Part shown: positions 1 to 64,000 of the stretch, piece after piece
Numbering within the stretch: position 1 is the stretch's first letter
Layout of the letters: each line of letters starts with the position of its first letter
Source of the DNA: Sedimenticola sp.
GTDB taxonomy: Bacteria > Pseudomonadota > Gammaproteobacteria > Chromatiales > Chromatiaceae
Assembly: GCA_027024025.1 (NCBI GenBank)
Contig: JALVTT010000157.1
Coordinates: forward strand, 128-64,127
DNA: 64,000 nt
Reading direction: 5' to 3'
Notes under the pieces: generated by a model
What the model was told of the DNA's origin: nothing
Seen by the model: only the letters and a program-made list of their open reading frames with translations
The model's database searches: none
Made by a program: the position numbers and the translations under genes

Positions 1-2210
1 CGACGATGCCCGTAGAGAAGACCTCGCCGCCCCTCCAAACCAGCCAAGCGAACAGGAACCTGGACCAGGGCCTGGCCTGGGACGCCTGTGCCGCGGGCCG
101 GCTGCCGGCCGCCGCCGACACCGCCACCGATGCACAGGCGCCGGTCTCGGTGGATGCCGACAGCGCGACCGCCTCCGACATCGACCAGAAGCTGAGCCTC
201 AGCGGCAGTGTGGTGCTACGGCAGGGCAGCCAGTCGATGCTGGCCGAACAGATGCAATACCAGCGTGACAGCGGCCAGCTGCACGCCCAGGGCGACGTCC
301 TGCTCAAGCGCCCCGACCTGCGCCTGAGCGCCGCCCAGGTGGACTACAACCTGCGCTCGGGCCGCGGCACGGCCGAGCAGGCCGAGTACCGCCTGCCGGG
401 CATCCTGGCGCGCGGTACCGCCGAGAAGGCCGAGCTGATCGACAAAGCCAACAGCCGCTACACCCGGATCAACTACACCACCTGCCCGCCCGGCAACAGC
501 GCCTGGCAGCTGAGCGCGGACTCCCTGACACTGGACACCGCCGAGGGCCTGGGCACCGCGAAGAACGCCAAACTGAGCCTGGGCGGCGTGCCGGTGGCCT
601 GGCTGCCGACCCTGACCTTCCCGATCGATGATCGGCGCCGCAGCGGCGTGCTGCCGCCCTCTCTCGGCTATGGCGACAAGCTGGGCGTGGACCTGAGCGC
701 GCCCTACTACTTCAACCTCGCGCCCAACTACGACCTGACCCTGACCCCGCGCCTGATGAGTCGGCGCGGCCTGATGCTGGACGGCGAGTTCCGCTTCCTG
801 ACCGACAGACACCAAGGCGAGATCCAGGCCAGCTTCCTCCCTCACGACCGAAAGGCGACCGGCAGATCCAGACGCGGCAGCCTGTCACTCAAGACCCGCA
901 GCCAGTTCACCGAACGGCTCGGCGGCAGCACCAATATCAACTATGTATCGGACAACGCCTTCCTGTCGGACTTCGGCCCGGACCTCGAGACCTACAGCCA
1001 GTCCCACCTGAGGCGCTTCGGCGAACTCCATTACCAGGCGCAGAAGTGGTCCAGCTCGCTGGCCCTGGAACAGTTCCAGACCATCGATCCGGGCATCGCC
1101 CCCGCCGACCGTCCCTACGCGACCCTGCCGCGCTGGCGTTTCAACTTCGCCGACCAACCGGCCTCCAGCGTACCAGTCCGCTATGACCTGGACGCGGAGT
1201 GGGTGAATTTCCGCAAGAGCGGCGGCGTGGTCGAGGGGCAACGCCTGGACCTGAAGCCCTCCATCGCGCTGCCCAGACGCGAGAGCGGGTATCACCTGAT
1301 CCCGCGCGCGGCGCTGCGCTATACGCGCTACTCACTGAAACACCAGACCGCCGGCCTCGGCGCCCATCCGGACCGGCTCACCCCCATCCTGAGCCTGGAC
1401 GGCGGCCTCTATTTCGACCGCCGCACGAGCTGGTTCGGCCATGCCGCCAACCAGACCCTGGAGCCCCGCGCCTACTATCTGTTCGTGCCACGCAAGGGGC
1501 AGTCGAAGCTGCCGGTCTTCGACACCGCGCGATACGATTTCTCGTTCGACAGCCTGTTCCGCGACAACCGCTTCAGCAGCGCCGACCGCCAGGGCGACGC
1601 CAACCAGCTCACGCTGGCGCTGAGCACCCGCATCGACGACGCGGACAGCGGCCGCGAGCTGCTGCACGCCGACCTGGGCGGCATCGTCTATTTCGACGAC
1701 CGCCGGGTGCAACTGCCCGGGAGCACCACCCAGACCGACAGCAGCTCCCCGCTGATCACCGACATTAGCGCCTGGCTCGGCCAGAGCTGGCGGGCCCGGG
1801 GCCAGATGGCATGGAACCCCCACAGCAACGTAGTTGAACAGGCCCTGGCCCGGGTCAGCTACCGCGGCGACGACAGCCACATCTTCAGCGCCGCCTACCG
1901 CCTGCGTGACACGGTCTCCACCCAGAGCGATTTAGGCCTAATCTGGCCGCTCGGCCCACAGACCCGCGCCATCGCGCGCTGGAACTACTCGATCAGCGAG
2001 CGGCGCAATCTCGACGCCCTCGCCGGCATCGAATACGGCAAGTGCTGCTGGAAGGTGCGCGCCCTGCTGCGCCAGCAGGTCACGGGAACCAACAACCAGC
2101 AGAACCTGTCCTTCCTGCTGCAACTCGAACTCAGAGGCCTGGGCAAACTAGGCGACAACATCGATGCCCTGTTGAAGGACGGCATCTACGGCTACCGCAG
2201 AGAACCATGA
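1..2210 (+). CDS. lptD: LPS-assembly outer-membrane protein LptD (OstA/Imp), probably 5'-truncated by the window edge
   Basis: The 734-aa ORF (6..2210) is open to the window edge and has no signal peptide. It is a large beta-barrel-like protein. It sits in the canonical lptD-surA-pdxA order with an ATGA overlap to the next gene. Confidence 0.8.
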   Translation, partial: TMPVEKTSPPLQTSQANRNLDQGLAWDACAAGRLPAAADTATDAQAPVSVDADSATASDIDQKLSLSGSVVLRQGSQSMLAEQMQYQRDSGQLHAQGDVLLKRPDLRLSAAQVDYNLRSGRGTAEQAEYRLPGILARGTAEKAELIDKANSRYTRINYTTCPPGNSAWQLSADSLTLDTAEGLGTAKNAKLSLGGVPVAWLPTLTFPIDDRRRSGVLPPSLGYGDKLGVDLSAPYYFNLAPNYDLTLTPRLMSRRGLMLDGEFRFLTDRHQGEIQASFLPHDRKATGRSRRGSLSLKTRSQFTERLGGSTNINYVSDNAFLSDFGPDLETYSQSHLRRFGELHYQAQKWSSSLALEQFQTIDPGIAPADRPYATLPRWRFNFADQPASSVPVRYDLDAEWVNFRKSGGVVEGQRLDLKPSIALPRRESGYHLIPRAALRYTRYSLKHQTAGLGAHPDRLTPILSLDGGLYFDRRTSWFGHAANQTLEPRAYYLFVPRKGQSKLPVFDTARYDFSFDSLFRDNRFSSADRQGDANQLTLALSTRIDDADSGRELLHADLGGIVYFDDRRVQLPGSTTQTDSSSPLITDISAWLGQSWRARGQMAWNPHSNVVEQALARVSYRGDDSHIFSAAYRLRDTVSTQSDLGLIWPLGPQTRAIARWNYSISERRNLDALAGIEYGKCCWKVRALLRQQVTGTNNQQNLSFLLQLELRGLGKLGDNIDALLKDGIYGYRREP

Positions 2211-3517
2211 CCAAACGACTCCAACACACCCTCGCACATCTCGCACTCATTCTACTGCTGGCGCCCAACGCCGCGCTGCCGGCCCAGCTGCTGGACCGCA
2301 TCGTGGCGGTGGCCGGGGAAGACGCGGTCATGCTCAGCGAGCTACGCGACAAGGCCCGCGAGCTGATGGCCAAGCTGCAGGCCACCCACGTCCAGCCCAT
2401 GCCCAGCGGTAAACAGATCGTGGATAGCGCCCTTAACGAGCTGATCCTGGAAAAACTAGAGCTGGCCGAGGCAAAACGCCTAGGCATCACCGCCGATCCG
2501 AACACCGTGGACAAAGCAATGCGGAGGATCGCCTCGAAGAACAATTTGGACATGCAGCAGCTGACCCAGGCCCTGCAATCCGAGGGCATGAGCCTGGACC
2601 AGTTCCGGCGCAAGATCAAAAACCAAATCATCCTCTCGCGCCTGATCAACCGCGAGGTCACCAACCACATCCAGGTCTCCAAGTCCGAGATCGACCAGTA
2701 CCTGGCGCGGCAGAAGGCGGCCCCCGACAGCCGCCGCGAGGTACATCTGATGCACATCCTCATCGCCACCCGGGACGGCGCCTCGCCGGAGCAGATCGCC
2801 CAGGCACGCGACAAGGCGCTAAAGGCGCGCAAGCTGCTGGACAAGGGCGAGGACTTCGCCAAGGTGGCGCAGCGCTATTCGGACGCCAGCAACGCCATCC
2901 GCGGCGGTGACCTGGGCTGGGCCAAGATGGGGCAGCTCACCCCGAACATGGCCGAACTGGTCTCCAAGGCGAAGCCCGGCGATGTCATCGGCCCCATCCG
3001 CAGCGGCGCGGGCTTCCACCTGATCAAGGTGGCGGGCTTTCGTGGCGGCAAGGACCAACGCAAGATCGTGCCCCAGATACACGCCCGTCATATCCTGATC
3101 CGCACCGACGAGGTCACCTCCGACCAGGACGCCAGACAACGTCTGGAACAGCTGCGCGAACGCGCTCTCAACGGCGAGGACTTCAGCGCCCTGGCGCGCG
3201 CCAACTCGCAGGATCCGGGTTCCGCCATCAAGGGTGGCGACCTGGGCTGGGTCAGCCCCGGCACCATGGTGCCGGAGTTTGAGGCCAAGATGGCCGCCCT
3301 GCCGGACGGCGGCATCAGCGAGCCCTTCAAGACCCGCTTCGGATGGCACATCGTGCAGGTGCTCGGGCACCGCCAACACGACGAGACCGAGGAGGCCCGC
3401 CGCCTGGCCGCCAAAAAAGCAATCCGCGACCGCAAGGCCAAGGAGGCCACCGAACAGTACCTGCGGCGCCTGCGCGACGAGGCCTATGTCGATATCCGCC
3501 CGGACGAGGACATATGA
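2207..3517 (+). CDS. surA: Periplasmic chaperone / peptidyl-prolyl isomerase SurA
   Basis: The start at MTKRLQHTL is followed by a signal peptide. There are two parvulin-like segments (GGDLGW...GFHLIKV and GGDLGW...GWHIVQV). ATGA overlaps occur with lptD and pdxA. Confidence 0.9.
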
Positions 3518-4479
3518 CGCCGCGCCCCCTGGCGCTCACTCCGGGTGAGCCCGCTGGGATCGGTCCCGATCTGGTCGTCCGCATCGCCCAGCGCGCCTGG
3601 TCCCGGCCCCTAGTGGCCGTGGCCGATCCCGAACTGCTGCGGACGCGCGCCCGGGCCCTGGGACTGCCCCTGCGGCTGCTCGATCCCGTTGACGACACAC
3701 CGGCGCCGGCCGGCAGCCTCTATTGCCGGCCGGTCGCGCTGCGCGCGGCCGTCCGCCCCGGCCGGCTGGACCCGGTCAACGCCGCCTATGTGCTGGAGAC
3801 CCTGCGCAGCGCGGCCCAGGGCTGTCTGGACGGCCGTTACGCCGGCCTGGTGACCGCGCCGGTGCACAAGGGCGTGATCAACGATGCCGGCATCCCCTTC
3901 ACCGGGCACACCGAGTTCCTGGCCGGACTGAGCGGCGGCCATCCGGTGATGATGCTCGCCTGCCCCGGCCTGCGCGTGGCCCTGGCCACCACCCACCTGC
4001 CGCTGCGCGAGGTCGCCGACGCCATCACCCCGCAGCGCCTGGAGCGGGTGATCCGCATCCTGGAACAGGATCTGCGGGGGCGCTTCGGCATCGCCCGGCC
4101 ACGGATCCTGGTATGCGGCCTCAACCCGCACGCCGGCGAGGGCGGTCATCTGGGGCGGGAGGAGATCGAGATCATCGAACCCACCCTGGCCGGACTGCGC
4201 GAGCAGGGCATGGACCTGCAGGGACCGCTGCCGGCGGACACCCTGTTCACGCCGCGCCACCTGGCACAGGCCGACGCGGTGCTCGCCATGTACCACGACC
4301 AGGGCCTGCCGGTGCTTAAGCACAAGGGCTTTGGCGAGGCGGTCAACATCACCCTGGGCCTGCCCATCGTGCGCACCTCGGTCGACCACGGCACGGCCCT
4401 GGACCTGGCCGGCAGCGACCGCGCCGACCCCGGCAGCCTGGTGGCCGCCATCGAGCAGGCGCTGGCGATGACCGAATGA
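3514..4479 (+). CDS. pdxA: 4-hydroxythreonine-4-phosphate dehydrogenase PdxA
   Basis: The N-terminus [20 protein letters not shown], the motifs HTEFLA and [11 protein letters not shown], and the synteny after surA support the call. Confidence 0.9.
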
Positions 4480-4677
4480 CCGCAGGCGCCGGCCCTCACC
4501 CCCCGCAAGCGTCATTACCGTCCGGGGCAAATAAACAAAACCTCTGCCGTGAACAAAGAACCCTGCCATTGCCGGGAGCGCCGGCGTCTCGCCGGCATTC
4601 CGAGGGGGCTCATCCCATCCGTCGCCGCTTGTAGTCGCTGCGCGGCAGGCCATTCTGGTTGCGGGCGGCGGCCCGGC

Positions 4678-5616
4678 TCAGTTTTCGCGCTCGATCTTCT
4701 CCTTGACCCGCAGCGCCACCTCCAGCGCGCGCAGGCCGGTCTCGCCGCCGACCAGGGGCGGCTCGCCCGTGCGGATGGACTGCACGAAGGCGTCGATCTC
4801 GGCATCCAGCGGCTTGACCGGCTCGATCGCCACCCGCTCGGCCACGATCTCGGGCCATTCCGCGCCGGCCTGCTTCTCGGGATAGGCGATATCCAGGGTC
4901 TGCTCGATGAAGTCCAGCGATTGATAACGATGGTGTTCGAACACCCGGATGCGGCGCATGCGCTCGCGCGAGACGCGGCTGGCGATGACATTGGCCACCG
5001 CGCCGTTGGCGAACTCCAGGCGCGCGTTGGCGATATCCAGATGATCGGTCAGCACCGCCGCGCCGGCGGCCGAGATATGGCGGATCTCGCTGTCGATCAG
5101 CGACAGCACGATGTCGATGTCGTGGATCATCAGGTCGGAGATCACATCCACGTCGGTGGCGCGCGCCACGAAGGGGCTCATGCGGTGCGCCTCGATGAAA
5201 CGCGGCGATTCGATGCGTTCCGCCAGCGCCATGACCCCGGCATTGAAGCGTTCCAGATGCCCGATCTGCAGGATCACTCCGGCCGCCCCGGCCAGGCGCA
5301 CGATCTCGGCGCCCGCCTCCACCGAGCTGGCGATGGGTTTCTCCAGAAGGACATGCCGGCTGGCCTCGAGGCAGGGACGGGTGACATCCAGGTGAACGCT
5401 GGTCGGAACCACGATGCTGAGCGCATCGACCCGTTCGATCAGGGCGGCGAGATCGTCGAAGACCTCGCAGCCGGCCTCATCGGCCACCTTGCGCGCCGTT
5501 TCCGGATCGGTATCCAGCACCCCGACCAGGTCCACCCCGGGATGCCGCGCATGGATGAGGGCATGAAAGCGCCCCAGATAGCCGACGCCCACGACGCCCA
5601 CGGCCAGCTTTTTCAC
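4678..5616 (-). CDS. Gfo/Idh/MocA family NAD(P)-dependent oxidoreductase
   Basis: N-terminal Rossmann motif VGVVGVGYLGRFH and an EKP motif (LLEKPIA). GTG start with a GGGAGAA Shine-Dalgarno sequence. Confidence 0.8.
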   Translation of the reverse strand: MKKLAVGVVGVGYLGRFHALIHARHPGVDLVGVLDTDPETARKVADEAGCEVFDDLAALIERVDALSIVVPTSVHLDVTRPCLEASRHVLLEKPIASSVEAGAEIVRLAGAAGVILQIGHLERFNAGVMALAERIESPRFIEAHRMSPFVARATDVDVISDLMIHDIDIVLSLIDSEIRHISAAGAAVLTDHLDIANARLEFANGAVANVIASRVSRERMRRIRVFEHHRYQSLDFIEQTLDIAYPEKQAGAEWPEIVAERVAIEPVKPLDAEIDAFVQSIRTGEPPLVGGETGLRALEVALRVKEKIEREN

Positions 5617-5681
5617 TATGGTTCTCCCGCTACTGCCAAAGTAGGAAAGGGTAACAGCCGGGCCGCCTGGGTGCTATTTCT

Positions 5682-5978
5682 TCAATACCGGCGGTTACCC
5701 AATATCCACACCGTTATCAAAGCGCTTAGACCGCGCATTTCTCTCGCACAATGCCGATGAGTACGCAAAATATGCCGTGGTGTAGTTCGGTCATCAGCTA
5801 CTTGCGTCAGATGCCGGCAGTCGGGAGCATGATGGCGAAGTGGCGCATAGGCAGTGCCACCCAGACCTTCGGCGCGAACCTGAACAACCAAAGTCAAGGA
5901 AAGAGCGGCAAGCGTGGTGACCGCCCAGACCACGAGCGGATCGGGTCGGAACCCAAAGCTATGATGAGAATATTTCAT
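5682..5978 (-). CDS. Hypothetical small protein with an N-terminal hydrophobic segment
   Basis: 98-aa ORF preceded by an AGAGGTGG Shine-Dalgarno sequence 4 nt upstream of the ATG. It lies in a lower-GC spacer and has no recognisable motif. Confidence 0.3.
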   Translation of the reverse strand: MKYSHHSFGFRPDPLVVWAVTTLAALSLTLVVQVRAEGLGGTAYAPLRHHAPDCRHLTQVADDRTTPRHILRTHRHCAREMRGLSALITVWILGNRRY

Positions 5979-6148
5979 GGGACCACCTCTTAAGCACTCA
6001 GGGTGACCCGAATATGGCTACTGGGCAGCGGGAAAAACGTGTATCCGCGCACGCCAAGGCCAGATCCCATCAATTCCGCTCCGAAACAAGGAGACCTGTC
6101 ACGTCTAGACTGGACCCGCTTGGCAGGCACCGCGTGAGGCCGCTCACG

Positions 6149-6619
6149 TCATTTCTTCGCTTTCTTATTTTCAGTTTCCTCTTCCACCGCCCCGCCAGCC
6201 TTGAGCGCCGCCGCCACCCGGGACTGACCGGCCAGGGTGGCCAGGGCCAGGGCGCTCTTGCCGGCCGCGTTCTTGAGATTGGGATCGGCCCCGGAGGCCA
6301 GCAACAGACGCACCACCCGCAGATGGCCGTAGGCGCTGGCCCCCATCAGGGCGGTGTTGCCGGCGCCGTCGGCGGCGTTCACATCGGCGCCGGCCAGGAT
6401 CAGCTCGCGCGCGGTGCGCAGATTGCCGCTGGCCGCGGCGATCACCAGAAGCGGACGCCCGGCCGCGTTCTTGCCGTTGGCATCCCCACCGGCCGCCAGC
6501 AGATCACGCACCGCCTGTACCCGTCCGCCGCCCACCGCCGCCAGCAGCGCCGCGGGATCGCCCGCGGCCTGCAGCTGCGCGCAGCACAGCAGCGCCAGTG
6601 CCGTCAGTATCCGCTTCAT
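6149..6619 (-). CDS. Secreted ankyrin-repeat protein
   Basis: Signal peptide MKRILTALALLCCAQLQAAG, followed by about 4 ANK-like repeats (G.TALM.A...GH..VV.LLL..GAD.N). Confidence 0.8.
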   Translation of the reverse strand: MKRILTALALLCCAQLQAAGDPAALLAAVGGGRVQAVRDLLAAGGDANGKNAAGRPLLVIAAASGNLRTARELILAGADVNAADGAGNTALMGASAYGHLRVVRLLLASGADPNLKNAAGKSALALATLAGQSRVAAALKAGGAVEEETENKKAKK

Positions 6620-6785
6620 CGCTTTCCTCGCCCACTATCCGGTTTGCCCCGCGGGACCACGCCATCAGACGACACCACGGCCTGCGGCGTCTTGGGTGAC
6701 ATCCCCCGCATCTACTCCGGCATATCGGCCAGCCGGGACCGGTCTTGAGTTAGAATGTGCGGGTTCAAACAAGGCAATCCATCCC

Positions 6786-7169
6786 ATGTCATCCAAGCAA
6801 GCACCCCGGATCGAGATCCGCGTCGACACCCAGTATGTGGAAGAACAGTCCGAGCCGGCCTCGGACCGCTACGTGTTCGCCTACACCATCACCCTGGCCA
6901 ACCCGGGCACGGTGGGCGCGCGCCTGCTCAACCGGCACTGGATCATCACCGACGCCAACAACAAGGTCGAGGAAGTGCGGGGCGAGGGCGTGGTCGGCGA
7001 ACAGCCCCATCTCAAGCCGGGCGACGAATACCGCTACACCAGCGGCGCCATCCTGGAGACCCCGGTCGGTACCATGCAGGGCGAATACGAGTTCGTGACC
7101 GACGAGGGACAGAGCTTCCTGGCCCCGATCGAACGCTTCACCCTGTCCATCCCGCGCACCCTGCACTGA
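6786..7169 (+). CDS. apaG: ApaG (DUF525) protein
   Basis: 127 aa starting MSSKQAPRIEIRV, with FAYTITLAN..RHWIITDA and GEQP.L.PGE.Y.YTSG. It lies directly upstream of apaH. Confidence 0.9.
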   Translation: MSSKQAPRIEIRVDTQYVEEQSEPASDRYVFAYTITLANPGTVGARLLNRHWIITDANNKVEEVRGEGVVGEQPHLKPGDEYRYTSGAILETPVGTMQGEYEFVTDEGQSFLAPIERFTLSIPRTLH

Positions 7170-7176
7170 GCCCCGC

Positions 7177-8022
7177 ATGGCGGTCTACGCGGTCGGCGAT
7201 ATCCAGGGCTGCTACGACGAGCTGCGCCGGGCCCTGGACGCCATCGGCTTCGACCCGGCCCACGACCGTCTCTGGTTCGTCGGCGATCTGGTCAACCGGG
7301 GGCCGCGTTCCCTGGAGGTGCTGCGCTTCGTCTCCGGCCTGGGCGAGGCGGCCGTCTGCGTGCTCGGCAACCACGACCTGCACCTGCTGGCGATCGCCAG
7401 CGGCAACGACTCGCGCGCGCCCCAGGACAGCCTGGACGCGGTGCTGGACGCCCCCGACCGGGACGCGCTGCTGCACTGGCTGCGGCACCGCCCCCTGATG
7501 CACCACGACCCGGCGCTGAACTTCGCCCTGCTGCACGCCGGCCTGCCGCCGCAGTGGGACATCGAGGAGGCGGGGCGGCACGCGCGCGAGGTCGAGGCGG
7601 TGCTGCGCGACGAGACCGGACACCGCGCCTTCTTCGCCGACATGTATGGCAACAAGCCCAAGCGCTGGCGGCCCGAACTCAGCGGCATGGGCCGGCTGCG
7701 CTTCATCACCAACTGCTTCACCCGGCTGCGCTTCTGCACGCGCAAGGGCAAGCTGAAACTCAAGGACAAGGGCCCGCCGGGCACCCAGAGCAGCCCCAAG
7801 GCCATGCCCTGGTTCGAGGTGCCGGGGCGCGCCAGCGCCGACACCCGGATCGTGTTCGGGCACTGGTCCACCCTGGGATATGTGGCCTGCCACAATGTCT
7901 GGGCCATCGACACCGGCTGTCTGTGGGGCGGTCGGCTGAGCCTGCTGCGCATCGACCGTCCGCAGCCCGAGCTGTTCCAGCTGCCCTGCCCCCGCGCCCA
8001 GGATCCGGCCCGCTTCAGCTGA
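7177..8022 (+). CDS. apaH: Bis(5'-nucleosyl)-tetraphosphatase, symmetrical (ApaH)
   Basis: Metallophosphatase motifs VGDIQGC, GDLVNRG and GNHD. Synteny with apaG. Confidence 0.9.
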   Translation: MAVYAVGDIQGCYDELRRALDAIGFDPAHDRLWFVGDLVNRGPRSLEVLRFVSGLGEAAVCVLGNHDLHLLAIASGNDSRAPQDSLDAVLDAPDRDALLHWLRHRPLMHHDPALNFALLHAGLPPQWDIEEAGRHAREVEAVLRDETGHRAFFADMYGNKPKRWRPELSGMGRLRFITNCFTRLRFCTRKGKLKLKDKGPPGTQSSPKAMPWFEVPGRASADTRIVFGHWSTLGYVACHNVWAIDTGCLWGGRLSLLRIDRPQPELFQLPCPRAQDPARFS

Positions 8023-8066
8023 CAAGGGTGTCGAAAAAGTCCAGGAACGGCCTTTTCGAGGTCCGG

Positions 8067-8483
8067 CTACAGATCGACCAGCTCGAAATCGTGCGTGATC
8101 TCGGCCATGGCGCCGAGCATGATGGAAGCCGAACAGTATTTCTCGGCGCTCAGCCCCACCGCGCGCGAGACCGCCTTCTCGCTCAGGCCGCGGCCACCCA
8201 CCCGGAAATGGGCGTGGATGCGGGTGAACACCTTGGGCTCGGTCCGCGCCCGCTCGGCGGTCAGATCCACCTCGCAGAACCGTACGTCCTGACGGGATTT
8301 TTTCAGGATATGGACCACATCGAACTCGCTGCAGCCCCCCATGCCCAGGAGCAGCATCTCCATGGGCCGCACCCCCAGATTGCGTCCGCCGTGTTCCTCG
8401 GGGCCGTCCATGACCACGGCATGCCCGCTGCCGGATTCACCCACCATCAGGGCCCCTTCGACCCACTTGACCCGTGCTTTCAT
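8067..8483 (-). CDS. OsmC/Ohr-family peroxiredoxin-like protein
   Basis: 138 aa from MKARVKW, with two conserved Cys contexts (GMGGCSEFD and EKYCSAS). The upstream part of the listed 169-aa ORF is probably not translated. Confidence 0.7.
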   Translation of the reverse strand: MKARVKWVEGALMVGESGSGHAVVMDGPEEHGGRNLGVRPMEMLLLGMGGCSEFDVVHILKKSRQDVRFCEVDLTAERARTEPKVFTRIHAHFRVGGRGLSEKAVSRAVGLSAEKYCSASIMLGAMAEITHDFELVDL

Positions 8484-8588
8484 CAGAATTGGCTCACAAA
8501 ATCGAAGATTGGGCCGCCAGTATAGTTCGACATTGGTGGAGAGTCTGCCTAGAATTCCCACGAGACCCAAGCACAAATTAGTTTGACC

Positions 8589-9260
8589 ATGACACAGTTA
8601 TCCACCCGCAGCATCGTAAGGCCCCCGCCCAAGGATCCAACCTGGCTGGAACCGTTTCTCGCGCACTGTCATCGGCGGAAGTATCCAAACAAAACCGATT
8701 TCATCCATCCCGGCGACTCGGCAGACAGCATCTTTTACCTGGTCTCGGGCCAGGTCACGGTGCTGATGGAGGACGACGACGGGCGCGAGATCATTCTCAC
8801 CTATCTGAACAAGGGCGAGTTCATCGGCGAGATGGGCCTGTTCATCCCCCAGCCCACCCGCTCGGTGACGGTGCGCACCCGCGCGCCCTGTGAGCTGGCC
8901 GAGATCTCCTACGCCAAGCTGGAGCAGCTGTTCGAGAGTGATCTGCAGGCCCATACCAAGGACATCCTCTACGCCATCGGCCGCCAGCTCACCGAGCGCC
9001 TGGTGGCCACCAGCCAGAAGGTGAGCCACCTCGCCTTCCTGGACGTGACCGGGCGCATCGCCGGCACCCTGCTGGACCTGTGCAAGCAGCCCGACGCCAT
9101 GACCCACCCCGACGGCATGCAGATCCGCATCACCCGCCAGGAGATCGGTCGCATCGTCGGCTGCTCGCGCGAGATGGCCGGGCGGGTGCTCAAGGACCTG
9201 GAAGAACGCGGCCTGATCAGCGTCTCGGGCAAGACCATCGTGGTCTTCGGCACCCGCTGA
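8589..9260 (+). CDS. crp: cAMP-receptor-protein family global regulator (Crp/Vfr)
   Basis: The C-terminal helix-turn-helix [43 protein letters not shown] is near-identical in pattern to enterobacterial CRP. There is an N-terminal cNMP-binding domain. Confidence 0.85.
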
Positions 9261-9267
9261 GGGCGGT

Positions 9268-9317
9268 CACCACAGAGGGCACAGAAACCCCTGTGATCTC
9301 TGGGCCCTCCGTGGTTG
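9268..9317. repeat. REP-like imperfect palindrome between convergent crp and trpC
   Basis: The arms ACCACAGAGGGCACAGA and TCTCTGGGCCCTCCGTGGT match at about 16 of 19 complementary positions. The element shares the CACCACA...CACAGAAA flavour with the elements at 11177 and 13399. Confidence 0.6.
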
Positions 9318-9323
9318 TTATCC

Positions 9324-10124
9324 CTACCCCCCGAACAGCTCGGCCAGGCGCTCGCCGGGGTCGGGCGCGCGCATGAAGGCCTCGCCCACCAGGAAGGCGT
9401 GCACCCCGTGGGCGCGCATGCGCGCCACATCCTCCGGGGTATGGATGCCGCTCTCGGTGACCACCATGCGCCCCTCGGGGATGGCGGGCAGCAGCTCCAG
9501 GGTGGCGTCCAGGCTCACCTCGAAGGTGCGCAGGTTGCGGTTGTTGATCCCCAGCAGGGCGCCGGGCAGGGCCAGGGCGCGTTGCAGCTCGTCGGCGTCG
9601 TGCACCTCCACCAGCACGTCCATGCCCAGGGACTGCGCCAGGCCGTTCAGCTCGGCCATGCGTTCGTCCTCCAGGCAGGCGACGATCAGCAGGATGCAGT
9701 CGGCGCCGATGGCGCGCGCCTCCACCACCTGGTAGGGATCGACGATGAAGTCCTTGCGGATCACCGGCAGCGCACAGGCGGCGCGTGCCTGCTGCAGATA
9801 GGCCTCGCTCCCCTGGAAGAAGTCGCGGTCGGTGAGCACCGACAGACAGGCCGCGCCGTGCCGGGCATAGCTGGCGGCGATGGCGGCGGGATCGAAGTCC
9901 TCGCGCAGCACGCCCTTCGACGGCGAGGCCTTCTTGATCTCGGCGATCACCCCCGCCCCGCCGGCGTCGATGCGCCGCCGCAGGGCGGCGACGAAGCCGC
10001 GCGGCGCATCGGCCGCGGCCGCCTGCTCGCGCAGGGCCTCCAGTGGGCGCTGCGCGGCGCGCGCCGCGATCTCCTCGCGCTTGCGCGCCACGATCTTCTT
10101 CAGGATGTCCGGGGTGCCGCTCAT
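9324..10124 (-). CDS. trpC: Indole-3-glycerol-phosphate synthase TrpC
   Basis: 266 aa from [12 protein letters not shown], with the motifs [18 protein letters not shown] and INNRNL. ATGA overlap with the trpD stop. Confidence 0.9.
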
Positions 10125-11152
10125 GCCGCGCCTCCCAGGCGTTGGGTGAGCGCCGCGAGCTGCTCCAGGCGCGCCAAGGCGGCGCCGGAGTCGAGCACCT
10201 GCTGGGCGCGGGCCACCCCGTCGGCCAGGCTGCCGGCCAGGTCGGCGGCATAGATGGCCGCGCCGGCGTTGAGCGCCACGATGTCGCGCGCAGGGCCGCG
10301 CCCCCCGGCCAGCACCTCGCGGATGATGGCCACGCTGGCCTCCGGTCCCTCGGCGCGGATCGCATCGAGGGACGCCCGCGCCAGGCCGAAGTCCTCGGGC
10401 GCGATGGCGTAGCGGCGGATGGCGCCATCCTTCAGCTCGGCCACCTCGGTCGCGTCGCCGATGCTGATCTCGTCGAGGCCGTCGCGCGAATGCACCACCA
10501 GCACATGGTGCGCGCCCAGGCGCTGCAGCACCTCGGCCATGGGCTGGAGCAGGTCCTCGCTGAACACCCCCAGCAGCAGATTGGGCACTCCGGCCGGGTT
10601 GGTCAGCGGCCCCAGGATGTTGAAGATGGTGCGCACCGCCATCTCCTTGCGCGGGCCGATGGCGTGCTTCATGGCGCTGTGGTGACCGGGGGCGAACATG
10701 AAGCCCACCCCGACCTCGCGCACGCACCGGCCCACCTGCTCGGGGCTCAGGCCCAGATGGATGCCGGCCGTCTCCAGGGCGTCGGCGCTGCCCGACTTGC
10801 TCGATACCGAGCGGTTGCCGTGCTTGGCCACATGGCAGCCGGCCGCGGCGGCGACGAACATGCTGGCGGTGGAGATGTTGAAGGTGCCGCTGGCATCCCC
10901 GCCGGTACCCACGATGTCCACCGCATGGGGCAGGTCGCCGATCTCCACCCCCGAGGCCAGCTCGCGCATCACCGAGGCGGCGGCGGTGATCTCGGTGACC
11001 GTCTCGCCCTTCATGCGCAGACCGATCAGAAAGCCGCCGATCTGGGCGTCGCTGGCCCCGCCGGTCATGATGGTGCGCATCACCTCGGTCATCTCCCCGG
11101 ACTCGAGGTCCCCGCCCTCGACCACCCGCGCGATCGCCTGTTGCATGTTCAT
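10121..11152 (-). CDS. trpD: Anthranilate phosphoribosyltransferase TrpD
   Basis: Starts [11 protein letters not shown]. Motifs include [25 protein letters not shown] and [10 protein letters not shown]. Confidence 0.9.
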
Positions 11153-11176
11153 GAAGCTTCTCCGGTTTCCTGTTTT

Positions 11177-11306
11177 CACCACAAAGAACACGAAGAGCAC
11201 AAAGGAACTGGATCAGGGGCCATTCGTGGCCGGGCTGAATCGCTGTGTCCCGAGGTGATACCACATAGCAACCCAACACCTTCGTGTTCTTTGTGTTCTT
11301 CGTGGT
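11177..11306. repeat. Long imperfect inverted repeat (REP/MITE-like) in the trpG-trpD spacer
   Basis: The 29-nt arms CACCACAAAGAACACGAAGAGCACAAAGG (11177-11205) and CACCTTCGTGTTCTTTGTGTTCTTCGTGGT (11277-11306) are about 25/29 complementary and about 71 nt apart. The arms are built of (A/G)AAGAACAC 9-mers. Confidence 0.6.
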
Positions 11307-11312
11307 TCCCCA

Positions 11313-11891
11313 TCATTTCCCATCCAGGAAGTTCTTCAACAACTGGTGCCCGTGCTCGGTGAGGATGGATTCCGGGTGAAATTGCACCCCCTGGATGGGA
11401 TATTCGCGGTGGCGGATGCCCATGATCTCGTCCGGCGCGCCGTCGCGCTCGGTCCAGGCGGTGACCTCCAGGCAGTCGGGCAGGCTGTCGCGCTCGATCA
11501 CCAGCGAGTGGTAGCGGGTGGCACGGAAGGGGTTGTCCAGGCCGGAGAACACGCCCGTGTCGGCGTGATGCACCGGCGAGGTCTTGCCGTGCATCACCTC
11601 GCGCGCGTGCACGATGCGCCCGCCGAAGGCCTCGCCGATGGACTGGTGGCCCAGGCAGACCCCCAGGATGGGCAGGCGCCCGGCGAAGTGGCGGATGGCC
11701 GCCACCGAGATGCCCGCCTCGCGCGGGGTGCAGGGGCCGGGCGAGATCACCAACTGGTCCGGGGCCAGGTCCTCGATCTGCTCCAGGGTGATCTCGTCGT
11801 TGCGATACACCCGCACATCGGCACCCAGCTCGCCCAGATACTGCACGATGTTGAAGGTGAAGGAGTCGTAGTTGTCGATCATCAGCAGCAT
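11313..11891 (-). CDS. trpG: Anthranilate synthase component II (glutamine amidotransferase) TrpG
   Basis: Starts [19 protein letters not shown]. Catalytic context GVCLGHQ and the C-terminal motif QFHPES. Confidence 0.9.
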
Positions 11892-13393
11892 GATCCGTCC
11901 TCCTCACCGGCGCCGGGGGCGCGGTCCAGGCCCGCCTCGGCCAGGGCCACCGCGCGGAACACCGCCCGGCCCTTGTTCATGGTCTCCTTCCATTCCAGCT
12001 CGGGCACCGAGTCGGCCACCACCCCGGCGCCCGCCTGGATGTGCAACTGCCCGCCCTCGATCACCGCGGTACGGATGGCGATGGCGGTGTCCATGTTGCC
12101 GTTCCAGGCCAGATAGCCCACCGCGCCGGCATAGATGCCGCGCTTCACCGGCTCCAGCTCGTCGATGATCTCCATGGCGCGGATCTTGGGCGCGCCGGAG
12201 ACGGTACCGGCGGGGAAGGTGGCGCGCAGCACGTCCATGGGCGAGAGCCCCTCGCGCAGCTCGCCCACCACATTGGAGACGATGTGCATGACGTGCGAAT
12301 AGCGCTCCACCACCATCTTCTCGGTGAGCCGCACCGTGCCCACCTTCGCCACCCGGCCCACGTCGTTGCGCCCCAGGTCGATCAGCATCAGGTGCTCGGC
12401 CAGCTCCTTGGGATCGGCCAGCAGCTCCGCCTCCAGCGCCTTGTCCTCGGCCTCGGTGTGGCCGCGCCGCCGGGTGCCGGCGATGGGACGCACCGTGATC
12501 TCGCCGTCCTCCAGGCGCACCAGGATCTCCGGCGAGGAGCCGACGATCTGGAAGTCGTCCATGTCCAGGAAGTACATATAAGGCGAGGGATTGAGCCCGC
12601 GCAGGGCCCGGTACAGGTCCAGCGGGCGCGCCGAGAAGGGGATGCTCAGGCGCTGCGAGATCACCACCTGCATGCAGTCCCCATCCAGGATGTACTGTTT
12701 GATGCGCTCCACCGCCGCCTTGAACGCCGACTCGCTAAAGCCGGAGACGAAGTCCGACTCGTCCACGCGGCGCGCCGGCGGCGGGGCGTGGCGCGGGGCG
12801 CCGGTCTGCATGCGCCGGTAGAGGGCGTCGATGCGCGCCTCGGCCTCGGCCAGGCCCTGCCCCGCCTCCACATCGGCATGCACCACGATGTACATCCGCC
12901 CGGTGAGGTTGTCGAACACCACCAGCTCGTCGGAGACCATCAGCAGGATGTCCGGGGTGCCCAGGGGGTCGGGCTTGTCCGGGTTGTAGAGGCGCGGCTC
13001 GATATAGCCCACGGTGTCATAGCCGAAATAGCCCACCAGGCCGCCGTGGAAGCGCGGCAGGCCCTCGATCTCCGGCACCCGGAAGCGGGACCGGAAGGCG
13101 TCCACATAGGCCAGGGGGTCGGCGACCTCGGTGCGCTCACGCACCCCGCCCTCATCCTCCAGGGTCACCTGGCGGCCCTCCACCCGCAGGCGGGTGCGGC
13201 AGGGCAGGCCGATGATGGAGTAGCGGCCCCACTTCTCGCCGCCGTGCACCGACTCGAAGAGATAGCCGTAGGGGCCGTCCACCAGCTTGAGGTAGACGCT
13301 GAGCGGGGTGTCGAGGTCGGCCAGCACCTCGCGCACCACGGGGATCCGGTTGAAGCCCTCGGCCACGAGGGCGGCGAATTTTTCAGGGGTCAT
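11882..13393 (-). CDS. trpE: Anthranilate synthase component I TrpE
   Basis: 503 aa from [19 protein letters not shown], with [13 protein letters not shown] and GAVGY motifs. The listed 615-aa ORF carries an implausible N-terminal extension. Confidence 0.9.
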
Positions 13394-13398
13394 GGAAC

Positions 13399-13496
13399 AC
13401 TCCACACAACAGCAGAAAGAACAACGGCAGGCAGACTCAGCGCTGCCCGCGCCATCGCGTGTTCTTTCCAGACAGATTGTGGGAGAGTGGCGACAT
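13399..13496 (-). promoter_or_regulatory. Candidate trpE leader: a 19-codon uORF (13496..13437, [19 protein letters not shown]) overlapping a long hairpin whose 3' arm contains the trpE Shine-Dalgarno sequence
   Basis: On the minus strand, CCACTCTCCCACAATCTGTCTGGAAAGAACA pairs with TGTTCTTTCTGCTGTTGTGTGGAGTG. GGAG lies 6 nt before the trpE ATG. The uORF has one Trp codon. Confidence 0.35.
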
Positions 13497-13642
13497 GATT
13501 CCTCGAAGCTCCGCCAGGCCGAATGCGGGAACCTTATCCAAAAACCCCTTCCAGGCCAAGCCCCAATGAGTCGCCCGCCCCCTGAAGGCCGTGTACAGAC
13601 CGGCCGACCGACAGGGCCCCTGAAAAAAATTTCAAAAGAATA

Positions 13643-13670
13643 TTGACATTTAAGAAAATGCTTATATACT
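13643..13670 (+). promoter_or_regulatory. Near-consensus sigma70 promoter for the Gly/Asn/Tyr-rich protein gene
   Basis: TTGACA (13643-13648), a 16-nt spacer, then TATACT (13665-13670). An A/T-rich UP-like tract lies at 13620-13642. Confidence 0.6.
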
Positions 13671-13740
13671 TCTCCGCATCGACAGGCTGTTTCGTCGAAG
13701 AGCACTTCCAACCCAATACGTCTTTCCAAGGAGACACATC

Positions 13741-14079
13741 ATGAAAAAGATCATCGCTATCGTCGCCATCGTTGCCGCCGCTCAGGCTTCCGCCAGCTCC
13801 AGCTTCTGGGGTGACAACACCTCCGGTAACGGCGCCTACAACGGCAACGGCGACTTCACCGGCAACGGCACCGGCGAAGGTGAGGCCACCTTCTCCATGA
13901 CCTTCAAGGGCCGCGGCAAGGCCAACGGCGACTTCAAAGGCAACGGCGACACCGCTGGCAACTGGGCTGGCTACGGCTACGACAAGCCCTACTACGGCTA
14001 CGGCTACGCCCCGATGGCTCCGGCCGCTGCTCCGGCTCCGGCTGCTCCCGCTGCCCCGGCTGCACCTGCCGCCAAGTAA
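13741..14079 (+). CDS. Secreted Gly/Asn/Tyr-rich low-complexity protein, sulfur-globule-envelope-protein (Sgp)-like
   Basis: Signal peptide MKKIIAIVAIVAAAQASA, then GNG/GDF repeats, FSMTFKGRGKANG, GYGYDKPYYGYGYAP and a Pro/Ala tail. AAGGAG Shine-Dalgarno sequence. The resemblance to Sgp proteins is from memory. Confidence 0.5.
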   Translation: MKKIIAIVAIVAAAQASASSSFWGDNTSGNGAYNGNGDFTGNGTGEGEATFSMTFKGRGKANGDFKGNGDTAGNWAGYGYDKPYYGYGYAPMAPAAAPAPAAPAAPAAPAAK

Positions 14080-14103
14080 TTCAGACCCGGTCTGAATTCA
14101 AAG

Positions 14104-14134
14104 GCCCCCGTGTCTCGCGACGCGGGGGCTTTTT
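14104..14134. terminator. Rho-independent terminator, probably bidirectional
   Basis: The hairpin GCCCCCGTG-TCTCGCGA-CGCGGGGGC is followed by TTTTT. A second small hairpin, TTCAGACCCGGTCTGAA, lies at 14080-14096. Confidence 0.7.
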
Positions 14135-14144
14135 CATGTCTAGC

Positions 14145-14552
14145 TCAGTCCACGTGACTGCCGATGGCAAAGTCGCGGCGCGCGGCCACGATAGACACGG
14201 TGAACCCGGCGATCACGTCCAGCAGCGACATCAGCGCCAGGACGAAGAAGGTCGAGGTGCCGCAGGCGGCGACCGCCAGGAACTCAACCAGGAACACGAT
14301 GAACACCAGCATCGACAGGGTATGGTCCAGCACCGAGGCCATGCCGGTGCCAGTGGATTTGAAGATCTCGAAATACAGCACCAGCACCCCGCCCACCACG
14401 AAGGCGTCGTGCACGCTGAACGACCAGGTCGCGCCCGACATCAGGTGGACCGAGAACAGGTGCCCGGCCAGGCTGGCATGGACATCGCCGGACAGCATCA
14501 GCAGGTTGTAGATCGCCAGCGGAATGACGAACAGGGGAATGGCTTTGAACAT
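14145..14552 (-). CDS. Small integral membrane protein (about 4 transmembrane segments), function unknown
   Basis: 135 aa, strongly hydrophobic throughout, with no catalytic motif recognised. Confidence 0.6.
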   Translation of the reverse strand: MFKAIPLFVIPLAIYNLLMLSGDVHASLAGHLFSVHLMSGATWSFSVHDAFVVGGVLVLYFEIFKSTGTGMASVLDHTLSMLVFIVFLVEFLAVAACGTSTFFVLALMSLLDVIAGFTVSIVAARRDFAIGSHVD

Positions 14553-14670
14553 GGCGGGCCTCGTTGGATGGACAGGCGTCCATTATCCATGCGGGCCCGC
14601 GGCGGCACAAACCGCGCACAAAAAAGGCGGCGATGTCGCCATCGCCGCCCCGTCAGCGAACAGGTGTCGC

Positions 14671-14997
14671 TTACTTGGCGCCGGCCAGGTACTTTGCGAT
14701 CTCGGCCATCTCTGCGTCAGAGACGTTGGCGATCACGCCTTTCATCACGGCGGCCTGGCCGTTGCTGCGGGCGCCGGACTTGATGTCCTTCATCTGCTGC
14801 AGCAGATACTGTTCGTTCTGCCCGGCCAGCTTCGGGTACACCGGCATCACCGGCGCGTTGCCGCCTGCGCCGTGGCAGCCTGCGCAGCCCTTGGCCTGGA
14901 ACAGGGCAGCGCCGTCAGCGAAGGCGTTGCTCATGGCGCCAAAGGAGAAAACAGCCGCGCCCAGGGAAAGTGCCAAAACTTTGCTCTTCATGTTCAT
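14671..14997 (-). CDS. Class I monohaem c-type cytochrome
   Basis: Signal peptide, the haem-binding motif CAGCH, and a distal Met context (AAVMKG). The start is at ATG 14997 or 14991. Confidence 0.8.
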   Translation of the reverse strand: MNMKSKVLALSLGAAVFSFGAMSNAFADGAALFQAKGCAGCHGAGGNAPVMPVYPKLAGQNEQYLLQQMKDIKSGARSNGQAAVMKGVIANVSDAEMAEIAKYLAGAK

Positions 14998-15133
14998 AAA
15001 CCTCTTAACGATGGATTCAGAAGGGGAACCAAGGGGGCGATTCCCGCCCCCACAAGGTGGGCGATAGTTTACCACCTGCCCCGGCAACCGGGGAAACGAC
15101 ATATGTCAATCGGCACGCCGCCGTGTTGGTGGA

Positions 15134-15802
15134 TCACAACACCCGTTGCAGTTCGACCATGGAATCGGCCACAAGATCCGGACCATAGTCACGAATATCC
15201 TCGCCGTGGTTGTAGCCGTAGCTCATGCAGACGATCTGGAAGCCGGCCGCGCGCGCGGCCTTCACGTCGCTGACCGAGTCGCCGATCATCAGGGCGTCTT
15301 CGGGTTTTACCCCGAAATGTTTCGCCGCGTGCAGCAGCGGCCCCGGGTCGGGCTTCTTCACCGGCAGGGTGTCGCCGGAGATCACGATCCCAAAGTCGTC
15401 GTACACCCCCAGATCCTTCAACAGCGGCAGGGTGAACTGCGCCGCCTTGTTGGTGACGCAGCCCAGGCGGTAGCCCTGCGACTTGAGGTAGTCCAGCCCC
15501 TCGCGCACGCCAGGGTAGAGACATGAGCGTTTGGAGGTGTTCTCGGCATACAGATCGAGGAAGATCGGGTAGGCGCGCTCGAACTCCTCGTCCGAGGGCT
15601 CACCGTCCAGGCTGCCGGTGAGCGCGCGGCGCACCAGGCGCTCCACCCCGTTGCCCACCCAGTCGCGCACCCGCGCCTCGCCCCGGGGCGCGCGGCCGAT
15701 GGCCTTCATCATCTCGTCCACGCAGAACGCCAGGTCGGGCACCGAATCGACCAGGGTGCCATCGACGTCGATCAGGATCATTTCGGGCTTGCGGATGCTC
15801 AT
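15134..15802 (-). CDS. gph: Phosphoglycolate phosphatase (HAD superfamily)
   Basis: HAD motif I DVDGTLVDS, motif II VTNK and motif IV GDSVSD. Synteny with rpe. Confidence 0.85.
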   Translation of the reverse strand: MSIRKPEMILIDVDGTLVDSVPDLAFCVDEMMKAIGRAPRGEARVRDWVGNGVERLVRRALTGSLDGEPSDEEFERAYPIFLDLYAENTSKRSCLYPGVREGLDYLKSQGYRLGCVTNKAAQFTLPLLKDLGVYDDFGIVISGDTLPVKKPDPGPLLHAAKHFGVKPEDALMIGDSVSDVKAARAAGFQIVCMSYGYNHGEDIRDYGPDLVADSMVELQRVL

Positions 15803-15885
15803 GCGCTCACTCCGGCCCCTCCCCCCGTGAGCGGGGAGGGAGACAGGTTTGGAGATATGGGGGATGCCAGCGTATGCCGGAAGGT

Positions 15886-16575
15886 TCAGCCGACCATGGC
15901 CAGCTCTTCGCGCATCTCGGCGACGATGGTGTCGTATTTGTTGGGGTCGCTCTCCTTGCGCCCGCCGAAGATGCCGGAGCCGGAAACGAAGGTATCCGCG
16001 CCCGCGGCGGCGATCTCGGCGATGTTGTCCACCTTGACGCCGCCGTCGATCTCCAGGCGGATGTCCAGACCGGAGTCGTCGATGATCTTGCGCGCCTGCT
16101 TGAGCTTGTCCAGGGCCGAGGGGATGAAGCTCTGACCGCCAAAGCCCGGGTTGACCGACATCAGCAGGATCATGTCGATCTTGTCCAGCACGTAATCGAG
16201 ATAGGACAGGGGCGTGGCCGGGTTGAACACCAGGCCGGCCTTGCAGCCTTCGGACTTGATCAGCTGCAGGGTGCGGTCGATGTGCTCGGAGGCCTCGGGA
16301 TGGAAGGTGATGTAGGTGGCACCGGCCTTGGCGAAATCGCCCACCAGGCGGTCCACCGGGCTGACCATCAGGTGCACATCGATGGGCGCGGTGATGCCGT
16401 GCTTGCGCAGGGCGTCGCATACCAGCGGGCCGATGGTCAGGTTGGGCACATAATGGTTGTCCATGACATCGAAGTGGATGATGTCGGCGCCCGAGGCCAG
16501 CACGTTGTCACATTCCTCGCCCAGCTTGGCGAAATCCGCGGAAAGAATCGATGGTGCGATCTGGTAATCTGCCAT
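15886..16575 (-). CDS. rpe: Ribulose-phosphate 3-epimerase
   Basis: Starts [21 protein letters not shown]. Motifs include [22 protein letters not shown] and VDGG. Confidence 0.9.
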
Positions 16576-16675
16576 TTTGTTGCTCCCTACCGGCCTGCCG
16601 GTACTAAACTTCTGTCTATGCGCCGGGCGGGTCTGATCCCGCCAAAAGGACCACTCTACCGGAAAAGCCAAAGTC

Positions 16676-17506
16676 ATGCATCCAGCGCACTGCTCACGAC
16701 ACAAGCCCCTGTTTTGCAAGGCCGTGCTCCTGCTCCTCCTGTTCTGCCTGGGGGCCGCGGGCGCCTCCGATCTGCAGCGGGAGCGGCGCATCGACGAACA
16801 GATCCGCGACGCCATCCTGGAGGGTGAGGTGATCCAGCTGCAGGCCGGCGCGCAGCGCTTCATGGGCATCCATACCCGCAGCCGCCGCCAGCCGGTGCGC
16901 GGCGCGGCGCTGATCCTGCACGGGCGCGGCGCCAACCCGGACTGGATCGACGTGGTCCACCCGCTGCGCACCGGGCTGCCCGACTTCGGCTGGGACACCC
17001 TCTCCATCCAGCTGCCGGTGGCCAGTGAGGGGGCGCATGACAGCGAGTGGGAGGCCACCCTGCCCGACGCGGTGGCGCGCGTGCGCGCGGCGCTGGCCTA
17101 TCTCGAGAAGCAGGGCCTGCGCAACGTGGTGCTGATCGCGCACAGCTTCGGCAACAGGACCGTGGCCCGTCTCCTGGCCGGACAGCGGCCCGGGTCGGTC
17201 ACCGCCTGGGTGGCCATCGGCATCCCCATCGACCGGCGCACCCCGAACGATCCCGCCCTGGCCGTGCTGGGCCGGCTGAAACTGCCCATCCTGGATCTGT
17301 ACGGCGAGCGTGACCTGGTGAGCATCCGCGACAGCGCCCCGGCACGCCGCCGGGCGGCGCAGCGCGCGGGCAACAAGGACTATGTGCAGCGCGAGGTCCC
17401 CGGGGCGGACCATTTCTACAGCGATCAGGCGGACCTGCTGGTGAGCCTGGTGCGGGCCTGGATGGCGCGGGTGGCCAGCGGCACCGAGATCCCGGCGCGG
17501 CCCTGA
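16676..17506 (+). CDS. Secreted alpha/beta-hydrolase-fold protein
   Basis: Signal peptide, the nucleophile-elbow-like motif IAHSFG, and a C-terminal GADHF. Confidence 0.6.
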
Positions 17507-17510
17507 AGCG

Positions 17511-19754
17511 TCAATCCGGCCGGGACGCCGCGGGCAGCAGGCCGGTCATCACACCCGCCGGCACCGGATGCCCCAGCAGGTAGCCCTGCGCCCGGTTGCA
17601 GCCCAGCTGGCGCAGAAAGTCCAGCTGACGCTGTTCTTCCACGCCCTCGGCGACCACGTCCAGGCCCAGCTCCTTGGCCATGGCCAGCATGGCGCGGATG
17701 ATGGCCTCGTCACTGGGGTCGATACCCACATCGCGCACGAAGGAGCGGTCGATCTTGATACAGCTGAGCGGAAAGCGCTTCAGATTGGCCAGCGAGGAAT
17801 GGCCGGTGCCGAAGTCGTCCACCGCCAGGCGCATGCCCATGCCCTGCAGCTTCTCCACGTTCTTCATCCGCGTGCTGCCGGGCGGCACCTCGACGCTTTC
17901 GGTGATCTCCAGCTCCAGACGGAGGGGTGAGGTGCCGTGATAGTCCAGCAACTCGCCCAGATTGGCGGGAAAATCGAGCTGATCGAGCTGGCGCGCCGAC
18001 ACGTTCACCGCCACCAGCTGGCAATCCAGGCCCATGCGCGTCCATTCCGCGATCTGGGCACAGACCTTGTCCAGCATCAGCAGCCCCAGATCGACCACCA
18101 GGCCGGTCAGCTCGGCGATCGGGATGAACTCGCCCGGCATGCGCAGCGAACCGTCCGCCTGCGGCCAGCGCACCAGGGCCTCCATGCCCGCGATGGCCCC
18201 GGTCTCGGTATCGAACTGGGGCTGGTAATAGGGTTCCAGCTCGCGCCGGCGGATGGCCTGGCGCAGCGCCTGCTCGGTCTGCAACTGCTCGACCACCTGC
18301 AAGGTCATCTCGCGCTGGTAGTACTGGAAGCGGTTGCCGCCACGTTCCTTGGCGGCGTACATGGCCGAATCGGCGTGCTTGATCAGGTCCTCGTGGTCCT
18401 GCCCGTCCTCGAGGTCGGACAGCAGCGCCACCCCGATGCTGGGCTCGATATGCAGCTCCACGCCGTTCTCCAGGGTCATCACCCCGGAGAAGGCCGCCAG
18501 GATCTTCTCCGCGACCCGGCCCGCCAGGGCGCCGTTGCGCAGATCGTCCAGCACCACCACGAACTCGTCGCCCCCGAGGCGCGCCACCAGATCCTCGTCA
18601 CGCACCACCTCGCTCAGACGGCGCGCCGTCTCGCGCAGCACCTGGTCGCCCGCCATGTGGCCCAGGCTGTCGTTGATCTGCTTGAAGCGGTCCAGGTCCA
18701 GCAACAGCAACGCGGCCTGCATCTCCTGCCGGCGGCGCCTGGAGACCAGGTGTTCCAGGGCCTCCCGGAGATACTCACGATTGGGCAAGCCGGTCAGGTT
18801 GTCGTGGGTGGCCTGGTAGGCGAGCTTCTCGCGCGAGAGGTGCAGCTCGGTCAGGTCATTGAGCAGCGCCACGAAGAAATCGACCTCGCCATTCTCGCCG
18901 CGCAGGGTGGCGATGCTCAGCCAGATCTCGCGCTTCTGCCCACTGCGGTCATGGATGGTGATCTCCTTCTTCAGATGCCGGGTCTGATGCGCCTCGGCAC
19001 AGATCTCCTCGCACAGGGCCGCGTCCAGCTCATGACGCAGAAAGCCCTCGCCGTCCCGGGTCAGCTCGCTGGGCGAATAGCCCAGGATCTCGCTCACCGC
19101 CTCGTTGGCATACATCACATGCCGGTCGTGGCCGCGCACCACCACGATCCCCTCGCCGGCCTGCGACAGCACCGTGTCCAGCAGGCGCGACACGCCCTCG
19201 CTGGCCACCCGGTCGGTGATGTCGCGCACCAGCATCAGCGCCTGGGCCTCGCCCTGCTCGCCGGCAAAGGGGATCAGGCGGGCCTCGTACACCCGCTCCT
19301 CCTCGCCCTTGCCCAGGGTGTATTCCACGGCGCCGATACCCTGCTCTTTCAGGGCCAGATCCAGCGCCGCCTTGACATTGGAGGCCACCGGCGGCTCCAG
19401 CACATCGGACAGCGTCCGGCCGATGATCTCCTCGGGCTCGAGCAGCATCTCGTCGCGGCTGCCGGCCAGGATCTCCAGATAGCGCCCCTCGGCGTCGAGC
19501 AGAAACAGAAAATCCGGAATCGCGCTCAGCACCGCGTGCAGGCGCTGACCCATCAGGCGGCGCTGGCGCTCGTGCAGCTCGGACATCTCGCGCGAGGAGA
19601 TCTCCAGCGAGCGCTCGATCAGATAGCGTTCCTCGTCCGCCTGCTCATAGGCGGCCGAGACCACCTCCAGAAAGGCCTCCCAGGCATCGGCCCCAGGCTG
19701 CCCCTCGGGCGAGAGCCCAAGGCGGCGCAACTGGCGCTTGAGCACGCGATGCAT
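17511..19754 (-). CDS. PAS-GGDEF-EAL c-di-GMP signalling protein
   Basis: Contains RLGGDEFVVVL (GGDEF), EALVRW (EAL), DDFGTG and QGY motifs, with N-terminal PAS-like segments. Confidence 0.9.
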   Translation of the reverse strand: MHRVLKRQLRRLGLSPEGQPGADAWEAFLEVVSAAYEQADEERYLIERSLEISSREMSELHERQRRLMGQRLHAVLSAIPDFLFLLDAEGRYLEILAGSRDEMLLEPEEIIGRTLSDVLEPPVASNVKAALDLALKEQGIGAVEYTLGKGEEERVYEARLIPFAGEQGEAQALMLVRDITDRVASEGVSRLLDTVLSQAGEGIVVVRGHDRHVMYANEAVSEILGYSPSELTRDGEGFLRHELDAALCEEICAEAHQTRHLKKEITIHDRSGQKREIWLSIATLRGENGEVDFFVALLNDLTELHLSREKLAYQATHDNLTGLPNREYLREALEHLVSRRRRQEMQAALLLLDLDRFKQINDSLGHMAGDQVLRETARRLSEVVRDEDLVARLGGDEFVVVLDDLRNGALAGRVAEKILAAFSGVMTLENGVELHIEPSIGVALLSDLEDGQDHEDLIKHADSAMYAAKERGGNRFQYYQREMTLQVVEQLQTEQALRQAIRRRELEPYYQPQFDTETGAIAGMEALVRWPQADGSLRMPGEFIPIAELTGLVVDLGLLMLDKVCAQIAEWTRMGLDCQLVAVNVSARQLDQLDFPANLGELLDYHGTSPLRLELEITESVEVPPGSTRMKNVEKLQGMGMRLAVDDFGTGHSSLANLKRFPLSCIKIDRSFVRDVGIDPSDEAIIRAMLAMAKELGLDVVAEGVEEQRQLDFLRQLGCNRAQGYLLGHPVPAGVMTGLLPAASRPD

Positions 19755-19758
19755 CGGC

Positions 19759-20889
19759 TCAGCGCTCTTGGAACAGGGTGAGGGTCATGGTCTGGTTGTG
19801 CAGGCTGCAGCCCACACCGGCGACCGGCGAGATCTCCCCATAGGAATAGAAGCCGACCAGCGGCGTGCCGGCCGGCAGGCTCTCGAGCACCGCCTCCAGC
19901 TCCTCCTCGGCACGCACCCCCAGGACCATGCGCCGGCCCACGCAGCTGATGGCCACGCACAGCCCGCCGTCGTCCGGCTCGAGCATGTCCACGGCCTGAC
20001 CGGCGGCGTCGATGAGGCGCTCGAAATTGGCCCGCATCAGGCACACCGTGGCGCCCTCGGGCACATCCCCGGCAAAGGTGATGGACTGGGTCTGTTCATC
20101 CACCGCCAGCACCGTGCGCACCACCATGTCGCCGGCCCCGGCATCCTTGATCGCCAGCGGAAACAGCAGCGCGCTACCGGGCAGTTCGGCGGCCATCTCG
20201 CCCAGGTATTCCTTGTACAGGGCCAGCGCGGGGCGGTCGTCCAGGCTGTAGAGCACATTATTCTCGGCGCGGGTCACGCGCCGGTCGATGCCCAGCTGGT
20301 CCCAGCCGCCCCGGCTGCCGTGGCTGACCACCACCCGGTCGCCGTACAGGCCGCAGGCGCTGACCATGCCGGCACGCGGCTCGCCGTCCACCAGTACCCA
20401 GGTGTCCTGAAAGCGCTCGCCGTCCGCGGCCATGCCGCCGGTCACCACCACCCCGCTGCCCAGTATCCGGCCGATGCCGGCGACATAGGCCGAGCCGTTC
20501 AGCCGCAGCCCGTCGGTCAGGGTGAACACCGCGCGCAGGCCGGGCCCGGCCAGACGCCCCGCGACCTTCTCGCCCACGCCGCCGGAGGCCTCCATGGCGG
20601 GGATGGCCTCGTTGACCAGGCGCAGGCGGCTGTGCTCGAAGCGCATGAGCGCGAGCACCAGGCTCTGGTCATGCAGCTTGTCGTCGCGGATCTCGCCCGC
20701 GGTGGAGCAGCCCATGATCGCGGACGCGGGGAAGGCCCCGGCCAGCTCCGCCAGCACCCCGGGCACCCAGCCGGCCGACCGGCCGGCCTCGGCAAACACC
20801 AGCAGCAGTGTGTTTTCGCTGTCCCACTCCCTTGGCGGTTGCCGGTCCCAGCCCGGGTCGGCACGGTAGACATGTGTCGAAACCTGCAT
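19759..20889 (-). CDS. FIST-domain sensor protein
   Basis: 376 aa ending in GFYSYGEISP, which is typical of FIST_C. It lies 4 nt upstream of the GGDEF-EAL gene, so the two are probably an operon. Confidence 0.7.
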   Translation of the reverse strand: MQVSTHVYRADPGWDRQPPREWDSENTLLLVFAEAGRSAGWVPGVLAELAGAFPASAIMGCSTAGEIRDDKLHDQSLVLALMRFEHSRLRLVNEAIPAMEASGGVGEKVAGRLAGPGLRAVFTLTDGLRLNGSAYVAGIGRILGSGVVVTGGMAADGERFQDTWVLVDGEPRAGMVSACGLYGDRVVVSHGSRGGWDQLGIDRRVTRAENNVLYSLDDRPALALYKEYLGEMAAELPGSALLFPLAIKDAGAGDMVVRTVLAVDEQTQSITFAGDVPEGATVCLMRANFERLIDAAGQAVDMLEPDDGGLCVAISCVGRRMVLGVRAEEELEAVLESLPAGTPLVGFYSYGEISPVAGVGCSLHNQTMTLTLFQER

Positions 20890-21013
20890 CTCGCCCCCTA
20901 TGATTAGGAATTATTTTCTTATTTAATCTGAAGTCTATAACGGCAGAAAGTCTTTAATCTATCGGAATTTTTCGAAGAACCGGAAACACGCGCCCAATCG
21001 GGCGGCGCGGGCG

Positions 21014-21583
21014 TCAGTGGATGATGCGCACCAGCAGATCGCGGTAGCCGTTTTTCTTGAGGCGGGCGCGGGCCGCGTCCAGGCGGGAGCGGCCCAGGTA
21101 GGGACCGGCCTGGACCCGGTAGCGGATCTTGCCGCCGCCCAGACTGGCCTTGGTGATGCGGGTCTCGATGCCCAGCAGGGCCAGCTCGGCCTGCAGGCGG
21201 TCGGCGTCGGCCGCGCGGGTGAAGGCGCCGATCTGCACCAGATAGCGGGCCGTGGGATCGGTCAGCTCGGGATCCTTGCGCCGGTCCAGCTGTTCTTCGG
21301 GCACCACCACCTGCTTGCGGCCCAGCTCGTCGTAGAAGCGGTAGCGCGGACGGTAGGGCGGGACCTTGGGTGTCTCGGCCTTGCGCGGCGCGGACTGCGG
21401 CGGGCGGTCGGGCCGGGCGCCGATCCACTGCGTGACCTGCCCCGGCCGGTCCAGCTTGAGCCAGGCCAGGCCCACCAGAAAGGCGCCGAGCAGCAGCCCG
21501 GCCAGTGCCCACAGCCAGGCCGGGGCGCCCTGTTTCTGCTTCTTGCGGCCACCCGCCGCGCGTGGCTTGTAGTCGCGCGGCAT
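21014..21583 (-). CDS. SPOR-domain (peptidoglycan-binding) membrane protein
   Basis: An N-terminal transmembrane segment (WLWALAGLLLGAFLVGLAWL) and a C-terminal SPOR pattern (YLVQIGAF..ADA..L...L). Confidence 0.75.
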   Translation of the reverse strand: MPRDYKPRAAGGRKKQKQGAPAWLWALAGLLLGAFLVGLAWLKLDRPGQVTQWIGARPDRPPQSAPRKAETPKVPPYRPRYRFYDELGRKQVVVPEEQLDRRKDPELTDPTARYLVQIGAFTRAADADRLQAELALLGIETRITKASLGGGKIRYRVQAGPYLGRSRLDAARARLKKNGYRDLLVRIIH

Positions 21584-21585
21584 GG

Positions 21586-23346
21586 CTACATCTGCTCCGG
21601 GGCGCCGATGCCGATCAGGCCCAGCCCGTTGGCCAGAACCTGGCGCACGGCCGAGATCAGTTTCAAGCGCGCGTCACGCAGCGCCGCATCGTCCACCAGG
21701 AAGGGGTGGGCGTTGTAGTAGGTGTGCAGCTCGTTGGCCAGGTCGCGCAGATAGTGGGTGAGCTGATGCGGCTCCTCGTTCATGGCCGCGGCCTGCACCA
21801 CCTCGGGATAGCGGGCGATGGTCTTGAGCAGGGCCTGCTCGTGGGGCTCGACCAGGCGCTCCAGGTTGGCGGTGCCCGCGCTCAGGGTGGTGTCCAGACC
21901 CTTGCCGGCGGCCTGGCGGAACACCGAGCAGATGCGCGCGTGCGCGTACTGCACGTAGTACACCGGGTTGTCGTTGGACTGCGAACGCGCCAGGTCGAGG
22001 TCGAAGTCCAGGTGCTGCTCGCACTTGCGCATGATGTAGAAGAAGCGCGCCGCGTCGCGCCCCACGTCCTTGCGCAGCTCGCGCAGGGTGACGAACTCGC
22101 CGGAGCGGGTGGACATCTGCTTCTTCTGCCCGCCCTCGTAGAGCACCGCGAACTGCACCAGCAGCACATCCAGTTTCGCCGGATCCTGCCCCAGGGCCCG
22201 CAGGGCCGCCTTGACCCGCGGCACATAGCCGTGGTGGTCGGCGCCCCAGACGTCGATCACCCGCTCGAAGCCGCGCTCGAACTTCTCCAGGTGATAGGCG
22301 ATGTCCGAGGCGAAGTAGGTGGTCTGGCCGTTGTCGCGCACCACCACCCGGTCCTTCTCGTCGCCGAAGTCGGTGGAGCGGAACCACCAGGCCCCGCCCT
22401 TCTCGTACAGATGGCCGGCCTCGCGCAGGCGCTCGATGCACCTGTTGACCGCGCCGGACTCGACCAGGGAACGTTCCGAGTACCATTCCTGATATTCGAC
22501 GCCGAACAGCGCCAGATCCTCGCGGATATCGTCGAGGATCACGTTCAGGCCCAGCTCGAACACATAGCGGTAGCGGTTGTCGCCCAGCAGCGCCTTGGCG
22601 CGCGCGATCAGGGCGTCGATATGGGCCTCCTTGTCGCCGCCCGCGGGCGCGTCCGCCGGCACTCCCTCGAACACCCCGGCCGCGGGATGGCGATAGGCGT
22701 CGCCGTGCTCGCGATGCAGGGTGGCGGCGATGTCCCAGACATAGTCGCCCTTGTAGCCGTTGCTCGGGAAGGCCAGTTCCTCGCCCGCCAGTTCCAGATA
22801 GCGCAGCCACACCGAGGTGGCCAGGATGTCCATCTGCCGCCCGGCGTCGTTGACGTAATACTCGCGGTGCACCTCGAAGCCGACCGCCTCCAGCAGATCG
22901 GCCACCACCGAGCCATAGGCCGCGCCGCGGCCGTGGCCCACGTGCAGCGGCCCGGTCGGGTTGGCCGAGACGAACTCGACCTGCACCCGGCGCCCGCCAC
23001 CGAGATCGGAACGGCCATAGGCCGCGCCCTCGCTCAGCACCCGCGGGACCACCGCCAGGTGGGCGTCCTTGGCCAGGCGGAAGTTGATGAAGCCCGGCCC
23101 GGCGATGGACACCTCCGCCAGCAGCGGCGCATCCGGCAGCGCGGCCACCACGCGCTCGGCCAGCTCGCGCGGCTTCATGCCGGCCGCCTTGCTGTTGACC
23201 AGGGCCGCGTTGGTGGCGAAATCGCCATGCTCCGGATCGCGAGCGCGCTCGATCACCGGCTCGCGCAGCGCGGCGGCGTCCAGCACGCCTTCTTCGGCCA
23301 GGGACTGCAGAGCGGAGCGAACGAGATCGGCGATTTCGGCTTTCAT
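21586..23346 (-). CDS. argS: Arginine--tRNA ligase
   Basis: Contains [12 protein letters not shown] (HIGH-type motif) and QMSTRSG (KMSKS-like). The length is typical. The start is taken at ATG 23346. Confidence 0.9.
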
Positions 23347-23474
23347 GTCGGTTTCAGGCAAGGAAGGAAGGCGGCGAAGGATACCAAGAACCCGGGGTGG
23401 GCCTCAAAGACACGGCCACATTTCCGGGACCACGTCATTGAACGGCGCGAATCATCGACGGCGCAGGCCCACGA

Positions 23475-23529
23475 GGGCTTCCGAAAACGTCGGCGGCAGG
23501 GATGTATTCGAAGCGTTTCCCGTAATCCC
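23475..23529. repeat. Dispersed palindromic element, copy A (short form)
   Basis: GGGCTTCCGAAAACGTCGGCGGCAGGGATGTATTCGAAGCGTTTCCCGTAATCCC shares its first roughly 30 nt and its tail with the element at 61371-61451. Confidence 0.7.
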
Positions 23530-23574
23530 TTGCCGGCCCGCGGCCTCATGGGCGACCTCGCCCCGGCCGCACTC

Positions 23575-25767
<2,193 letters not shown>

Positions 25768-25812
25768 GCCGCCATTGTATCGGCAATGACGGAAAAACAG
25801 TGAGTTGCCCAA

Positions 25813-25847
25813 CTTTCCACAGAAGCTGTGGATAACTCTGTGGATGA
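25813..25847. promoter_or_regulatory. Cluster of three DnaA-box-like 9-mers in the priA / ECF-sigma divergent spacer
   Basis: TGTGGATAA at 25827-25835 is a perfect complement of TTATCCACA. TGTGGATGA at 25839-25847 matches 8/9. CTTTCCACA at 25813-25821 matches 8/9 in the opposite orientation. Confidence 0.5.
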
Positions 25848-26106
25848 TCTCTGTGTATCGCCCGCGCGGCTGTTTTCCTGCGTGACCCTGTTGGATTGTA
25901 AAAAAATTTACCAGTCCGATATCTATCGTAATTTCAATGTGTTAAAGCACACGCGCGCGATCACCGGCCAACGGTGCCGACATCCCCCACCCAACATTAA
26001 GGATTTATTGCCGGTGTGCATAAACCGCTTGACGCCGGCGCTGTCAACCGCTAGGCGGCGGGCGCGTTATCCCCTGAAAAGCCACCGTCGCGAGGAAGCC
26101 CCAACA

Positions 26107-26706
26107 ATGTCATCATGTGCCCTCGGTCTGTTGAGCGTGAACACCCGGGTGCAAGCAACGCCGAGCGAGGATAGCCGTTATCGCAACATCGACGCCTTTC
26201 TCGGCGAGGTGGAACGGCGCGCCTATGTGATGGCCGAGATGGCCACGCGCAATCCCGAGGACGCGCTGGACCTGGTACAGGACGCCATGCTCGCCTTCGT
26301 GCACCGCTATGCCGACAAGCCGCAGGGCGAGTGGGGACCGCTGTTCCACCGGGTGCTGCAGAACCGGATCCGCGACTGGGCGCGCCGGCGCAAGGTCCGC
26401 AGCCGCTGGACCGCCTGGCTGCACCACGACGAGGAGGATGCCGGCGACCCGGTGCAGCAGGCCCCCGACCCCGCCGCGGTGCCGGTGGAACGCCTGCTCG
26501 ACGGCGACCTGGCCGCCGAGCGGCTGCGCGAGGCCGTGGCCGGGCTGCCGCTGCGCCAGCAACAGGCCTTTCTGCTGCGTGTCTGGGAGGGTCTGGACGT
26601 GGCCAGCACCGCGCGCGCCATGGGCTGTTCGGATGGCAGCGTCAAGACCCATCTGTCCCGGGCCATGAGCCATCTGCGGGACAAACTGGAGGCCTACCGA
26701 CCATGA
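26107..26706 (+). CDS. ECF-type RNA polymerase sigma-70 factor
   Basis: Region 2 (DALDLVQDAMLAFVHRY) and the region 4 helix-turn-helix (STARAMGCSDGSVKTHLSRAMSHLR). The start codon is uncertain. Confidence 0.8.
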   Translation: MSSCALGLLSVNTRVQATPSEDSRYRNIDAFLGEVERRAYVMAEMATRNPEDALDLVQDAMLAFVHRYADKPQGEWGPLFHRVLQNRIRDWARRRKVRSRWTAWLHHDEEDAGDPVQQAPDPAAVPVERLLDGDLAAERLREAVAGLPLRQQQAFLLRVWEGLDVASTARAMGCSDGSVKTHLSRAMSHLRDKLEAYRP

Positions 26707-27065
26707 ACGAGTCACAGCAACAACGCTTCCGGGACGCGCTCGACGAACGCGCCCGCGACCTGGACGGACAGACCCTCTCGCGCCTGCGCCAGGCCCGCGC
26801 GCAGGCGGTGCAGGCCGCCCGCCCGCCGCGTTTCCGGCTTCAGCCGGCCTGGCTCGGCGGCGCCGCCATGGCGGTCCTGGCCCTGGTCGCGGTCCTGCTG
26901 TGGCGGCCGATGCCCGGCGGGCACGACGATCTCCCGCCCCTGTCGGCCGAGGCCATGGAGATCGCGACCCTGGACCTCGACCTGGAGGCGATCGAGGAGC
27001 TGGAGTTCTATGAATGGCTGAGCGAGCAGGACCTGGGCCCGGCCGGCGGAGACGGCCCGGCATGA
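26703..27065 (+). CDS. Single-pass membrane protein, putative anti-sigma factor (DUF3619-like)
   Basis: ATGA overlap with the sigma gene. One transmembrane segment (AWLGGAAMAVLALVAVLLW). Its position is typical of an anti-sigma factor. Confidence 0.5.
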   Translation: MNESQQQRFRDALDERARDLDGQTLSRLRQARAQAVQAARPPRFRLQPAWLGGAAMAVLALVAVLLWRPMPGGHDDLPPLSAEAMEIATLDLDLEAIEELEFYEWLSEQDLGPAGGDGPA

Positions 27066-27289
27066 GGCCACGTCTGCTGATCCCCCTGTTCCTGGCCGGC
27101 CTGCAGGCGCCGCTGCACGCCGGCACGCCGGACGACAGCCAGATGCCCAGCCTGGCGCTGCTGGAGTACCTGGCCGAGTTCGGCGAGGACAGCCAGGGGC
27201 GCCTGATCGACCCCATGGAACAGGACGACACCGAGAACGACGCCGGATCACCCGAGCGCGCCCCGATACCGAAAGGGACAGACCGATGA
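27062..27289 (+). CDS. Small secreted acidic protein
   Basis: ATGA overlaps on both sides. Signal peptide MRPRLLIPLFLAGLQAPLHAG. Confidence 0.45.
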   Translation: MRPRLLIPLFLAGLQAPLHAGTPDDSQMPSLALLEYLAEFGEDSQGRLIDPMEQDDTENDAGSPERAPIPKGTDR

Positions 27290-27753
27290 AACCGCTACGC
27301 CTGCTGACACTCATCCTCCTGCTGCTGGCCGCCGGACTGGCCAGCGCCGCGCCGGACTGGGACCAGCTCGACCCGGCCCAGCAGCGCATCCTCGCCCAGC
27401 TCAAGGACCGCTGGGACAGTCTGCCCGAGGCGCGGCGCGAACGCCTGCTCAAGGGCGTGCAGCGCTGGCGGCGCATGAGCCCCGAACAGCGACGCCGGGC
27501 GCGCGCCAATCTCGAGCGCTGGCGCAGGCTCTCGCCCGAGAAACGCGCCCGCCTGCGCGAGCGGCTGAAACGCTTCCGCGCCCTCCGGCCGGAGCAGCGC
27601 CAGCGCATCCGGGAACGCATCCGCCACTTCCGGCAACTGCCGCCGGAACGCCGCCGCGCCCTGCGCAAGCGCTGGCAGTCGCTCTCGCCGCGCGAGCGTC
27701 AGCGGGCGCGACACCGTTTCCTCGCGCCTCGGCGCGGCCGACCGCGCCGCTGA
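27286..27753 (+). CDS. Secreted Arg-rich repeat protein (DUF3106-like)
   Basis: A signal peptide followed by about 5 tandem repeats of the pattern R.RW..LSPE.R.R.RE. Confidence 0.6.
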   Translation: MKPLRLLTLILLLLAAGLASAAPDWDQLDPAQQRILAQLKDRWDSLPEARRERLLKGVQRWRRMSPEQRRRARANLERWRRLSPEKRARLRERLKRFRALRPEQRQRIRERIRHFRQLPPERRRALRKRWQSLSPRERQRARHRFLAPRRGRPRR

Positions 27754-27882
27754 TCCCGTCCCGCACCGCCCTCATCAACCGAGGCCAGCCCGCGGCGTCT
27801 TGCACCACATCGCCGGTCCCACCGGTTGAACTCGCGCGCGGTTTTGTGCCATAAACGGATACATATTGCGAGGAGGAGGGCC

Positions 27883-28473
27883 GTGTCGGATCTGTCTCAA
27901 CAGATACTGCGTACAGATGCCTCCGGGATGCCGCTGGAATGGATCGACTACCGTCAGGCCGTGAAGCTGCATTTCCTGGACATGATCGCCTACACCCTGG
28001 GCAGCCCCATCATCACGGTGCGTGGCGGAGTCAACGCCCGCTCCCACCGGCGTAGCCGCCTCGCCCTGCACTCCATCATCGCCACCCACGGCAACCACCA
28101 GTCCCATTACCGGCTCGACCAGGGCTACAGCCCGCCGCTGTGCAATGACACCCTGTTCCAGCGCGACGCCCACATCTGCCTGTACTGCGGCCAGCGCTTT
28201 CACCGGCGCGAGCTGTCGCGCGACCATGTCACGCCGGTGAGCCGCGGCGGCCAGGATACCTGGAACAACCTGGTCACCGCCTGCGTGCGCTGCAACACCC
28301 ACAAGGCCGGCCGCACGCCCGAGGAGGCCGGCATGCAGCTGCTGGCCATCCCCTTCACCCCGACCCACGCCGAATACATCTATCTGCAGGGGCGCAACGT
28401 GCTGGCCGACCAGATGGAGTTCCTGCTGGCCCACTTTCCGCGCACCAGCCCGCTGCGCCGGCGTCTCGCATGA
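27883..28473 (+). CDS. HNH endonuclease family protein
   Basis: Contains CLYCG...DHVTPVSRGG...WNNLVTACVRCNTHK (HNH with CxxC pairs). GTG start 2 nt after a long purine-rich GAGGAGGAGGG tract whose upstream GGAGG core can serve as the Shine-Dalgarno sequence. Confidence 0.8.
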   Translation: MSDLSQQILRTDASGMPLEWIDYRQAVKLHFLDMIAYTLGSPIITVRGGVNARSHRRSRLALHSIIATHGNHQSHYRLDQGYSPPLCNDTLFQRDAHICLYCGQRFHRRELSRDHVTPVSRGGQDTWNNLVTACVRCNTHKAGRTPEEAGMQLLAIPFTPTHAEYIYLQGRNVLADQMEFLLAHFPRTSPLRRRLA

Positions 28474-29348
28474 GCGGCCTGTGGGCGCACATCGCGGCCC
28501 GCATCAGCCGCGAGACCGGCACGGCCTTCGACCCGCGCCCGCCCAGCCACCTCGGCGGCGGCTGCATCAACACCGCGCTCAAACTGAGCAACGGCGCCCA
28601 GAGCTGGTTCGTCAAGACCAACGCCGCCGACCGCCTGGACATGTTCGAGGCCGAGGCCGCCGGCCTGGACGCCCTGGCCGCCACCGGCACCCTGCGCGTG
28701 CCGCGCCCGCTGTGCACCGGCACCCACGACGGGCGCGCCTTCATCGTCATGGAATACGTGGACACCGCGTCCTGCGGCGGTCGCTCACTGGCCCTGGCCG
28801 GGGAAGGCCTGGCCGCCATGCACCGCCACACCGCCGAACGCTTTGGCTGGGACCGCGACAACACCATCGGCGCCACCCACCAGCCCAATGCCTGGCACAC
28901 GGACTGGATCGACTTCTGGCGCGAGCAGCGCCTGGGTTACCAGCTGCGCCTGGCGCGGCGCAACGGCTACCCTTCCCTGGCCGACCGGGGCGAGGCCCTG
29001 CTGGAGCGCTTTCATGTACTGATCGACCACGACCCCGTGCCCTCGCTGCTGCACGGCGACCTGTGGGGCGGCAACATGGCCTGCGACCGCGAGGGCCAAG
29101 CGGTGATCTACGATCCCGCCGTGTACTACGGCGACCGCGAGGCCGAGCTGGCCATGACCGAGCTGTTCGGCGGCTTCGGCGGCGCCTTCTACGCGGCCTA
29201 TCGGGAGGCCTGGCCGCTGGACCCGGGCTATGCCACGCGCAAGACCCTGTACAACCTCTACCACATCCTCAACCATGCCAATATGTTCGGCGGCGGTTAT
29301 GCCGGACAGGCCCAGGGCATGATCGAGCGCCTGCTGGCCGAGTGTTGA
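28470..29348 (+). CDS. Fructosamine/ketosamine-3-kinase family protein
   Basis: Contains GGGCIN, LLHGDLWGGN and the tail YNLYHILNH..MFGGGY. Confidence 0.8.
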   Translation: MSGLWAHIAARISRETGTAFDPRPPSHLGGGCINTALKLSNGAQSWFVKTNAADRLDMFEAEAAGLDALAATGTLRVPRPLCTGTHDGRAFIVMEYVDTASCGGRSLALAGEGLAAMHRHTAERFGWDRDNTIGATHQPNAWHTDWIDFWREQRLGYQLRLARRNGYPSLADRGEALLERFHVLIDHDPVPSLLHGDLWGGNMACDREGQAVIYDPAVYYGDREAELAMTELFGGFGGAFYAAYREAWPLDPGYATRKTLYNLYHILNHANMFGGGYAGQAQGMIERLLAEC

Positions 29349-29941
29349 GCACGCGCGACCGGCAGCGCTTCGAACGTCTGATGCGCGAGATACGCGCCTG
29401 CGCCCGCTGCGCCGACGCACTGCCCCAGGCGCCACGCCCGGTGCTGCAGGCCGATCCCCGGGCCCGCGTCCTGGTGGTCGGCCAGGCCCCGGGGCGGCGC
29501 GTGCACGAGACCGGCCTGCCCTTCAACGACCCCAGCGGCGACCGCCTGCGCGACTGGATGGGCATCGACCGCGAGACCTTCTACGACGCCTCGCGCATCG
29601 CCCTGGTCCCCATGGGCTTCTGTTACCCGGGCACCGGCAGGGGCGGCGACCTGCCGCCGCGCCCCGAGTGCGCAGCGGCCTGGCGCGAGCCGCTGCTGGC
29701 CGCGCTGCCGGAGATCCGGCTCACCCTGCTGGTGGGCGGCCATGCCATCGCCTGGCATCTGTACCCCGGGCGGCGGCCACCGCCGGTGGCCCAGACCGTG
29801 GCCGAGTGGCGCGCCTGGTGGCCCCGAATGGTCCCCATGCCGCATCCCAGCCCACGCAACAACCGCTGGCTGAGAGAGCGCCCCTGGTTCGAGCAGGAAG
29901 TGATCCCGCGTGTGCGGGAACAGGTGCGCGCCCTGCTATGA
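29342..29941 (+). CDS. Uracil-DNA glycosylase superfamily protein
   Basis: Contains CARC, VVGQAPG and HPSPRN motifs. The start is uncertain (GTG 29342, TTG 29345 or ATG 29381). Confidence 0.7.
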   Translation: MLSTRDRQRFERLMREIRACARCADALPQAPRPVLQADPRARVLVVGQAPGRRVHETGLPFNDPSGDRLRDWMGIDRETFYDASRIALVPMGFCYPGTGRGGDLPPRPECAAAWREPLLAALPEIRLTLLVGGHAIAWHLYPGRRPPPVAQTVAEWRAWWPRMVPMPHPSPRNNRWLRERPWFEQEVIPRVREQVRALL

Positions 29942-29944
29942 CGG

Positions 29945-29977
29945 AAAAAAGGGGAGACACCTTGCGGCGCCTCCCCG
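29945..29977 (-). terminator. Rho-independent terminator of amtB
   Basis: On the minus strand, GGGGAG-(14-nt loop)-CTCCCC is followed by TTTTTT. Confidence 0.65.
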
Positions 29978-30002
29978 AGTCTTCCGTGATTTGGGTTGTG
30001 TG

Positions 30003-31304
30003 TTATCCGTTCAGGTTGTAGGCACGCTCGTCGTGCAGGGCGATGTCCAGGCCCTCGGACTCCTGCTCCTCGTCCACGCGCAGGCCGACGATCACATCCA
30101 CCACCTTGAGGATGATGAAGCTGACCACCGCGGTGTAGACCAGGGTCGCGACCACGCCGGTGGCCTGGGCCGCGACCTGGGCGCCGATGGAGCTGATGCC
30201 GTCGGCGAAGCCGGCGCCACCCAGGCTGGGGGCGCAGAACACGCCGGTCAGCAGGGCGCCGACGATGCCGCCGATGCCGTGCACGCCGAAGGCGTCCAGG
30301 GAGTCGTCATAACCGAAGACCTTCTTCAGCTTGACCGCGGAGATGAAGCAGGCCACGCCGGCCACGCCGCCGACCACGATGGCGCCCATGGGGCCGACCG
30401 AACCGGAGGCCGGGGTGATGGCGACCAGACCGGCCACCGCGCCGGAGGCGATGCCCAGGACGCTCGGCTTGCCGTGGGCCATCCACTCCGCGAACATCCA
30501 GGCCAGGGCCGCGGCGGCGGTTGCGATCTGGGTCACGGCCATGGCCATGCCGGCGGTGCCGTCGGCGGCCAGCTCGGAACCGGCGTTGAAGCCGAACCAG
30601 CCGACCCACAGCATGCCCGCGCCGACCACGGTGAACATCAGGTTGTGCGGCATCATGGGGGTGCCCGGGTAGCCCTTGCGCTTGCCGATCACCAGGGCGG
30701 CGATCAGGCCGGCCACACCGGCGTTGATGTGCACCACGGTGCCGCCGGCGAAGTCCAGGATGCCCTTGCCGCCGAGCCAGCCACCGTCACCCCAGACCCA
30801 GTGGGCGATCGGGGCGTACACCACCAGCAGCCAGATGGCCATGAACAGCAGCATGGCCGAGAACTTCATGCGCTCGGCGAAGGCGCCCACGATCAGCGCC
30901 GGGGTGATGATGGCGAAGGTCATCTGAAAGACCATGAACACGGTCTCGGGAATGGTGCCGCTGAGGCTGTCCACGCCGACACCGGCCAGGAAGGCCTTGG
31001 ACAGGCCGCCCCAGTAGGCGCCCTCGCCGCCGAAGGCGATGCTGTAGCCGACCACGGCCCACAGGATGGTCATCAGGGCGGTGATGGCAAAGCACTGCAT
31101 CATCACCGAAAGGCCGTTCTTGGCCCGCACCATGCCGGCATAGAACAGCGACAGACCCGGGATGGTCATGAACAGCACCAGCACGGTGGCCGTCAGCATC
31201 CAGGCGGTGTCGCCCGCGCTCAGGCTGTCTTCGGCCATGGCCAGGGAAGGCAGTAGCGCAAACGCTGCCGCCCCCAGGCGGCCCTTGTGTTTCATCAGTT
31301 GCAT
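30003..31304 (-). CDS. amtB: Ammonium transporter AmtB
   Basis: About 11 transmembrane segments, FAGGTVVHINAG and FGVHGIGGIVG motifs, and a position immediately after glnK. Confidence 0.9.
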   Translation of the reverse strand: MQLMKHKGRLGAAAFALLPSLAMAEDSLSAGDTAWMLTATVLVLFMTIPGLSLFYAGMVRAKNGLSVMMQCFAITALMTILWAVVGYSIAFGGEGAYWGGLSKAFLAGVGVDSLSGTIPETVFMVFQMTFAIITPALIVGAFAERMKFSAMLLFMAIWLLVVYAPIAHWVWGDGGWLGGKGILDFAGGTVVHINAGVAGLIAALVIGKRKGYPGTPMMPHNLMFTVVGAGMLWVGWFGFNAGSELAADGTAGMAMAVTQIATAAAALAWMFAEWMAHGKPSVLGIASGAVAGLVAITPASGSVGPMGAIVVGGVAGVACFISAVKLKKVFGYDDSLDAFGVHGIGGIVGALLTGVFCAPSLGGAGFADGISSIGAQVAAQATGVVATLVYTAVVSFIILKVVDVIVGLRVDEEQESEGLDIALHDERAYNLNG

Positions 31305-31327
31305 AGGATTCTCTCCTGGTTTCTTGT

Positions 31328-31678
<351 letters not shown>

Positions 31679-31726
31679 TCACCGCCGGACGACCGCCCGA
31701 CGGTGGATATTTTCAGTGACAGGGAC

Positions 31727-32425
31727 TCAGAACGAGCGGGACACAGTAAACGTCACATGCCTGCCACACAGCCCCGAGCCCTTGCACATGCCACTGTTAT
31801 CGGTGTTGGTGTAGGTCAGATCGAAGCCGAAGCCGGTGTATTCCATGGAGGCGCCCAGGCTGTAATCGGCGTAGTCCTGCTTGGTCAGGCCGGTCTTTTC
31901 GTTGATCGAGGTCTTGCCATAATGAGCGGCCAGGGTGACCGGACCCACCGGCGCGGACAGGCTCAGGTCATAGTATTTTTCGGAGCCCAGATTGAAGAAA
32001 TCGGAGCTGTAGTAGACCGTGAGACCGGCGCTGGCCACACCGAAGTCCTTGGAGACACCCACATGAAACTCATTGGTATCCACCCTCGGCCTGACAGACT
32101 GTCCCGGGTAGTTGTAACGCAGGGCGCCGATATCCAGACTCACCGGGCCGACATCGCCACTCCAGCCCAGATAGGTGTCCAATTCCATGCTGGAGCCATT
32201 AAAGGCCTTGGCAGCCACATTCGAGCCCCAAACTCCGGCATAGAAGCCGCTGTCGTGGTTGTAGTCGAAGCCCCCCTGGATGGCCATGTCATTGTCGTTC
32301 TGCGTGATACCGCGAAAGACATAGTCGTTGGTCAGCGCCACGTTGGCGCTGAACCCGGCCTGGGCCATGCTGGATAGGCCCATCACGGCGGCACCCACGG
32401 CGACGGCAATCTTGTTCATCTTCAT
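31727..32425 (-). CDS. Small outer-membrane beta-barrel protein (TorF/TIGR02001-like), first gene of the glnK-amtB operon
   Basis: Signal peptide, then SANVALTNDYVFRGITQ and an alternating beta-strand pattern ending in F. Confidence 0.7.
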   Translation of the reverse strand: MKMNKIAVAVGAAVMGLSSMAQAGFSANVALTNDYVFRGITQNDNDMAIQGGFDYNHDSGFYAGVWGSNVAAKAFNGSSMELDTYLGWSGDVGPVSLDIGALRYNYPGQSVRPRVDTNEFHVGVSKDFGVASAGLTVYYSSDFFNLGSEKYYDLSLSAPVGPVTLAAHYGKTSINEKTGLTKQDYADYSLGASMEYTGFGFDLTYTNTDNSGMCKGSGLCGRHVTFTVSRSF

Positions 32426-32506
32426 TTGATAACTCCCATGCTTGTTTAGTTGGTTTGAATGCTGACCCCCGGGGGTCCATCGAACGATAGGTCGATACCG
32501 CCTCTC

Positions 32507-32522
32507 TGCAGATGCCGTGCCA
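32507..32522 (-). promoter_or_regulatory. Sigma54 (-24/-12) promoter for porin-glnK-amtB
   Basis: The minus strand reads TGGCACGGCATCTGCA (consensus TGGCAC-N5-TTGCA), about 85 nt upstream of the porin ATG. Confidence 0.7.
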
Positions 32523-32586
32523 AAACCATTTTCACTTATAGATTCATTTACTTACGTCTCATTATCAGAATCACAACAACAACCCA

Positions 32587-32644
32587 TGCGCCGACATGGG
32601 GCACTTTCCCGGGGCATGGGCGGCAGGCGCACCATCACGGTGCA
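32587..32644. promoter_or_regulatory. Two NtrC-type enhancer sites
   Basis: CGCACCATCACGGTGCA (32628-32644) and TGCGCCGACATGGGGCA (32587-32603) resemble the consensus TGCACC-N5-GGTGCA. Their centres are 41 bp apart, and they lie about 70-120 bp upstream of the sigma54 promoter. Confidence 0.55.
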
Positions 32645-32715
32645 CGACGACGCATGGACAAGCGCCCGCGCGCTGGCTACCCTTGCCGCAGACGAATCAG
32701 GCCGGACACCGAACC

Positions 32716-32970
32716 ATGCTGGACCCGAAATTTCTCGATGAACTCTCCCACCGCGTCAGCGAGGGCATGCCCCCGGGCCTGCGCGCCCTGCAGGACGACT
32801 TCGAGCGCAATCTGCGGGCGGCCCTGGAGGCCGCGCTGCGGCGGATGAATCTGGTCTCGCGTGACGAATTCGAGGTCCAGCAGGCCGTGCTCGCGCGCAC
32901 CCGCGAAAAGCTGGAGACACTGGAACGGCGCGTGACCGCGCTCGAGGCCGCGCGAAAGACGGAGGACTGA
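32716..32970 (+). CDS. ubiK: Ubiquinone-biosynthesis accessory factor UbiK (YqiC/BMFP)
   Basis: 84-aa coiled-coil protein starting MLDPKFLDELSHRV, with NLVSRDEFEVQ. It lies upstream of comM, as in other gammaproteobacteria. Confidence 0.65.
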   Translation: MLDPKFLDELSHRVSEGMPPGLRALQDDFERNLRAALEAALRRMNLVSRDEFEVQQAVLARTREKLETLERRVTALEAARKTED

Positions 32971-33020
32971 GACCACCACCGGAGCGCCCCGGACCCGGCG
33001 CCCGCCTTCAGGGAAGAAGC

Positions 33021-33872
33021 ATGTCACTCGCCACCACCTACTGCCGCGCCGCGCTCGGCATCGAGGCCCCGCTGGTCACCGTCGAGACCCATCTGGCCAA
33101 CGGGCTGCCGGCCTTCAGCATCGTCGGCCTGCCCGAGAAGGCCGTGCAGGAATCACGCGACCGGGTGCGCTCCGCCCTGGTCAACAGCGGCTTCGAATTT
33201 CCCGCCCGCCGCATCACCGTCAACCTGGCGCCGGCCGACATCCCCAAACAGGGCGCGCGCTTCGACCTGGCGATCGCCATCGGCATCCTGGCCGCCAGCG
33301 CCCAGCTCCCCGACGCGCCACTGGCCGGGCTCGAACTGATCGGCGAGCTGACCCTCTCCGGACGGGTGCGGCCGGTGCACGGAGTGCTGCCGGTGGCCGT
33401 GGCCGCCCGCCAGGCCGGGCACAGTCTGGCCCTGGCGCGGGCCAACGCGGCCGAGGCCGCCCTGGTCGGCGGGCTGGAGATCCTGCCGCTGGACGGCCTG
33501 CTGCAGCTGTGCGCCCATCTCACCGGCCGGGAACGCATCGCGCCCTGGACGGACAACCCCGATACCGGGAACCGGCCGCAACTCCAAGCCGACCTGGCCG
33601 ATGTGCGCGGCCAGGCCCAGGCGCGGCGCGCTCTGGAGATCGCCGCCGCGGGACGCCACAATCTGCTGATGCAGGGCCCGCCCGGCACCGGCAAGTCCAT
33701 GCTCGCCGCGCGCCTGCCCGGCATCCTGCCGCCGATGAGCGAGGCCGAGGCCATGGACACCGCCGCCATCCACTCGGTGGCCGGCCTGGCGGTGGACCCG
33801 GCGCGCTGGCGCGAGCGCCCCTTCCGCAGTCCCCATCACACCTGTTCCGGCGTCGCCCTGGTCGGCGGCAGC
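33021..33872 (+). pseudogene. comM: comM (yifB) Mg-chelatase-like ATPase, 5' part (284 codons), interrupted by the transposon
   Basis: Starts MSLATTY..IVGLPEKAVQESRDRVRSAL, with the Walker A motif GPPGTGKSMLA. The ComM-like sequence ends at ..RSPHHTCSGVALVGGS, exactly at the transposon end. Confidence 0.9.
33868..33872. repeat. Target-site duplication, left copy (GCAGC)
   Basis: An identical pentamer directly abuts the other transposon terminus at 57594-57598. Confidence 0.85.
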
Positions 33873-33940
33873 TGTGACTTCCATCAAAACCCGCTACATT
33901 CCAACCAATTCCGCTACACTCCTCCCACACATTCAGCCGC
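33873..33940. repeat. Transposon left end
   Basis: TGTGACTTCCATCAAAA matches the reverse complement of the right end, TGTGATTTCTATCGAAA. Two CCGCTACA(T/C)TCC repeats lie at 33891-33902 and 33911-33922, spaced 20 bp apart. Confidence 0.8.
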
Positions 33941-33955
33941 AAGGGGGGACATACA

Positions 33956-35704
33956 ATGTCGTTTCGTCGGATCGCGACGATCCGTCGCCTGATCAATCTA
34001 ATCCCCAAGGAGAAAAGGAATTTTGCCGCATGGTGGTACGGTCGCCTAATCCCAAACGACAGGGAACGATCTCAACCCAAGATCGAGGTTTTGTTCCGGG
34101 AGGTAGATTCCGAGGGGAAGGCGCTGGGCAAAACGAAGATCTATCCGGTCAATATCGCCCTGCTCGGACAGGTCCCACTCGGGTCAATCTGGCGCGCAAA
34201 GCGAAACGTGGGGAACATCAAATTGACGCGCCGGGCGTTCAAGGTGAATTTCTCACCACAGGGGTGGGACACATTGCAGTCATTGCATAAAACTGAATCA
34301 GACCGTTACCTGATTCCACCCTTTTCCCATCCCCTCCTTCGAGGAGTCAACGCGCCCCTTATGGATTCATGGACAATACGGTTCAAGCTGGCTACCGGAG
34401 GGTTCCTGATTATCCCGGCCATCGAATATTTTGTTCGCGCCTACGGACTCTCCGGCGAGATCCACCGGATTCTGCTCACCTATTCTTGGAATGAAGCACT
34501 CAAACGCCTATTCGGAGATCACCAACCTCCTGTGGCAAAGAAAGAGAATGGCCGATGGATCGTTCACCCCGGCCCCTACATGCAGCAGAATGACACTCCA
34601 TTTCTCGCACACCTTCTCCACGACCAAAATACCCGCCGCCTGACGAAGAAGCTGCATGCCCAAGCGGAGACCGCCCATAACGGAAAATACCATTTGAGGG
34701 TCGAACCATGGCACCGGAACATCGGGTTGATCGAAGTGCTCGGTAAGCCTCTACCGGACAACGGCTTCCTCGGCCTTCGTATCTCAGGAATCGAGCTTCC
34801 CAAGCACCCACCAATCGACGTTATCCGAATCCATAAAGAACAGCCAGATGAAATAACCAATGGAGACAAGACCGGTGGGAACACCGTCATGCTGCAAACG
34901 ATCGCTTCCAGTCCGGACATGAAAATGGCGGATGATCAACCACCTGACCATGGCCTAGGGCACTTCGAGCTTACCACTCCCGCGTTCAAATGGCTCGGTG
35001 AACCAGGTGAAATCCGCAACGTCGTCCGTGAGGACGGAAAAATAGGACGGCCATCGACCTTGAAGTCGAACATCGTGGATACCGTGTCGGCTGGAGATCC
35101 GGCGGGTAGCCCCAAAGGCATCAGGAAGGTCGTCTCCCACACCCCGCTGCTCCTAGAGTCCATGGGGACACTGAAAGATATGTGGGACGCCTTCCATCAT
35201 TTGCAGAAACTGCATCCTGAAACGATCCTGGATGTTGGCTACGTGACGTGGGGGAAAGAGGTCCGCTGCGGAACCGAACCGGAGCTGTGCCCATTGCCGC
35301 GCCCAGTAGCTAACAGGAAGAATAAGAAAGGATTTTGGTATTTCATTGACAAAAACACGCCACGCGGTTTATTGCTGATATGGGTTAGGACAGCCGATTG
35401 CGAGGCTGTCATCGTGGAGATCCAGCGACGCACCGATCCAGCCAATCCAGAAAAAGAAAAAGAATCCTTCAAGGGATTGGCCATCCGCGTGAACGGCGAC
35501 CTCGGAAAGGTGCTGGACTGGCTGGAGCGTCTGGCGGCCAATATCGTCGAGAGCAAGGGCGTTTACACAAAGGCAATGCTGAGCTCGTGTCCCACGCTGG
35601 CCCGAACCTTCAAGCACGCGAAATCCCAGGGCGACACAAAAGCTGGAGAACATACGGCTTGGCGAGCGCTTGCAAAAGTGGGCTGCATGGAGAATAGAAA
35701 ATGA
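33956..35704 (+). CDS. Uncharacterised 582-aa protein, possibly a TnsE-like target-selection protein (weak, from memory)
   Basis: It starts 83 bp inside the left end and has an ATGA overlap with the nuclease gene. No catalytic motif was recognised. Local patterns (IIPAIEYFVRAYG, FLGLRISGIEL, EAVIVEIQRR...VLDWLERLAANIVESKG) resemble my recollection of Tn7 TnsE. Confidence 0.3.
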   Translation: MSFRRIATIRRLINLIPKEKRNFAAWWYGRLIPNDRERSQPKIEVLFREVDSEGKALGKTKIYPVNIALLGQVPLGSIWRAKRNVGNIKLTRRAFKVNFSPQGWDTLQSLHKTESDRYLIPPFSHPLLRGVNAPLMDSWTIRFKLATGGFLIIPAIEYFVRAYGLSGEIHRILLTYSWNEALKRLFGDHQPPVAKKENGRWIVHPGPYMQQNDTPFLAHLLHDQNTRRLTKKLHAQAETAHNGKYHLRVEPWHRNIGLIEVLGKPLPDNGFLGLRISGIELPKHPPIDVIRIHKEQPDEITNGDKTGGNTVMLQTIASSPDMKMADDQPPDHGLGHFELTTPAFKWLGEPGEIRNVVREDGKIGRPSTLKSNIVDTVSAGDPAGSPKGIRKVVSHTPLLLESMGTLKDMWDAFHHLQKLHPETILDVGYVTWGKEVRCGTEPELCPLPRPVANRKNKKGFWYFIDKNTPRGLLLIWVRTADCEAVIVEIQRRTDPANPEKEKESFKGLAIRVNGDLGKVLDWLERLAANIVESKGVYTKAMLSSCPTLARTFKHAKSQGDTKAGEHTAWRALAKVGCMENRK

Positions 35705-36201
35705 CCCTATGCACCATGCGATGGCCTGTGGCCGCTACTCTGGCGGTTCTACTTGTCCTTGTATGCCTGACCGCTGACGCTTCGCAGACGGTCATAGCAA
35801 GAATCGTCGGCATCATTGACGGGGACACCGTGAAGGCGCTCATCGACGGACACCAACAATGGAAGGTTCGCCTCGCGGAAATCGACACGCCGGAAAAACG
35901 GCAACCCTGGGGCAAGCGAGCAAGGCAGGCGCTGGCCGCCAAGATTTTCAGGAAGAAAGTGCGGATCGTCGTCACCGGCACCGACCGTTACGGACGTCGC
36001 ATTGGGAAAATCTACCTTGGAGACCGAGACATCAACCGGGAAATGGTGCGCGAGGGGCATGCCTGGGCGTACCGGAAATACCTGAGGGATCGCAGTCTGC
36101 TCGATGACGAGGCAGAAGCCCGGCGCGAGCGTCGCGGGTTGTGGTCGCTCCCGGAATCACAGCAGGTTCCACCGTGGAAGTGGCGACGGAGGCAACGCTA
36201 G
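35701..36201 (+). CDS. Secreted staphylococcal-nuclease-like thermonuclease
   Basis: Signal peptide, followed by the SNase catalytic pattern IIDGDT, RLAEIDTPE, DRYGRRIG and EMVREGHAWAY. Confidence 0.85.
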   Translation: MTLCTMRWPVAATLAVLLVLVCLTADASQTVIARIVGIIDGDTVKALIDGHQQWKVRLAEIDTPEKRQPWGKRARQALAAKIFRKKVRIVVTGTDRYGRRIGKIYLGDRDINREMVREGHAWAYRKYLRDRSLLDDEAEARRERRGLWSLPESQQVPPWKWRRRQR

Positions 36202-36211
36202 TCCTCTTTCA

Positions 36212-36229
36212 TGTAGGAATATTCCTACA
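36212..36229. other. Perfect 18-bp palindrome TGTAGGAATATTCCTACA
   Basis: The sequence is its own reverse complement. It lies 10 nt after the nuclease stop codon. It may be an operator or a hairpin. Confidence 0.5.
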
Positions 36230-36309
36230 CTGCCAGCGGAAACATCGCATGACGGATATTTGCTACCCTTATACGTGGGCCGACGCCGGGAAACGGAAGT
36301 CCTGGCCCC

Positions 36310-36345
36310 AGCAAACCCCATCTTTCCTGGATGGGGTTTGCTTTC
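36310..36345 (+). terminator. Hairpin terminator after the 582-aa/nuclease pair
   Basis: AGCAAACCCCAT-(9-nt loop)-ATGGGGTTTGCT forms a perfect 12-bp stem and is followed by TTC. Confidence 0.55.
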
Positions 36346-36419
36346 AACGAACAGTGATACGACGATCCCTGACAGGCTGCTCTGCCTTCGTGGGCGCATC
36401 CGAACACGGGTTCAAATTT

Positions 36420-36446
36420 GGCCATGATCCGGTTGAACGGTAAGAC
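36420..36446 (+). repeat. 27-bp direct repeat, copy 1
   Basis: GGCCATGATCCGGTTGAACGGTAAGAC matches 37535-37561 at 25 of 27 positions. Confidence 0.8.
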
Positions 36447-36660
36447 GAAACCCACCACGAACCTTGAGAAATTGCTGTGGCAGGCAGGCGGAAAGACTCC
36501 CGACGCCACGCTTGGCGAAAGGGAGTTGGCTGAAACCCTCGTCAAAGCCATTGATGTGATCAGTCGTGTAAAGCCGGAGCTCCTGGTGAAGTTCTATGAG
36601 GCAGGACGGAGAAAGGGTCTTCTGCCTCCGCTCGATGCAGGAGATTCCAACACCTCCTGA
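36424..36660 (+). CDS. Small ORF (78 aa); its N-terminus resembles the start of a Type I/IIG methyltransferase and may be a gene remnant
   Basis: MIRLNGKTKPTTNLEKLLWQAGGKT resembles the ..LE..LW.AAD.LRG N-termini of HsdM-type methylases and then diverges. Confidence 0.3.
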   Translation: MIRLNGKTKPTTNLEKLLWQAGGKTPDATLGERELAETLVKAIDVISRVKPELLVKFYEAGRRKGLLPPLDAGDSNTS

Positions 36661-36718
36661 GAAGCCACTTCCCGTCATTCGGTAGTCATTTCAGTGCAAG
36701 GGGCTGAGAGGGCAAGAA

Positions 36719-36913
36719 ATGTTGCGTTTGAACGAGAAAATCAGGCTGCATCCCAGTGAAGAAAGGGTATTTTCGATCCTGACCGGAGATCGGTCGGTCC
36801 CCTCTACCGTGGCTGAATACAACCGCAGCCTGGAACTGGCAAGGGCAGCTTGCCAGGGGGACAGCCCGGAGGAAAAGCTGCTCCAGCACATTATCGAAAA
36901 CCTGGAGACTTGA
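36719..36913 (+). CDS. Hypothetical small protein (64 aa)
   Basis: ORF with a TGATG stop/start overlap to the next ORF. No motif recognised. Confidence 0.3.
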   Translation: MLRLNEKIRLHPSEERVFSILTGDRSVPSTVAEYNRSLELARAACQGDSPEEKLLQHIIENLET

Positions 36914-37170
36914 TGAGGATGCGCAAACGGGAACCCTATGAACGGCTGGCCGACGGAACCATCCGTTTTCACGACAATGACTACGAGTCATGGAAGTCGC
37001 TGTTCCAGCGAGCCGGGTACGACATCGACAAGATCACCACCGAAGAGCAATACCGGGAAGCCCACTCCAAGGTTGGGGGACATGCTCATGACGGAATTGG
37101 TGGGTCGGGCAGCCAAGGGGGAGCCGGATGCCATCGCTATATTGAAGCCCTTCCTGGCCGGAGATTTTAG
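36913..37170 (+). CDS. Hypothetical small protein; only the first roughly 55 codons look like coding sequence
   Basis: MRMRKREPYERLADGTIRFHDNDYESWKSLFQRAGYDIDKITTEEQYREAH, after which the tail is Gly-rich. It overlaps the next ORF in another frame, so a frameshift is possible. Confidence 0.25.
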   Translation: MRMRKREPYERLADGTIRFHDNDYESWKSLFQRAGYDIDKITTEEQYREAHSKVGGHAHDGIGGSGSQGGAGCHRYIEALPGRRF

Positions 37171-37375
37171 CGAAATGCGGGCGGCGGCACGGCGCGCCAC
37201 GTTCGAGGCCCTGCCTGGCGGGCGGAGTCAACTCGAAGGGGAGCTGGTGGACATGCTTTTCTCGCCGGAACCCCTCAGCCCACGGTGCGACGAACTCCTC
37301 CAACGCCTGAACCACCGGGCGGACCTAAAGGTCGTTGCCGTGGGCAAGCGCGGCGAGGAAGCCAAGGACGCATGA
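37082..37375 (+). CDS. Hypothetical small protein (97 aa)
   Basis: The composition from MLMTELVGRAAKGEPDAIAILKP looks like coding sequence. A T6 run follows the stop codon. Confidence 0.3.
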   Translation: MLMTELVGRAAKGEPDAIAILKPFLAGDFSEMRAAARRATFEALPGGRSQLEGELVDMLFSPEPLSPRCDELLQRLNHRADLKVVAVGKRGEEAKDA

Positions 37376-37534
37376 CCCCCGGGCGGTTTTTTGGATTCAG
37401 GATTTCGCGATCACGGGGCGCATCCGCTTAACCCACGCCGGGATCGAGCACTTCAATCTTATACCAACTGCCACCCTCAGCTCGAACACAGGCTTGGCAT
37501 GACGAAGTTGAGTAATGCACACCCAACATTTTTG

Positions 37535-37561
37535 GGCCATGATCTGGTTGAACGGTAGGAC
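37535..37561 (+). repeat. 27-bp direct repeat, copy 2, 48 nt upstream of the helicase-nuclease start
   Basis: GGCCATGATCTGGTTGAACGGTAGGAC. Confidence 0.8.
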
Positions 37562-37608
37562 TAGAAATTGGCCTTGTGAATTCAGGCTCACAATGAAGAA
37601 AGAAAGCT

Positions 37609-40524
37609 ATGGCGCAGGTTGTGACTAATAACACTTTTAGCACCAATGCCAACCCCAGCCAGCTTGAAGCCATCAAGACCACTGAAGGCCCGTTGCTCAT
37701 CATCGCTGGTCCTGGATCAGGAAAGACCTTCACTCTGGTTGAGCGAATCGTTTATCTGATCACCGAGAAAAAAGCCGCGCCAGAATCGCTTTTTGTCGTC
37801 ACCTTCACAGATAAGGCCGCGCAGGAACTAACCACTCGCGTGTCCAACCGACTTTTGGAGTTGGGCATAAAGTTCAACCTCCATGAGATGTATCTCGGCA
37901 CATTTCACTCTATCTGTCTGCGCCTGCTTGAGGAATACCGGGAGTTTACCCGCCTCAAGCGTAGCTTCACCCTGATGGACCAATTCGATCAACAATATTT
38001 TCTCTACCAGAACCTGAACGACTACTACGATATTGCCGATGTGGAGCACGTCATAGGCGACCTGCAAGGTAGCCGGTGGAATCAGTCTGCCAACCTTCTC
38101 AAATGGCTTAACAAGGCCACGGAAGAAGCGCTTGTTCCCGAAGAGCTGCTCAAGGCGAAGGATGAGGCCGTACAAGTGCTGGGCGCCTGTTTGCACCTGT
38201 ACCACAAACAGCTAGAAGCACATAACGCCCTGGATTTTTCTGGCATCCAGAATGAGGCGCTGTGCCTACTGCGTGACAACCCGCAGGTGCTGGAAGAAGT
38301 ACGAAGCAAGATCACCTATCTGATGGTCGACGAATACCAGGACACCAACACCATCCAGGAGATGATCCTCAAGCTACTTTGTGCTGACCAGCCCAACCTC
38401 TGCGTGGTGGGCGACGACGACCAGGGCCTTTACCGATTTCGCGGTGCTTCCATACGAAACATTCTGACCTTTCCGGATCAGTTCGAAGATGGCCAGTGCA
38501 AACAAGTCAGACTGACCACCAACTACCGTTCTCATCCTGACATTATCCACTTCTACAACCGCTGGATGAATGACCAAAACTGGGAGTATGGGGGTAATAC
38601 ATTCCGCTTTGACAAACTCATAGAAGAAAACCAAGCGGCGACCTTCCCAGAAACCGCCACGGTCATAAAAGTATCAGCTGAAGAACACGGTATTTGGGCT
38701 GATGAAGTAGAAGCCTTCCTGCGCGACATGAAAAGCAGGGGTGCCATCACCAACTGGAATCAGGTAGCTTTCCTCTTCAGGTCGGTGAAACATAAAGATG
38801 CAGTGGCCCTGGCCAAGACGCTGGAGGAACGAGGTATTCCCGTTTATTCTCCTCGCTCCAACATGTACTTCGAGCGTGAAGAAGTTAGGCTGATGATCGG
38901 TGCGCTGATCTTCCTTTTCCCGCAGTTCCCGGAAGTTCGCAAATGGGATAGCTCGGCCTATCTCCCGATCTGGGATTACTATGACCAAGAGTGTTTTGCG
39001 CCATTTGCAGAGGAGCTGCGCAAACCAGAAAATGAGGAGCTGCTGAAGTGGGCGCGTGTCCGGGCTAAAGAGCACCTGACGCTCACCGAGAGCACCAACT
39101 ATGGGTTTTCGGGACTATTCTATGAGCTGCTGCGCTTCCCCCTGTTTAGCCGCTTTCTGGATGAAGACGAGGAAGGCCAACTGATCCATGAGCGGCCCGC
39201 GCGTAACCTGGCGCAGTTTTCCAACCTTTTGGTGAAATACGAGTACCTTCACCATATTTCGGTGCTCAACCCACTCTATCTGGAAAACAACATAAAGTCG
39301 TTTTTCAACAGCTTTTTACGTTTTCTATATGAGGGTGGTATCGATGAGTATGAGGACGACAGCGAATATGCCCCTTCCGGATGTGTCTCTTTTCTCACCA
39401 TCCACCAGTCCAAGGGCCTAGAGTTTCCCGTGGTTATGGTTGGGTCGCTTTATGCCGTGCCACGCAAACAGCACACAGAACTGGATGAAGTGCTGGAGCG
39501 AGACTACCTTTCCCGGCCACCCTTCGAGCCGCTGGAACGGACCAAGTTCTACGATTTCTGGCGGCTCTACTACACCGCCTTCTCCAGGGCACAGAACCTG
39601 CTGGCGCTTACCTGTCAGGAAAAGAGTGGCCGAGGCCGCACACCATCAAAGTATTTCGCGCCCTACTACGAGGATCTACCTTCCTGGCGGGATCCGGCCT
39701 TTGACCCTGATCTGCTGACGCTGGAACAGGTCAAGGAAGTGAACTTGAAGAAGGAGTACTCCTTCACCTCGCACCTGACGCTGTTCGAGAACTGCCCCCA
39801 GCAGTACCGCTTCTTTAAGGAGCTGGAGTTCACTCCTGTGCGGACCAGCCCCATCCTCTTCGGCACTCTGGTGCACCAAACCATCGAAGACATCCATAAG
39901 ACTGTGCTGCGTGGAGAACAGGAGAAGCTATCGGAAGAGCAGATAGAGACTTGGTTTAACACCAACTACCAGTACCTGACCCAACGGGAGCGGGTCTATC
40001 TGGCCGAACCCATCCAAAAGGTGGCGCTTGACCACGTGCTGCGGTACTACTGGCGGCAGAATGGTGATTGGTCAAAAATACTGGAAGCTGAGGTGGATAT
40101 TTCTCTGGTGAAGGACGAGTATATACTCAAAGGCAGCGTGGACCTGATCACCGGCGAAAACGGCACGGTGGAGATCGTAGATTTCAAGTCCGAAAAAAAG
40201 CCCGATCTGGAGAAGGAGCGGGAAAAGGTGTGGCGCTATCAGCGCCAGCTGGAGGTGTACGCTCACCTGGTGGAAGAGCGCACCGGCCAGAAGGTGACCA
40301 AGACCCACCTTTACTATACCAGCGAGGAAGGCGGGAACCCCTACATCACCTTCCCCAAGGACGACTCTTCTATCGCCAGCACCATCGCCACCTTCGACCA
40401 AGTAGTTCACCGAATTGAACAGCAAGATTTCAGCATGACCGATCGCCCGACTAAACTCTGTAAAGAATGTGACATGCACGCATACTGCGATACCAAGAAC
40501 TGGAAATTCAGGAAGACTTCATGA
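37609..40524 (+). CDS. UvrD/PcrA-type SF1A helicase fused to a C-terminal Cas4/AddB-like PD-(D/E)XK Fe-S nuclease
   Basis: Helicase motifs: AGPGSGKTF, VVTFTDKAA, MVDEYQDTN, VVGDDDQGLYRFRGA, TTNYRS, TIHQSKGLEFP and YTAFSRA. Nuclease motifs: FENCPQQY, GSVDLI, VEIVDFKSEK, QLEVYAHL and CKECDMHAYC. Confidence 0.85.
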   Translation: MAQVVTNNTFSTNANPSQLEAIKTTEGPLLIIAGPGSGKTFTLVERIVYLITEKKAAPESLFVVTFTDKAAQELTTRVSNRLLELGIKFNLHEMYLGTFHSICLRLLEEYREFTRLKRSFTLMDQFDQQYFLYQNLNDYYDIADVEHVIGDLQGSRWNQSANLLKWLNKATEEALVPEELLKAKDEAVQVLGACLHLYHKQLEAHNALDFSGIQNEALCLLRDNPQVLEEVRSKITYLMVDEYQDTNTIQEMILKLLCADQPNLCVVGDDDQGLYRFRGASIRNILTFPDQFEDGQCKQVRLTTNYRSHPDIIHFYNRWMNDQNWEYGGNTFRFDKLIEENQAATFPETATVIKVSAEEHGIWADEVEAFLRDMKSRGAITNWNQVAFLFRSVKHKDAVALAKTLEERGIPVYSPRSNMYFEREEVRLMIGALIFLFPQFPEVRKWDSSAYLPIWDYYDQECFAPFAEELRKPENEELLKWARVRAKEHLTLTESTNYGFSGLFYELLRFPLFSRFLDEDEEGQLIHERPARNLAQFSNLLVKYEYLHHISVLNPLYLENNIKSFFNSFLRFLYEGGIDEYEDDSEYAPSGCVSFLTIHQSKGLEFPVVMVGSLYAVPRKQHTELDEVLERDYLSRPPFEPLERTKFYDFWRLYYTAFSRAQNLLALTCQEKSGRGRTPSKYFAPYYEDLPSWRDPAFDPDLLTLEQVKEVNLKKEYSFTSHLTLFENCPQQYRFFKELEFTPVRTSPILFGTLVHQTIEDIHKTVLRGEQEKLSEEQIETWFNTNYQYLTQRERVYLAEPIQKVALDHVLRYYWRQNGDWSKILEAEVDISLVKDEYILKGSVDLITGENGTVEIVDFKSEKKPDLEKEREKVWRYQRQLEVYAHLVEERTGQKVTKTHLYYTSEEGGNPYITFPKDDSSIASTIATFDQVVHRIEQQDFSMTDRPTKLCKECDMHAYCDTKNWKFRKTS

Positions 40525-42326
40525 TCAAGAAAAAGAAAGAAATGAACTTGGGAGAAAACCAAGGGCAATCGACCGAAGTGGACAAGTACGAGTTCGAACC
40601 CATTCAGGGGTACCCAATGCTGCACTGGAAAGGAAAGCGGCCGTTCCAGTCAACGCAGTATTACCCGGCGCAGCTCAAGGAAGTATATGGCCCAGAGGTT
40701 AAAGGGTGGCGGAACAAGATTTACTGGGGGGATAACCTTCAGGTGATGGGTCATTTGTTGAAGGAATATCGAGGAAAAGTTGATCTTGTTTATATCGACC
40801 CCCCGTATGACTCTAAAGCAGAATACAAGAAATCTATTTCCGCAAAAGGAAAGAAAACGACATCTGACCAGTCTTCGTTTGAGGAAATGCAGTATACGGA
40901 CATTTGGACTAATGACTCATACCTTCAATTTATGTATGAGAGGCTTATTATTGTTCGTGAATTATTGTCGCCTACGGGGAGCATTTATGTTCATTGTGAT
41001 TGGCATAAGAATCACTATATACGCTGCATTCTTGATGAGATATTTGGACCCAACCATTTCAGAAATGAGATCGCATGGCATTATTTTGGATTTAAGAGAT
41101 CTACTGCCAGAAAGTTTCCGCAGAAACATGACACTATATTGTCGTACGTTAAATCTGATGAATATACGTGGAACGTACAGTACAGACCGCATAGTGAAGA
41201 ATATGTAAAAAGGTTCAAGGAAGATGAGAACGGTCGACTATATAGAGATGATGTTAATCCTACTGGAGGAGGATCTCGTATAATATACTTAGACGAAGTG
41301 CCAGGAGATATTATTGACTCAACGTGGGATGACATTCCACCTGTTAACCCTGTAGCAAAAGAACGCCAGAATTATCCAACCCAAAAGCCGGAGGCGTTAA
41401 TTGAGAGGATAGTTGCCGCTTCAACTAACCCAGGCGATCTGGTATTTGACTCTTTTATGGGGGCGGGAACAACCCAAGCCGTCGCCATGAAACTTGGCCG
41501 TCGCTTCATCGGTGCGGACATCAACCTTGGGGCCATACAGACTACCACCAAGCGTCTAATTAAGGTGGCTGAGGAGCTAAAAAACAATCAAAACGACCTT
41601 CTTGATGCAGAAGAACAACCCACCTACTACACCGGGTTTGAAGTCTACAATGTCAACCACTACGACATCTTCCGCAGCCCGGTAGAAGCGAAGGAACTAC
41701 TCATCGAAGCCCTGGAGATCCAAAAGTTGGAGACCAGCAATATCTACGATGGCGAGAAGGATGGCCGCATGGTAAAGATCATGCCGGTCAATCGCATTGC
41801 GACCAAGGCCGATCTGAACGACCTTATCGCCAACTTGGACTACAAGGCCTTCGAGCGCCGCCAAGCCGAACATCCCACCCGGCCGGTAGAGAAGCTACTC
41901 ATCGTCTGCATGGGCCACGAGCCTGACTTAGCAGCGACGCTGCAGAACGAGGTGCCGTTCCCTCTGGATATTGAGGTGGTGGACATCCTGCGTGACAAGT
42001 CCAACCTGGAGTTCAAGCGCGATGCCGAAGCCAAAGTGATGGCCAAAAATGGGAAACTGATCATCGAACAGTTCTACCCCATGAACCTGCTACAGAAGCT
42101 CAGCTTGATGAAGGAGAATGTGGAAGACTGGCGCGAGCTCGTAGAATCAGTGATGGTGGACTGGAACTACGACGGGGCGGTACTGGAGCCGGCCGTCGTG
42201 GATCTACCCGACAAGAATGAGCTGGTCAAAGGAGAATACGAGATTCCCGAAGATGCCGGCACCATCATGGTAAAGATCACTGACCTGCTTTCAGAATCCC
42301 TGGAAGTGGAGGTTCAATATGGCTAA
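40521..42326 (+). CDS. mod: Type III-like DNA methyltransferase (Mod; beta-class N6A/N4C)
   Basis: Motif IV (DLVYIDPPYDS) precedes motif I (FDSFMGAGTTQAVAMKLGRRFIGADIN), with a variable region between them. ATGA overlap with the helicase gene. Confidence 0.85.
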   Translation: MIKKKKEMNLGENQGQSTEVDKYEFEPIQGYPMLHWKGKRPFQSTQYYPAQLKEVYGPEVKGWRNKIYWGDNLQVMGHLLKEYRGKVDLVYIDPPYDSKAEYKKSISAKGKKTTSDQSSFEEMQYTDIWTNDSYLQFMYERLIIVRELLSPTGSIYVHCDWHKNHYIRCILDEIFGPNHFRNEIAWHYFGFKRSTARKFPQKHDTILSYVKSDEYTWNVQYRPHSEEYVKRFKEDENGRLYRDDVNPTGGGSRIIYLDEVPGDIIDSTWDDIPPVNPVAKERQNYPTQKPEALIERIVAASTNPGDLVFDSFMGAGTTQAVAMKLGRRFIGADINLGAIQTTTKRLIKVAEELKNNQNDLLDAEEQPTYYTGFEVYNVNHYDIFRSPVEAKELLIEALEIQKLETSNIYDGEKDGRMVKIMPVNRIATKADLNDLIANLDYKAFERRQAEHPTRPVEKLLIVCMGHEPDLAATLQNEVPFPLDIEVVDILRDKSNLEFKRDAEAKVMAKNGKLIIEQFYPMNLLQKLSLMKENVEDWRELVESVMVDWNYDGAVLEPAVVDLPDKNELVKGEYEIPEDAGTIMVKITDLLSESLEVEVQYG

Positions 42327-44940
42327 GCGCACCACCAGCGGGCTGGATCTCAACTTCACCTTCTACGAGCACCTGCGGGCCTTCTATCTGGAGAACAAGG
42401 GCACCATCCGCAAGCACTACCGCGAGCTTTCGAAGAAGTTCCTGGATTTCAATGACCCGTCGGACGGCACTGCCTTTTTGCGCCTCCCCCAGTTCGAGGC
42501 GTTGGAGATGTACGTCTTTCTGAAAGAGTTTCTGGATAATCAGCCGGTGCACCGGCTGTTTCGTGACTGGGCGGACAAAACCGGAAAATTTGCTGGCCGT
42601 AAGGACATCGCCCTGCTGGAAGAGCTGAACAAGGACGACTATGAGGCGCTGTTCAAGCGTATGAAGAAACAGGCCCGCCTCTACCCCAACTACATCTTTG
42701 CGCTGACCATGGGCACAGGCAAGACCATTCTCATGGCCACCTGCATCTTCTACGAGTTCATCCTGGCCAACAAATTCCCCAAGGATAAGAAGTACTGCCA
42801 CAATGCCCTGGTGTTCGCCCCTGATCGAACCGTTCTGCAATCGCTGAAAGAGATTCAGACTTTCGACATGGCCAAGGTAGTGCCGCCCGAGTATGTGAAC
42901 TTTCTCACCCAGCACATCCAGTTCCACTTTCTGGAAGAGGCGGGCACCACCCTCAACACCCTGGATCGGTCGCGCTTCAACCTCATCATCTCGAACACCC
43001 AAAAGATTATTCTCAAGAAGCAGCGCAAAGAAAAGACCGCCGCTGACGAGCTGTTCGGCAAGGGGAAGCCCACCTTCGATGCCAAGAGCGTGTATGCCGC
43101 CAATGAAGATCTCTACGGCTTCGATATACCGGAAGACGAACAAGACCTGACCACCAATCAACGCTTCGACAAGTTGCGACGCTTGGAACAGTTGGGCATA
43201 TACATCGACGAAGCGCACCATGCGTTCGGCAAGAACCTAGCCAAAGACACTGGCAGTGTGAAAGACACTCGCAAAACCAGCCTTCGCAATACGGTCGATC
43301 TTTTGGCCAAGAGCCTCAAGGCCTCTGGTACTCATGTGGTGGCCTGCTTCAACTACACCGGCACGCCCTACGTGGGGAGGGAAGTTTTGCCGGAGGTGGT
43401 CTATGCCTATGGCCTGAAAGAGGCCATCGACAAGAGCTTTCTGAAAAAGGTTGTGCTCCACGGATACACCACCACCCGCGACAAAGAGTTTGTGGCCCTA
43501 GCCATCGATAACTTTGTAAAAGAGACCAAGGGTCTTCGTCCCGAGGGGATGTTGCCCAAACTGGCCTTCTTTGCGGCCACCATCGAAGAGCTGCAACAGC
43601 AGTTGCGGCCTGCGGTAGAAGAGGCGCTGACCAAGCATGGTATCCCGCTAGATCGCATACTGGTGAACGTGGGAGACCCGAAGCTCACCACCAACGACGA
43701 CATCCGGGAGTTCAACCTACTTGATTCTCCACGTTCGGAAAAGCAGTTCATTCTGCTGGTGAACAAAGGCCGCGAGGGCTGGAACTGCCGCTCGCTCTTT
43801 GGCGTTGGGCTTTTCCGTGAACCGAAATCCAAGGTATTTGTCTTGCAGGCCACCATGCGCTGCCTGCGCCAGATCGGTGACATCCAGCATACCGGACAGG
43901 TTTATCTTAGCCATTCCAACCTTGAGATTCTCAACGACGAGCTGCAACAAAACTTCCGCATCAGTGCCGAAGAGTTTGAGAACAGTGGTACCAACAAAAT
44001 TCGCGTGGAGGTGCGGCCGGTGCCACCGCCCCGAAAGATCAAACTCAAGCGCATTCATCGTAAATTCAAGCTGGAAGAGAAGAAGCCAACCAGGGGACTC
44101 AGTCTGGAGCTGGATAAGGCGGATACCGAACAGTACAAGTTACTTCACTATACGCAGGAAGGACTGGACCCAGCAGATGCTGCCAGAAAGACGCGTGGGC
44201 AACCAGAAGATCTAACGGCACTACGTGAGCGCCGCGTTTTCAGTGAGATTACACTGGTGGCAGAAATCTCCCGTTATCTGAATAAGCCCTGTCTGATGAT
44301 TCAGGAAGTGTTGGCTGGCACCGAAGAAGGCATAGACAAGATTCTTGAATATATAAACAGGTTCAACGAGCTACTCTATGATTGGATCATTCCGCGACTC
44401 TTCCATGCGCTCTACAAGATCACGCCAGAAGAAGAGACGGAGGAGTACGAGATCGAGCTCATCAAAGTCCCCGAGAAAGGTTACTATGAGGTATCTGCTG
44501 ACAAAGACAAGATTGTTAGAATGGACGACCCTAGCCTAAAGTCCCTACAGAAGGATCGCAGTTTTCACCTGGACACCTACTGTTTCGACTCCGGATCAGA
44601 GAACCAACTGTTCTGGGATCTCCTGCGCGAGCAGCGGGTAAAGAAAATCTACTTCACCGGGATGCTCACCCACGGCCAGTCTGACTTCTTCATTCAGTAC
44701 ATAGACCCGGACTCGCGGACGGTGCGCAGCTACTACCCAGACTTCTTGTTCTTGCGCGAAGAGCCGGATGGGACGGAAAAGTACGTGATAGTCGAAGTCA
44801 AAGCCGACAACCAGATCGACGACGCCGTCGTCCAGGCCAAGAAGGACTTCGCCCAACAGATTGCGGTGGCCAGCGGCATGGAGTACCGGATCATCAAGTC
44901 CACGGATGCGGACAAGCGAAACTACCGCGTGCTGATGTGA
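42319..44940 (+). CDS. res: Type III restriction enzyme Res subunit (SF2 helicase plus C-terminal PD-(D/E)XK)
   Basis: Contains LTMGTGKTILMA (motif I), YIDEAHH (DEAH) and a C-terminal YYPDFLFL...YVIVEVKAD. It overlaps mod by 8 nt. Confidence 0.85.
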   Translation: MAKRTTSGLDLNFTFYEHLRAFYLENKGTIRKHYRELSKKFLDFNDPSDGTAFLRLPQFEALEMYVFLKEFLDNQPVHRLFRDWADKTGKFAGRKDIALLEELNKDDYEALFKRMKKQARLYPNYIFALTMGTGKTILMATCIFYEFILANKFPKDKKYCHNALVFAPDRTVLQSLKEIQTFDMAKVVPPEYVNFLTQHIQFHFLEEAGTTLNTLDRSRFNLIISNTQKIILKKQRKEKTAADELFGKGKPTFDAKSVYAANEDLYGFDIPEDEQDLTTNQRFDKLRRLEQLGIYIDEAHHAFGKNLAKDTGSVKDTRKTSLRNTVDLLAKSLKASGTHVVACFNYTGTPYVGREVLPEVVYAYGLKEAIDKSFLKKVVLHGYTTTRDKEFVALAIDNFVKETKGLRPEGMLPKLAFFAATIEELQQQLRPAVEEALTKHGIPLDRILVNVGDPKLTTNDDIREFNLLDSPRSEKQFILLVNKGREGWNCRSLFGVGLFREPKSKVFVLQATMRCLRQIGDIQHTGQVYLSHSNLEILNDELQQNFRISAEEFENSGTNKIRVEVRPVPPPRKIKLKRIHRKFKLEEKKPTRGLSLELDKADTEQYKLLHYTQEGLDPADAARKTRGQPEDLTALRERRVFSEITLVAEISRYLNKPCLMIQEVLAGTEEGIDKILEYINRFNELLYDWIIPRLFHALYKITPEEETEEYEIELIKVPEKGYYEVSADKDKIVRMDDPSLKSLQKDRSFHLDTYCFDSGSENQLFWDLLREQRVKKIYFTGMLTHGQSDFFIQYIDPDSRTVRSYYPDFLFLREEPDGTEKYVIVEVKADNQIDDAVVQAKKDFAQQIAVASGMEYRIIKSTDADKRNYRVLM

Positions 44941-45139
44941 ACTGAGAGAACCAGAGCTGGAATGTTTCTCCCCACCTACTGTCGCCTGTAAAGAATGCCG
45001 GCACCGTCAAGCCCAGGCCGCCAGCGAACAAGAAAAAAACGACTCAGTTAATCAGGCAGGGGGTAATAGCCGTCTGAAATGGCCGGTTACCACGTTCCAG
45101 CGCCCATCGCCCCGAGGAGACACACGGTAAGTCCTTCCC

Positions 45140-46744
45140 TCAAGGCGTATCCCGTTTCCCCCGCAGCCGGCAACGCATAGTCGCTGGCCGACCACTATCG
45201 AAATATGGGAGCTCGATCTCCTCGTCGATGGTCGTACAGTAGTTCTCAGCAAACAGTTGCAAGTGCGCCGCATCCCGAGCCACATCAGAGTCGGCGGGGA
45301 GGTGCTGAAGAATGGCGTCACTCACAAACATGATGAACTTGCTGCGAGCTCGGGTTAAGGTCACGTTGAATCGTCTCGGGTTCAGAATGAATGCCTCTTC
45401 TGCGGCGACGAAATCGCGGTCAGCGACAACGTAGCTTGCTATCATCAGGTCCCGCTCCTGGCCCTGGAACCTGTCTACTGTATCCACGAATGGCGGTGGA
45501 TCCATGGGCATCCCAGCTGCGTCTACCAGGAGGTTTTTGATGGTAGACATCTGCGCCCGGTGAGGCGTCACGATGCCTAGATGCTCTGACCAGAACTGCT
45601 GGTCACCGGGGCCGTTGCCGTCCTGCTCAAGGATGCGTCGGTACAGCAGGGCAAGAGCCGTAACCATCTGGGCTTCAAACGGATTTGAAAGCGTCGACAT
45701 GTGAACGCCATAGCTGATGACGACCACCGGTATCTCCGGGTCGAGGATCCTTAGAAATAGATCACTCCATGGCAGGTTTGCCGGCCACCCATCCGGCGGG
45801 CTACCTATTGCAGGCAGAGCAATGCCGAGCCTTCGTTCTGGGAAAAACGCCTCGTATCCTTCGCTATAGAACCGCTCCTTGGGCCATCCAGAAATCTCCG
45901 TGTTTGTCCGGTAATTGCGATCCAGGGCAACAGGATCTTTGCCGTGGGTTTCCTGCATGTACGAGAAGATGCAATCGAAAAGCCCCTGAACGCTGTCTCG
46001 CATTTCGAATCCGTAGATCGGACCAAGCTGCTTGTGATCTCCAGCGAGGATTACATGCCCGTCTTCACGCAGAAGCAGGAAATAGGCTGCCGCGTATGCC
46101 ACCGGAACCTGCGATGCTTCGTCGATCACCAGGAGATCGAACCATCTGGCGACTGGAGTCCCATCACCCGAAACAACCTCTGCGAGTCGCCCAAGTTGCG
46201 TCCAGGTGCCACCAACCACCACACATTCTGTCCGCTCATGCATGGCTCCAGCCAGAACGCGTGCTGCCTGTGCCGTGCGAACAACGTCTTCGATGCATTC
46301 ATCGAGAGGAGGCTTCGCCGATTCGTTGCGCAGGCGCGCAATGCGCACATTGCCGGGCAGCTCGCCCAGGACAGAGGCGCGTTGGCCCAGCAAGTCCGCA
46401 ACTTCTCTCAGGACGTTGTCGATGGCGTTGTAATTGCTCGCGCCGACTCCGACCGTGATCGGTTCACCGCTCTGCCATGCGTTTTCTATCCAACCCAAAA
46501 TGACGCCAGCCAGCACGGTTGTCTTTCCGGTCCCCGGTGGACCCCACAGCAATGACAACCGGTCTGTGAACGAGCTATGAAAGGCGTCCGCTTGGCGGGG
46601 ATTGAAGGAGTGCTTCTGGTACTGTGCAACCTGGTTCAGAAGGTCCTCGACCTCTCCGTGGCTACGGGTGACCTGCAACTGCCCGGGCTCATACAGGAAG
46701 CCATGAGCGGGTTCTGTTCGGGGATATTGTACGCGCCTTGCCAT
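45140..46744 (-). CDS. Upf1/Dna2-like SF1B helicase (AAA_11/AAA_12 type)
   Basis: Contains WGPPGTGKTT, LVIDEASQV, LAGDHKQLGPI, DRNYRTN, IVTPHRAQ, VDRFQGQERD and FNVTLTRAR. ATG 46744 lies 2 nt after the upstream stop codon, behind a GGAGGAGGG Shine-Dalgarno sequence. Confidence 0.85.
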   Translation of the reverse strand: MARRVQYPRTEPAHGFLYEPGQLQVTRSHGEVEDLLNQVAQYQKHSFNPRQADAFHSSFTDRLSLLWGPPGTGKTTVLAGVILGWIENAWQSGEPITVGVGASNYNAIDNVLREVADLLGQRASVLGELPGNVRIARLRNESAKPPLDECIEDVVRTAQAARVLAGAMHERTECVVVGGTWTQLGRLAEVVSGDGTPVARWFDLLVIDEASQVPVAYAAAYFLLLREDGHVILAGDHKQLGPIYGFEMRDSVQGLFDCIFSYMQETHGKDPVALDRNYRTNTEISGWPKERFYSEGYEAFFPERRLGIALPAIGSPPDGWPANLPWSDLFLRILDPEIPVVVISYGVHMSTLSNPFEAQMVTALALLYRRILEQDGNGPGDQQFWSEHLGIVTPHRAQMSTIKNLLVDAAGMPMDPPPFVDTVDRFQGQERDLMIASYVVADRDFVAAEEAFILNPRRFNVTLTRARSKFIMFVSDAILQHLPADSDVARDAAHLQLFAENYCTTIDEEIELPYFDSGRPATMRCRLRGKRDTP

Positions 46745-46746
46745 GA

Positions 46747-49453
46747 TCAAACCCTCCTCCTTCTTCTCCTTTGCATCGGGGGAGGGTTGCCACCAATGGC
46801 GCGCAGCGCTTGCTCTATCCTTCGGCTGGAGAAGTCCTGGTACAGCGGATCGAGAACCATCGGCTGATCCATATCAAGAATGCCCTCATCTTGAGCCAGC
46901 CTAAACAAACCACTATTAGATGGCCTGAGCACCAGAAACGGGGGCTCATGCGTCGCTACCAAACGCACCATCTCAACCTGAAGTACTTTTCCAAGTGAAG
47001 CATTCACCATCCACTCTTCATCCAACCCGTATCCATCCAACAGATCCTTTGCTTCGTCGAACGATGATAGACCCAAGTGTATTCGCCACGGAACGTCGAG
47101 TTCGATGTCGGAGTCTTCATTGGATAATGCCAATAGAAAGTCCCCTTCATTTATCCTGGCATCTCGTGATGTGTGAGCAAACGTAAAGGCAAGGAGTTCA
47201 GCGCCAACATAACGGGAATCCGATCTGCGTACCCCTTTGATACAGTCCTCGTACCCCCCCCCCGATGGCTGGCTGAATCCCGCGAATTGAAAAGAAACGA
47301 GCTTCCCGCTCGTCAACGGGAAGTGCCCGGCGCTGTCGGTTCTCAATCTCCTGGGTTGCTACATTCAGCTTCTCGAAGGCGATGAGGCTGCGAGCACGCT
47401 CAGGGACCTTCATCTGCTTTGGTGGAGCAGAGCTGAACGGAGACTTTCGAAGCATAAGCCGGTCACGGTAATGCTCCCGTAGTCGCCTCACGATATGCTG
47501 CAGCGCTCGGAGATGGACGCGTGTTGCGTGCTTGACCCCCTCATAGAGCTCGTCTCGCGTGTATGGCCGCCACCGCGATGGTTGACCCGGAAACCTTGGG
47601 TCAAAATGTCTCAGAAAAATCTTGTCCTGCCATAACTCGTAAGCCCGCTCAAAGGGGATCTGGTCGCTCATGGGAGTGCTGAAGCCGAACGGCAGTTGGA
47701 ACCGGTAAGGGTCACCATTCTCGTTGCGAACGGGAAAGAGTGTGTTGGCTGTCTCGAACAGGGAATAATCATGCGCAATTGGAAGGCCAAGAAGCAGTCG
47801 GACGACATCCTTCACGATAGTACCCGGCTGAGACTTGAACAGCTCTGGGTCAGGCAAGAGATCGTCCGGTGGAAAGAGACGAATCAGCAGCTCTATCAGG
47901 TCCACGACCTCCGGGTGGTTCATGTGTCTCTCGAACATCCGCCGAAGCTGGCGGACCTCGAGCATGTCCCAGAGAAAGATATGGGATGAAAGGAGCTTGT
48001 TAAGCTCATTTCCTTTCTTACCCTGCCGTTTTAGGTGCTTGTTCTCCTCTCCTAATTCTTTGTTCTTCTCTGATACTTCTTCAAGCCACCGAGAGACGAG
48101 GGTGACGAACTCCACCAGGCGGGCCCGCTCTGTATCCGGGTTCATTGCGTCGACGCGGTCCACGACAAACACATGTTCTTCCGTTTGGGGTGGATCCCCC
48201 TGACTGCGGCCCGGTGGGAAGTACACTCGGGCGGCGCCCATGGCGAACGTAATGCCGGAACCGGGATCGAAGTGGACCGTAATGAAGATGTTCTGGTCGC
48301 TCCATGCAGGCATAAGTGAGCATTTGCGCCCCTCAATAACGACGGGCTCGTTGGTGTGGAGTGCTTCGGCTCGCACCAACAGAGCTGGACGATCAGCGCG
48401 AAGCTGGTGACTTGACGCTTCTGCGGCCTGCCACTCCGTTGTGCTGCCTCTGATGGCCTCCCTCAAGCTCTGCGTGGTCGCGATTCCGTTCTGGCGCAGA
48501 AGCTCGGCTTGTCCCTGATTGAGCCACGGCAGCCGGGAGAGATGGTCACAGTTCTCCGCCTCCTGCTTGCAGTATCGGACGTAGTCACATAGCTGGCACT
48601 TTGGCCCCACGTGCCAAGAGGCCTCTTCCGGTCTCTGCTCGAGAACCCGGAGTAGTCGTTCCTCGAAGAACTGCTTGACGTGGACCTGGTACACCTCGTA
48701 GGGGACCGGCACGAGGGTGTCCTGTAGGGCTGAAGTAACAGGGTCACTATCTCCTCTTGCTTCGTATTCACGAACAAGATTCCGGAAGGCGTTAGCATCA
48801 TGACTACCAGGCCAAATGAACCCCTCTGCGCTCACAGCGTATCGATCCGACAGGCCCTGTTCCGCCAATGCCGCCGCCAGCGAGAGCGCGTAGTAGGTGA
48901 CTTCCGTAAAATGGCGAAGGGAAGGCTCGGCCGCCATTTTCACGTCAATCACATGTAGCTCGAACTCCGGCACAGGATCCGGATCGCCGATAAGCGGATG
49001 TCCCGTGCCGCCGGCTCGAATCCATATGATGTCGGGACGGGCTCTTACGGTCTCCAAACCGTAGGTGTCGTATGCCTCTTGGAGACCCGGTGTGATATTT
49101 GACGGAACCTCGAACTCAGCTTCGATGATGGCAAATGGCGGGCTCTCACGCCGCAAGATTTCGAACAGGTTCTCGACCTTACCGAATGGCTTCCGACCAA
49201 CAAGCTCATCGACCTCTTCCTTCTCGACATACTCGACGGCGTCCGGCGGTGAAACGTCGATAAGATCCTGGTACTTGTCCGCCTCCCACCGACGCCCGGC
49301 CGCCTTGATCAGTTCGATACCGGGTCGCTTGTAGGTATCGGCTTCGATGCAGAGAGAGTCTTTTTCGGCGTCGGATGCCAGCCGAAATCGAAGAAAGCGG
49401 TCACAATCAAACTTGAATGTGAGCGCGAGCGTGCCTTTGTCCAGCCGGGGCAT
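46747..49453 (-). CDS. Large Cas4-like PD-(D/E)XK Fe-S nuclease with an RNase-H-like middle region (TM0106-family-like). As sequenced it is split into two frames (49453..47198 and 47346..46747) by a frameshift in a G10 tract
   Basis: Contains FKFDCDRF, PDIIWIR, ELHVIDVKM, TYYALSL and CQLCDYVRYC (a Cas4-type Cys4 arrangement), then an HhH-like LNQGQAELLRQNGI and IFITVHFDPGSG / HIFLWDMLEV. Both frames look like coding sequence on their respective sides of the tract. Confidence 0.7.
47254..47263 (-). repeat. Homopolymeric tract, G10 on the coding strand (C10 on the plus strand)
   Basis: Counted directly in gtaccccccccccgatgg. It lies within the 149-nt overlap of the two nuclease reading frames. 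Confidence 0.95.
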
Positions 49454-49454
49454 G

Positions 49455-51641
49455 TCAGTTGCCTCCTCGTTCTCTTGTGCGATAGAGTGCCGTGTGAAGT
49501 GGCACGGACTCGTCGTCTGCCTTTCCCAGGACCGCCGACGCCACAATCATGGCCCGTTCCAGGTTCAGGCGGTCTGGCTCTCGGAAGCCGATTCGTTTCT
49601 TATCGCCGAGTTCCTTGGCGTAGGCATCCGCACGGCATCTGGCATCGGCCATAGCGCTGCGCGGAACGACCACTGGACAGGACTCTCCACCGGGCGCCTG
49701 TGCATCCCTGCGGCATATGAATACGGCATCCCACTTGATGGTTCCATTGTAGGAATGAAGCCCCCCCTGACCCTCACCGCGAAGGGGCAGGACGGCGGTA
49801 CACCTGAATCCCGATCTGGCCAGCGCCTCGCCTACAGCATTCCACGCAGCAATGTGCTTGTGGTGATAGGTGAAGACAAAGACTCCATTCCGTTTGAGCA
49901 CACGCCGGCATTCGGAGAAGATCCGCTGGAGCCTTTCACGATAAACCGCAATCGACTCGTCGGCTCGGGAGGTCAAGGCGAGGTTCTCTCCGATAGGGAC
50001 CGCAAGGTGCGGATCATCGAATGGAGGTTCCGCCTCTCCAAGGGACTGGTGCCAGGCCAGGTAGAAGTCGGAGAGCTCCGAGTAGCTCAGGTTATCGAAG
50101 TACGGAGGATCCGTGAGGATGAGGTCGATGGTTCCATCGGGGATCTCGGCCAGATCCTCGGAAGTTTTTGTGCGTATGGAAGCTCTTGAGGAGCCGGTCA
50201 GGACCTGCCAGGGGTTGGCAGAAACCTCCGAGGCGTAAACGTGCTCTCCCGCCTTGGACGGAACGCGGCCGCCTTTCGGGTCCAACTCGGTCGGGGCCTT
50301 GGCAAACGCCACCGCCTTCGTGATCTTGCTGAGAGTGTTCGGAAACGTACCTCGCCCAATACCCTCGAGCCATGGATTGATTTCCACCGGCCTCGTGATG
50401 TGCCGGTAGGAATGGATTGAGAACATAGGGCTTACGCGGCGGTAGCCGAAAGCATACGCCGTGTACATGCAGTTCGTGGTGAGATGCTCGCTGAAGGCCA
50501 TAGCAAGGACGCGCCGGGCACGAGGCTCATCCACCGCTGCGATGGCCTTGCCAAGCAGGGTCAGATGTAGCAGCTGCCGGTCGTTGAAAAGGTCTCGATA
50601 CCTTCTGAAGCCGTGGATAATAGGTCGCTGGTCTGAGCGGCCATCTGTCGGGATCTCGCGCATCGGCGCAAACGGGCCCTCGGAGCCCTCAATCTCCTTG
50701 AGAAGGCGCGAGGCTTTTCCGTAGCGAATACGATCTCCTTTCGTCACCTTCTTGAAATGCCGCGTTACGCCACCTGGGTTTCGCTCGATGTATTCTTGGG
50801 CAAACAAGCGCCACGCCGGGGGCGTCGGACTATCTCCACGATCAGCGAGACCCGTTATGTCGCCACATGCGGGACAGCGAACCTTTCCACGATTGAGGGT
50901 GCCCCGTGCGATACGGGTCCGGGTCCCGCACGTACAGCGGATTTCCTTCCGCTCTATCGGAAGCTCGTGGACTTCGTGGCATGTCTTACAGAAGGCCCAC
51001 TGGAGCCCCTTCTCCTTGTTGGACGCCAACTGGAAATGCGGATGGATCTCGAAAGAGGTCCCGCAGGAACGACAGGTGCGACACTCCACCCAGAAGTGAT
51101 GCAAGACCTCATGCTCCCGGCCTTTGACTTTGGTCCTGTGGAAAGGTGCCAGCTGGGCAGCAATGGAGGCGCAGAGCTCGGCAATCTCCTCGCTCTCGGG
51201 ATCGTAGGCAGCTGCTTCCAGTTCAAATCTCGTGATGAACGTGGCTACCGGGTCGATGTCGTATCCAATCACGTGTGCACCACAGCGCATGGCTTCCACC
51301 AAGCTGGTTCCCCCTCCGACGAAGGGATCCAGGACCACCGCGCCGTCCAGAGGCACCTCACCCAGGAAGGTGTCCCAAAAGCGGTTCGCTTCATCAGCAT
51401 CAAGCGAAAGACCGGTCAAGATTGACCGGAACTGAGAACCAAGGCGTCGAGCGAACCAGCGGTGAACCCGATAGAGCGGGTTCGTGCATTGACCTTCCCG
51501 CATGGCAAGTTCAGCGATTTCGGCAATCGGAATTGCGCCCGACTCCAGTAGGGTCGTGTCCAGGAAACCGTGCAAGTGAAAGCGTGGGACGTCCTCTCGA
51601 GCCCCCCGGCGCTTCTGGGATGTGGATTGCACGAGCGTCAT
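49455..51641 (-). CDS. DUF1156/COG1743-type DNA methyltransferase with Zn-ribbon insertions
   Basis: N-terminal YRVHRWFARRLGSQFRSIL (the DUF1156 signature WWARRP-like), motif I VLDPFVGGGTSLVEA, CxxC pairs (CRTCRSCG, CKTCH, CTCG, CPACG) and motif IV ILTDPPYFDNLSYSELSDFY. Confidence 0.8.
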   Translation of the reverse strand: MTLVQSTSQKRRGAREDVPRFHLHGFLDTTLLESGAIPIAEIAELAMREGQCTNPLYRVHRWFARRLGSQFRSILTGLSLDADEANRFWDTFLGEVPLDGAVVLDPFVGGGTSLVEAMRCGAHVIGYDIDPVATFITRFELEAAAYDPESEEIAELCASIAAQLAPFHRTKVKGREHEVLHHFWVECRTCRSCGTSFEIHPHFQLASNKEKGLQWAFCKTCHEVHELPIERKEIRCTCGTRTRIARGTLNRGKVRCPACGDITGLADRGDSPTPPAWRLFAQEYIERNPGGVTRHFKKVTKGDRIRYGKASRLLKEIEGSEGPFAPMREIPTDGRSDQRPIIHGFRRYRDLFNDRQLLHLTLLGKAIAAVDEPRARRVLAMAFSEHLTTNCMYTAYAFGYRRVSPMFSIHSYRHITRPVEINPWLEGIGRGTFPNTLSKITKAVAFAKAPTELDPKGGRVPSKAGEHVYASEVSANPWQVLTGSSRASIRTKTSEDLAEIPDGTIDLILTDPPYFDNLSYSELSDFYLAWHQSLGEAEPPFDDPHLAVPIGENLALTSRADESIAVYRERLQRIFSECRRVLKRNGVFVFTYHHKHIAAWNAVGEALARSGFRCTAVLPLRGEGQGGLHSYNGTIKWDAVFICRRDAQAPGGESCPVVVPRSAMADARCRADAYAKELGDKKRIGFREPDRLNLERAMIVASAVLGKADDESVPLHTALYRTRERGGN

Positions 51642-52933
51642 GATCCACCTACCTTCGCAGCTGGCAAGCTTTCCGTGCGTAGATCAATCAAACCTTGGTC
51701 AAGACCGTTCCTAGGACGCATAATCTTAAGAGGTAGTGGAACCCAATACTCCTTCCCTCTACTACGAACTACCAGCCCTCCATCCAGTACGTCGGTCAAT
51801 TCTGTTGTCTTGGGCATTGGCTGCCCATGAAAATACCTCATTGCGACCCTTGCCCACTTCCTCCGGAACTCCGGCGTATCCTCCGGATTCTTCATCATGG
51901 CGATGAGCTGGCGTTCCAACCTTGCCTTGCTGCGCTCCTTCGCCCGCTTCTCGTCCGTCTGCGGCACCAGGCTCACTCCCTGCGCTTCATTGATGAAATT
52001 CACGAACCCCGTGATATTCGCCTTCTGCCCCGGCTTGTCCAGCAGGTAGGCGTCGAGATCTGGCTGGACGGGTACGCACCCCTCTGCCCGGAGCACCAGA
52101 TCCGCCGCCGCCGAGAGCACCATGCGGACGCTCCGCAGCGAGGTTTTCCCTTCCTCCAAACGAGCCATCAAACGCTCGCGGTAAGCATGCCACAACGCTC
52201 CTCCGGCGGTCGAGGCGTCAATTCTCTCCCCCAGCTCCCTGATACGCCGCCGTTCGGAATCCTCCTCCCGCGCCTTTTCATCCACCTTCAGCCGTCCGGA
52301 TTGCTCCATCCACTGGATCGCCAGCCTTACCCGACGCAACCCCTCCGCATGAAAGCGCGCCACCAGTTCCTTGTAGTCCGGGATGCAGCCCCATTCGGCG
52401 TCCATCTCCTGGAAGAAGGCAAGGTACTTATTGATCCGGATGGCCGCCACGTTCGCGCCCCGCCGCGCCTCCAGCCAGCGCCCGAACACCCCAAATTCCT
52501 CGGCCAGGCCATTCCCAAGGCCCGCCTGACAGATCGCAATCCGCTTCTCCAGCAAATCCTTCCAGTAGCAATCCTCGCAACGGTCTCCCCGGCCTGCTGG
52601 CATGGGGCTTCCGCATTTCAAGCAGGAACGGATTCCCTCATCCAAGCAAGGCCGACACAACAACCGTCCATCATCCGCCTTTATCAGCCGCCGATGTCTG
52701 CCGCACGCAGGGCAGGTAGCGTGATCGGCCCGTTGACATACGGGACAGACCGGCTCATCAATGCCCAGCCGCAACGCACGCGCCAAGTGCCGAGACATGC
52801 GCCCACAGCGCGGGCATGGCTCCGGCTCCCGAAACCAGGGAACACAGGCGTTGCATACGGGACCTTCCGGCCTGCGCAGCCCCGTGGGCCGCCCCTTGCG
52901 ACCGCACCGGATACATGCCTCATCCGGCCTCAT
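51638..52933 (-). CDS. Cys-rich multi-Zn-ribbon protein of unknown function, in the fifth position of the tns operon (TniE-like by position only)
   Basis: At least 7 CxxC pairs lie in the first roughly 130 aa, followed by a helical C-terminal half. ATGA overlaps occur with tniQ upstream (start taken at ATG 52933) and with the methyltransferase downstream. Confidence 0.6.
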   Translation of the reverse strand: MRPDEACIRCGRKGRPTGLRRPEGPVCNACVPWFREPEPCPRCGRMSRHLARALRLGIDEPVCPVCQRADHATCPACGRHRRLIKADDGRLLCRPCLDEGIRSCLKCGSPMPAGRGDRCEDCYWKDLLEKRIAICQAGLGNGLAEEFGVFGRWLEARRGANVAAIRINKYLAFFQEMDAEWGCIPDYKELVARFHAEGLRRVRLAIQWMEQSGRLKVDEKAREEDSERRRIRELGERIDASTAGGALWHAYRERLMARLEEGKTSLRSVRMVLSAAADLVLRAEGCVPVQPDLDAYLLDKPGQKANITGFVNFINEAQGVSLVPQTDEKRAKERSKARLERQLIAMMKNPEDTPEFRRKWARVAMRYFHGQPMPKTTELTDVLDGGLVVRSRGKEYWVPLPLKIMRPRNGLDQGLIDLRTESLPAAKVGGS

Positions 52934-54042
52934 GCCAACCCTGCCTTGCGTTGGAGCCGTCGCCACATGCGCTCGACAGCCGCCCTCGAACGTGGGGCAT
53001 CGCCACTCCCGGCCCTTTTCCTTCGCGTTCGGCTCCGTTCTGGCAAAGCCGCCACCACCGGCTCCAGCAGCGCGGGCAGGCGGTTGCGAGTGCGAAAGGA
53101 ACGCACGGTCATCCCGGCCTCCAATGCGGCCTCGGTCATCTCACCAAAGCCTGTGGACGCAAGCCGCACTGCCGGAACAATCAGGCGCGCCCGATCGTCC
53201 AAGGGCAGCGCCTCGATGCTCAAAGTCAAGACAGGACGCTCAATCTCTCCGGCATCCGGCAATAAACTGTCCACGAACGCCCGCCGCACCACCAAGTCGC
53301 AGCGGCGCAGCCAACCCGCGAAGAAACGCGCAAGATCGAACCATTCGTGCGCCGGGACATCCTTGCCACCCCAACGCGCCATGCCCGTTCCGGCGGCCTC
53401 GTCGCAAGTCTTCTGCATCGCCAGCAACTCATCTCCGGCATCCTCCGGTTGCGTCTCGCGCAGGTCGCCATCACACAGGGCGCACTGGGCCAATGTTTCG
53501 TCCTCCGCCGCGAGGCGATGCGGGAGCACCGGTCCGCCGCAATGGGGGCAGCGATCCAGCAGCACCGTCCCGTGCTTGTTACAAGCGACATGCCACGCCA
53601 ACCGCCAATGCAGCCGCAAAAAGGGCTTGCCATCATCCTCCTTCAGGCAAACAGGGCAATATTGCCACCCCTGTACGCAGCGGCGGTTCCTGCGCCCAAA
53701 CGGGCGCACCCAAGGCCAAGGCTCATGCAACTCCGGCACCTGGCCAGCCACGTTCACCATAAGCGGCGGCAGCATCGAGGCCCGGAACGCCTCCGCTGCG
53801 ACACCGCATTCCTGTTCCAGGACGGCCAGCCTGTCATCGGGCATACCCCGGTCGCAGTCCATCGTCCACACGCGCCACTTGGGCCACAACTCCCCCGTGA
53901 GCACCAAGGGATCGCACCCCTGCGCCAAGGCCGCCCGGACCAGCCACCCGGAAAACGCCTCGTCGGGGAGCAGCGGCACCGGCAATATCCAACGGGCGTT
54001 CAGCGGACGACTTCCCGGATGCCACGAGTAGGCTTTACCCAT
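52930..54042 (-). CDS. tniQ: TniQ/TnsD-family target-site selection protein
   Basis: N-terminal ILPVPLLPDEAFSGWLVRAAL (TniQ pattern) and the Zn finger YCPVCL...CNKHG...CPHCG. The start is taken at ATG 54042. Confidence 0.75.
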   Translation of the reverse strand: MGKAYSWHPGSRPLNARWILPVPLLPDEAFSGWLVRAALAQGCDPLVLTGELWPKWRVWTMDCDRGMPDDRLAVLEQECGVAAEAFRASMLPPLMVNVAGQVPELHEPWPWVRPFGRRNRRCVQGWQYCPVCLKEDDGKPFLRLHWRLAWHVACNKHGTVLLDRCPHCGGPVLPHRLAAEDETLAQCALCDGDLRETQPEDAGDELLAMQKTCDEAAGTGMARWGGKDVPAHEWFDLARFFAGWLRRCDLVVRRAFVDSLLPDAGEIERPVLTLSIEALPLDDRARLIVPAVRLASTGFGEMTEAALEAGMTVRSFRTRNRLPALLEPVVAALPERSRTRRKRAGSGDAPRSRAAVERMWRRLQRKAGLA

Positions 54043-54899
54043 GACTTCGCCTCCACGATTTCTGGGGTGATGCATTCGATACCCGACTGGATGGCCTCGG
54101 TGGCGCACTCGATCAGCAGCCGGTGCAGGTCGCCCAGGTTGCCGCCACTGATCGCATGCAGCCGCCGGGCCAGCTCCGGGCGGTTCAACCCCGAAGGCTT
54201 GCGCAGCGGCAGGACCTGTTCGAAACCGACGAGCAGCCGTACAAACGGCTTGTCCAGATCCCACAATCCAAGCCGCACCACGTCGAACCGGCTGGCGTGC
54301 TGCGGATCGGAATGGAGCACCCGCACCGCCTCCGCCGTGCCCACCCCGACGATGGGGATGCCCAGCTCATTGCACAGCAGCTTGATGGCGTTCATCACCT
54401 CCCGCTGCTTGACCGGCGTCCCGGTCAGCAGGGAATGGAACTCGTCGATGACCAGCATGCGGACATGGCAGTACCGCATCAGGTGGATGAGCTGGTATCG
54501 CATCTTCGGTGCCGGGTCAGTGGCCCGGTAGGGGGTCCTGAACCGCTCCAGGATGGAAACGTACAACCCCTTCTCATCAGGCTTTGGCGGCGCCTCTGCC
54601 AGCACCACGGGGATGTGCGGCTCTCCCTCCTCTTCATCTACATGGGACTGACCGTGAAGCTGAACGAAGCGGCGGACCAAGGTGGTCTTGCCGTTGTTTG
54701 GCTCACCGACAATCAACAGGTTGAGCATCCGGGGCCGGGTGGGCATTTCCATCAAGGCGCGCATCCGCCTGATGATCTCGTTGGCCTGCGGATAGCCCAG
54801 CCAGCGAGGTTCGTACAGGAACCGGATGCGCTCCTCGTTGGATAGCCCGGCAACGTGCCGGAAATCCGGGTGAATATGGGAAAGATCCATGTCCGTCAT
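54000..54899 (-). CDS. tnsC: TnsC/TniB-type AAA+ transposition ATPase
   Basis: Walker A GEPNNGKTTL and Walker B MLVIDEFH. ATGA overlap with tnsB. Confidence 0.85.
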   Translation of the reverse strand: MTDMDLSHIHPDFRHVAGLSNEERIRFLYEPRWLGYPQANEIIRRMRALMEMPTRPRMLNLLIVGEPNNGKTTLVRRFVQLHGQSHVDEEEGEPHIPVVLAEAPPKPDEKGLYVSILERFRTPYRATDPAPKMRYQLIHLMRYCHVRMLVIDEFHSLLTGTPVKQREVMNAIKLLCNELGIPIVGVGTAEAVRVLHSDPQHASRFDVVRLGLWDLDKPFVRLLVGFEQVLPLRKPSGLNRPELARRLHAISGGNLGDLHRLLIECATEAIQSGIECITPEIVEAKSWVKPTRGIREVVR

Positions 54900-56773
54900 T
54901 CGATCTCACCAAGGGGTTCGTCAACCTGGAAAATGTCGTCATCCGCCTCCGGGACCTGCGCGGATACATCCTCCGCGGCCTGCGTGGACTCGACGGTAGC
55001 GGCTCGCTCCCTGTGATCCCGGCGTTTCTGGAGACTGCGCCGCGCCTTCTTGGTACGGGCCGCCGACTCCCGCGTCCGCTCGCGCAGCTCCTCCAGAGCC
55101 TCCAGAACGCGCCGCTCGTCCACCGCCTTCATACCTTCCTCCCGCGCCCGGTCACGCGCCTGCCGGTACTCCCATACACTCATTGGCGGCAGGGCCTGGT
55201 TGGCGAAGGGCACACGGAAATACTGGCGTAGGTCTGGATCGAAAAACCAAACCACACTGATGTCGCGAGGGTCGCGGCGGAAGGTGAACTTGCGCTTGGA
55301 CTTCGGATTGTCCGGGTCCGGCGCGCCGATCCAAGGTCGCAGCACGTCGGCATAGTAAGCCAGCCCCTCGATGGTCACACCATCCGGCTGGATGGTGCGC
55401 CGGAAACGTGGCAGGAAATCCAGCAGGAACGCCACCCGGTCGCCAGGTATCTTGGGCAAGCCACGCCCCGTTTCCCTTCCATCGCCAAACAGCCCGGTTT
55501 CCCACTTCTTGAGGGGCGGCATGCCGATCCCCGAGTGGATACGCAGGTGATACACCTTGCAGATCAGGGTCGCCAGCCATGCCTCGAACTCCTTGAGGGT
55601 CATCACCGCATGCTTGTCTGGCTGGTACTCTCCACGCTCCTTGATCGACGAGAAGGTGGTTCCCGGCAAGTCGTGGATCTCCTTGAGCAAAGTCCCCAGC
55701 AAGCGCTCGATGTGCCCCCCGAAGCGCGGCTGGCGGACGGGCCGGTACTCCAAGTTGATGCCGTGCAGCGCGCAGGCGTCGCGAAAGGTCGAGGAACGGA
55801 ACTCCGCGCCGTTGTCCACATGGATCGTGTCCATGAGGCCATATACAGGCCACTCCAGATCCTCCAGCCCAAGGCGCGCCAACCATTCGTCCTTCGGCAG
55901 TACCGCGTGAGCTACGCACATCGCCACGGAGGTCTCCGACGGGGCGTCGAACGAGACATAGAGACCAGCCACCATACGGGAGAAAACATCCATGGCCAGC
56001 GTGACCCAGGGCCGCCCGATGGGCTGTCGGTACTGGTCGTCCACCAGTACAACATCAACCGGCGTGTGGTCGATCTGCACATAGGCGAAGGGATAGTCCG
56101 CACCAGGGAAGGAACCCGGAGCAGGCGCGTACCGCTCCTCGGCCTCCTTTCTACGCCCCCGCCGCTTGAGGCGTTCACGGGGATGGATGGCGGCGACCCT
56201 GGCGCGAATGGTGTTGGCGTGGGGCGGCTGAAGGCCCATCTCCAGGCAACGCCGCCGCACCTCCAGAACCACTTTCTGCGCCGGTGCACGCTGGCGGGTC
56301 AGGTACACCGCCTCGATCACCTCGTTGATGATGGACTCCACGTCGTCCGGCAGGCGGTTCTCGCCGCGCCTGCGCCCGCGCTTTCGGGGTAGCAGAGCCT
56401 CCAAGGTGCCCGCCGCTTCGTAGCGGTTGAGCCAGCGGTAGAGGGTGGTGAAGTGAACGCCGACCTCGCTGGCGCGACGCTCGATCTCCTTCCGTCCAAT
56501 GCCAGGCTCCAGCAGCGGACGTATGGCCTCCATTCGGAAACGCGCAGCCTCAAGGTCAGCCTCGTCGATCTCCTCCAGTTCGCGGAAGGGGGCGGAATCT
56601 TCGGATACGGGAGCCAGATCGACGACGCGCAACGCCTTCTCCCGCCCGGTGGCCGGGTCCAGGCCGACAACGGTCTCGTAGTCGAGGATACTCCGGATCT
56701 CGTACACCCGACCATCGTGCAGCACCCGCCCACCAATAGACAGATCGAGAACGCTCCGTCCACTACCGCTCAT
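54896..56773 (-). CDS. tnsB: TnsB-type DDE (Mu/rve) transposase
   Basis: Contains QIDHTPVDV (D), IHVDNGAEFRS (D) and GGHIERLLGT (E), with N-terminal helix-turn-helix regions. Confidence 0.9.
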   Translation of the reverse strand: MSGSGRSVLDLSIGGRVLHDGRVYEIRSILDYETVVGLDPATGREKALRVVDLAPVSEDSAPFRELEEIDEADLEAARFRMEAIRPLLEPGIGRKEIERRASEVGVHFTTLYRWLNRYEAAGTLEALLPRKRGRRRGENRLPDDVESIINEVIEAVYLTRQRAPAQKVVLEVRRRCLEMGLQPPHANTIRARVAAIHPRERLKRRGRRKEAEERYAPAPGSFPGADYPFAYVQIDHTPVDVVLVDDQYRQPIGRPWVTLAMDVFSRMVAGLYVSFDAPSETSVAMCVAHAVLPKDEWLARLGLEDLEWPVYGLMDTIHVDNGAEFRSSTFRDACALHGINLEYRPVRQPRFGGHIERLLGTLLKEIHDLPGTTFSSIKERGEYQPDKHAVMTLKEFEAWLATLICKVYHLRIHSGIGMPPLKKWETGLFGDGRETGRGLPKIPGDRVAFLLDFLPRFRRTIQPDGVTIEGLAYYADVLRPWIGAPDPDNPKSKRKFTFRRDPRDISVVWFFDPDLRQYFRVPFANQALPPMSVWEYRQARDRAREEGMKAVDERRVLEALEELRERTRESAARTKKARRSLQKRRDHRERAATVESTQAAEDVSAQVPEADDDIFQVDEPLGEIE

Positions 56774-57422
56774 CGTCAGCCACCCAAACCATGGTGTCGT
56801 TGGTCAAGGGTTCGAACAGATCGCATTCGAGCCTTCCTGTAGCGACCAGATGCCAAGCCACAGCGATCCCGTGGGCCTTGCCATGTGGCCCCCACTTGGG
56901 AAAACAACAAGCGTCCACCAGCCGTCGGAAAGGCAGGCACCCCAAGCTCCGGGCCGTGTCGAGCAACCAATCCGCCAGATCCGTGTCCACGGCGATCTTG
57001 CGGTAGCGTGCCAGGAAACGCATGTTTTCCCACGCTTGGTCACGGACACGGCCCTCGTGCATGAGGCGGAACACGAACCCATTCTCCAGGCAGTACCGCG
57101 TGGCAGCGCGAAATTTTGGCTTCCACTTCTTGAGATTGCGAACCAACTTCTCTCGGGGTTTGACCTCGACCAGCTCGGAAGGCAAGTGCCGACCATACCT
57201 GGGCAATACGCCATGCTGCCGGTAATGGACGAGGTAATCCGGTGTGTAGGGGTGCTCGCTTCCGTTGGCACGGTAGCGGATGGTGACCGGCTGGGAGATT
57301 ACCTCGATAACCGAGCGGTCGGCTTCCAGACGGATGAGGAAGTCACGCTCCAGCGTGGATTCAAAGGCGATGGGCGTTTGACCCCGAAACAGGTAGATAC
57401 CCGAAACGCTCTGGCGCGTCAT
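56763..57422 (-). CDS. tnsA: TnsA endonuclease (restriction-enzyme-like 5'-end cleavage subunit)
   Basis: Contains FESTLERDF, YTPDYLV and ELVEVKP (an E...D...EVK catalytic pattern). ATG 57422 follows a GGAGGAAGG Shine-Dalgarno sequence. A GTG at 57485 is an alternative start. Confidence 0.85.
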   Translation of the reverse strand: MTRQSVSGIYLFRGQTPIAFESTLERDFLIRLEADRSVIEVISQPVTIRYRANGSEHPYTPDYLVHYRQHGVLPRYGRHLPSELVEVKPREKLVRNLKKWKPKFRAATRYCLENGFVFRLMHEGRVRDQAWENMRFLARYRKIAVDTDLADWLLDTARSLGCLPFRRLVDACCFPKWGPHGKAHGIAVAWHLVATGRLECDLFEPLTNDTMVWVADDER

Positions 57423-57485
57423 GCCAACCTTCCTCCGAGGCGGCCCATCAGAAACTTTGTAGTGGATTTTGGTATTCAAAACCAC

Positions 57486-57593
57486 CCTCCGTAGCAGCTA
57501 TTGACGTTAAAGTGTAGCATAAATCGACAGAATCATAGCCTTTAAGTTATTGAAATATTGTTTTGAGTGTAGCTTCTTTCGATAGAAATCACA
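57486..57593. repeat. Transposon right end with 3-4 TnsB-type subterminal repeats
   Basis: TGTAGC motifs lie at 57568-57573 and 57513-57518, with the variants CATAGC at 57534 and GTAGC at 57491. The terminus reads ...GAAATCACA. Confidence 0.8.
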
Positions 57594-57598
57594 GCAGC
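57594..57598. repeat. Target-site duplication, right copy (GCAGC)
   Basis: It directly abuts the terminal ACA and is identical to 33868-33872. Confidence 0.85.
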
Positions 57599-58255
57599 AG
57601 TCTGCCCCGGCCGGGCGAGATCTCGCTGGCCCACAATGGCGTGCTGTTCCTGGACGAGCTGCCCGAATTCGACCGGCGGGTCCTGGACGTGCTGCGCGAG
57701 CCGATGGAGACCGGGCACGTCGTGATCTCGCGCGCCGCGCGCAGCGCGCGCTTCCCGGCCCGCTTCCAGCTGGTCGCCGCCATGAACCCCTGTCCCTGCG
57801 GCCACCTCAACCAGCCGGAGCGACGCTGCGCCCAGTGCACCCCGGAATCGGCGGCCCGCTACCAGGCACGCATCTCGGGGCCGCTGCGCGACCGCATCGA
57901 CATCCAGATCGAAGTCCCGGCCATCCCCACCCGCGAGCTGATCGACCAGGCGGAACCCGGCGAGCCCAGCGCCCGCGTGCGCGAACGGGTGACCCGGGCC
58001 TGGGCCCGCCAGCTCGAACGCCAGGGCTGCGGCAACGCGCAACTCGAACACGCCGCCCTGGAGCGCCACTGCCGACTGGCGCCCCGCGAACGCACCCTGC
58101 TCGGCAACGCCATCGAGACCCTGGGCCTGTCCGCCCGCGCCTACCACCGCATCCTGCGCGTGGCGCGCTCCATCGCCGACCTCGAAGGCAGCGAGACCAT
58201 CCACGCGGCACACCTGTCCGAGGCCATCAGCTACCGGCGGCTGGACAAGGCCTGA
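57594..58255 (+). pseudogene. comM: comM 3' part (about 218 codons)
   Basis: In frame, it reads S-SLPRPGEISLAHNGVLFLDELPEF (Walker B) ...FQLVAAMNPCPCG... and continues to the stop codon. It joins seamlessly to 33021..33872 once the transposon and one target-site-duplication copy are removed. Confidence 0.9.
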
Positions 58256-58284
58256 CCGTCCCTCACCACCCCCCCGATCCGCAG

Positions 58285-58475
58285 AGCGCGGTGACGCAGG
58301 CACCGCACCGCCATCCCGATCCGTGCCATCCCCGGTGCGGTTCGTGACCTCACCACACCCTACCCCCGACCCGTAGGGTGCGGTGACGAAGGAACCGCAC
58401 CAGAACCCCGGCCCGGTGCCACCCCGATGCGGTGACGAAGGAACCGCACCACCATCCCGATCCGCACCATCACCC
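58285..58475. repeat. Array of about 4 units (about 47 bp each) of hairpin-containing REP-like repeats
   Basis: The units start GCGGTGACG(C/A)AGG(C/A)ACCGCACC, and each can form a GTGCGGT/ACCGCAC stem. One unit is inverted or degenerate (58334-58376). The array lies between convergent genes. Confidence 0.7.
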
Positions 58476-58520
58476 GGCCCGGCGCCGCCCCTGCCGCGGG
58501 GGCGCTTGAAAGGAGATCCC

Positions 58521-59192
58521 TCAGACCACCAGCCGCGAGAGCTGCAGCAGACCGAACAGGATGATCAGGCCGCCGGCCAGGCGGCGCACCCAGGGACGGC
58601 GCGCCAGGCCCTGCAGCTGCGTGGCGGCGGCGCCCATGGCCAGCAGATTGGGCAGGGTGCCGAGGCCGAAGGCCAGCATCAGCAAGGCCCCCTGCCCGGC
58701 GCCGCCGGCGGAGACCGACCAGATCAGCACGCTGTACACCAGCCCGCAGGGCAGCCAGCCCCAGAGCGCGCCCAGCAGCAGGGCCTGGCCGGGACGGCGC
58801 GCCGGCAGCAGGCCCCGGCCCAGCGGCTCGATGCGTTTCCACAGCCGCCCGCCCGCCTGCTCCACGCGCAGCAGCAGGTTCCACCAGCCGCCCAGGTACA
58901 GGCCCAGCAGGATCATGAACACACCGGCCAGCGCGAGCAGCGCCTGCTGCGCATGCCGCACCGGCAACAATCCGGAGAAGAAGAACCCCAGCCCCCCGGC
59001 GACGGCCCCGGCGGCGGTGTAGCTGGCGATCCGGCCCAGGTTGTAGGCCAGCAGCATGCCCCAGCGCCCGCGCCGCACCTCGCCCGGCATGCCCAGGGAG
59101 ATGGCGCCCACGATGCCGCCGCACATGCCGACGCAGTGCACGCCGCCGAGCAGGCCGACCACCAGGGCGCTGAGCGGATTGATGTCAATCAC
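58521..59192 (-). CDS. DsbD_2/TauE-like integral membrane protein
   Basis: About 6 transmembrane segments and the N-terminal motif GGVHCVGMCGG. Confidence 0.6.
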   Translation of the reverse strand: MIDINPLSALVVGLLGGVHCVGMCGGIVGAISLGMPGEVRRGRWGMLLAYNLGRIASYTAAGAVAGGLGFFFSGLLPVRHAQQALLALAGVFMILLGLYLGGWWNLLLRVEQAGGRLWKRIEPLGRGLLPARRPGQALLLGALWGWLPCGLVYSVLIWSVSAGGAGQGALLMLAFGLGTLPNLLAMGAAATQLQGLARRPWVRRLAGGLIILFGLLQLSRLVV

Positions 59193-60540
59193 GCGCCGGC
59201 CCCTCCACCTCGGTATAGCGCCAGGCGGCCAGGATCAGGGCCAGCACCGGCACCCCCATCAGGGTGGTGATGACGAAGAACCACGGATAGCCGAAGTGAT
59301 CCACCATCACCCCGGAGAAACCGCCCAGGAACTTGGGCAGCAGCAGCATCACCGAGCTGAACAGGGCGTACTGGGTGGCCGAGTAGGAGACATTGGTCAG
59401 GCCCGACAGGTAGGCCACGAAGGCCGCCACCGCCACCCCGCCGCTGAGATTGTCCATGCCGACCACCGCCACCAGCATCCAGAAGTCGTGCCCGTGCTCG
59501 GCCAGCAGGGCGAACAGCAGGTTGGTGACCGAGGCCAGCGCCCCGCCCAGGAACAGGATGGGCATCACCCCGAAGCGGTACACGGCCATGCCGCCGACGA
59601 AGCTGCCGAGGATGGTCATGTAGATGCCGAAGCCCTTGGACACCAGGGCGATCTCGTCCTTGCTGAACCCCATGTCGCGGTAGAACACATTGGCGATGGC
59701 GCCGAGCACGATGTCCGACATGCGATAACTGGCGATCAGTCCCAGCACCAGCAGGGCCAGCCAGCCGTGGCGACGGAAGAAATCGGCGAAGGGCTGCACC
59801 ACCGCGTCCACGAACCAGTGGCGCAGGCGCGTCCAGGGGTCGGCGGCGCGCAGGCCGGGGTCGCGCGCCACCGGGTCGTCCACCGCCGGTTCGGGCGCGA
59901 ACAGGGTGGTGAGCAGACCCACCCCCATGAGCGCGGCCATGATGGCATAGGTGACCGCCCAGGGCAGTTGCTGATAGCTGGCCTCGTCGGGGTCGAAGCG
60001 GGCCGCGATCCACAACGCCCCGGCCGAGGCCACGAACATGGCGATGCGGTAGCCGGTGGTGTAAAAGGCGGCCATCACGCCCTGCAGGCGCTTTTCGGCG
60101 ATCTCGATGCGATAGGCGTCGATCGCCACGTCCTGGGTGGCCGAGGCGAAGGCCACCAGCAGGGCCAGCCATACCAGGTGCGGCAGATGGCGCGCCGGAT
60201 CGCTGACCGCCATGCCCAGCAGGCCGGCGGCGATCGCCAGCTGGGTCAGCAGCAGCCAGGCGCGGCGCCGGCCGAAGACCCGGGTCAGCAGCGGCAGGGG
60301 CATGCGGTCGACCAGCGGCGACCACACGAACTTGAAGGCATAGGCCAGGGCCACCCAGCTGATGAAGCCGATGGTCGAGCGGTCCACCCCCGCCTCACGC
60401 AGCCAGAACGACAGGGTGCCGAACACCAGCAGCAGCGGCAGACCGGAAGAGAAGCCCAGCAGGCCGATGCGCAGCACCCGCCAGTCGCGCAGATGCGCCA
60501 GGGTGTCGCGCCAGGAGCGTACCGCGATCTCAGAGTTCAA
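59185..60540 (-). CDS. ampG: AmpG-family muropeptide/MFS permease
   Basis: N-terminal LLGFSSGLPLLLVFGTLSFWL and FKFVWSPLVDR, which are typical of AmpG. About 12-14 transmembrane segments. Confidence 0.8.
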   Translation of the reverse strand: MNSEIAVRSWRDTLAHLRDWRVLRIGLLGFSSGLPLLLVFGTLSFWLREAGVDRSTIGFISWVALAYAFKFVWSPLVDRMPLPLLTRVFGRRRAWLLLTQLAIAAGLLGMAVSDPARHLPHLVWLALLVAFASATQDVAIDAYRIEIAEKRLQGVMAAFYTTGYRIAMFVASAGALWIAARFDPDEASYQQLPWAVTYAIMAALMGVGLLTTLFAPEPAVDDPVARDPGLRAADPWTRLRHWFVDAVVQPFADFFRRHGWLALLVLGLIASYRMSDIVLGAIANVFYRDMGFSKDEIALVSKGFGIYMTILGSFVGGMAVYRFGVMPILFLGGALASVTNLLFALLAEHGHDFWMLVAVVGMDNLSGGVAVAAFVAYLSGLTNVSYSATQYALFSSVMLLLPKFLGGFSGVMVDHFGYPWFFVITTLMGVPVLALILAAWRYTEVEGPARD

Positions 60541-61312
60541 GGTCGTAGTCCATGATCAGGGGGGCGTGGTCGGAGAAGCGCTTGGCCTTGTAGATGCGGG
60601 CCGCGCGCACCGTGCGCGCGATCGCCGGGGTGACCACCTGGTAGTCGATACGCCAGCCCACGTTCTTCTCCCAGGCGCGTCCGCGGTTGGACCACCAGGT
60701 GTACTGGTCCGCCTCCTGGTTCACGACCCGAAAGGCGTCCACGAAGCCCGCCGGGCCGAACAGCGCGTCCATCCAGGCGCGTTCCTCGGGCAGAAAGCCG
60801 GAATTCTTCTGGTTGCCGCGCCAGTTCTTCAGGTCCTCCTTCTTGTGCGCGATGTTCCAGTCACCGCAGATGACCATCTCGTCGCCCGCCTCGCGGCGGG
60901 CCACCAGATAGGGCAGCAGGCGATCCATGACCTCGAACTTGACCTGCTGGCGCGCCTCGCTGGAGGAACCGGAGGGCAGATAGAGCGAGACGAAGCACAG
61001 GCGGCCATAGCGGGCCTCGATCCAGCGACCCTCGCGGTCGAAGTCCTCCCAGCCGATGCCCTCGAGCACCGCGTCCGGCTCGCGCCGGCAGTAGATCCCC
61101 ACGCCGCTGTAGCCCTTCTTCTCCGCCGGGTGGTAATAGCAGTTGAAGCTGGGCGGCCAGAAGATCGAATCGGTCAGTTGATCGACCTGGGCCTTGAGTT
61201 CCTGCAGGCACACGATGTCGGCCTTCTGCCGCCGCAGCCAGTGGAAGAAGCCCTTGCGGGCCGCGGAACGGATGCCGTTCAGATTTGCCGTGATGATGCG
61301 CATCCGCCGCAT
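60530..61312 (-). CDS. xthA: Exodeoxyribonuclease III
   Basis: Contains ITANLNGIR, CLQELK, GDWNIAH and SDHAPL motifs. Confidence 0.9.
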   Translation of the reverse strand: MRRMRIITANLNGIRSAARKGFFHWLRRQKADIVCLQELKAQVDQLTDSIFWPPSFNCYYHPAEKKGYSGVGIYCRREPDAVLEGIGWEDFDREGRWIEARYGRLCFVSLYLPSGSSSEARQQVKFEVMDRLLPYLVARREAGDEMVICGDWNIAHKKEDLKNWRGNQKNSGFLPEERAWMDALFGPAGFVDAFRVVNQEADQYTWWSNRGRAWEKNVGWRIDYQVVTPAIARTVRAARIYKAKRFSDHAPLIMDYDLEL

Positions 61313-61370
61313 TATACTGGCCTCAGGACCACATCATTAAACGACACATCGTTGGCAGTGCAGGTCGGCA

Positions 61371-61451
61371 GGGGGTTCCGAAAACGTCGGCGGCAGGGAT
61401 GCCGCCGTCGAGCGTACAGGGATGTAATCACAGCGTTTTTCGGGACCCCCC
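61371..61451. repeat. Dispersed palindromic element, copy B (long form)
   Basis: GGGGTTCCGAAAACG...CGTTTTTCGGGACCCC forms the outer stem, and there is an inner perfect hairpin CGGCGGCA-GGGA-TGCCGCCG. Related to the element at 23475-23529. Confidence 0.7.
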
Positions 61452-61518
61452 TGTCGGCGTGCGGCGTTTTGGATGACGTCGCCCTGATACCGCCCCCCTT
61501 CCATCAGCGAGGTATGTC

Positions 61519-62157
61519 ATGCAGGATTATCAGCGCGAATTTCTGGACTTTGCCCTGCAAGCGGGCGTGCTGCGCTTCGGCGAGTTCACCCTCAAATCGG
61601 GCCGGATCAGCCCCTACTTCTTCAACGCGGGGCTGTTCAACACCGGCTCGGCCCTGTCGCGCCTCGGACGCGCCTACGCGCGCGCCATCGTGGACTCGGG
61701 CATCGCCTTCGACGTGCTCTACGGCCCGGCCTACAAGGGCATCCCGCTCGCGGCGGTGACCGCGGCGGCGCTCTACGAACAACACGGCATCGACATCCCC
61801 TACGCCTTCAACCGCAAGGAGGCCAAGGACCACGGCGAGGGCGGCAGCATCGTCGGTCACCCGCTGCAGGGGCGTATCCTGATCATCGACGACGTGATCA
61901 CCGCCGGCACCGCCATCCGCGAATCCATGGACATCATCCAGGCCCAGGGCGCGCGGCCCGCCGGGGTGGTGATCGCGCTCGACCGCCAGGAAAAGGGCCG
62001 GGGCGAGCGCTCCGCCATCCAGGAGGTCGAGGCCGATTACGGCATCCCGGTGGCCGCCATCGTGCGCCTGGAGCACCTGATCGGCTACCTGGAGAACACC
62101 GGAGACGCCGAGGCCCTGGAACGGGTGCGCGCCTATCGCGCCGAATACGGCATCTGA
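61519..62157 (+). CDS. pyrE: Orotate phosphoribosyltransferase
   Basis: Contains [17 protein letters not shown] and the PRPP loop [13 protein letters not shown]. Confidence 0.95.
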
Positions 62158-62195
62158 AATGGCCGGGTGAGTCACCGCATAGAGGGAAACAAGCT

Positions 62196-62303
62196 GGGGA
62201 AGATCTGAAAAATTCGGATCTTCCTCCGGCACAAGGATGTGCCGGCAAAATCGATCGCTGTAAGCGATTGATTTTGGAGCAAGCCGCAAACCGCGTTTGC
62301 GGC
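62196..62303. other. Four consecutive stem-loops between convergent pyrE and the tauE-like gene
   Basis: H1 is GGAAGATC/GATCTTCC. H2 is CCGGCACA-AGGA-TGTGCCGG (perfect). H3 is AAAATCGATCGC-TGTAA-GCGATTGATTTT (terminator-like). H4 is GCCGCAAA-CCGCG-TTTGCGGC (perfect). Confidence 0.6.
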
Positions 62304-62349
62304 GCAGCGGGCCCAGACAAAGCCAGGGATGGCTTTTATCGGGGCTTCC

Positions 62350-63096
62350 CTAGCCAAGGATCAGTTTGACCCCCACCAGCACCGTCACGATCTCGAACAC
62401 CCGCTTGATCCAGCGGTTGCCCTGGCGGATCGCAAGGTGGGCCCCGAGATAACCGCCCAGCAGCGAACCGGCCAGCAGGGCGGGCAGCCAGTCCCAGCGG
62501 ATATGGCCCAGCAGGCCCAGGGTCAGGGCCCCGCTGCCGTTCCAGAACACCCCGACCAGCACCAGGGTGTAGGCCACCGCGGTCTTGTAGTCGGCGCCGA
62601 ACCAGCGCACCAGCCACAGGGTCACGAACAGCCCGGTGCCGGAGGTCAGCGAGCCGTTGAGCGCGCCGATCAGGAACAGCACCAGACCGCCGAACCAGAG
62701 CCCGCCGCCCCGCTGGTGGCGCAGCCGCCGGGACTGTCCCAGATCCTTGCGCAGAAAGGAGTACACCCCCAGACCCAGGGTCAGCAGGCCCAGCGCGATC
62801 TCGGCCCGGCGTCCGGGGATGTGCAGGATCAGCGAGGCGCCCAGCACCACCCCGGGCAGGCCGGTCGCCAGGATGAACAGCACGAAGCGCCGCTCCAGCC
62901 CGCCCTCGCGCAGATGCCGCACCGTGGCGCCGACTCCGAGCGCCACCGAGGCCACCTTGTGGGTGGCCAGGGCGACGCCGAAAGGCAGGCCGAGAAAGAT
63001 CAGGATGGGCAGCTGCAACAGCCCCGCCCCACCCCCGGCAAAGGCCGAGAAGGTGTTGGCCAGCAGCGACACGACAAAGAGAATGGCCTGGTCCAC
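62350..63096 (-). CDS. TauE/SafE-family anion exporter membrane protein
   Basis: 248 aa with about 7-8 transmembrane segments and the motif FAGGGAGLLQLPIL. Confidence 0.7.
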   Translation of the reverse strand: MDQAILFVVSLLANTFSAFAGGGAGLLQLPILIFLGLPFGVALATHKVASVALGVGATVRHLREGGLERRFVLFILATGLPGVVLGASLILHIPGRRAEIALGLLTLGLGVYSFLRKDLGQSRRLRHQRGGGLWFGGLVLFLIGALNGSLTSGTGLFVTLWLVRWFGADYKTAVAYTLVLVGVFWNGSGALTLGLLGHIRWDWLPALLAGSLLGGYLGAHLAIRQGNRWIKRVFEIVTVLVGVKLILG

Positions 63097-63186
63097 AAGG
63101 GCCTCAAGTGCGAACGGTTGCGGCCGATTATACGGTCTAATCTGCTAAGCTGACGGGGTTGACCCAAGACAAGCCTCATCGAGACC

Positions 63187-64000
63187 ATGTCCAGGACCGC
63201 AAGACACCTGATACTCATCTCCCTGCTGATCGGCCTGCCGGCCCAGGCCGGCACCATCAAGAAGTGGATCGATGCCGACGGCGTGGTGCACTATGGCACC
63301 AGCATCCCGCCCGAGTATGTGAACAAGGGCTATACCGAACTCAACCAGCGCGGCATCGAGACCCGCCGCATGGAACGGGCCAAGACCCCGGAGGAGATCG
63401 CCCGCGAGCGCGAGCTCGAGGAACTGCGCAAGGCCCAGCAGCAGGCCATCGCCGAGCAGCGGGCCAAGGACCGCATCCTGCTCAACATGTTCCGCAACGA
63501 GGACGATCTGATCATGGCGCGCGACGGCAAGCTGGCGCAGGTCGATGCCCAGATCAAGCTCAAGCAGGCCCATATCGAACGCCTGAAAGAACGCCTGAGC
63601 CGTTGGCAGGCGGCCGCCGCGGCGCGCGAGCGCAAGGGCAGAAAGCCCACCCCCAAGCAGATCGAGAACCTCGAGAACCTGCAGAAGCAGCTAGAGAACG
63701 CCTATGCCGCCATCGTCGAGAAGGAGGCCGACAAGCGCCGCATCAGCCTGCTTTACGAACGCGAGATGAAGCGCTTCCGGCAACTCAGGAATGGCTTCCG
63801 CGCCAACAGCGCCCATGACATCGAGCCGCCGCGCAGGGAGCCCCGCATCATCCCGGTGCCCGGCGCCTATGTGTGTCTGGACCGCGCGCAGTGCGACCTC
63901 AAATGGCCCCAGGCCATGGCCTGGGTGCGCAAGCATTCCGATACCCCCGTGGAGGTGGTCGGCGAGCGCATTCTGGTGACCCGCGCGCCGAAGAATCCCA
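63187..64000 (+). CDS. DUF4124-domain secreted coiled-coil protein, 3'-truncated by the window edge
   Basis: This frame is open from ATG 63187 to the window end, so it is absent from the ORF track. It has the signal peptide MSRTARHLILISLLIGLPAQA, then KKWIDADGVVHYGTSIPPEY. I translated it by hand and found no stop codons. Confidence 0.7.
   Translation, partial: MSRTARHLILISLLIGLPAQAGTIKKWIDADGVVHYGTSIPPEYVNKGYTELNQRGIETRRMERAKTPEEIARERELEELRKAQQQAIAEQRAKDRILLNMFRNEDDLIMARDGKLAQVDAQIKLKQAHIERLKERLSRWQAAAAARERKGRKPTPKQIENLENLQKQLENAYAAIVEKEADKRRISLLYEREMKRFRQLRNGFRANSAHDIEPPRREPRIIPVPGAYVCLDRAQCDLKWPQAMAWVRKHSDTPVEVVGERILVTRAPKNP

Follow-up and report, generated by a model that had tools for sequence, protein, structure and literature searches.

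The locus examined here raises the question of what has split the comM gene of a hydrothermal-vent sulfur-oxidising gammaproteobacterium, a congener of the scaly-foot-snail symbiont, how the intruder found this gene, and whether it can still move. In the 64,000-nucleotide stretch of DNA that was analysed (the window), the evidence suggests, with a probability of roughly 0.9, a complete and probably still mobile Tn6022-family transposon that entered by cut-and-paste at the family's fixed point in comM.

Insertion point and ends of the element

Joining 33021–33872 to 57599–58255 yields a 1509-nt frame of 502 codons for amino acids whose sole stop is terminal, as predicted by the first-pass annotation, which had comM split at 33872/57599 and rejoining to about 500 residues. 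The rejoined protein is colinear with intact ComM in six same-genus genomes, residues 1–501/502 aligning at 74–76% identity without a break across residue 284/285, and the Mg_chelatase profile match that leaves off at position 93 in the left half restarts at 97 in the right. The Walker B codons of comM (VLFLDE, 57641–57658) lie 43 nt from the target-site duplication. By analogy with Tn6022, whose attachment site was mapped to the comM Walker B region (PMC10293859), this part of the 3' half is probably the TnsF attachment region. The duplication falls, in identical orientation, on the same 5 nt of the comM frame as GCGGT in A. baumannii Tn6022 (junction ALVGGG/SHPKPGE there, ALVGGS/SLPRPGE here).

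By sequence inspection, the transposon proper occupies 33873–57593 (23,721 bp). Its termini are as first described: it starts with TGTGA, ends with TCACA, and is flanked on both sides by the 5-bp GCAGC. The two ends match as TGTGAyTTCyATCrAAA...GCTACA and agree at about 20 of their first 27 positions. A 20-nt consensus derived from the element's own ends occurs four times in the 64 kb (expected count 0.31; at least four matches in 0 of 100 shuffles), giving two clear TnsB-site-like copies per end (Table 1). Of the repeats counted earlier, the two on the left are clear, but only two of the proposed three to four on the right are, further copies there being weaker.

That disruption of comM shields an element from removal by transformation has been published and tested for AbaR (PMC11441513). 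Here too, the split probably weakens transformation-driven recombination and so makes loss of the element less likely.

Table 1. Features of the element and its comM flanks, in window coordinates.
Feature	Position	Strand	Basis
comM 5' part, codons 1–284, ChlI domain and first half of Mg_chelatase AAA+	33021–33872	+	Pfam PF13541, PF01078 positions 1–93; colinear with congener comM
Left duplication copy GCAGC, 5 bp	33868–33872		sequence; same 5 nt of frame as GCGGT, A. baumannii Tn6022
Left end: terminal TGTGA, two tandem 20-nt TnsB-site-like repeats (33879–33898, 33899–33918)	33873–33918	+	
tnsE-like gene, 582 aa, reading inward from left end	33956–35704	+	AF2 model; fold match; position
Staphylococcal-nuclease-type (SNase) gene, 166 aa, N-terminal hydrophobic leader	35701–36201	+	PF00565, 91.8 bits; translation
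Small ORFs without family matches	36202–37608		no Pfam matches
UvrD-type helicase fused to PD-(D/E)XK nuclease, 971 aa	37609–40524	+	PF00580 252.8 bits, PF12705 84.2 bits; PADLOC GajB-like, DRT-helicase-like
N6/N4 DNA methyltransferase, type III Mod-like, 601 aa	40521–42326	+	PF01555 178 bits; PADLOC MTase_III, MTase_II
Res-like helicase with C-terminal PD-(D/E)XK nuclease domain, 873 aa	42319–44940	+	PF04851; PF08722 at residues 790–860
SF1 helicase, 536 aa, AAA_11/AAA_12, DpdJ-like	45140–46750	-	profile matches
RecB-like nuclease gene in two frames, 782-aa and 199-aa ORFs	46747–49546	-	ORF list; weak TIGR03491 match
DUF1156-like DNA methyltransferase, 728 aa	49455–51641	-	PF01555; NF042963, PADLOC PglX/HmaB/DUF1156_MTase, partial matches
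tnsF, 431 aa from ATG overlapping tniQ stop	51638–52933	-	homology to A. baumannii Tn6022 tnsF; predicted model; fold matches
tniQ, short form, 370 aa	52930–54042	-	PF06527; TniQ domain and zinc finger
tnsC, TniB-type AAA+, 299 aa	54000–54899	-	PF05621 243 bits; Walker A GKT 70–72, Walker B DE 152–153 conserved
tnsB, DDE transposase, 625 aa	54896–56773	-	rve and Mu-transpos_C; D235, D320, E356 conserved
tnsA, endonuclease subunit, 240 aa	56763–57485	-	PF08722; NF033179; D83, E107, K109 conserved
Right end: terminal TCACA (57589–57593), TnsB-site-like repeats (57568–57587, 57513–57532)	57511–57593	-	
Right duplication copy GCAGC	57594–57598		sequence
comM 3' part, codons 285–502	57599–58255	+	Pfam PF01078 positions 97–206, PF13335

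Transposition genes and target selection

Near the right end, Pfam profiles match all four genes read there in the first pass, tnsA, tnsB (DDE), tnsC (AAA+) and tniQ; that list was correct as far as it went but left out both family-defining genes, tnsF and, at the element's left end, the tnsE-like one. None of the six backbone genes is truncated, and the TnsA D/E/K, TnsB DDE and TnsC Walker motifs are conserved among 73–78 homologues. With its start set at the ATG behind GGAGG, TniQ has the length typical of its homologues (nearly all 350–380 aa, n = 150) and lacks the long DNA-binding extension found at the C-terminus of TnsD.

TnsF is 35% identical (E 2e-78) to the product of the gene following tniQ (orf3/tnsF) in A. 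baumannii Tn6022. It carries four CxxC-pair zinc fingers, whose 16 cysteines are invariant across 25 homologues, and its predicted model (pLDDT 91.9) shows helical core-binding-like domains with a short C-terminal sheet at the end. In structure comparison, residues ~240–326 match tyrosine-recombinase core-binding domains (Z 7–8.3); the fold matches, Brujita Int, XerD, lambda Int and IntI, are covered in their N-terminal domains only, and neither the model nor these matches contain a catalytic domain. Among 79 related loci collected by a TniQ-profile search of species genomes, tnsF directly follows tniQ in 73, the other six having a contig end or a truncated tniQ.

The implicit model of the first-pass annotation was that TniQ recognises comM unaided, in the manner of TnsD at glmS in Tn7. 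The 431-aa protein would then be cargo or a regulator. This reading draws on the TniQ domain and zinc finger of TniQ and on the right end facing conserved comM sequence, but we regard it as very improbable, given the short form of TniQ, the overlap of the 431-aa gene with the tniQ stop, its persistence after tniQ across the related loci and its homology to Tn6022 TnsF. In Tn6022, moreover, TnsF binds the site and is needed for comM targeting, TniQ binds TnsF (PMC10293859), and TnsABC with TniQ misses comM when TnsF is left out (PMC11014353, PMC10293859). By analogy, we infer that TnsF reads comM here and that TniQ serves as the adaptor rather than as a TnsD-like binder.

The Acinetobacter Tn6022 experiments, on proteins 29–46% identical to those here, suggest how the steps might follow one another. 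TnsF, built from zinc fingers and catalytically dead tyrosine-recombinase-derived domains, would bind comM in the region of the insertion point and the Walker B codons; the short TniQ would link it to the AAA+ adaptor TnsC, which would recruit the TnsA/TnsB transposase; and this would insert the tnsA-proximal right end facing Walker B, making the 5-bp duplication. The tnsE-like gene would open a second route, into other and probably mobile DNA.

The left-end gene pair and the cargo

Sequence comparison links the tnsE-like gene neither to Tn7 TnsE nor to any part of the Tn6022 copy of A. baumannii, so its assignment rests on fold and position. Its C-terminal domain alone is matched to TnsE: residues 397–579 of the model superpose on the TnsE C-terminal domains 9d5l, 5d16 and 5d17 (Z 12.8–13.0, rmsd ~3 Å over 146–147 residues; Foldseek probability 1.0), the next unrelated match scoring Z 5.2, and homologues hold the equivalent position in related elements. 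Fold and position together point to a distant TnsE homologue, encoded at the far end of the element from the tns operon and on the other strand. In Tn6022, TnsE steers insertion into a conjugal plasmid (PMC11014353).

The tnsE-like stop overlaps the start of the SNase gene, and the pair recurs in four related loci (L096–L098 and L082). Translationally coupled and conserved in this way, the SNase gene may be a backbone accessory. The leader-bearing product could be an exported nuclease destroying incoming DNA; if so, transformation would be blocked twice, by the comM split and by DNA degradation. Alternatively, it might be used in the element's second targeting pathway.

Between the two backbone modules lie ~15 kb of lower-GC cargo, comprising restriction-modification-like and helicase/nuclease defence-like genes. 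One of these, the RecB-like nuclease gene, switches frame at a run of ten G on the minus strand (47254–47263). The start of the DUF1156-like methyltransferase overlaps the tnsF stop; methylase, nuclease and helicase genes are chained gaplessly to the tns operon, and defence and transposition genes may be co-expressed. The combined proposal, that the SNase gene is a sub-lineage backbone accessory rather than cargo and that defence and transposition genes are expressed together, is a speculative one that we consider rather doubtful.

Base composition is 67.7–68.0% GC in the flanks, 73–74% in comM and 56.6% in the whole element. Cargo genes, at 47.5–59.4% with the N6/N4 methyltransferase lowest (47.5%), do lie below the host as first noted, while the tns genes (58.6–65.6%), described as host-like, are so only roughly, at 2–9 points under the flanks.

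Mobility and comparison with known systems

A contig from run X2, a different vent sample of the source study, runs from 33872 straight into 57599–57623, a 25-nt sequence occurring once in the window; this empty site is represented by one contig reaching 25 nt past the junction, among assembled contigs rather than raw reads, and a sister strain living alongside, instead of recent movement, could account for it. Another contig, of 7.9 kb and from an independent sample, crosses the occupied left junction, and occupied and empty comM alleles appear to coexist in sister samples. The closest relative, L096 (TniQ 79% identical), is present twice, in copies that share 99.94% identity across 12.3 kb, once in comM with the duplication GCCGC and once inside a D12 methylase gene with GTCGA; judged from sequence, this is a mark of recent mobility in the lineage.

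These data bear on whether the element might instead be a fossil Tn6022-type insertion, fixed as a genomic island and no longer mobile. Its single copy in the genome and the frameshifted cargo gene fit that account, which is nonetheless improbable in view of the six full-length backbone genes with conserved catalytic motifs, the retention of both ends and a perfect duplication, the empty-site allele in a sister sample and the recent movement of the closest relative. An origin outside the family altogether is harder still to credit. comM frequently receives insertions of several unrelated kinds of element (PMC10293859), which might suggest another comM-homing element (Tsy, ICE or prophage), and the contig derives from a metagenome, where an assembly chimera could join foreign DNA to comM. 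However, Pfam finds no integrase or tyrosine-recombinase catalytic domain in the larger ORFs, and the heteromeric TnsA/TnsB transposase, TGT...ACA ends and 5-bp duplication speak for a Tn7-like element; both comM halves lie on one contig, and the 7.9-kb contig independently bridges the occupied left junction. A complete, probably mobile Tn6022-family transposon is our preferred explanation.

The Tn6022 family, its selector TnsF, the comM site and the tendency to carry defence cargo are all already published, and this locus adds little to transposon biology. Its value is that of a well-delimited natural example with exact ends in a vent sulfur oxidiser. The near-identical copies of its closest relative at a comM and a non-comM site are evidence from nature for the two-pathway lifestyle that laboratory work has shown in Acinetobacter. 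Firm boundaries also help in assessing the cargo modules as mobile passengers; these modules may include defence systems that are less well described.

Among known systems, Tsy transposons use a tyrosine recombinase, with an active TnsF homologue, and reach the same comM Walker B region through a TnsF-type protein (PMC10293859), but they have no Tn7 genes or inverted-repeat ends and show the opposite directionality. We rejected a Tsy element, since the larger ORFs here give no integrase-family match and no YRec gene, tnsABC is present and TnsF has no catalytic domain. Tn7 (TnsABC with TnsD/glmS, and TnsE) shares the heteromeric TnsA/TnsB transposase, an AAA+ adaptor, two targeting pathways, the 5-bp duplication and a right end proximal to the recognised sequence, whereas here TnsC belongs to the short TniB type, TnsF comes in as a further selector, and the target lies inside comM rather than downstream of glmS. 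Tn7 proper, with its TnsD pathway, was likewise rejected on the 370-aa TniQ with a TniQ domain only and the insertion within comM.

The closest relatives are L096 (JGI metagenome 3300028908) and L016 (Gammaproteobacteria MAG S144_22), with TnsB 78% and TniQ 69–79% identical and with ends and comM junction as here. L096 also has the tnsE-like and SNase pair at its left end, but at 12.3 kb it carries a small methylase cargo, in contrast to the ~15 kb of different cargo here. In a TnsB tree the element groups with these two, within a supported clade that also holds Acinetobacter elements. In 66 of the 79 related loci, spread over Pseudomonadota, Verrucomicrobiota, Acidobacteriota, Thermodesulfobacteriota and Synergistota, tnsA is the immediate neighbour of the comM 3' half, which is encoded on the other strand, and the junction falls on an identical codon position.

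The Tn6022/AbaR strategy at comM recognised in the first pass is thus supported by a codon-exact site and a homologous operon, but the "distant host" adds little, since the family is known to be widespread and the host belongs to the Gammaproteobacteria, like Acinetobacter. Proteins differ considerably from those of the 12-kb Tn6022 in comM of A. baumannii NZ_CP104448.1 (TnsA 40%, TnsB 39%, TnsC 46%, TniQ 29% and TnsF 35% identical), and TnsF is shorter (431 aa against 481–498 aa in Acinetobacter). That copy has no counterpart of the leader-bearing SNase gene that is coupled here to the tnsE-like gene, and in Tn6022 uspA/sup and resistance genes take the place of the restriction-modification and helicase/nuclease cargo found here in a vent sulfur oxidiser of 68% GC. 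In gene order and orientation, however, the element agrees with Tn6022/AjTn6022, the AbaR and AbGRI backbone of Acinetobacter (PMC10293859, PMC11014353). Both have tnsA-tnsB-tnsC-tniQ-tnsF at the right end, with TnsA, a DDE TnsB and a TniB-type TnsC (here by Pfam and conserved motifs) and a short TniQ (370 aa here, 369 aa there) in one operon with tnsF; a TnsF with zinc fingers and tyrosine-recombinase-derived domains without a catalytic pocket (by homology and model); a tnsE-type gene at the left end that points into the element; repeated sites within TGT...ACA ends; and insertion at one fixed comM point upstream of Walker B, with the right end towards it and a 5-bp duplication.

Boundaries of the insertion in comM

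The first-pass annotation had described a transposon lying in comM between two GCAGC copies, with matching ends that terminate in TGTGA and TCACA, and the window sequence contains every one of these features. The inserted block begins with TGTGA and finishes with TCACA, and its two ends agree with each other over ~20 of the first 27 nt. A 20-nt consensus derived from the ends occurs just four times in the 64-kb window (0.31 expected), a count that none of 100 shuffles reached. Joining the two comM pieces restores an open frame of 502 codons, and the joined ComM aligns end to end with intact comM of six same-genus genomes (tblastn, 74–76% identity), without a break at residue 284/285 in any of the six, so the colinearity proposed for the two halves holds. 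Against the Pfam Mg_chelatase profile, the left half ends at position 93 and the right half picks up at 97.

An exact empty site was found in a metagenome run (X2) on another sample from the probable source study of the window. In one of its contigs, position 33872 is followed directly by 25 nt unique to 57599–57623, with a single GCAGC; this evidence consists of contigs with a single 25-nt overhang, which is a loose end and not a joint. A separate 7.9-kb contig in the same run crosses the occupied left junction. This shows that an empty comM allele exists in the community, and does not imply recent movement of the window copy. Readings of the insert as an assembly chimera, or as a tyrosine-recombinase comM transposon (Tsy) or ICE, were considered and rejected.

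Features of the split comM and the inserted element (window coordinates)
Feature	Position	Strand	Remarks
comM, left piece	33021-33872
GCAGC, left copy	33868-33872
Inserted block	33873-57593		23,721 bp
20-nt end repeats			two tandem copies directly inside left end; two inside right end
tnsE-like gene	33956-35704		582 aa; reads inward from left end
SNase-type gene	35701-36201		hydrophobic N-terminal leader
UvrD-type helicase/PD-(D/E)XK nuclease fusion, type III-like Mod and Res	37609-44940		between backbone modules
mod gene within this block	40521-42326
Res-like gene within this block	42319-44940
DUF1156-like methylase, two-frame RecB-like nuclease gene, SF1 helicase	45140-51641		opposite strand to helicase/Mod/Res block
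Ten-C run	47254-47263		ten G on coding strand
tnsF	51638-52933	-	431 aa; overlaps tniQ stop; cysteine-rich
tniQ	start ATG at 54042	-	370 aa (likely start)
tnsC, TniB-type	54000-54899	-	reads inward from right end
tnsB	54896-56773	-	reads inward from right end
tnsA	56763-57485	-	reads inward from right end
GCAGC, right copy	57594-57598
comM, right piece	57599-58255

Transposition genes, TnsF and a TnsE-like protein

The tnsA, tnsB, tnsC and tniQ genes had been recognised correctly in the first-pass annotation, which left tnsF and the tnsE-like gene unnamed. In alignments of 73–78 homologues, the window proteins keep D83, E107 and K109 of TnsA, D235, D320 and E356 of TnsB, and both Walker motifs (A and B) of TnsC. 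The longest tniQ ORF runs into tnsC, and a GGAGG precedes the internal ATG that is the likely start.

The product of tnsF matched no Pfam family. Across 25 homologues it has 16 invariant cysteines, arranged as eight CxxC pairs, all in the first 122 residues. Searching its AlphaFold model (pLDDT 91.9) against the PDB with Foldseek gave nothing below E 0.1, with weak rows for Cre, XerD, IntI and LIM, so an exhaustive structural aligner was needed. This comparison places residues ~240–326 with tyrosine-recombinase core-binding domains (Z 7.2–8.3, rmsd 2.2–2.6 Å), namely those of Brujita integrase, XerD, lambda Int and IntI, with coverage limited to the N-terminal domains of these enzymes; the model contains no catalytic domain after this region. 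Such a domain make-up agrees with the published description of TnsF. In Tn6022, TnsF is needed for insertion into comM, binds TniQ, and occupies a site that extends over the insertion point and 10 conserved bp of the Walker B codons (PMC10293859), and TnsABC with TniQ are insufficient without it (PMC11014353). A predicted complex of TniQ 240–370 with TnsF 225–431 scored 0.36, against 0.59 for the control, and counts neither for nor against contact between the two proteins.

At the left end, the 582-aa protein had no sequence-level match in Pfam (24 homologues), a PDB profile search, PADLOC or NCBIfam, and tblastn against two Acinetobacter elements returned nothing. Its identification as TnsE-like comes from a fold search only, in which modelled residues 397–579 correspond to three solved TnsE C-terminal domains (Z 12.8–13.0, spanning 146–147 of ~158 residues; next unrelated match, Z 5.2). 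The Tn6022 set comprises TnsA, TnsB, TnsC, a short TniQ (369 aa) and TnsF (orf3/tniE), with a distant TnsE encoded at the operon-distal end (PMC10293859). Given the evidence for tnsF and the TnsE-like protein, the element therefore carries the complete Tn6022 backbone, both genes included.

The SNase-type gene is coupled to the tnsE-like gene. This pair recurs in the closest relatives (L096, 16395–16781) and in a Burkholderiaceae element (L082, 18970–19224). The A. baumannii Tn6022 copy lacks it, as does a minimal Pseudomonas element (L063). Pfam scans of small ORFs at 36.1–37.2 kb and of guessed flanking ORFs were empty.

Cargo genes and base composition

Tn7-like elements usually carry defence cargo (PMC8649781). 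Here, the methylase/RecB-like nuclease/SF1 helicase block is chained gaplessly to tnsF, the methylase start overlapping the tnsF stop at 51638–51641. From tnsA through the SF1 helicase (45140–57485), all genes lie on one strand and overlap or abut; cargo and transposition genes may therefore share transcripts. The ten-G run falls at the frame change of the RecB-like nuclease gene (782-aa and 199-aa ORFs), and by frame arithmetic the removal of one G gives a single ORF of ~930 aa; phase variation, a true frameshift and a homopolymer error are all possible explanations. Residues 790–860 of the Res-like protein match the Pfam TnsA-like endonuclease family, a match we attribute to the common PD-(D/E)XK fold, rejecting a second tnsA.

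GC content falls from 67.7–68.0% in the flanks to 56.6% over the element as a whole, with 47.5–59.4% in the cargo genes, which are clearly foreign by this measure, as the earlier claim of a lower-GC cargo had it; the accompanying claim of host-like tns genes applies just approximately (58.6–65.6%). Within the element, GC reaches its minimum in the mod gene (47.5%, with its helicase and res neighbours at 52–53%), which suggests a mosaic origin of the restriction-modification module.

Host, relatives and the Acinetobacter elements

ComM from a complete genome of the same genus is identical to BAN69949.1, a protein of the scaly-snail endosymbiont, which is a sulfur-oxidising gammaproteobacterium, so the host is in the same class as Acinetobacter. 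Window DNA was found in hydrothermal-vent metagenomes; runs with <30% of sampled words present (X3–X7) were left out of habitat and strain claims. Three of these (X5–X7, one organism) contain the left end and comM junction (33849–34389) at a depth of ~3000 with ~2% differences; a closely related element seems to be present in the comM of this organism as well. The element is present once in the host genome. ComEC and DprA homologues are retained there, so ComM could plausibly act in a competence pathway. That splitting comM shields the element from removal through transformation, an idea of the first-pass annotation, is reasonable; such protection has been tested before for AbaR islands (PMC11441513).

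A TniQ profile search (one genome per species) gave 79 loci, in hosts that include many Pseudomonadota and also Verrucomicrobiota, Acidobacteriota, Thermodesulfobacteriota and Synergistota. A tnsF homologue directly follows tniQ in 73, the other six ending at a contig edge or having a truncated tniQ, and the comM 3′ half adjoins tnsA on the opposite strand in 66. The comM junctions fall on the same codon: ...ACA, then five bases of GG(G/S) codons, then (S/A)xP(R/K)PGE...VLFLDE. The TnsB tree is rooted at its midpoint only, and the branch of its A. baumannii Tn6022 row is long. In it, the window clusters with L016 and L096 (support 100), nested in a supported clade that also holds Acinetobacter elements.

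Seven loci of the TniQ clade (L025, L057, L058, L062, L071, L078 and L084) have at least 2 kb upstream of tnsA without a comM fragment there, which makes them candidates for insertion elsewhere or beside other elements; one sits on an Acinetobacter plasmid. The nearest relative (L096; TniQ 79% identical) measures 12.3 kb, shares the ends and left-end gene pair of the window element, and interrupts comM, where GCCGC is duplicated. Another copy, 99.94% identical to L096 (L097, 6433–18753), lies within a D12-class methylase gene; there the 5-bp duplication is GTCGA, and the neighbours are plasmid- or phage-like (HTH_17, DUF4326/YAcAr, HU, DUF7007, C5 methylase), consistent with a second, non-comM pathway. 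In Tn6022, TnsE steers the element into a conjugal plasmid (PMC11014353).

Among plasmid records, tblastn with the window TnsB matched Acinetobacter elements at 43–50% identity, one of them on a 4.09-Mb A. baumannii chromosome that is catalogued as a plasmid. The first Acinetobacter chromosome match (L011) is a related element with no comM within 11 kb of tnsA; using both ComM halves as queries, we located comM in the same record, interrupted by 12 kb at the same residue as in the window. Gene order and orientation in this Tn6022 insert are those of the window element, with identities of 40% (TnsA), 39% (TnsB), 46% (TnsC) and 29% (TniQ), and its post-tniQ gene product is 35% identical to the window TnsF (E 2e-78). 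The duplication GCGGT (published as ACCGC, other strand) covers the same five bases of the comM reading frame, and the junctions read ALVGGG/SHPKPGE in A. baumannii and ALVGGS/SLPRPGE in the window, the slash marking the break point.

With anatomy, homology, identical target position and empty allele all directly observed, a Tn6022-family transposon is the best reading of the element, at a probability of about 90%. By analogy with the Acinetobacter experiments, TnsF would read comM, TniQ would link TnsF to TnsC, TnsA and TnsB would carry out insertion, and the TnsE-like protein would provide a second targeting pathway. The comM insertion is correctly recognised and cleanly delimited, and represents a kind of element already known: the proposal that it follows the same comM strategy as Tn6022/AbaR is borne out by the identical five bases of frame, the same orientation and a homologous operon.

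Follow-up and report, generated by a model that had tools for sequence, protein, structure and literature searches.

The 64,000-nt window analysed here, from a contig of Sedimenticola sp. (JALVTT010000157.1), encodes a UvrD-type helicase fused to a Cas4-like nuclease immediately upstream of a mod–res pair of Type III-like organization. This arrangement raises the question of whether the three genes constitute one restriction system and, if so, what a helicase–nuclease would contribute to it. [quoted passage not shown]

Operon organization and genomic context

The ORFs for the helicase–nuclease, Mod and Res (971, 601 and 873 aa) overlap one another on the + strand, and the sequence-only reading had placed them, together with the ATGA stop/start overlap of the first two, correctly to the base (Table 1). 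All the motifs that it quoted were also located in the translations, namely those of UvrD, NCPQQY/CKECDMHAYC, DPPY preceding FxGxG, DEAH, and PD..EVK. At the second junction, mod immediately precedes res in the same orientation, and their 8-nt overlap, along with a Shine–Dalgarno sequence (GGAGG, 42307-42311) 7 nt upstream of the res ATG, indicates the co-expression expected of a Type III pair. These junctions recur across 60 complete related triads: the helicase–nuclease and mod genes overlap by 1, 4 or 17 nt in 38 (27 being of the -4 ATGA type), and mod and res by 8 or 11 nt in 54, with one further overlap of 14 nt. Genes unrelated to the triad sit between the helicase–nuclease gene and mod in loci L001, L008 and L013, in S. 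elongatus and in a phage.

Upstream, a T-run, cgggcggttttttgg, is found at the end of a preceding 145-aa ORF that was not conserved in the related loci examined; the operon leader follows it. A purine-rich stretch, gaagaaagaaagc, stands immediately 5' of the helicase–nuclease ATG, and a search of the leader for a consensus sigma-70 site found none.

The triad is cargo of a Tn7-like transposon that interrupts comM, with a 5-bp duplication (GCAGC) on either side of the element (33868-33872 and 57594-57598). The two comM halves occupy 33021-~33872 and ~57594-58255, the gene being split at position 95 of the Mg_chelatase profile. The transposon island has a low GC content, and its cargo includes at least two other candidate defence modules besides the triad.

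Table 1. Coordinates of the operon, its constituent features and the element that carries it (positions in the window)
Feature	Position	Strand	Description
Tn7-like transposon, 23,721 bp	33873..57593		Triad as cargo; inserted in comM; terminal inverted match
Leader, non-coding	37376..37608	+	5' of the operon; sequence read
Helicase–nuclease gene, 971 aa	37609..40524	+	SF1A UvrD/PcrA-type helicase (aa ~13-660) and C-terminal RecB/Cas4-family PD-(D/E)xK nuclease
Nuclease domain of the helicase–nuclease	39769..40491	+	1+3 Cys (C729; C951, C954, C960); predicted catalytic D845, D858-x-K860, Q880..Y884
ATGA stop/start overlap, helicase–nuclease gene/mod	40521..40524	+	Read directly
mod, 601 aa	40521..42326	+	Beta-class amino-methyltransferase, motif IV before motif I
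Hypervariable Mod segment, aa 181-280	41061..41360	+	Between the DPPY block and the TQKP/FMGAGT block
mod/res overlap, 8 nt	42319..42326	+	ATGGCTAA; read directly
res, Type III-like, 873 aa	42319..44940	+	N-terminal SF2 DEAH ATPase/translocase and C-terminal PD-(D/E)xK nuclease
TnsA-like, TnsB-like, TniB and TniQ genes	52930-57485	-	Transposition genes of the Tn7-like element
TnsA-like gene of the transposon itself	56763-57485	-	Within the transposition gene block

Domain architecture of the three proteins

Profile searches of the first protein against Pfam recovered UvrD-helicase (PF00580; 6e-75), UvrD_C, PDDEXK_1 (PF12705; 2e-23, aa 721-961) and Cas_Cas4 (3e-5), and its nearest solved structures, by PDB sequence matches, are PcrA, UvrD, AdnB and AddA. 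The helicase motifs GPGSGKT (aa 34-40), DEYQD (aa 241-245), GDDDQ and QSKGLEF are about 100% conserved among 61 triads. In the nuclease domain, the cysteines, which fall within NCPQQY (aa 728-733) and CKECDMHAYC (aa 951-960), and the acidic and lysine residues are 97-100% conserved across the family. This four-cysteine pattern is that of the AddB and Cas4 nuclease domains, by analogy with which we infer Fe-S binding. Taken alone, the nuclease domain matches the PADLOC Cas4 models (1e-14 to 1e-8). Matches to the NCBIfam pcrA, uvrD and addA profiles are partial and far below their cut-offs, and in PADLOC the GajB models hit the helicase core (1e-59), over aa ~11-430 only.

The second protein has the features of a Type III Mod. 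It matches N6_N4_Mtase in Pfam (3e-52), MTase_III (4e-62) and MTase_II (4e-63) in PADLOC, and, in the PDB, the EcoP15I Mod (4zcf_A; 8e-15) and a Type III Mod of H. pylori (6k0w; 6e-16); its identity to Mods from canonical Type III loci is about 27-31%. DPPY (aa 93-96) precedes FMGAGT (aa 312-317), and in the segment between these blocks (aa 181-280) column conservation among 61 family members drops to 0.31-0.45, against 0.7-0.9 for most of the remaining columns. Given where it lies in Mods of the beta class and of Type III, this segment is presumed to be the target-recognition domain (TRD). The protein thus combines a beta-class methyltransferase with a presumptive internal, variable target-recognition region, as is characteristic of Type III Mods.

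The third protein is where the locus departs from the canonical pattern. Its motifs, comprising Walker A MGTGKT (aa 131-136), DEAHH (aa 297-301), GREGWN (aa 484-489), QATMRCLR (aa 510-517), YPDF (aa 806-809) and VEVK (aa 825-828), together with a ResIII match (23.2 bits; cut-off 22.5) and an AlphaFold2 model (mean pLDDT 80), give it the Type III Res architecture of an SF2 DEAH ATPase followed by a C-terminal PD-(D/E)xK nuclease. A Foldseek search with this model ranked RadD first, the EcoP15I Res (4zcf_C; E 1.8e-10) second and the Type ISP enzyme LlaBIII next. At the sequence level, however, curated Type III Res models and homology searches failed to capture it. None of the PADLOC models, REase_III included, matched it at E<=1, whereas the EcoP1I Res, run as a control, scored E=0 on REase_III and 4e-25 on RE_endonuc (PF19778). 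The Pfam RE_endonuc profile likewise gave no match, the nuclease fitting Tn7_TnsA-like_N (PF08722; 7e-9, aa 790-860) instead. BLAST, tblastn and phmmer detected no similarity to EcoP1I/EcoP15I-type Res, a PDB sequence search returned no relative, and hhalign against canonical Res gave only three weak colinear matches (best probability 3.9%). We therefore regard this protein as a Type III-like Res belonging to a divergent clade that the curated Type III Res models miss, and not as a canonical one. The proposal of a complete Type III R-M system accordingly holds for Mod, the gene order and the Res architecture, but not at the level of REase_III or RE_endonuc matches, and the profile similarity is weak.

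Across the family, the Res motifs are 87-100% conserved, and the PD..EVK of the nuclease is invariant in 105 sequences, which makes it very probable that the protein is itself a nuclease. As read from the sequences, all five predicted catalytic centres of the triad (two ATPases, a methyltransferase and two PD-(D/E)xK nucleases) are under purifying selection. PGAP names the third protein a 'TnsA endonuclease N-terminal domain-containing protein'. We rejected its identification as Tn7 TnsA, a small endonuclease from the transposase operon that also encodes TnsB and TnsC, since all that the two share is the PD-(D/E)xK fold model PF08722, matched at the C terminus of the present protein. We also rejected it as the TnsA of this transposon, since the element has a TnsA-like gene of its own (Table 1) and triads occur on Tn7-free elements.

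Linkage, co-inheritance and phyletic spread

The linkage of helicase–nuclease homologs to mod and res was examined from both sides. Starting from the helicase–nuclease, Mod (and Res where the contig allows) lies directly downstream in 13 of 13 orthologs at >=49% identity, comprising nine of nine genome-contig loci and four look-ups; the further look-ups with the triad (4/4) were P. aeruginosa, S. elongatus PCC 11802, Desulfofustis limnaeus and Ferrovibrio. Linkage is confined to this clade: UvrD–Cas4 fusions at 41-42% and 27-29% identity occur in other gene contexts, and neither these more distant fusions nor about 60 plain UvrD loci have Mod/Res downstream. The linkage anticipated by the sequence-only reading is therefore borne out for the close orthologs but not for the distant fusions.

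Starting from Res, 64 of 80 metagenome loci encode all three proteins in the same order and orientation. The other 16 comprise 14 loci cut by contig ends and two disrupted ones, one with an IS-disrupted Mod and the other with an RTX-fused or chimeric ORF. The helicase–nuclease is accordingly present at every intact locus (64/64), and none of the 80 carries an intact representative of this Res clade without it, so that the helicase–nuclease probably belongs to the core of the system and is not a dispensable extra. Pairwise distances are correlated most strongly between helicase–nuclease and Res (r=0.98), followed by Mod and Res (0.83) and helicase–nuclease and Mod (0.81; Mantel p<=0.001 throughout), the value of 0.98 showing co-inheritance and not physical interaction.

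The family is represented by thousands of protein clusters from Proteobacteria, Cyanobacteria, Bacteroidota, Acidobacteria and Firmicutes, and in three of 5426 complete E. coli genomes. Other carriers include a conjugative plasmid, Enterococcus plasmids, an E. coli tRNA-Sec island and a phage. Across phyla and mobile elements alike, the triad is thus inherited and exchanged as one unit, and the recurrence of the three-gene arrangement is far beyond chance. Collectively, the helicase–nuclease, mod and res form one translationally coupled, conserved and co-inherited operon, in agreement with the original suggestion of a composite system.

Relationship to known systems

PADLOC has no dedicated model for the three-gene system, and we found neither a name nor an experiment for the UvrD–Cas4/Mod/Res family in the literature. 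The arrangement itself had nonetheless been published: Hudaiberdiev et al. (2017, BMC Evol Biol) described a monophyletic UvrD–Cas4 fusion whose commonest neighborhood is a Type III Mod and Res, and predicted a defence role by comparative genomics, with neither a name nor an experiment (PMC5704561). They proposed an ancillary role, the fusion also occurring with Dcm/Vsr or alone (PMC5704561). The fusion described here has the same composition, a UvrD-like SF1 helicase with a C-terminal pfam12705 Cas4-like nuclease, and adjoins the same Mod and Res neighbors; its orthologs, with 50-88% identity, many phyla and a common context, are consistent with membership of the published clade. With no substantive difference between the two, the present locus is another instance of that module. 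What is new relative to the 2017 paper is the obligate linkage seen from the Res side, the coupling statistics with the correlation of 0.98, the divergence of the Res clade, and carriage by a Tn7-like element in comM.

Canonical Type III systems (EcoP1I/EcoP15I) share the basic plan of the triad: the gene for a beta-class Mod precedes, and is coupled to, that for a Res made up of an SF2 DEAH ATPase and a C-terminal PD-(D/E)xK nuclease, and the two kinds of Res have the local motifs REGW(D/N)...Q..xR.LR and Y.PDF...E.K in common. They differ in that the present module does not consist of Mod and Res only: a third, apparently obligate gene accompanies the pair at all intact loci recovered from the Res side and all those recovered from the helicase side. 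The biochemical hallmarks of Type III enzymes are a Mod2Res1 complex, ATP-triggered sliding, cleavage that requires two unmethylated asymmetric sites in inverse orientation and falls ~25-27 bp from a site, and hemimethylation of a single strand. Because this Res fails the curated Type III profiles and lacks a sequence relative in the PDB, Type III-style behavior (Mod2Res1 stoichiometry, two inverted sites, sliding) may not apply to it.

The premise of just two genes per canonical Type III system proved not to be absolute, as accessory genes occur at canonical loci. Murray et al. (2021, PLoS One) reported a helicase-like gene of unknown function 5' of mod in >500 genomes, in the BspHIV/Eco86II group (PMC8259958). 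These m4C Type III systems, like the triad, have their extra gene just 5' of mod; by the published description, however, its product is SF2-like and without a PD-ExK or nuclease motif, in contrast to the SF1 UvrD helicase and Cas4/RecB nuclease found here. In Eco86II, the active enzyme preparation lacked this protein, and both methylation and cleavage proceeded in vitro without it (PMC8259958), making an accessory role for the third protein a live possibility.

Among repair enzymes, AddAB, RecBCD and AdnAB likewise place a RecB-family nuclease after an SF1A UvrD-like motor, but the present protein is a single polypeptide encoded in an R-M operon on mobile DNA and not at a repair locus. We rejected its membership in these families on the basis of its NCBIfam scores (addA, 185 bits versus 708; recB, 120 versus 696) and the lack of a partner gene in the operon. 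Its classification as a CRISPR Cas4, a protein that stands alone or is fused to Cas1 in cas adaptation modules, was rejected in turn (TIGR00372, 46.7 bits versus a cut-off of 65), and the ORFs scanned in the island include no cas genes. Gabija also pairs a nuclease with a UvrD-family helicase (GajA and GajB) in defence. We rejected this assignment as well, given that the GajB matches do not extend beyond the generic helicase core and the neighborhood has no OLD/TOPRIM GajA; unlike Gabija, the triad would presumably discriminate self from non-self by methylation. A further parallel is the Cas4-family nuclease ACE1, which boosts pAgo interference against invading DNA (APACE1; Bobadilla Ugarte et al. 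2025, PMC12094033). Both systems encode a Cas4-family nuclease alongside a primary DNA-targeting nuclease, but ACE1 has no helicase domain, an Argonaute partner and a role in guide processing, and its system has no methylation component.

Proposed mechanism and alternative explanations

On balance, we consider it probable that the three genes make up a self-contained variant of Type III R-M, carried as Tn7-like cargo, in which the helicase–nuclease degrades cut ends. From domain homology, we infer the following steps. In host DNA, Mod, probably as a dimer, would methylate a short asymmetric motif on one strand. At unmodified sites on incoming DNA, the DEAH ATPase of a Mod–Res complex would drive movement or sliding along the DNA, and the C-terminal PD..EVK nuclease of Res would introduce a double-strand break. 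The UvrD-type 3'-5' helicase, with its putative Fe-S Cas4/RecB-type nuclease, could then load at the new ends and processively unwind and degrade the DNA, as a built-in, single-chain analog of AddAB or RecBCD. RecBCD is inhibited by many phages; restriction of this kind would be irreversible and independent of the host RecBCD. Degradation after Res cleavage, as the sequence-only reading had suggested, is plausible, and the helicase–nuclease would by this scheme act after Res rather than before it.

A stronger version, which we hold only tentatively, is that of a distinct three-component restriction machine, in which a dedicated Res lineage cannot do without the helicase–nuclease as its subunit or partner, neither nuclease being sufficient alone and site recognition by Mod–Res being coupled directly to processive, RecBCD-independent shredding. 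The exclusive association of this Res clade with the helicase–nuclease and their correlation of 0.98 are compatible with it.

It is somewhat more doubtful that the helicase–nuclease is an optional booster of a fully functional Mod–Res pair, aiding the clearance of some targets, such as plasmids, or serving more than one pathway. This would accord with the ancillary role proposed in 2017 for a fusion also found with Dcm/Vsr or alone (PMC5704561), with the helicase-like ATPase of Eco86II, dispensable in vitro (PMC8259958), with ACE1, a Cas4-family nuclease that merely enhances pAgo interference (PMC12094033), and with the occasional separation of the helicase–nuclease gene from mod by unrelated genes, as in the five cases noted above. 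Set against these points are the effectively obligate association at 64 of 64 intact Res-seeded loci, a co-inheritance of the helicase–nuclease with Res that is tighter than that of Mod with Res, and the predominance of ATGA-type coupling.

The reverse order of action appears unlikely. The helicase–nuclease would here act first, as a sensor or loader on free ends or 3' tails of injected phage genomes or on conjugating ssDNA, and either recruit or activate Mod–Res or do most of the work itself, the Res-like protein being chiefly a translocase. Other UvrD-family helicases do sense DNA ends or 3' tails in defence systems, and the GajB models match this helicase core; the gene is the first in the operon, and the Res-like protein has diverged from its canonical counterparts. 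Yet a Res nuclease motif invariant in 105 sequences speaks against a mere translocase, and a Mod with a diversifying TRD favors classical, site-based discrimination of self from non-self.

We regard it as more improbable still that the helicase–nuclease protects the host, through AddAB-like repair or end-processing that mends or limits self-inflicted breaks as the cassette enters an unmethylated genome, a role in establishment or restriction alleviation. For a cassette as mobile as this one, found on a transposon, plasmids, phage and islands, establishment in naive hosts would be a recurrent problem, and the domain architecture parallels that of the repair enzymes AddA and AdnB. The protein nevertheless has no partner subunit or Chi-recognition module and falls far below the NCBIfam AddA and RecB cut-offs, hosts usually already have RecBCD or AddAB, and repair would leave the strict, clade-specific link to one Res lineage unexplained.

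Last, an independent defence or repair gene lying by happenstance beside an R-M pair, or a third protein that belongs to the transposition machinery, might be suggested by the other defence candidates in the cargo island and by the PGAP label, but both are highly improbable, since the conserved gene order, the overlapping junctions and the co-inheritance are seen in different phyla and on Tn7-free elements and the transposon has its own TnsA-like gene, and the linkage statistics effectively refute the lack of a functional connection.

Implications for restriction-based immunity

The triad is widespread, its combination of genes having already been noticed in 2017 (PMC5704561). It is likely under-counted in censuses of defence systems because the PADLOC Type III Res models miss its Res and PGAP labels that protein TnsA-like. 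If the helicase–nuclease finishes off restricted DNA, the triad would amount to an R-M system with a built-in substitute for RecBCD; this, if true, would explain how restriction can be effective against phages that encode RecBCD inhibitors or in hosts that have no RecBCD. The triad also offers a compact model for the coupling of primary cleavage to secondary degradation in immunity.

Architecture and gene junctions of the Hel-Mod-Res operon

Direct reading of the DNA bore out the sequence-only reading of the locus in its particulars: the three plus-strand ORFs lie exactly where it had placed them, the helicase-nuclease gene (hel) and mod share an ATGA overlap at 40521-40524, and every motif that it quoted was located in the three proteins. 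The mod/res junction, likewise read directly, is an 8-nt overlap, ATGGCTAA (42319-42326), with a GGAGG 7 bases 5' of the res start. Across 60 complete triads, hel and mod overlap in 38, by 1, 4 or 17 nt, and 27 of these junctions are of the -4 ATGA type; the mod/res overlap measures 8 or 11 nt in 54 triads and 14 nt in one more. No match to the sigma-70 consensus turned up in a scan of the region 5' of the operon.

Candidates for a fourth component were rejected. Neither the 145-aa ORF at 36938-37375 nor the other flanking ORFs are conserved with the triad in related loci, and where hel and mod look separated in a relative, the interval holds no conserved gene, being either an N-terminal extension of Mod (~110 aa in L084, L091 and L113; L-numbers denote sampled related or comparison loci) or an unrelated insertion. 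Such insertions include ORFs of 230-301 aa in L001, L008 and L013, a 246-aa ORF in the gut phage L171 (PV036426, 2454-10607) and an opposite-strand PIN/HTH toxin-antitoxin-like pair in Synechococcus elongatus PCC 11802 (L174, 7001-15723). Tight translational coupling is thus common in the family, not universal.

Coordinates of the operon, the adjacent candidate defence module and the Tn7-like transposon that carries them
Feature	Position	Strand	Size	Remarks
Helicase-nuclease (hel)	37609-40524	+	971 aa	
mod	40521-42326	+	601 aa	
res	42319-44940	+	873 aa	
Methyltransferase	within 45140-51641	-	728 aa	weak PglX/HmaB-like PADLOC matches
782-aa protein	within 45140-51641	-	782 aa	no Pfam or PADLOC match
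199-aa protein	within 45140-51641	-	199 aa	
SF1 helicase	within 45140-51641	-	536 aa	AAA_11/AAA_12; PADLOC DpdJ N-terminus 5e-59
442-aa protein	51638-52966	-	442 aa	transposition module; no family match
TniQ	52930-54264	-		transposition module
TniB/TnsC ATPase	54000-54899	-		transposition module
TnsB-like	54896-56773	-		transposition module; rve plus Mu-transposase C
TnsA-like	56763-57485	-		transposition module
Tn7-like transposon	33873-57593		23,721 bp	inserted in comM; imperfect inverted ends
Target-site duplication	33868-33872 and 57594-57598		5 bp	GCAGC

Domain composition of the helicase-nuclease and Mod

The first protein combines UvrD-helicase (6e-75) and UvrD_C domains with a C-terminal nuclease recovered as PDDEXK_1 (2e-23, aa 721-961) and Cas_Cas4 (3e-5), the latter region carrying a one-plus-three cysteine pattern (NCPQQY, aa 728-733; CKECDMHAYC, aa 951-960). 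Its Walker A, DEYQD, nuclease D/D-x-K and all four cysteines are essentially invariant across the family. Judged by its sequence matches, it is an SF1A motor nearest PcrA and UvrD, and it also matches AdnB and AddA; the isolated nuclease domain matches Cas4 models, and the full protein scores far under every NCBIfam equivalog cut-off. No partner subunit was found for it.

Mod is recovered as N6_N4_Mtase (3e-52), with DPPY (aa 93-96) preceding FMGAGT (aa 312-317), and is a bona fide beta-class amino-methyltransferase. Its kinship with Type III Mods is indicated by matches to EcoP15I Mod (4zcf_A, 8e-15) and Helicobacter pylori Mod (6k0w, 6e-16) and by 27-31% identity to the Mods of six fetched canonical Type III loci. 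The DPP and FxGxG motifs are essentially invariant in the family alignment, which contains one hypervariable block (aa 181-280) coinciding with the position of the target-recognition domain in beta-class/Type III Mods, the usual signature of what is presumably diversifying restriction-modification (R-M) specificity. Motif IV reads DPPY in the window Mod (40797-40808), a fourth-position tyrosine shared by only ~3% of 61 aligned Mods; the product would be either m6A or m4C.

A divergent Res lineage

The third protein carries DEAHH (aa 297-301), YPDF (aa 806-809) and VEVK (aa 825-828), and its GxGKT, DEAH, PD and ExK motifs are essentially invariant across the family. Its Pfam matches are a ResIII hit of 23.2 bits, barely above the 22.5 cut-off, and Tn7_TnsA-like_N (7e-9, aa 790-860); the nuclease thus matches a TnsA-like model, not RE_endonuc. 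Whereas the positive control, EcoP1I Res of phage P1, was recovered by PADLOC REase_III (E=0), RE_endonuc (4e-25) and ResIII (66 bits), the window Res did not match the REase_III models even at E<=1, showed no tblastn similarity to EcoP1I Res and found no relative in the PDB by single-sequence or profile searches. Alignment of its 88-member family profile with seven canonical Type III Res proteins using hhalign gave three weak colinear matches with probabilities below 4%, at E values of 0.011 (over GREGWN...QATMRCLR), 0.03 (over DS..E...YPDF...EVK) and 0.15, a motif-level likeness that is suggestive, not statistically convincing.

An AlphaFold2 model built from 34 close homologues (mean pLDDT 53) was discarded and replaced by one from a 105-sequence alignment (mean pLDDT 80.2). 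Foldseek searches with the latter returned RadD first (7.6e-11), EcoP15I Res second (4zcf_C; 1.8e-10, TM 0.30/0.40) and the Type ISP enzyme LlaBIII third, followed by Snf2/Chd1 remodellers and HsdR. The protein therefore has the architecture, fold class and gene position of a Type III Res, yet its lineage is a divergent one, not recognised by the curated family models. Of the earlier proposal that mod and res make a complete Type III R-M system, the Type III-related Mod and the architecture and position of Res hold; the pair is not canonical. Relatives of this Res are annotated by PGAP as "TnsA endonuclease N-terminal domain-containing protein" or as "DEAD/DEAH box helicase family protein".

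Linkage and co-inheritance of the three genes

We surveyed linkage from both ends of the operon. A helicase-nuclease-seeded search of one-genome-per-species contigs returned 80 loci, which, owing to generic scan patterns, were mostly ordinary UvrD/PcrA and served as a built-in control: none of the ~60 plain UvrD loci had Mod or Res. All nine loci with full-length fusions of at least 49% identity encode a same-strand Mod directly downstream, plus Res where the contig permits, whereas fusions at 41-42% and 27-29% identity have neither, so that the linkage proposed for survey in the sequence-only reading holds for the closer homologues and not for the more distant ones. Exact-protein look-ups found the triad in four of four cases (Pseudomonas aeruginosa, S. 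elongatus PCC 11802, Desulfofustis limnaeus and Ferrovibrio). Two of the fusions at 41-42% identity, of UvrD-Cas4 type, come from Lachnospiraceae and Ruminococcus MAGs (L009, 3776-8829; L010, 7448-12490); Mod and Res are absent there, and the neighbours are genes for a DUF1351 protein and an RNase_T-family exonuclease. Such surroundings resemble those of phage replication or recombination genes, here housing a sister clade of the fusion.

A Res-seeded search of metagenome contigs recovered 80 loci at 55-83% identity, with Hel-Mod-Res in the same order at 64 and the contig ending before the helicase position at 14. The other two (L121 and L131) have room for a helicase but were rejected as true Hel-less cases, one having a Mod truncated by an rve-family IS and the other a Res fused in frame to an RTX-repeat ORF (a rearrangement or assembly chimera). 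Every sampled intact locus of the Res clade therefore has the helicase-nuclease. Pairwise protein distances across the 60 complete triads are correlated (Hel-Res r=0.98, Mod-Res 0.83, Hel-Mod 0.81; Mantel p<=0.001 each), indicating that the three genes move as a single, unshuffled unit.

Mobile carriers and neighbouring cargo

The low-GC island holding the operon is a Tn7-like transposon, whose insertion separates comM into halves (33021-~33872 and ~57594-58255) at Mg_chelatase profile position 95. The 442-aa protein of the transposition module may be a second target selector; it is conserved with that module in L094, a metagenome locus with both transposition genes and triad, and has a weaker homologue in L124. 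Elsewhere the triad resides on a conjugative Nitrosomonas eutropha plasmid, on Enterococcus plasmids (Res at 44% identity, helicase divided into two ORFs), in an Escherichia coli tRNA-Sec island, which blastn recovered from 3 of 5426 complete genomes of the species, and in a human-gut phage. The operon occupies 12800-20386 of p1 in N. eutropha C91, and E. coli AH21 also carries it. Because these varied elements carry it without any Tn7 genes at the site, a transposition role for the TnsA-like third protein is ruled out.

The transposon also carries a second candidate defence module of four proteins (45140-51641, minus strand). Homologues of its 782-aa protein and SF1 helicase lie directly 3' of Res in five loci (L094, L096, L112, L146 and L147), two of which (L146 and L147) also have a homologue of the 728-aa methyltransferase; this module, as yet without a name, thus recurs beside the triad. 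A 1319-aa AAA_11/AAA_12 helicase occupies the same position in P. aeruginosa. A further two-gene cargo system may lie on the plus strand at 33956-36201: its first gene, for a 582-aa protein that neither Pfam nor PADLOC recognises, shares 4 nt with the gene (35701-36201) for a 166-aa staphylococcal-nuclease-domain protein. Homologues of the nuclease also occur 3' of Res in L110 and L131.

Relation to known systems

The arrangement itself is not new. The sequence-only reading had not recognised it, but UvrD-Cas4 fusions were reported in 2017 to be monophyletic, with Type III Mod plus Res as their commonest neighbourhood, and a defence role with an ancillary part for the fusion was suggested (Hudaiberdiev et al. 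2017, PMC5704561). A helicase-like third gene preceding mod has also been described from >500 genomes, in Type III systems such as Eco86II and BspHIV; its product was described as SF2-like and devoid of a nuclease motif (Murray et al. 2021, PMC8259958), which makes it probably a different third gene. On the same question, blastn places the present family in just 3 of 5426 E. coli genomes. An S. elongatus Argonaute paper naming Cas4-like and UvrD proteins was set aside, as these are separate genes.

Canonical Type III pairs on plasmids (L164-L169) frequently have other accessory genes; none has a UvrD-Cas4 gene. Examples at canonical loci are an HTH regulator and AAA ATPase in Bacillus badius, an AAA ATPase plus DUF4276 between mod and res in Aeromonas, DUF4391 and an AAA ATPase in Mycolicibacterium, and a downstream DEAD/DEAH helicase in Lactiplantibacillus plantarum. 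The open-access literature yielded neither a name nor an experimental study of the triad, and PADLOC 2.0, consulted as had been proposed, holds no dedicated model for it. The triad is therefore of a known but uncharacterised kind, distinct from canonical Type III. The present analysis contributes the exclusive association seen from the Res side, figures for coupling and co-inheritance, the recognition of a Res lineage missed by curated Type III models, and the transposon context. The initial observation is thus borne out, and its interpretation is supported in part.

Functional implications

The three genes constitute one co-inherited operon in which all catalytic centres are conserved and the Mod specificity region is diversifying. 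That their products cooperate in methylation-based defence we consider highly probable; that they cut and then shred, in that specific order, is an evenly balanced proposition. From what is known of Type III enzymes and of AddAB, RecBCD and Cas4 nucleases, Mod would mark host DNA; Mod-Res would recognise unmodified sites, use ATP for communication along the DNA and cut with its PD..EVK nuclease; and the helicase, of UvrD type and 3'-5' polarity, would enter the break together with its predicted Fe-S nuclease and degrade the DNA processively.

Two rivals place the helicase-nuclease differently, as a sensor or loader acting ahead of Res, or as a host-protective repair enzyme during establishment. 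An optional booster, by analogy with the dispensable extra ATPase of Eco86II (PMC8259958) and with ACE1, which boosts pAgo, is weakened by the obligate Res-side linkage to the helicase-nuclease. Mere co-location is effectively excluded by the linkage data. If cutting followed by shredding is the true order, restriction by these systems would be irreversible and would not need host RecBCD.

Follow-up and report, generated by a model that had tools for sequence, protein, structure and literature searches.

Among the closest described systems is Bad, a bacterial DNA2-like iron-sulfur helicase-nuclease of 1,245 amino acids (aa) from Geobacillus stearothermophilus that was reported by Wilkinson et al. 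in 2020 (PMC7430649). Bad contains an Fe-S cluster and has single-stranded DNA endonuclease and processive 5'-3' helicase activities; it recognizes ss-dsDNA junctions, not sequences, and is highly processive. Its occurrence is sporadic, yet extends across many groups, and it always neighbors a methylase. The authors proposed that Bad is part of a new restriction enzyme, and its cellular role was left open (PMC7430649). A second point of reference is the "Type-1 BREX-related" systems, which consist of a DUF1156 methylase, a DUF499 ATPase, and an Snf2 helicase-nuclease (bioRxiv 10.1101/2025.10.09.681413). In Nhi, by comparison, one gene encodes both a nuclease of the HsdR-like type and a DUF2075 helicase, and there is no cognate methylase (bioRxiv 10.1101/776245). 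Types I, III, and ISP restriction-modification are driven by SF2 translocases or by sliding switches, neither of which unwinds DNA (PMC7430649). Here, we compare these systems with a three-gene cassette found in the window, which is the whole 64-kb stretch of DNA that was analyzed.

Gene organization and mobility of the cassette

All three genes of the cassette, encoding a methylase, a nuclease, and a helicase, lie on the minus strand of the window. The features of the cassette and of the transposon that carries it are as follows.

45131..51708, minus strand: extent of the mobile cassette, from blastn homology to other copies
49455..51641, minus strand: DNA methyltransferase, 728 aa, appears intact
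47264..49453, minus strand: 5' part of the nuclease gene, upstream of the frameshift (codons 1 to ~730), starting at ATG 49453
47254..47263, minus strand: G10 homopolymer (C10 on the plus strand), +1 out of frame
46747..47253, minus strand: 3' part of the nuclease gene, downstream of the frameshift (~170 aa), encoding a beta-rich C-terminal domain that is conserved
45140..46744, minus strand: SF1B (Upf1/DNA2/Sen1-like) helicase, 534 aa from ATG, all motifs intact
33873..57592, no strand assigned: Tn7-like transposon of 23.7 kb carrying the cassette, with TGT...ACA ends, splitting comM
33021 onward: comM, N-terminal part
57563-58255: comM, C-terminal part
56763-57485: TnsA-like
54896-56773: TnsB/TniA
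54000-54899: TnsC/TniB
52930-54264: TniQ

A previous sequence-only reading had described the trio as co-directional on the minus strand with spacers of 1 to 2 nt, and this was confirmed: 1 nt separates the methylase from the nuclease (TGA-C-ATG), and 2 nt separate the nuclease from the helicase (TGA-TC-ATG). Removal of one G from the nuclease gene yields a 901-aa protein that ends at 46747, bearing out the length of about 900 aa predicted after repair of the frameshift. Every motif quoted earlier for the three proteins was also located in the translations. A 442-aa zinc-ribbon open reading frame (51638-52966) overlaps the methylase start (ATGA); it is absent beside the trio in the other loci compared.

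The surrounding element was assigned to the Tn7-like transposons on the basis of TnsA, TnsB, TnsC, TniQ, TGT/ACA ends, and a 5-bp target duplication (GCAGC, at 33868-33872 and 57593-57597). The G+C content of the transposon cargo is 48-58% versus 63-71% in the flanks. The cassette adjoins a UvrD-Cas4 / Mod / Res module, in agreement with the earlier description of Tn7 cargo beside another restriction-modification-like module. In a blastn comparison of the window region with L005, L008, L010, and L040-L044, copies of the 6.6-kb cassette at 89-96% nucleotide identity were found in Methylacidiphilum infernorum, in Nitrospirae and Coatesbacteria MAGs, and in several metagenomes, with homology running from ~70 bp upstream of the methylase to the helicase stop. 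These alignments show horizontal spread between phyla as a 6.6-kb unit.

The methylase and the helicase

The methylase contains HRWFARR at residue 60, motif I (DPFVGGG) at 105, and DPPYFDNLSYSELSDFY at 511, where motif IV (DPPY) is located. A cysteine-rich insert of ~350 aa separates motif I from motif IV, and cysteine pairs are present at 187/190(/193), 218/221, 236/238, and 256/259. The protein scored 49.8 bits against PF01555 (cut-off, 26.7), which together with the AdoMet and DPPY motifs places it among the N6/N4 DNA methyltransferases. Because of the DPPY motif, its target is probably N6-adenine. The identification of this protein as a DUF1156 methylase was not upheld, since its scores fell under the threshold for both PF06634 (DUF1156; 14.5 bits, E 0.039, residues 36-77; cut-off, 24) and NF042963, the anti-phage DUF1156 equivalog (83.8 bits; cut-off, 1000). 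It is instead a distant relative of DUF1156-type methylases. PADLOC gave generic partial matches only (MTase_II, PglXI, and HmaB).

For the helicase, the proposal of an Upf1/Dna2-like SF1B enzyme was confirmed by profiles (AAA_12, 7.5e-25; AAA_11, 1.9e-15), by motifs, and by solved structures, the best matches being Upf1/NAM7, DNA2, Sen1, and IGHMBP2. The motifs are GPPGTGKT at 68 (with K74 as the Walker A lysine), DEASQ at 208, GDHKQL at 235, DTVDRFQG at 421, and RFNVTLTRA at 458. In PADLOC, the helicase matched only the N-terminal portion of DpdJ (positions 39-504 of the 2112-position profile; 4.6e-59) and the Mokosh helicases, through the MkoA and MkoC helicase cores.

The nuclease

The part of the nuclease that precedes the frameshift opens with a RecB/Cas4-type nuclease domain, which is followed by a helical segment that may be an HhH, then by an RNase-H-like domain, and finally by a helical linker. 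It includes the motifs CQLCDYVRYC at 286, IFITVHFD at 389, and HIFLWDMLEV at 491. In 79 sequences with 28-97% identity, residues C17, C286, C289, C295, D141, D170, K172, and Y188 are invariant, and so are D396, E442, and D496. The C...CX2CX5C arrangement of four cysteines, together with the hPD and (D/E)xK motifs, is that of an iron-staple RecB/Cas4-type nuclease. TIGR03491 (TM0106) matched 8 of the 11 family members tested with E values of 2.5e-10 to 9e-3; the scores of 15-40 bits lie under the curated cut-off of 97.45 bits, and membership in TIGR03491 was rejected. These matches span the clustered cysteines and the helical segment after them, a likeness that implies a common layout in which an RNase-H-like domain comes after a Cas4-like nuclease; the window protein differs from the TM0106 family in its ~380 additional residues and its obligate pairing with an SF1B helicase. 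PF12705 was matched in four fused relatives (25.7-27.6 bits versus a gathering cut-off of 22), and the Pfam search gave no match of this profile to the window nuclease or its close homologues. The PADLOC Cas4 model matched P0001 with an E value of 0.018, and no model in PADLOC 2.0, Pfam, or NCBIfam covers the window nuclease. The four-cysteine Cas4-type nuclease and TM0106 resemblance noted previously thus hold up as a prediction of distant homology, based on TIGR03491, the invariant residues, and PF12705 in relatives.

The AlphaFold2 model of the nuclease had a pLDDT of 84.8. Residues 387-510 adopt a beta-beta-beta-alpha-beta-alpha topology that fits an RNase-H-like fold, and the region had weak fold matches to PIWI, EndoV, and RNase H (E 0.065-1). 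Judging from this predicted topology, the invariant acidic residues, and the weak fold matches, the region looks RNase-H-like; the DnaQ identity that had been suggested alongside was not supported. Foldseek searches with the nuclease model returned nothing significant (best E, 0.12 in the PDB and 0.024 among viral models), with one viral "PD-(D/E)XK" model matching weakly at E 0.2, and both assignments, nuclease and RNase-H-like, are therefore based on sequence motifs together with profile matches below threshold. The ~170 aa after the frameshift, which had been regarded as a C-terminal extension, proved instead to be a conserved domain that every homologue retains; in the fused homologues, this domain immediately precedes the helicase. 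The corresponding stretch of the P0001 model has a pLDDT of 80-89.

Conservation across related loci

Clustering at 50% identity divides the family into at least 499 clusters. Wherever a related locus has room downstream, the nuclease and helicase genes lie side by side. In most of the distant relatives among these clusters, the two are fused into a single protein of ~1,400-1,500 aa, with the nuclease-like region extending to residue ~870 and AAA_11/AAA_12 located at ~920-1360. Among loci with sufficient flanking sequence, essentially all have a DNA methylase at most 250 nt from the nuclease-helicase unit; the short contig L077 is the sole exception seen. In most related loci, an orthologue of the window methylase lies upstream of the nuclease gene. 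At least four types of partner methylase occur, namely, the window type (~720 aa), N6_N4 enzymes of 388 aa and 309 aa, and a Dam-like D12 enzyme of 315 aa, and they are found upstream or downstream of the unit and on either strand. Given that such varied methylases nearly always adjoin the nuclease-helicase, we regard this arrangement as a restriction-modification signature. More distant clades have a different partner, a sacsin/NOV_C-like protein, or lack a methylase within 6 kb. Defense genes that neighbor the loci include AbiE with Hachiman, PglZ with SNF2, BREX, dGTPase, and CRISPR-Cas. Co-occurrence of the trio across genomes and in defense islands had been put forward as a check, and the trio was found to be a conserved unit in many phyla and in defense islands.

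Comparison with named systems

A search of PADLOC-DB 2.0, including its Dpd, Mokosh, Hma, MADS, BREX, and PDC candidate models, returned no match to the nuclease and, as was anticipated beforehand, no complete system. The sequence-only reading had called the module a candidate undescribed system, which is too strong given that Bad was already proposed to be part of a new restriction enzyme (PMC7430649). The layout of the Bad type is recognizable at our locus, with an iron-staple nuclease and an SF1B helicase (split here, fused in relatives) beside a methylase. The two share an N-terminal four-cysteine iron-staple RecB-family nuclease that precedes the SF1B helicase, a long region up to Walker A, a neighboring DNA methylase, and a sporadic but wide distribution. 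Bad differs in being one 1,245-aa polypeptide, whereas in the window one gene encodes the nuclease and another the helicase, and the fused relatives are ~1,400 aa; it also differs in having a Type III Mod-like partner methylase in contrast to the 728-aa DUF1156-like methylase of the window. Judging from its published layout, Bad (WP_053413574) may be kin to the window family.

The methylase follows the same order as that of the "Type-1 BREX-related" systems, with an N-terminal helical HRWxARR-like region, motif I, a large insert, and DPPY, and the overall logic is similarly restriction-modification-like. However, the cassette has no DUF499 ATPase, its motor is of the SF1B type versus Snf2/SF2, and its nuclease is of the iron-staple Cas4 type. 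The earlier observation that the partner set is unlike the DUF499 type was therefore correct, and a DUF1156/DUF499/Snf2 identity was rejected for the window, where the partners are an unclassified nuclease and an AAA_11/AAA_12 helicase. Nhi likewise joins a PD-(D/E)XK nuclease to an SF1B helicase, in its case for anti-phage defense, but it is encoded by one gene, its nuclease is HsdR-like, and it lacks a cognate methylase, as opposed to the split genes and methylase of the window; PADLOC gave no match connecting the window genes with Nhi. Types I, III, and ISP restriction-modification likewise unite a methylase with a PD-(D/E)XK nuclease and a motor driven by NTP; the cassette differs from them in that its motor is an SF1B helicase. 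Our verdict is that the cassette is a real, conserved, uncurated variant of restriction-modification.

Proposed function and state of the window copy

We consider it likely that the cassette is a three-gene restriction-modification-like system in which a split DNA2/Bad-like helicase-nuclease would act as the restriction component. The methylase would mark host DNA and thereby protect self. By analogy with Bad, the helicase would load on unmarked DNA and, driven by ATP, move 5'-3' and unwind it, while the iron-staple RecB/Cas4-type nuclease would cut the displaced strand, possibly aided by the RNase-H-like domain. This restriction-modification reading is supported by gene order, obligate nuclease-helicase pairing, fusion, near-universal interchangeable methylases, and intact catalytic motifs. 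Breaks in the nuclease or methylase gene of several other loci also favor it, since these are expected of restriction-modification systems in decay. How the cassette would read the methyl mark is something that we infer; profile and Foldseek searches identified no methyl-mark or target-sequence reading domain in the nuclease or helicase.

A separate question is whether the copy in the window still functions. The G10 run is the sole homopolymer of at least 8 bases in the 64-kb window, and close relatives have 9 mixed bases at this site (e.g., GGGAGGGTT). The identical G10 with zero mismatches around it is also present in one ENA scaffold and one Logan assembly. Since the frameshift recurs in these two other, independent assemblies, the window cassette is probably inactivated, or possibly phase-off, with the methylase still working. 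There is about an even chance that the module is a dead remnant, that is, an orphan methylase with decaying partners whose function beyond methylation is gone. The fixation of the +1 frameshift in three assemblies points in this direction, as do comparable truncations of the nuclease in L025, L030, L032, L045, L048, L051, and L093. However, the lesion is single, both halves of the gene retain their frame and conserved residues, the helicase and methylase are intact, and a 10-base homopolymer is able to slip back in frame. A dead remnant is compatible with restriction-modification because it concerns the state of this copy and not the nature of the system.

We view as unlikely a methylation-linked defense that operates without simple degradation, either by BREX-like exclusion or by entry at DNA ends with methylated sites as "self" stops (compare Chi in RecBCD/AddAB). 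The recognition of ss-dsDNA junctions by the highly processive Bad (PMC7430649), the interchangeability of very different methylases, and a nuclease and helicase in which a target-recognition domain was not found would all suit such a mechanism, but it is pure inference, the sequence gives no sign of a methylated-base reader, and the ~520-900 region of the nuclease could hold sequence recognition. It is very doubtful that the cassette serves mobile-element upkeep as a helicase-nuclease for DNA repair, recombination, or replication (a DNA2 or AddAB counterpart) with an unrelated or regulatory methylase. In favor of this reading, the domain layout matches DNA2 and AddB, JGI labels members "Dna2," some distant clades lie among metabolic genes without a methylase, and the cellular role of Bad was left open (PMC7430649). 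Against it, a methylase adjoins the unit almost without fail in the clades to which the window's genes belong, despite its varied family, side, and strand, a pattern that would be difficult to account for if the genes were not functionally linked. In addition, the family occurs sporadically, its copies in different phyla share 89-96% nucleotide identity, and the loci sit in defense islands.

Returning to restriction-modification, we tentatively suggest that the family could represent a new ATP-dependent restriction class, in which an SF1B helicase unwinds and an iron-sulfur RecB/Cas4-type nuclease (perhaps with a second, RNase-H-like site) degrades, with exchangeable protective methylases. Given that a sequence-reading domain is not evident, the methyl marks might be stop or "self" signals and not blocked cleavage sites. 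Members of the family are currently annotated as "hypothetical" or "AAA family ATPase," which leaves censuses of defense systems blind to it. Every ATP-dependent restriction enzyme that has been studied well relies on an SF2 motor, which translocates or slides along DNA but does not unwind it. If our proposal is true, a widespread methylase-linked system with a DNA2-like motor that unwinds and degrades would make up a class of restriction with a different mechanism, and a cellular role would be supplied for the biochemically characterized but functionally orphan Bad-type enzymes.

Gene layout and protein families

The sequence-only reading had proposed that three co-directional minus-strand genes form an undescribed restriction-modification-like defence module. 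The coordinates and codon gaps agree with this arrangement, given that the genes lie head to tail with stop-to-start gaps of 1 nt and 2 nt. Deletion of one G gives a nuclease of 901 aa, matching the roughly 900 aa anticipated after frameshift repair, and all motifs quoted in that reading were found where it had placed them in the three proteins.

Features of the three-gene cassette
49455-51641, minus strand, methylase, 728 aa
Start at 49453, minus strand, nuclease gene, 901 aa after removal of one G
47254-47263, minus strand, G10 run (C10 on the plus strand) breaking the nuclease gene
45140-46744, minus strand, helicase, 534 aa

The helicase is a standard SF1B enzyme that matches the AAA_11 and AAA_12 profiles, and its nearest relatives of solved structure are Upf1, DNA2, Sen1 and IGHMBP2, in agreement with the Upf1/Dna2-like assignment proposed for it. 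The methylase exceeded the PF01555 threshold in a Pfam profile search and carries motif I, then a cysteine-rich insert of ~350 aa, then DPPY. Its earlier label as a DUF1156 methylase could not be retained; PF06634 aligned to residues 36-77, spanning HRWFARR, with 14.5 bits (cut-off 24), and the NCBI anti-phage DUF1156 model reached 84 bits against 1000. These scores suggest that the enzyme is kin to the DUF1156 methylases only distantly.

The nuclease had no above-threshold match to Pfam, PADLOC or NCBIfam models, and its profile found no match among the sequences of solved structures. Several lines point to a RecB/Cas4-type nuclease with four cysteines, as had been proposed. Among 79 homologues at 28-97% identity, residues C17, C286, C289, C295, D141, D170, K172 and Y188 are invariant, a set that matches the iron-staple pattern known from AddB, DNA2 and Cas4 (PMC7430649). 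In four relatives in which nuclease and helicase are fused, the corresponding region scored above the PF12705 threshold. The suggested resemblance to the TM0106 RecB-like putative nucleases holds as distant homology, since 8 of 11 nuclease family members matched that model significantly, all of them below its threshold.

A DnaQ/RNase-H-like region had also been proposed. The N-terminal AlphaFold2 model (pLDDT 84.8) predicts with good confidence a beta-beta-beta-alpha-beta-alpha unit at residues 387-510, in which invariant D396, E442 and D496 are placed like RNase H catalytic residues. Foldseek searches of both AlphaFold2 models (full-length, pLDDT 67; N-terminal, pLDDT 84.8) against the PDB and viral models returned only weak PD-(D/E)XK and RNase-H-like matches, the latter being PIWI, EndoV and RNase H. 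With that reservation, we consider the domain RNase-H-like on its predicted topology and three acidic residues. The last ~170 aa, previously described as an extension lacking any recognisable motif, proved to be a conserved beta-rich domain.

Compared with its closest homologues, the window nuclease has a lysine/glutamate-rich insertion of ~16 aa within residues ~455-487 (window ~47990-48090), which falls in a long predicted helix and interrupts the nucleotide alignments with all close relatives.

Transposon setting and mobility

The cassette had been described as Tn7 cargo next to another restriction-modification-like module, and both statements were upheld.

Features of the transposon and its surroundings
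33021-~33872 and 57563-58255, halves of comM (Mg-chelatase-like gene) split by the transposon
33868-33872 and 57593-57597, GCAGC 5-bp target duplication
33873-57592, complete 23.7-kb Tn7-like transposon carrying the cassette
33956-36201, plus strand, 582-aa ORF without family match and 166-aa staphylococcal-nuclease homologue (PF00565)
37609-44940, plus strand, second defence module, converging on the cassette
51638-52966, minus strand, 442-aa zinc-ribbon ORF with many CxxC pairs and no family match

The element has TGTGA...TCACA (TGT/ACA) ends with GCTACA-type repeated motifs near both, and its cargo is lower in G+C than the flanks. In the second module, a 971-aa UvrD-Cas4 fusion is accompanied by a 601-aa N6_N4 methylase and an 873-aa ResIII helicase; Hudaiberdiev et al. 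2017 (PMC5704561) reported this UvrD-Cas4, Mod and Res context. The ResIII helicase bears a C-terminal TnsA-like endonuclease domain, which is unusual on a Res protein. The 582-aa ORF and the PF00565 homologue are uncharacterised cargo just inside the left end.

The 442-aa ORF overlaps the end of the TniQ gene and the methylase start (ATGA). We rejected it as a fourth component because it is never linked to the three genes elsewhere and shares the higher-G+C portion of the element with the transposition genes; it may instead serve the transposon, in an accessory role or as a second protein for target selection.

Copies 89-96% identical in nucleotide sequence occur in Methylacidiphilum infernorum, a Nitrospirae MAG, a Coatesbacteria MAG and several metagenomes, with this identity limited to window 45131-51708, that is, the three genes and ~70 bp upstream. 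The M. infernorum locus, in CP000975 at about 302.9-325.5 kb, is intact. Searches of complete E. coli genomes and phages found no match, and plasmids yielded no nucleotide-level match to the window cassette and only five distant relatives at the protein level.

Frameshift in the nuclease gene

The G10 run is the only homopolymer of at least 8 bases in the window. In close relatives this site consists of nine mixed bases, for example GGGAGGGTT, coding Gly-Arg-Val; a +1 insertion has thus arisen in the window gene, within a newly formed run of G. Five public contigs carry the exact helicase sequence, and in the two fetched for comparison (an ENA scaffold and a Logan assembly of run SRR13622959) G10 is identical, with 0 mismatches over 4-5.7 kb. 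This sharing argues against an assembly accident, and the frameshift is real. The window copy is a pseudogene or else phase-off, and is probably inactive.

Related loci and partner genes

The nuclease family comprises at least 499 clusters at 50% identity, and genome and metagenome scans gave 109 related loci from very many phyla. A helicase lies downstream of the nuclease in every locus with enough room, and most of the distant relatives are fusions of ~1,400-1,500 aa with helicase profiles at ~920-1360. By sequence comparison, the window arrangement is a split form of this helicase-nuclease.

Essentially every locus with enough flank has a DNA methylase no more than 250 nt away from the nuclease-helicase unit; more distant clades deviate from this pattern. 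Usually it is of the window type and upstream of the nuclease. Bacteroidota, Acidobacteriota and others have an N6_N4 enzyme of 309 or 388 aa or one of the Dam-like D12 type, and in some loci the methylase is downstream or on the opposite strand. As read from these loci, unrelated methylases are exchanged around a nuclease unit that stays constant, which is the behaviour of restriction-modification systems. Nearby defence genes include AbiE with Hachiman, PglZ with SNF2, BREX, a dGTPase and CRISPR-Cas; the three genes co-occur outside this element and in defence islands.

Truncated nuclease or split methylase genes occur in many related loci (L025, L030, L032, L045, L048, L051, L064 and L093), and loss of the restriction part appears common in the family. 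In locus L120 (592-8831), the Bad-sized relative P0410 (1,276 aa), with D153 in the nuclease and K829 in Walker A, follows a 1,470-aa sacsin/NOV_C-like protein rather than a methylase, the two overlapping by 4 nt; here the same helicase-nuclease may belong to a different system. The gammaproteobacterial islands (L001-L004, 7524-7736) encode a 70-aa HTH protein ~100 bp upstream of the methylase; this protein could act as a controller or as the excisionase of the island, and its gene is absent from the window.

Comparison with known systems

As anticipated, no PADLOC 2.0 system matched the three genes. Membership in Dpd or Mokosh was rejected given that the helicase matches DpdJ and Mokosh proteins only in the generic SF1 core and the other genes of both systems are absent. 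The partner genes also differ from those of the DUF1156/DUF499/Snf2 "Type-1 BREX-related" systems, in line with the earlier remark that the methylase's partners are unlike the DUF499-type set. Nhi is a single-gene analogue without a methylase, and its nuclease and helicase families differ from ours.

By its published description, the closest precedent is Bad, WP_053413574, a DNA2-like helicase-nuclease of Geobacillus stearothermophilus. The protein contains an Fe-S cluster, is an endonuclease on ssDNA and acts as a processive 5'-3' helicase; a methylase always adjoins it, and its authors suggested a novel type of restriction enzyme, one that unwinds DNA and degrades it (PMC7430649). Our literature search found no follow-up to that paper. 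We infer kinship between the cassette and Bad from layout and context. Complete novelty can no longer be claimed given this methylase-linked precedent, itself proposed as a restriction enzyme; the observation of the three-gene cassette is confirmed, and its restriction-modification-like reading is well supported by the comparative evidence.

Follow-up and report, generated by a model that had tools for sequence, protein, structure and literature searches.

In Streptomyces coelicolor, the poly-G tract of pglX (Pgl system, BREX type 2) switches in both directions at 1e-2 to 1e-4 (Sumby and Smith, 2003, via PMC4365076), and contractions and expansions of the same tract are selected as suppressors when pglZ is removed (PMC4365076). 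In Neisseria, the restriction endonuclease gene NlaIV_E is phase variable through a poly-T tract (bioRxiv 10.64898/2026.01.10.698759). Mutation-prone tracts may also be accidental, as described for the 7C tract of meningococcal siaD and for homopolymer indels in M. tuberculosis (PMC11868660). We took the criteria for a phase-variable locus from Bayliss et al., 2025 (PMC11868660), by which a length change at a single locus toggles the frame, the change is reversible, and it occurs at a measurable switching rate of ~1e-5 or higher without selection. An earlier note on the DNA described here had pointed to phase-variable R-M genes as a precedent, and this precedent is valid; it includes endonuclease genes, as the poly-T tract of the NlaIV REase illustrates, as well as the poly-G tract of pglX.

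The locus of interest lies in a 64-kb window, by which we mean the whole stretch of DNA that was analysed, and consists of a tight operon of DNA methyltransferase, nuclease and SF1 helicase. On the + strand, positions 47254-47263 read GTA-CCCCCCCCCC-GAT and form a C10 run, which is G10 on the coding (-) strand. Re-reading of the sequence bore out the earlier observation that this tract splits the nuclease gene into two frames. The features of the operon are as follows.

47254..47263, minus strand: G10 homopolymer (C10 on the plus strand), with one base inserted (+1) compared with G9, which is in frame
47198..49453, minus strand: truncated nuclease ORF of 751 aa, with an exactly matching product recorded in 4 contigs
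46747..47253, minus strand: continuation of the nuclease gene after the frameshift, 168 codons and a stop in the other frame, encoding a conserved C-terminal alpha/beta domain
46909..47308, minus strand: diverged, apparently recombinant patch that includes the tract, recognised by sliding identity and dS
49455..51641, minus strand: intact DNA methyltransferase of 728 aa (N6_N4_Mtase, DUF1156/PglXI-related, with a Zn-ribbon-rich insert)
45140..46744, minus strand: intact SF1 helicase of 534 aa (Dna2/Upf1-like, AAA_11/AAA_12), whose exact product is found in 5 contigs
46752..46760, minus strand: Shine-Dalgarno sequence of the helicase, GGAGGAGGG, within the 3' end of the nuclease gene, which is rich in Arg codons

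As in Pgl, a phage-defence operon based on methylation carries a G homopolymer within one of its genes, the bacterium is a high-GC non-pathogen, and a change in the length of the homopolymer shifts the frame. The cassette of the window is also without the PglZ gene and the 260-aa gene of its closest relatives, a situation that resembles the removal of pglZ in Pgl. In Pgl, however, the tract lies in the methyltransferase and its switching has been measured, whereas here it lies in the nuclease and was seen at one length. Methylome work in Helicobacter reportedly finds frameshifted R genes beside active cognate M genes. Like these genes and NlaIV_E, the window carries its homopolymer in a PD-(D/E)XK nuclease gene, where an OFF state leaves the methylase active. 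The tracts of NlaIV_E and Helicobacter are located near the 5' end, so that the catalytic core is abolished, and they are conserved across many isolates and polymorphic in length; the tract of the window, in contrast, is located at codon 731 of 901, 3' of all catalytic motifs, in one allele, and is monomorphic. With the accidental tracts of siaD and M. tuberculosis it shares a lineage-specific occurrence and gene inactivation by slippage without a sign of evolved mutability. G10 is longer than those tracts and should therefore be intrinsically more unstable.

The upstream frame runs through ...IRGIQPAIGGG and 18 further codons (VRGLYQRGTQIGFPLCWR) into a TGA at 47200-47198, and with G10 the nuclease ORF that starts at ATG 49453 accordingly stops at 47198 after 751 aa. 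The second frame begins as GGGYEDCIKGV..., extends for 168 codons and terminates with a TGA at 46749-46747, 2 nt short of the helicase ATG at 46744. From the same nuclease ATG, a G9 tract would give 901 aa and a G12 tract 902 aa, with the ORF ending 2 nt before the helicase start, while G8 would give 766 aa and G11 767 aa; altogether the G7, G8, G10, G11 and G13 states yield products of 750-767 aa. The frame geometry, the rescue by G9 or G12, the continuous ORF of ~900 aa and its end beside the helicase start had all been described correctly before.

The tract is the only homopolymer of at least 8 bases in the window, where three G/C runs of 7 bases come next in length. When the window was shuffled with its dinucleotides preserved, 44 of 100 shuffles contained at least one G10, and by base composition alone the tract is nothing remarkable. 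In ~620 kb of related loci, the counts of G/C runs dropped about five-fold with each extra base, and one other run of at least 9 was located within a module gene. When the three cassette genes were recoded synonymously, a G/C run of at least 9 appeared in 8.5% of trials. The depletion of runs in real coding sequence, taken together with this recoding rate, makes the tract unusual, if not wildly improbable. It consists of three consecutive GGG codons, GGG making up 20.5% of the Gly codons in the cassette, and 3-5 substitutions are required to derive it from the relatives, every one of them towards G. Such a one-sided series of substitutions and the GGG triplet could reflect selection for mutability.

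We compared the tract site with that of homologous genes. Homologues of full length (881-890 aa), of which there are more than 240, align across the site free of gaps, and in a 6.58-kb alignment with the intact cassette at locus L009 (93.6% identical) the extra G is the sole indel not divisible by 3. L009 reads AAC-GGAAGAGTT-TAC at this position, and relatives carry either GGGAGGGTT or GGAAGAGTT, a G-rich codon triplet. Neither Gly-Gly-Gly nor a G/C run of at least 9 was present at the site in any of ~85 orthologous loci, whose 34 peptide variants include none with GGG, nor among 119 homologues aligned there. Comparing tract length in homologues was one of the checks that the earlier note had proposed, and orthologues without a tract were, beside reads uniform for G10, its own mark of a simple pseudogene; the former is the outcome in the ~85 loci. 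On these counts, as on those from shuffling and recoding, the tract does not qualify as a feature that exceeds chance and is maintained or recurs in related alleles. Poly-G as a family-wide property of the module was likewise rejected, as 61 further loci (324 kb of module) are devoid of runs of at least 9 inside the module. The only other long tract is an in-frame G11 in the methyltransferase of the same module in Geomesophilobacter sediminis Red875 (L029), a cultured isolate.

The surrounding patch (46909..47308) is 71-78% identical in nucleotides to L009, compared with 92-99% across most other cassette DNA, and dS relative to L009 is ~1.0 in aa 701-820 and ~0.1 elsewhere. The dN/dS ratio against L009 is 0.16 downstream of the tract and 0.18 upstream, and further lesions are absent from the gene. 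The match between the downstream and upstream ratios indicates that the break is recent. A protein search with the C-terminal 211 aa returned mostly gene fragments, with no GGG-bearing or closer allele among them. We suggest that a G-rich codon triplet in a recombinant, fast-evolving loop would have become a poly-G tract, in which slipped-strand mispairing may then have added one G.

The identification of the product as a nuclease is plausible on the basis of its sequence motifs. C17, D141, D170, K172 and C286-x2-C289-x5-C295 are invariant in 40 homologues, and the four cluster cysteines flank a D...(D/E)-x-K core in the arrangement of Fe-S PD-(D/E)XK nucleases of the Cas4/AddB/Dna2 type. A weak match to TIGR03491 (TM0106-family RecB-like; 34.8 bits against a cut-off of 97.45) covers profile positions 173-281 of 462; full membership in this family was rejected because the score lies below the curated cut-off and coverage of the model is partial. 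No Pfam, PADLOC or PDB entry matches the nuclease significantly, and a PDB profile search with its family gave no match at E<=1. In the AlphaFold2 model (pLDDT 68 and pTM 0.44 overall), the nuclease fold reaches pLDDT 80-93 over aa 60-270, and a confident C-terminal domain spans aa 706-855, with the tract site at its start. A Foldseek search of this model against the PDB returned weak RNase H-like/PIWI/EndoV matches alone (E>0.02), which are a hint at most. The N-terminal Cys with C-x2-C-x5-C, the D...D-x-K core and the AAA_11/AAA_12 partner are shared with Cas4/AddB/Dna2 nucleases and SF1B helicases (Dna2, Nhi-like), and two homologues are annotated as "Dna2" by JGI. Unlike in Dna2 and Nhi-like proteins, nuclease and helicase are separate polypeptides here, and the nuclease, at 885-901 aa, has extra middle and C-terminal domains.

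In the 751-aa product the PD-(D/E)XK/Fe-S nuclease domain at the N-terminus is retained, together with an HhH-like region and the domains in the middle of the protein. Whether a toxic effector is silenced, as had been claimed, is uncertain, since all catalytic motifs are kept in this product while the C-terminal domain is lost. Because the missing domain is a conserved one, the restriction arm is most likely inactive or crippled, and methylation would go on.

Both neighbours of the nuclease gene are intact, as is the remainder of the nuclease gene itself. The stop codon of the methyltransferase lies 1 nt ahead of the nuclease ATG. The methyltransferase matches PF01555 N6_N4_Mtase at 5.7e-13 and the PADLOC models MTase_II and PglXI, carries FVGGGTS and TDPPY motifs, and is 95% identical to that of L009 over its full length; the module thus contains a methyltransferase with catalytic motifs, as an R-M-like module should. 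The helicase matches its L009 counterpart at 93% over the full length, and it is the 534-aa form with an ATG start that is on record, not a 536-aa form starting at TTG. Its Shine-Dalgarno sequence is situated 8 nt upstream of the ATG. The earlier suggestion that coupling might silence the helicase along with the nuclease is weakened, because the helicase has a strong Shine-Dalgarno sequence of its own. A scan of the cassette for promoters and terminators revealed nothing exceeding shuffle expectation. The following features place the cassette within a mobile element.

33873..57593: Tn7-like transposon of 23.7 kb with the cassette as cargo, bounded by terminal inverted repeats TGTGA... and a target site duplication
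52930-57485, minus strand: tnsA, tnsB, tnsC and tniQ, from the Pfam families recorded for the called genes
51638..52603, minus strand: chimeric ORF of 321 aa upstream of the methyltransferase, of which the last 24 aa alone match the relatives' 260-aa gene

The transposon ends read TGTGAC.../TGTGAT... and are flanked by a 5-bp target duplication, GCAGC. The insertion split comM into an N-terminal part (33021-33992) and a C-terminal part (57563-58255). TnsA, TnsB, TnsC and TniQ, TGT...ACA ends and a 5-bp duplication, which together characterise a Tn7-like element, are all present. In the closest relatives the 260-aa gene precedes the methyltransferase, and the chimeric ORF is where the cassette's 5' recombination boundary falls, at ~51708. 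A PglZ gene (372 aa) is found ahead of the methyltransferase in the closest clade only (L009, L027); the window lacks it, as do at least 17 other loci. We rejected BREX as an assignment, as neither PglZ nor a BrxC-like gene was seen to complete the core of PglZ, PglX-type methyltransferase and BrxC/PglY ATPase. We also rejected the missing PglZ and 260-aa genes as proof of a degraded remnant, since at least 17 loci across phyla consist of methyltransferase, nuclease and helicase alone.

The tract and the frameshift are real, and G10 is the consensus in every public assembly of this allele. We consider that they probably arose through a recent +1 slippage frameshift (G9 to G10) in a lineage-specific poly-G tract of the transposon-borne cassette nuclease. 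An artefact of sequencing or assembly, in which the true sequence would be G9 and the gene intact, deserves consideration because the window is from a metagenome-assembled genome, several sequencing platforms make errors in homopolymers of at least 10, the gene has no other flaw, and a G9 version aligns gap-free to all homologues. Identical DNA (100% over 8.6-14.3 kb) was however found in ERZ23491061 (SAMN10217895), SRR13853571 and SRR13622959, and every tract-spanning contig carried G10 (5 of 5, from at least three other read sets, as consensus assemblies in which minority lengths are invisible). The ENA scaffold and the two Logan assemblies stem from different runs, though possibly all from one population, and the G9 product is recorded nowhere. 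The occurrence of identical G10 DNA in three other read sets makes an assembly slip unlikely, and we regard this explanation, which the earlier note had listed as an alternative, as very unlikely. It is also conceivable, if highly improbable, that the gene is attenuated rather than off through recoding, either by RNA-polymerase slippage that yields an mRNA minus one G or by a +1 slip of tRNA-Gly on GGG-G before the rare GUA. The geometry fits, since a transcript shortened by 1 nt or a +1 shift on GGG GGG GGG G-UA restores the frame, and no stop interrupts the downstream frame, on which purifying selection acts. Transcriptional slippage is known to rescue homopolymer frameshifts in A/T runs. 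It is best documented on these and not on G/C runs, conserved stimulatory elements were not found, and comparative support is nil for a tract that is unique to one allele.

A phase-variable contingency switch would have G9 as the ON state (901 aa), exchanging at high frequency with OFF states of G10, G8 or G11 while the methylase stays on throughout; one suggested benefit is that useful DNA could enter, or that autoimmunity would be eased once the element has moved into a new, unmethylated host. Several observations speak for this reading. The frame is toggled when the tract changes length, as the single-locus criterion of PMC11868660 demands, and tracts proven to be phase variable span a length range that comfortably includes 10. 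Precedents for this class of gene are the G tract of pglX (PMC4365076) and the poly-T tract of the NlaIV endonuclease (bioRxiv 10.64898/2026.01.10.698759). Every difference from the relatives is a change towards G, three GGG codons follow one another, the methyltransferase of the same module carries an in-frame G11 in another lineage, and the gene is otherwise intact with a low downstream dN/dS. These points are opposed by the uniform G10 in all spanning contigs, by the unbroken course of Logan k-mer contigs through the tract, by its lack in the ~85 orthologous loci, and by its solitary position as the one tract of at least 8 bases in 64 kb, where nothing suggests that contingency loci abound in this genome; of the three criteria of PMC11868660 (a single locus, reversibility and a measurable switching rate), the single-locus one is the one that the data bear out. 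The tract-length variation envisaged in the earlier note did not appear in any public assembly or protein set: products of the G7, G8, G9, G11, G12 and G13 states are absent from a collection of 15 billion proteins in which the G10 product is present. A search of JGI metagenome contigs for the two flanks separated by 6-14 nt had no match and is hence uninformative on length variants. We hold the switch to be doubtful. Rather less likely still is an evolved contingency switch in an environmental gammaproteobacterium, by which the nuclease would be toggled, for example, for arrival in an unmethylated genome, and sister modules would independently gain poly-G, as with the Geomesophilobacter methyltransferase G11. 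A G10 run is intrinsically mutable, so that reversion is mechanistically possible. Phase variation is thus possible, and what we observe looks like an ordinary recent knock-out.

The G10 event, read as a recent slippage frameshift, fits a wider pattern in which the nuclease gene is lost repeatedly via unrelated mutations. Elsewhere it is broken by an IS630-like insertion (L040), a 7-nt duplication (L077/P0128), a (GCTTG)4 pentanucleotide repeat (L032) and another frameshift (L034). The nuclease family is always linked to a DUF1156/PglXI-like methyltransferase. The cassette is widespread across phyla and its nuclease (885 aa) lacks a Pfam, PADLOC or PDB match, which makes it reasonable to see in the cassette a candidate R-M-like defence system that has yet to be described.

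If the frameshift is a recent knock-out only, it adds one more costly restriction nuclease that was lost while its methylase persists, a well-known pattern, and it matters mainly for annotation, where the locus should be given as a pseudogene or 'frameshifted' gene and not as two genes. If reads showed length heterogeneity, the locus would be a rare case in which a homopolymer drives phase variation in a bacterium that is uncultured and free-living, on a Tn7-like transposon and in the effector instead of the methylase. An evolved switch, if true, would mean that SSR phase variation of defence reaches beyond host-adapted pathogens and is tied to the spread of mobile elements.

The nuclease gene contains ten C's at 47254-47263 of the + strand (...TCGTA CCCCCCCCCC GATGG...), and since the genes here lie on the - strand this run reads as G10 in the coding sequence. 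No other homopolymer in the 64 kb window reaches 8 bases, the runners-up among G/C runs being three of length 7. The open reading frame from the ATG at 49453 reads ...FFSIRGIQPAIGGG across the G10, continues for 18 codons (VRGLYQRGTQIGFPLCWR) and stops at TGA 47200-47198, giving a product of 751 aa. A second frame opens at the G10 (GGGYEDCIKGV...) and runs for 168 codons to a TGA at 46749-46747, two bases ahead of the ATG of the next gene (46744). Editing the tract in silico to G9 restored a single 901-aa frame and editing it to G12 one of 902 aa; G7, G8, G11 and G13 gave 750-767 aa. Because these readings and edits reproduce it, the description in the earlier note, with one tract, two frames and rescue by G9 or G12, is correct in all its factual elements.

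The three-gene cassette and the element that carries it
49455-51641, - strand: methyltransferase (MTase), one base upstream of the nuclease, intact, 728 aa; an N6/N4 DNA methyltransferase related to DUF1156/PglXI enzymes
From ATG 49453, - strand: nuclease, interrupted at the G10
45140-46744, - strand: helicase, downstream of the nuclease, intact, 534 aa; SF1, with AAA_11/AAA_12 domains, DpdJ/Dna2-like
33873-57593: Tn7-like transposon of 23.7 kb carrying the cassette, with TGTGA ends, tnsA, tnsB, tnsC and tniQ; splits comM

An intact related locus, L009 (GCA_913063805.1), is 93.6% identical to the cassette over 6,584 columns. The indels separating the two measure 45, 3, 3 and 3 nt, plus the single G of the tract; all but this G are multiples of three. 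At the tract site L009 reads AAC GGA AGA GTT TAC, and by this alignment the extra G is the only lesion. The frame break seems recent, because dN/dS downstream of the tract (0.16) is close to that upstream (0.18). Around the tract (47308-46909) identity to L009 drops to 71-78%, with a dS of about 1, so this segment would be a recombinant patch that diverged while functional.

Compared across homologous elements, as the earlier note had proposed, the tract did not recur: no G/C run of at least 9 occurs at the site in about 85 orthologous loci, and GGG is found there in 0 of 119 aligned homologues. The orthologous loci encode 34 different peptides at this position (for example NGRV, TGGV and IGAE), and the tract thus looks private to the window allele. 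One related locus, L015, reads GGGAGGGTT and resembles a G-rich precursor three substitutions from G9. The homologue P0129 is without six residues here, so the site would be an indel-tolerant loop.

The exact 751-aa truncated product is recorded in four contigs. DNA reached through this product, the helicase and the MTase matches the window at 100% identity along 8.6-14.3 kb, and every contig of it that spans the tract has G10. The earlier note had offered a homopolymer sequencing error as an alternative, and we now consider an artefact improbable: G10 recurs in an ENA scaffold (ERZ23491061/SAMN10217895) and two Logan assemblies (SRR13853571, SRR13622959), which may share origin or platform, and the Logan contigs continue across the tract with no break there. 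G10 is thus unlikely to be an isolated assembly error. Products of G7, G8, G9, G11, G12 or G13 were absent from a collection of 15 billion proteins, and a flank-pattern scan of JGI metagenomes gave no match.

By base composition alone the tract is not beyond chance, with at least one G10 appearing in 44 of 100 dinucleotide-preserving shuffles of the GC-rich window. Real sequence departs from this expectation. Runs of G/C in about 294 kb of related loci numbered 262, 48, 8, 1 and 1 for lengths 5, 6, 7, 8 and 11, and another 324 kb of the module gave 240, 48, 13 and 2 for lengths 5 to 8, with none longer; each added base therefore makes runs about five times rarer. When the three genes of the cassette were recoded at random with synonymous codons, following their own usage, 8.5% of 5000 trials contained a G/C run of at least 9. 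The tract is unusual, yet selection need not be invoked to account for its improbability.

On balance we favor a real and recent slipped-strand +1 frameshift. Such an event in a lineage-specific poly-G tract would have shifted the reading frame and truncated the nuclease of the transposon-borne module, and is fixed at consensus wherever the allele has been assembled. The phase-variable ON/OFF switch suggested in the earlier note has several points in its favor. G10 lies well inside the range of proven switches, the differences from relatives are all towards G, and three GGG codons are used although GGG makes up 20.5% of glycine codons in the cassette. Contingency loci also classically include defence genes, such as pglX in the Pgl system of Streptomyces with a G tract (PMC4365076) and the NlaIV endonuclease gene with a poly-T tract (bioRxiv 10.64898/2026.01.10.698759). 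An orthologous module in Geomesophilobacter sediminis Red875 (L029:6773-6783, NZ_JAEMHM010000014.1) has an in-frame G11 in its MTase, AAG GGG GGG GGG GCG (IKGGGAV), where seven close relatives read AAG AGG GGC GTT CCG or similar; as with the window tract, it seems to have arisen in a variable loop through several substitutions, all towards G. Against switching stand the single length G10 in all spanning contigs, with other-length products missing from the protein collection, and the restriction of the tract to one allele. Of the three things that Bayliss et al. 2025 require of a phase-variable locus, the tract shows the first, a single locus whose mutation toggles expression, the others being reversibility and rate; their review explicitly warns against labelling 'accidental' mutation-prone tracts phase-variable (PMC11868660). 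We regard true phase variation of the nuclease as unlikely, though a better candidate than an artefact, and recoding as the least probable reading of all.

Other G runs near the module are sporadic. Two loci have an in-frame G9 in a small XRE-like gene that lies upstream of the MTase (L072:1234-1242, L096:1234-1242), and two more have a G8 at the GGG codons of motif I in the MTase, FTGGGTS (L094:2194-2201, L095:2194-2201).

The repaired nuclease belongs to no Pfam or PADLOC family, its sole family match being partial and sub-threshold, to TIGR03491 ('TM0106 family RecB-like putative nuclease'). Its homologues number more than 240, of which the best 120 are nearly all full length (881-890 aa, 62-90% identity), and two JGI records name homologues 'Dna2'. 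Invariant residues in a 40-homologue alignment include C17, D141, D170, K172, C286, C289 and C295, which is the Cas4/AddB/Dna2 arrangement, with the four cysteines of an Fe-S cluster flanking a PD-(D/E)XK core. The homologue P0001, 90% identical to the nuclease, was modelled with AlphaFold2 at a pLDDT of 68, with the following confident blocks.

Confident blocks of the P0001 model
aa 60-270: nuclease
aa 310-370: confident block
aa 380-510: confident block
aa 706-855: separate C-terminal alpha/beta domain

Foldseek with this model returned only weak RNase H-like matches, and a sequence-profile search of the PDB with the nuclease family found no match of any kind. Relative to L009, the window nuclease has a 45-nt in-frame insertion (47996-48040). 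Together with its flanks it codes for ...EENKHLKRQGKKGNELNKLL..., a stretch rich in Lys and Glu, and it falls in a helical segment (aa 439-466) whose model has a pLDDT of about 79-85.

In the model the tract site corresponds to about residues 715-717 of P0001, at the beginning of the C-terminal domain. The proposed silencing of the effector is uncertain: the 751-aa product is without this conserved domain, but the catalytic motifs all lie within the first 300 residues and are kept, so that 'OFF' is a presumed state. For the product itself, inactivity, deregulation and partial activity are all possible. The proposed silencing of the helicase through coupling is weakened, since GGAGGAGGG precedes the helicase ATG at the proper distance and its translation need not rely on coupling; putative Rho polarity on the helicase is possible.

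The same gene has been broken elsewhere by unrelated events, independent of that in the window.

Nuclease genes broken in related loci
L040, 2968-3999: IS630-like insertion; MTase and helicase intact
L077 (also P0128), around 1331: 7-nt tandem duplication GGACTGA; MTase and helicase intact for the part covered
L032, 5060-5085: (GCTTG)4 repeat; MTase and helicase intact
L034, around 9085: another frameshift; only the helicase found beside the nuclease

Several further copies are split in metagenome contigs, perhaps through sequencing errors.

The order MTase-nuclease-helicase is the same in essentially all related loci with covering flanks (17 among those checked). These loci represent Acidobacteriota, Desulfobacterota, Gammaproteobacteria, Chloroflexota, Planctomycetota and other groups, consistent with a mobile, R-M-like module of three genes. 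Upstream of the MTase, the closest clade also has a gene for PglZ and one of 260 aa. PglZ is missing from the window, and nucleotide homology to that clade begins at 51708, inside the final 24 codons of this 260-aa gene, so that the 321-aa frame upstream of the MTase is a chimera. The frame between tniQ and the MTase (51638-52966, - strand) has a 442-aa form that is CxxC-rich at its N-terminus and has no family match; its match to the 260-aa gene in PglZ-containing loci is confined to the last 24 residues, marking a recombination joint at about 51708.

The transposon, of a type that typically carries defence genes (PMC8649781), inserted after the ALVGGS codons of comM with a 5-bp duplication, GCAGC, at 33868-33872 and 57594-57598, and the identical comM junction occurs in SRR13622959 and ERZ23491061. 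Its host is an uncultured gammaproteobacterium whose LptD has a best match of 68%, named hits being MAGs of Chromatiaceae and Sedimenticola-like type. The transposon carries more than this one cassette. It also holds a second R-M-like set (37609-44940, + strand), whose genes overlap by 4-8 nt: a 971-aa UvrD-family helicase fused to a PD-(D/E)XK nuclease, a 601-aa type III Mod-like MTase, and an 873-aa ResIII helicase that has a TnsA-like endonuclease domain at its C-terminus.

The novelty of the frameshift is modest, because the event is of a known kind. G. sediminis Red875 is a cultured isolate and amenable to a switching test. Because the 885-aa nuclease is without a Pfam, PADLOC or PDB match, the module (window 45140-51641, - strand; related loci L009-L101) may be an undescribed R-M-like defence system.
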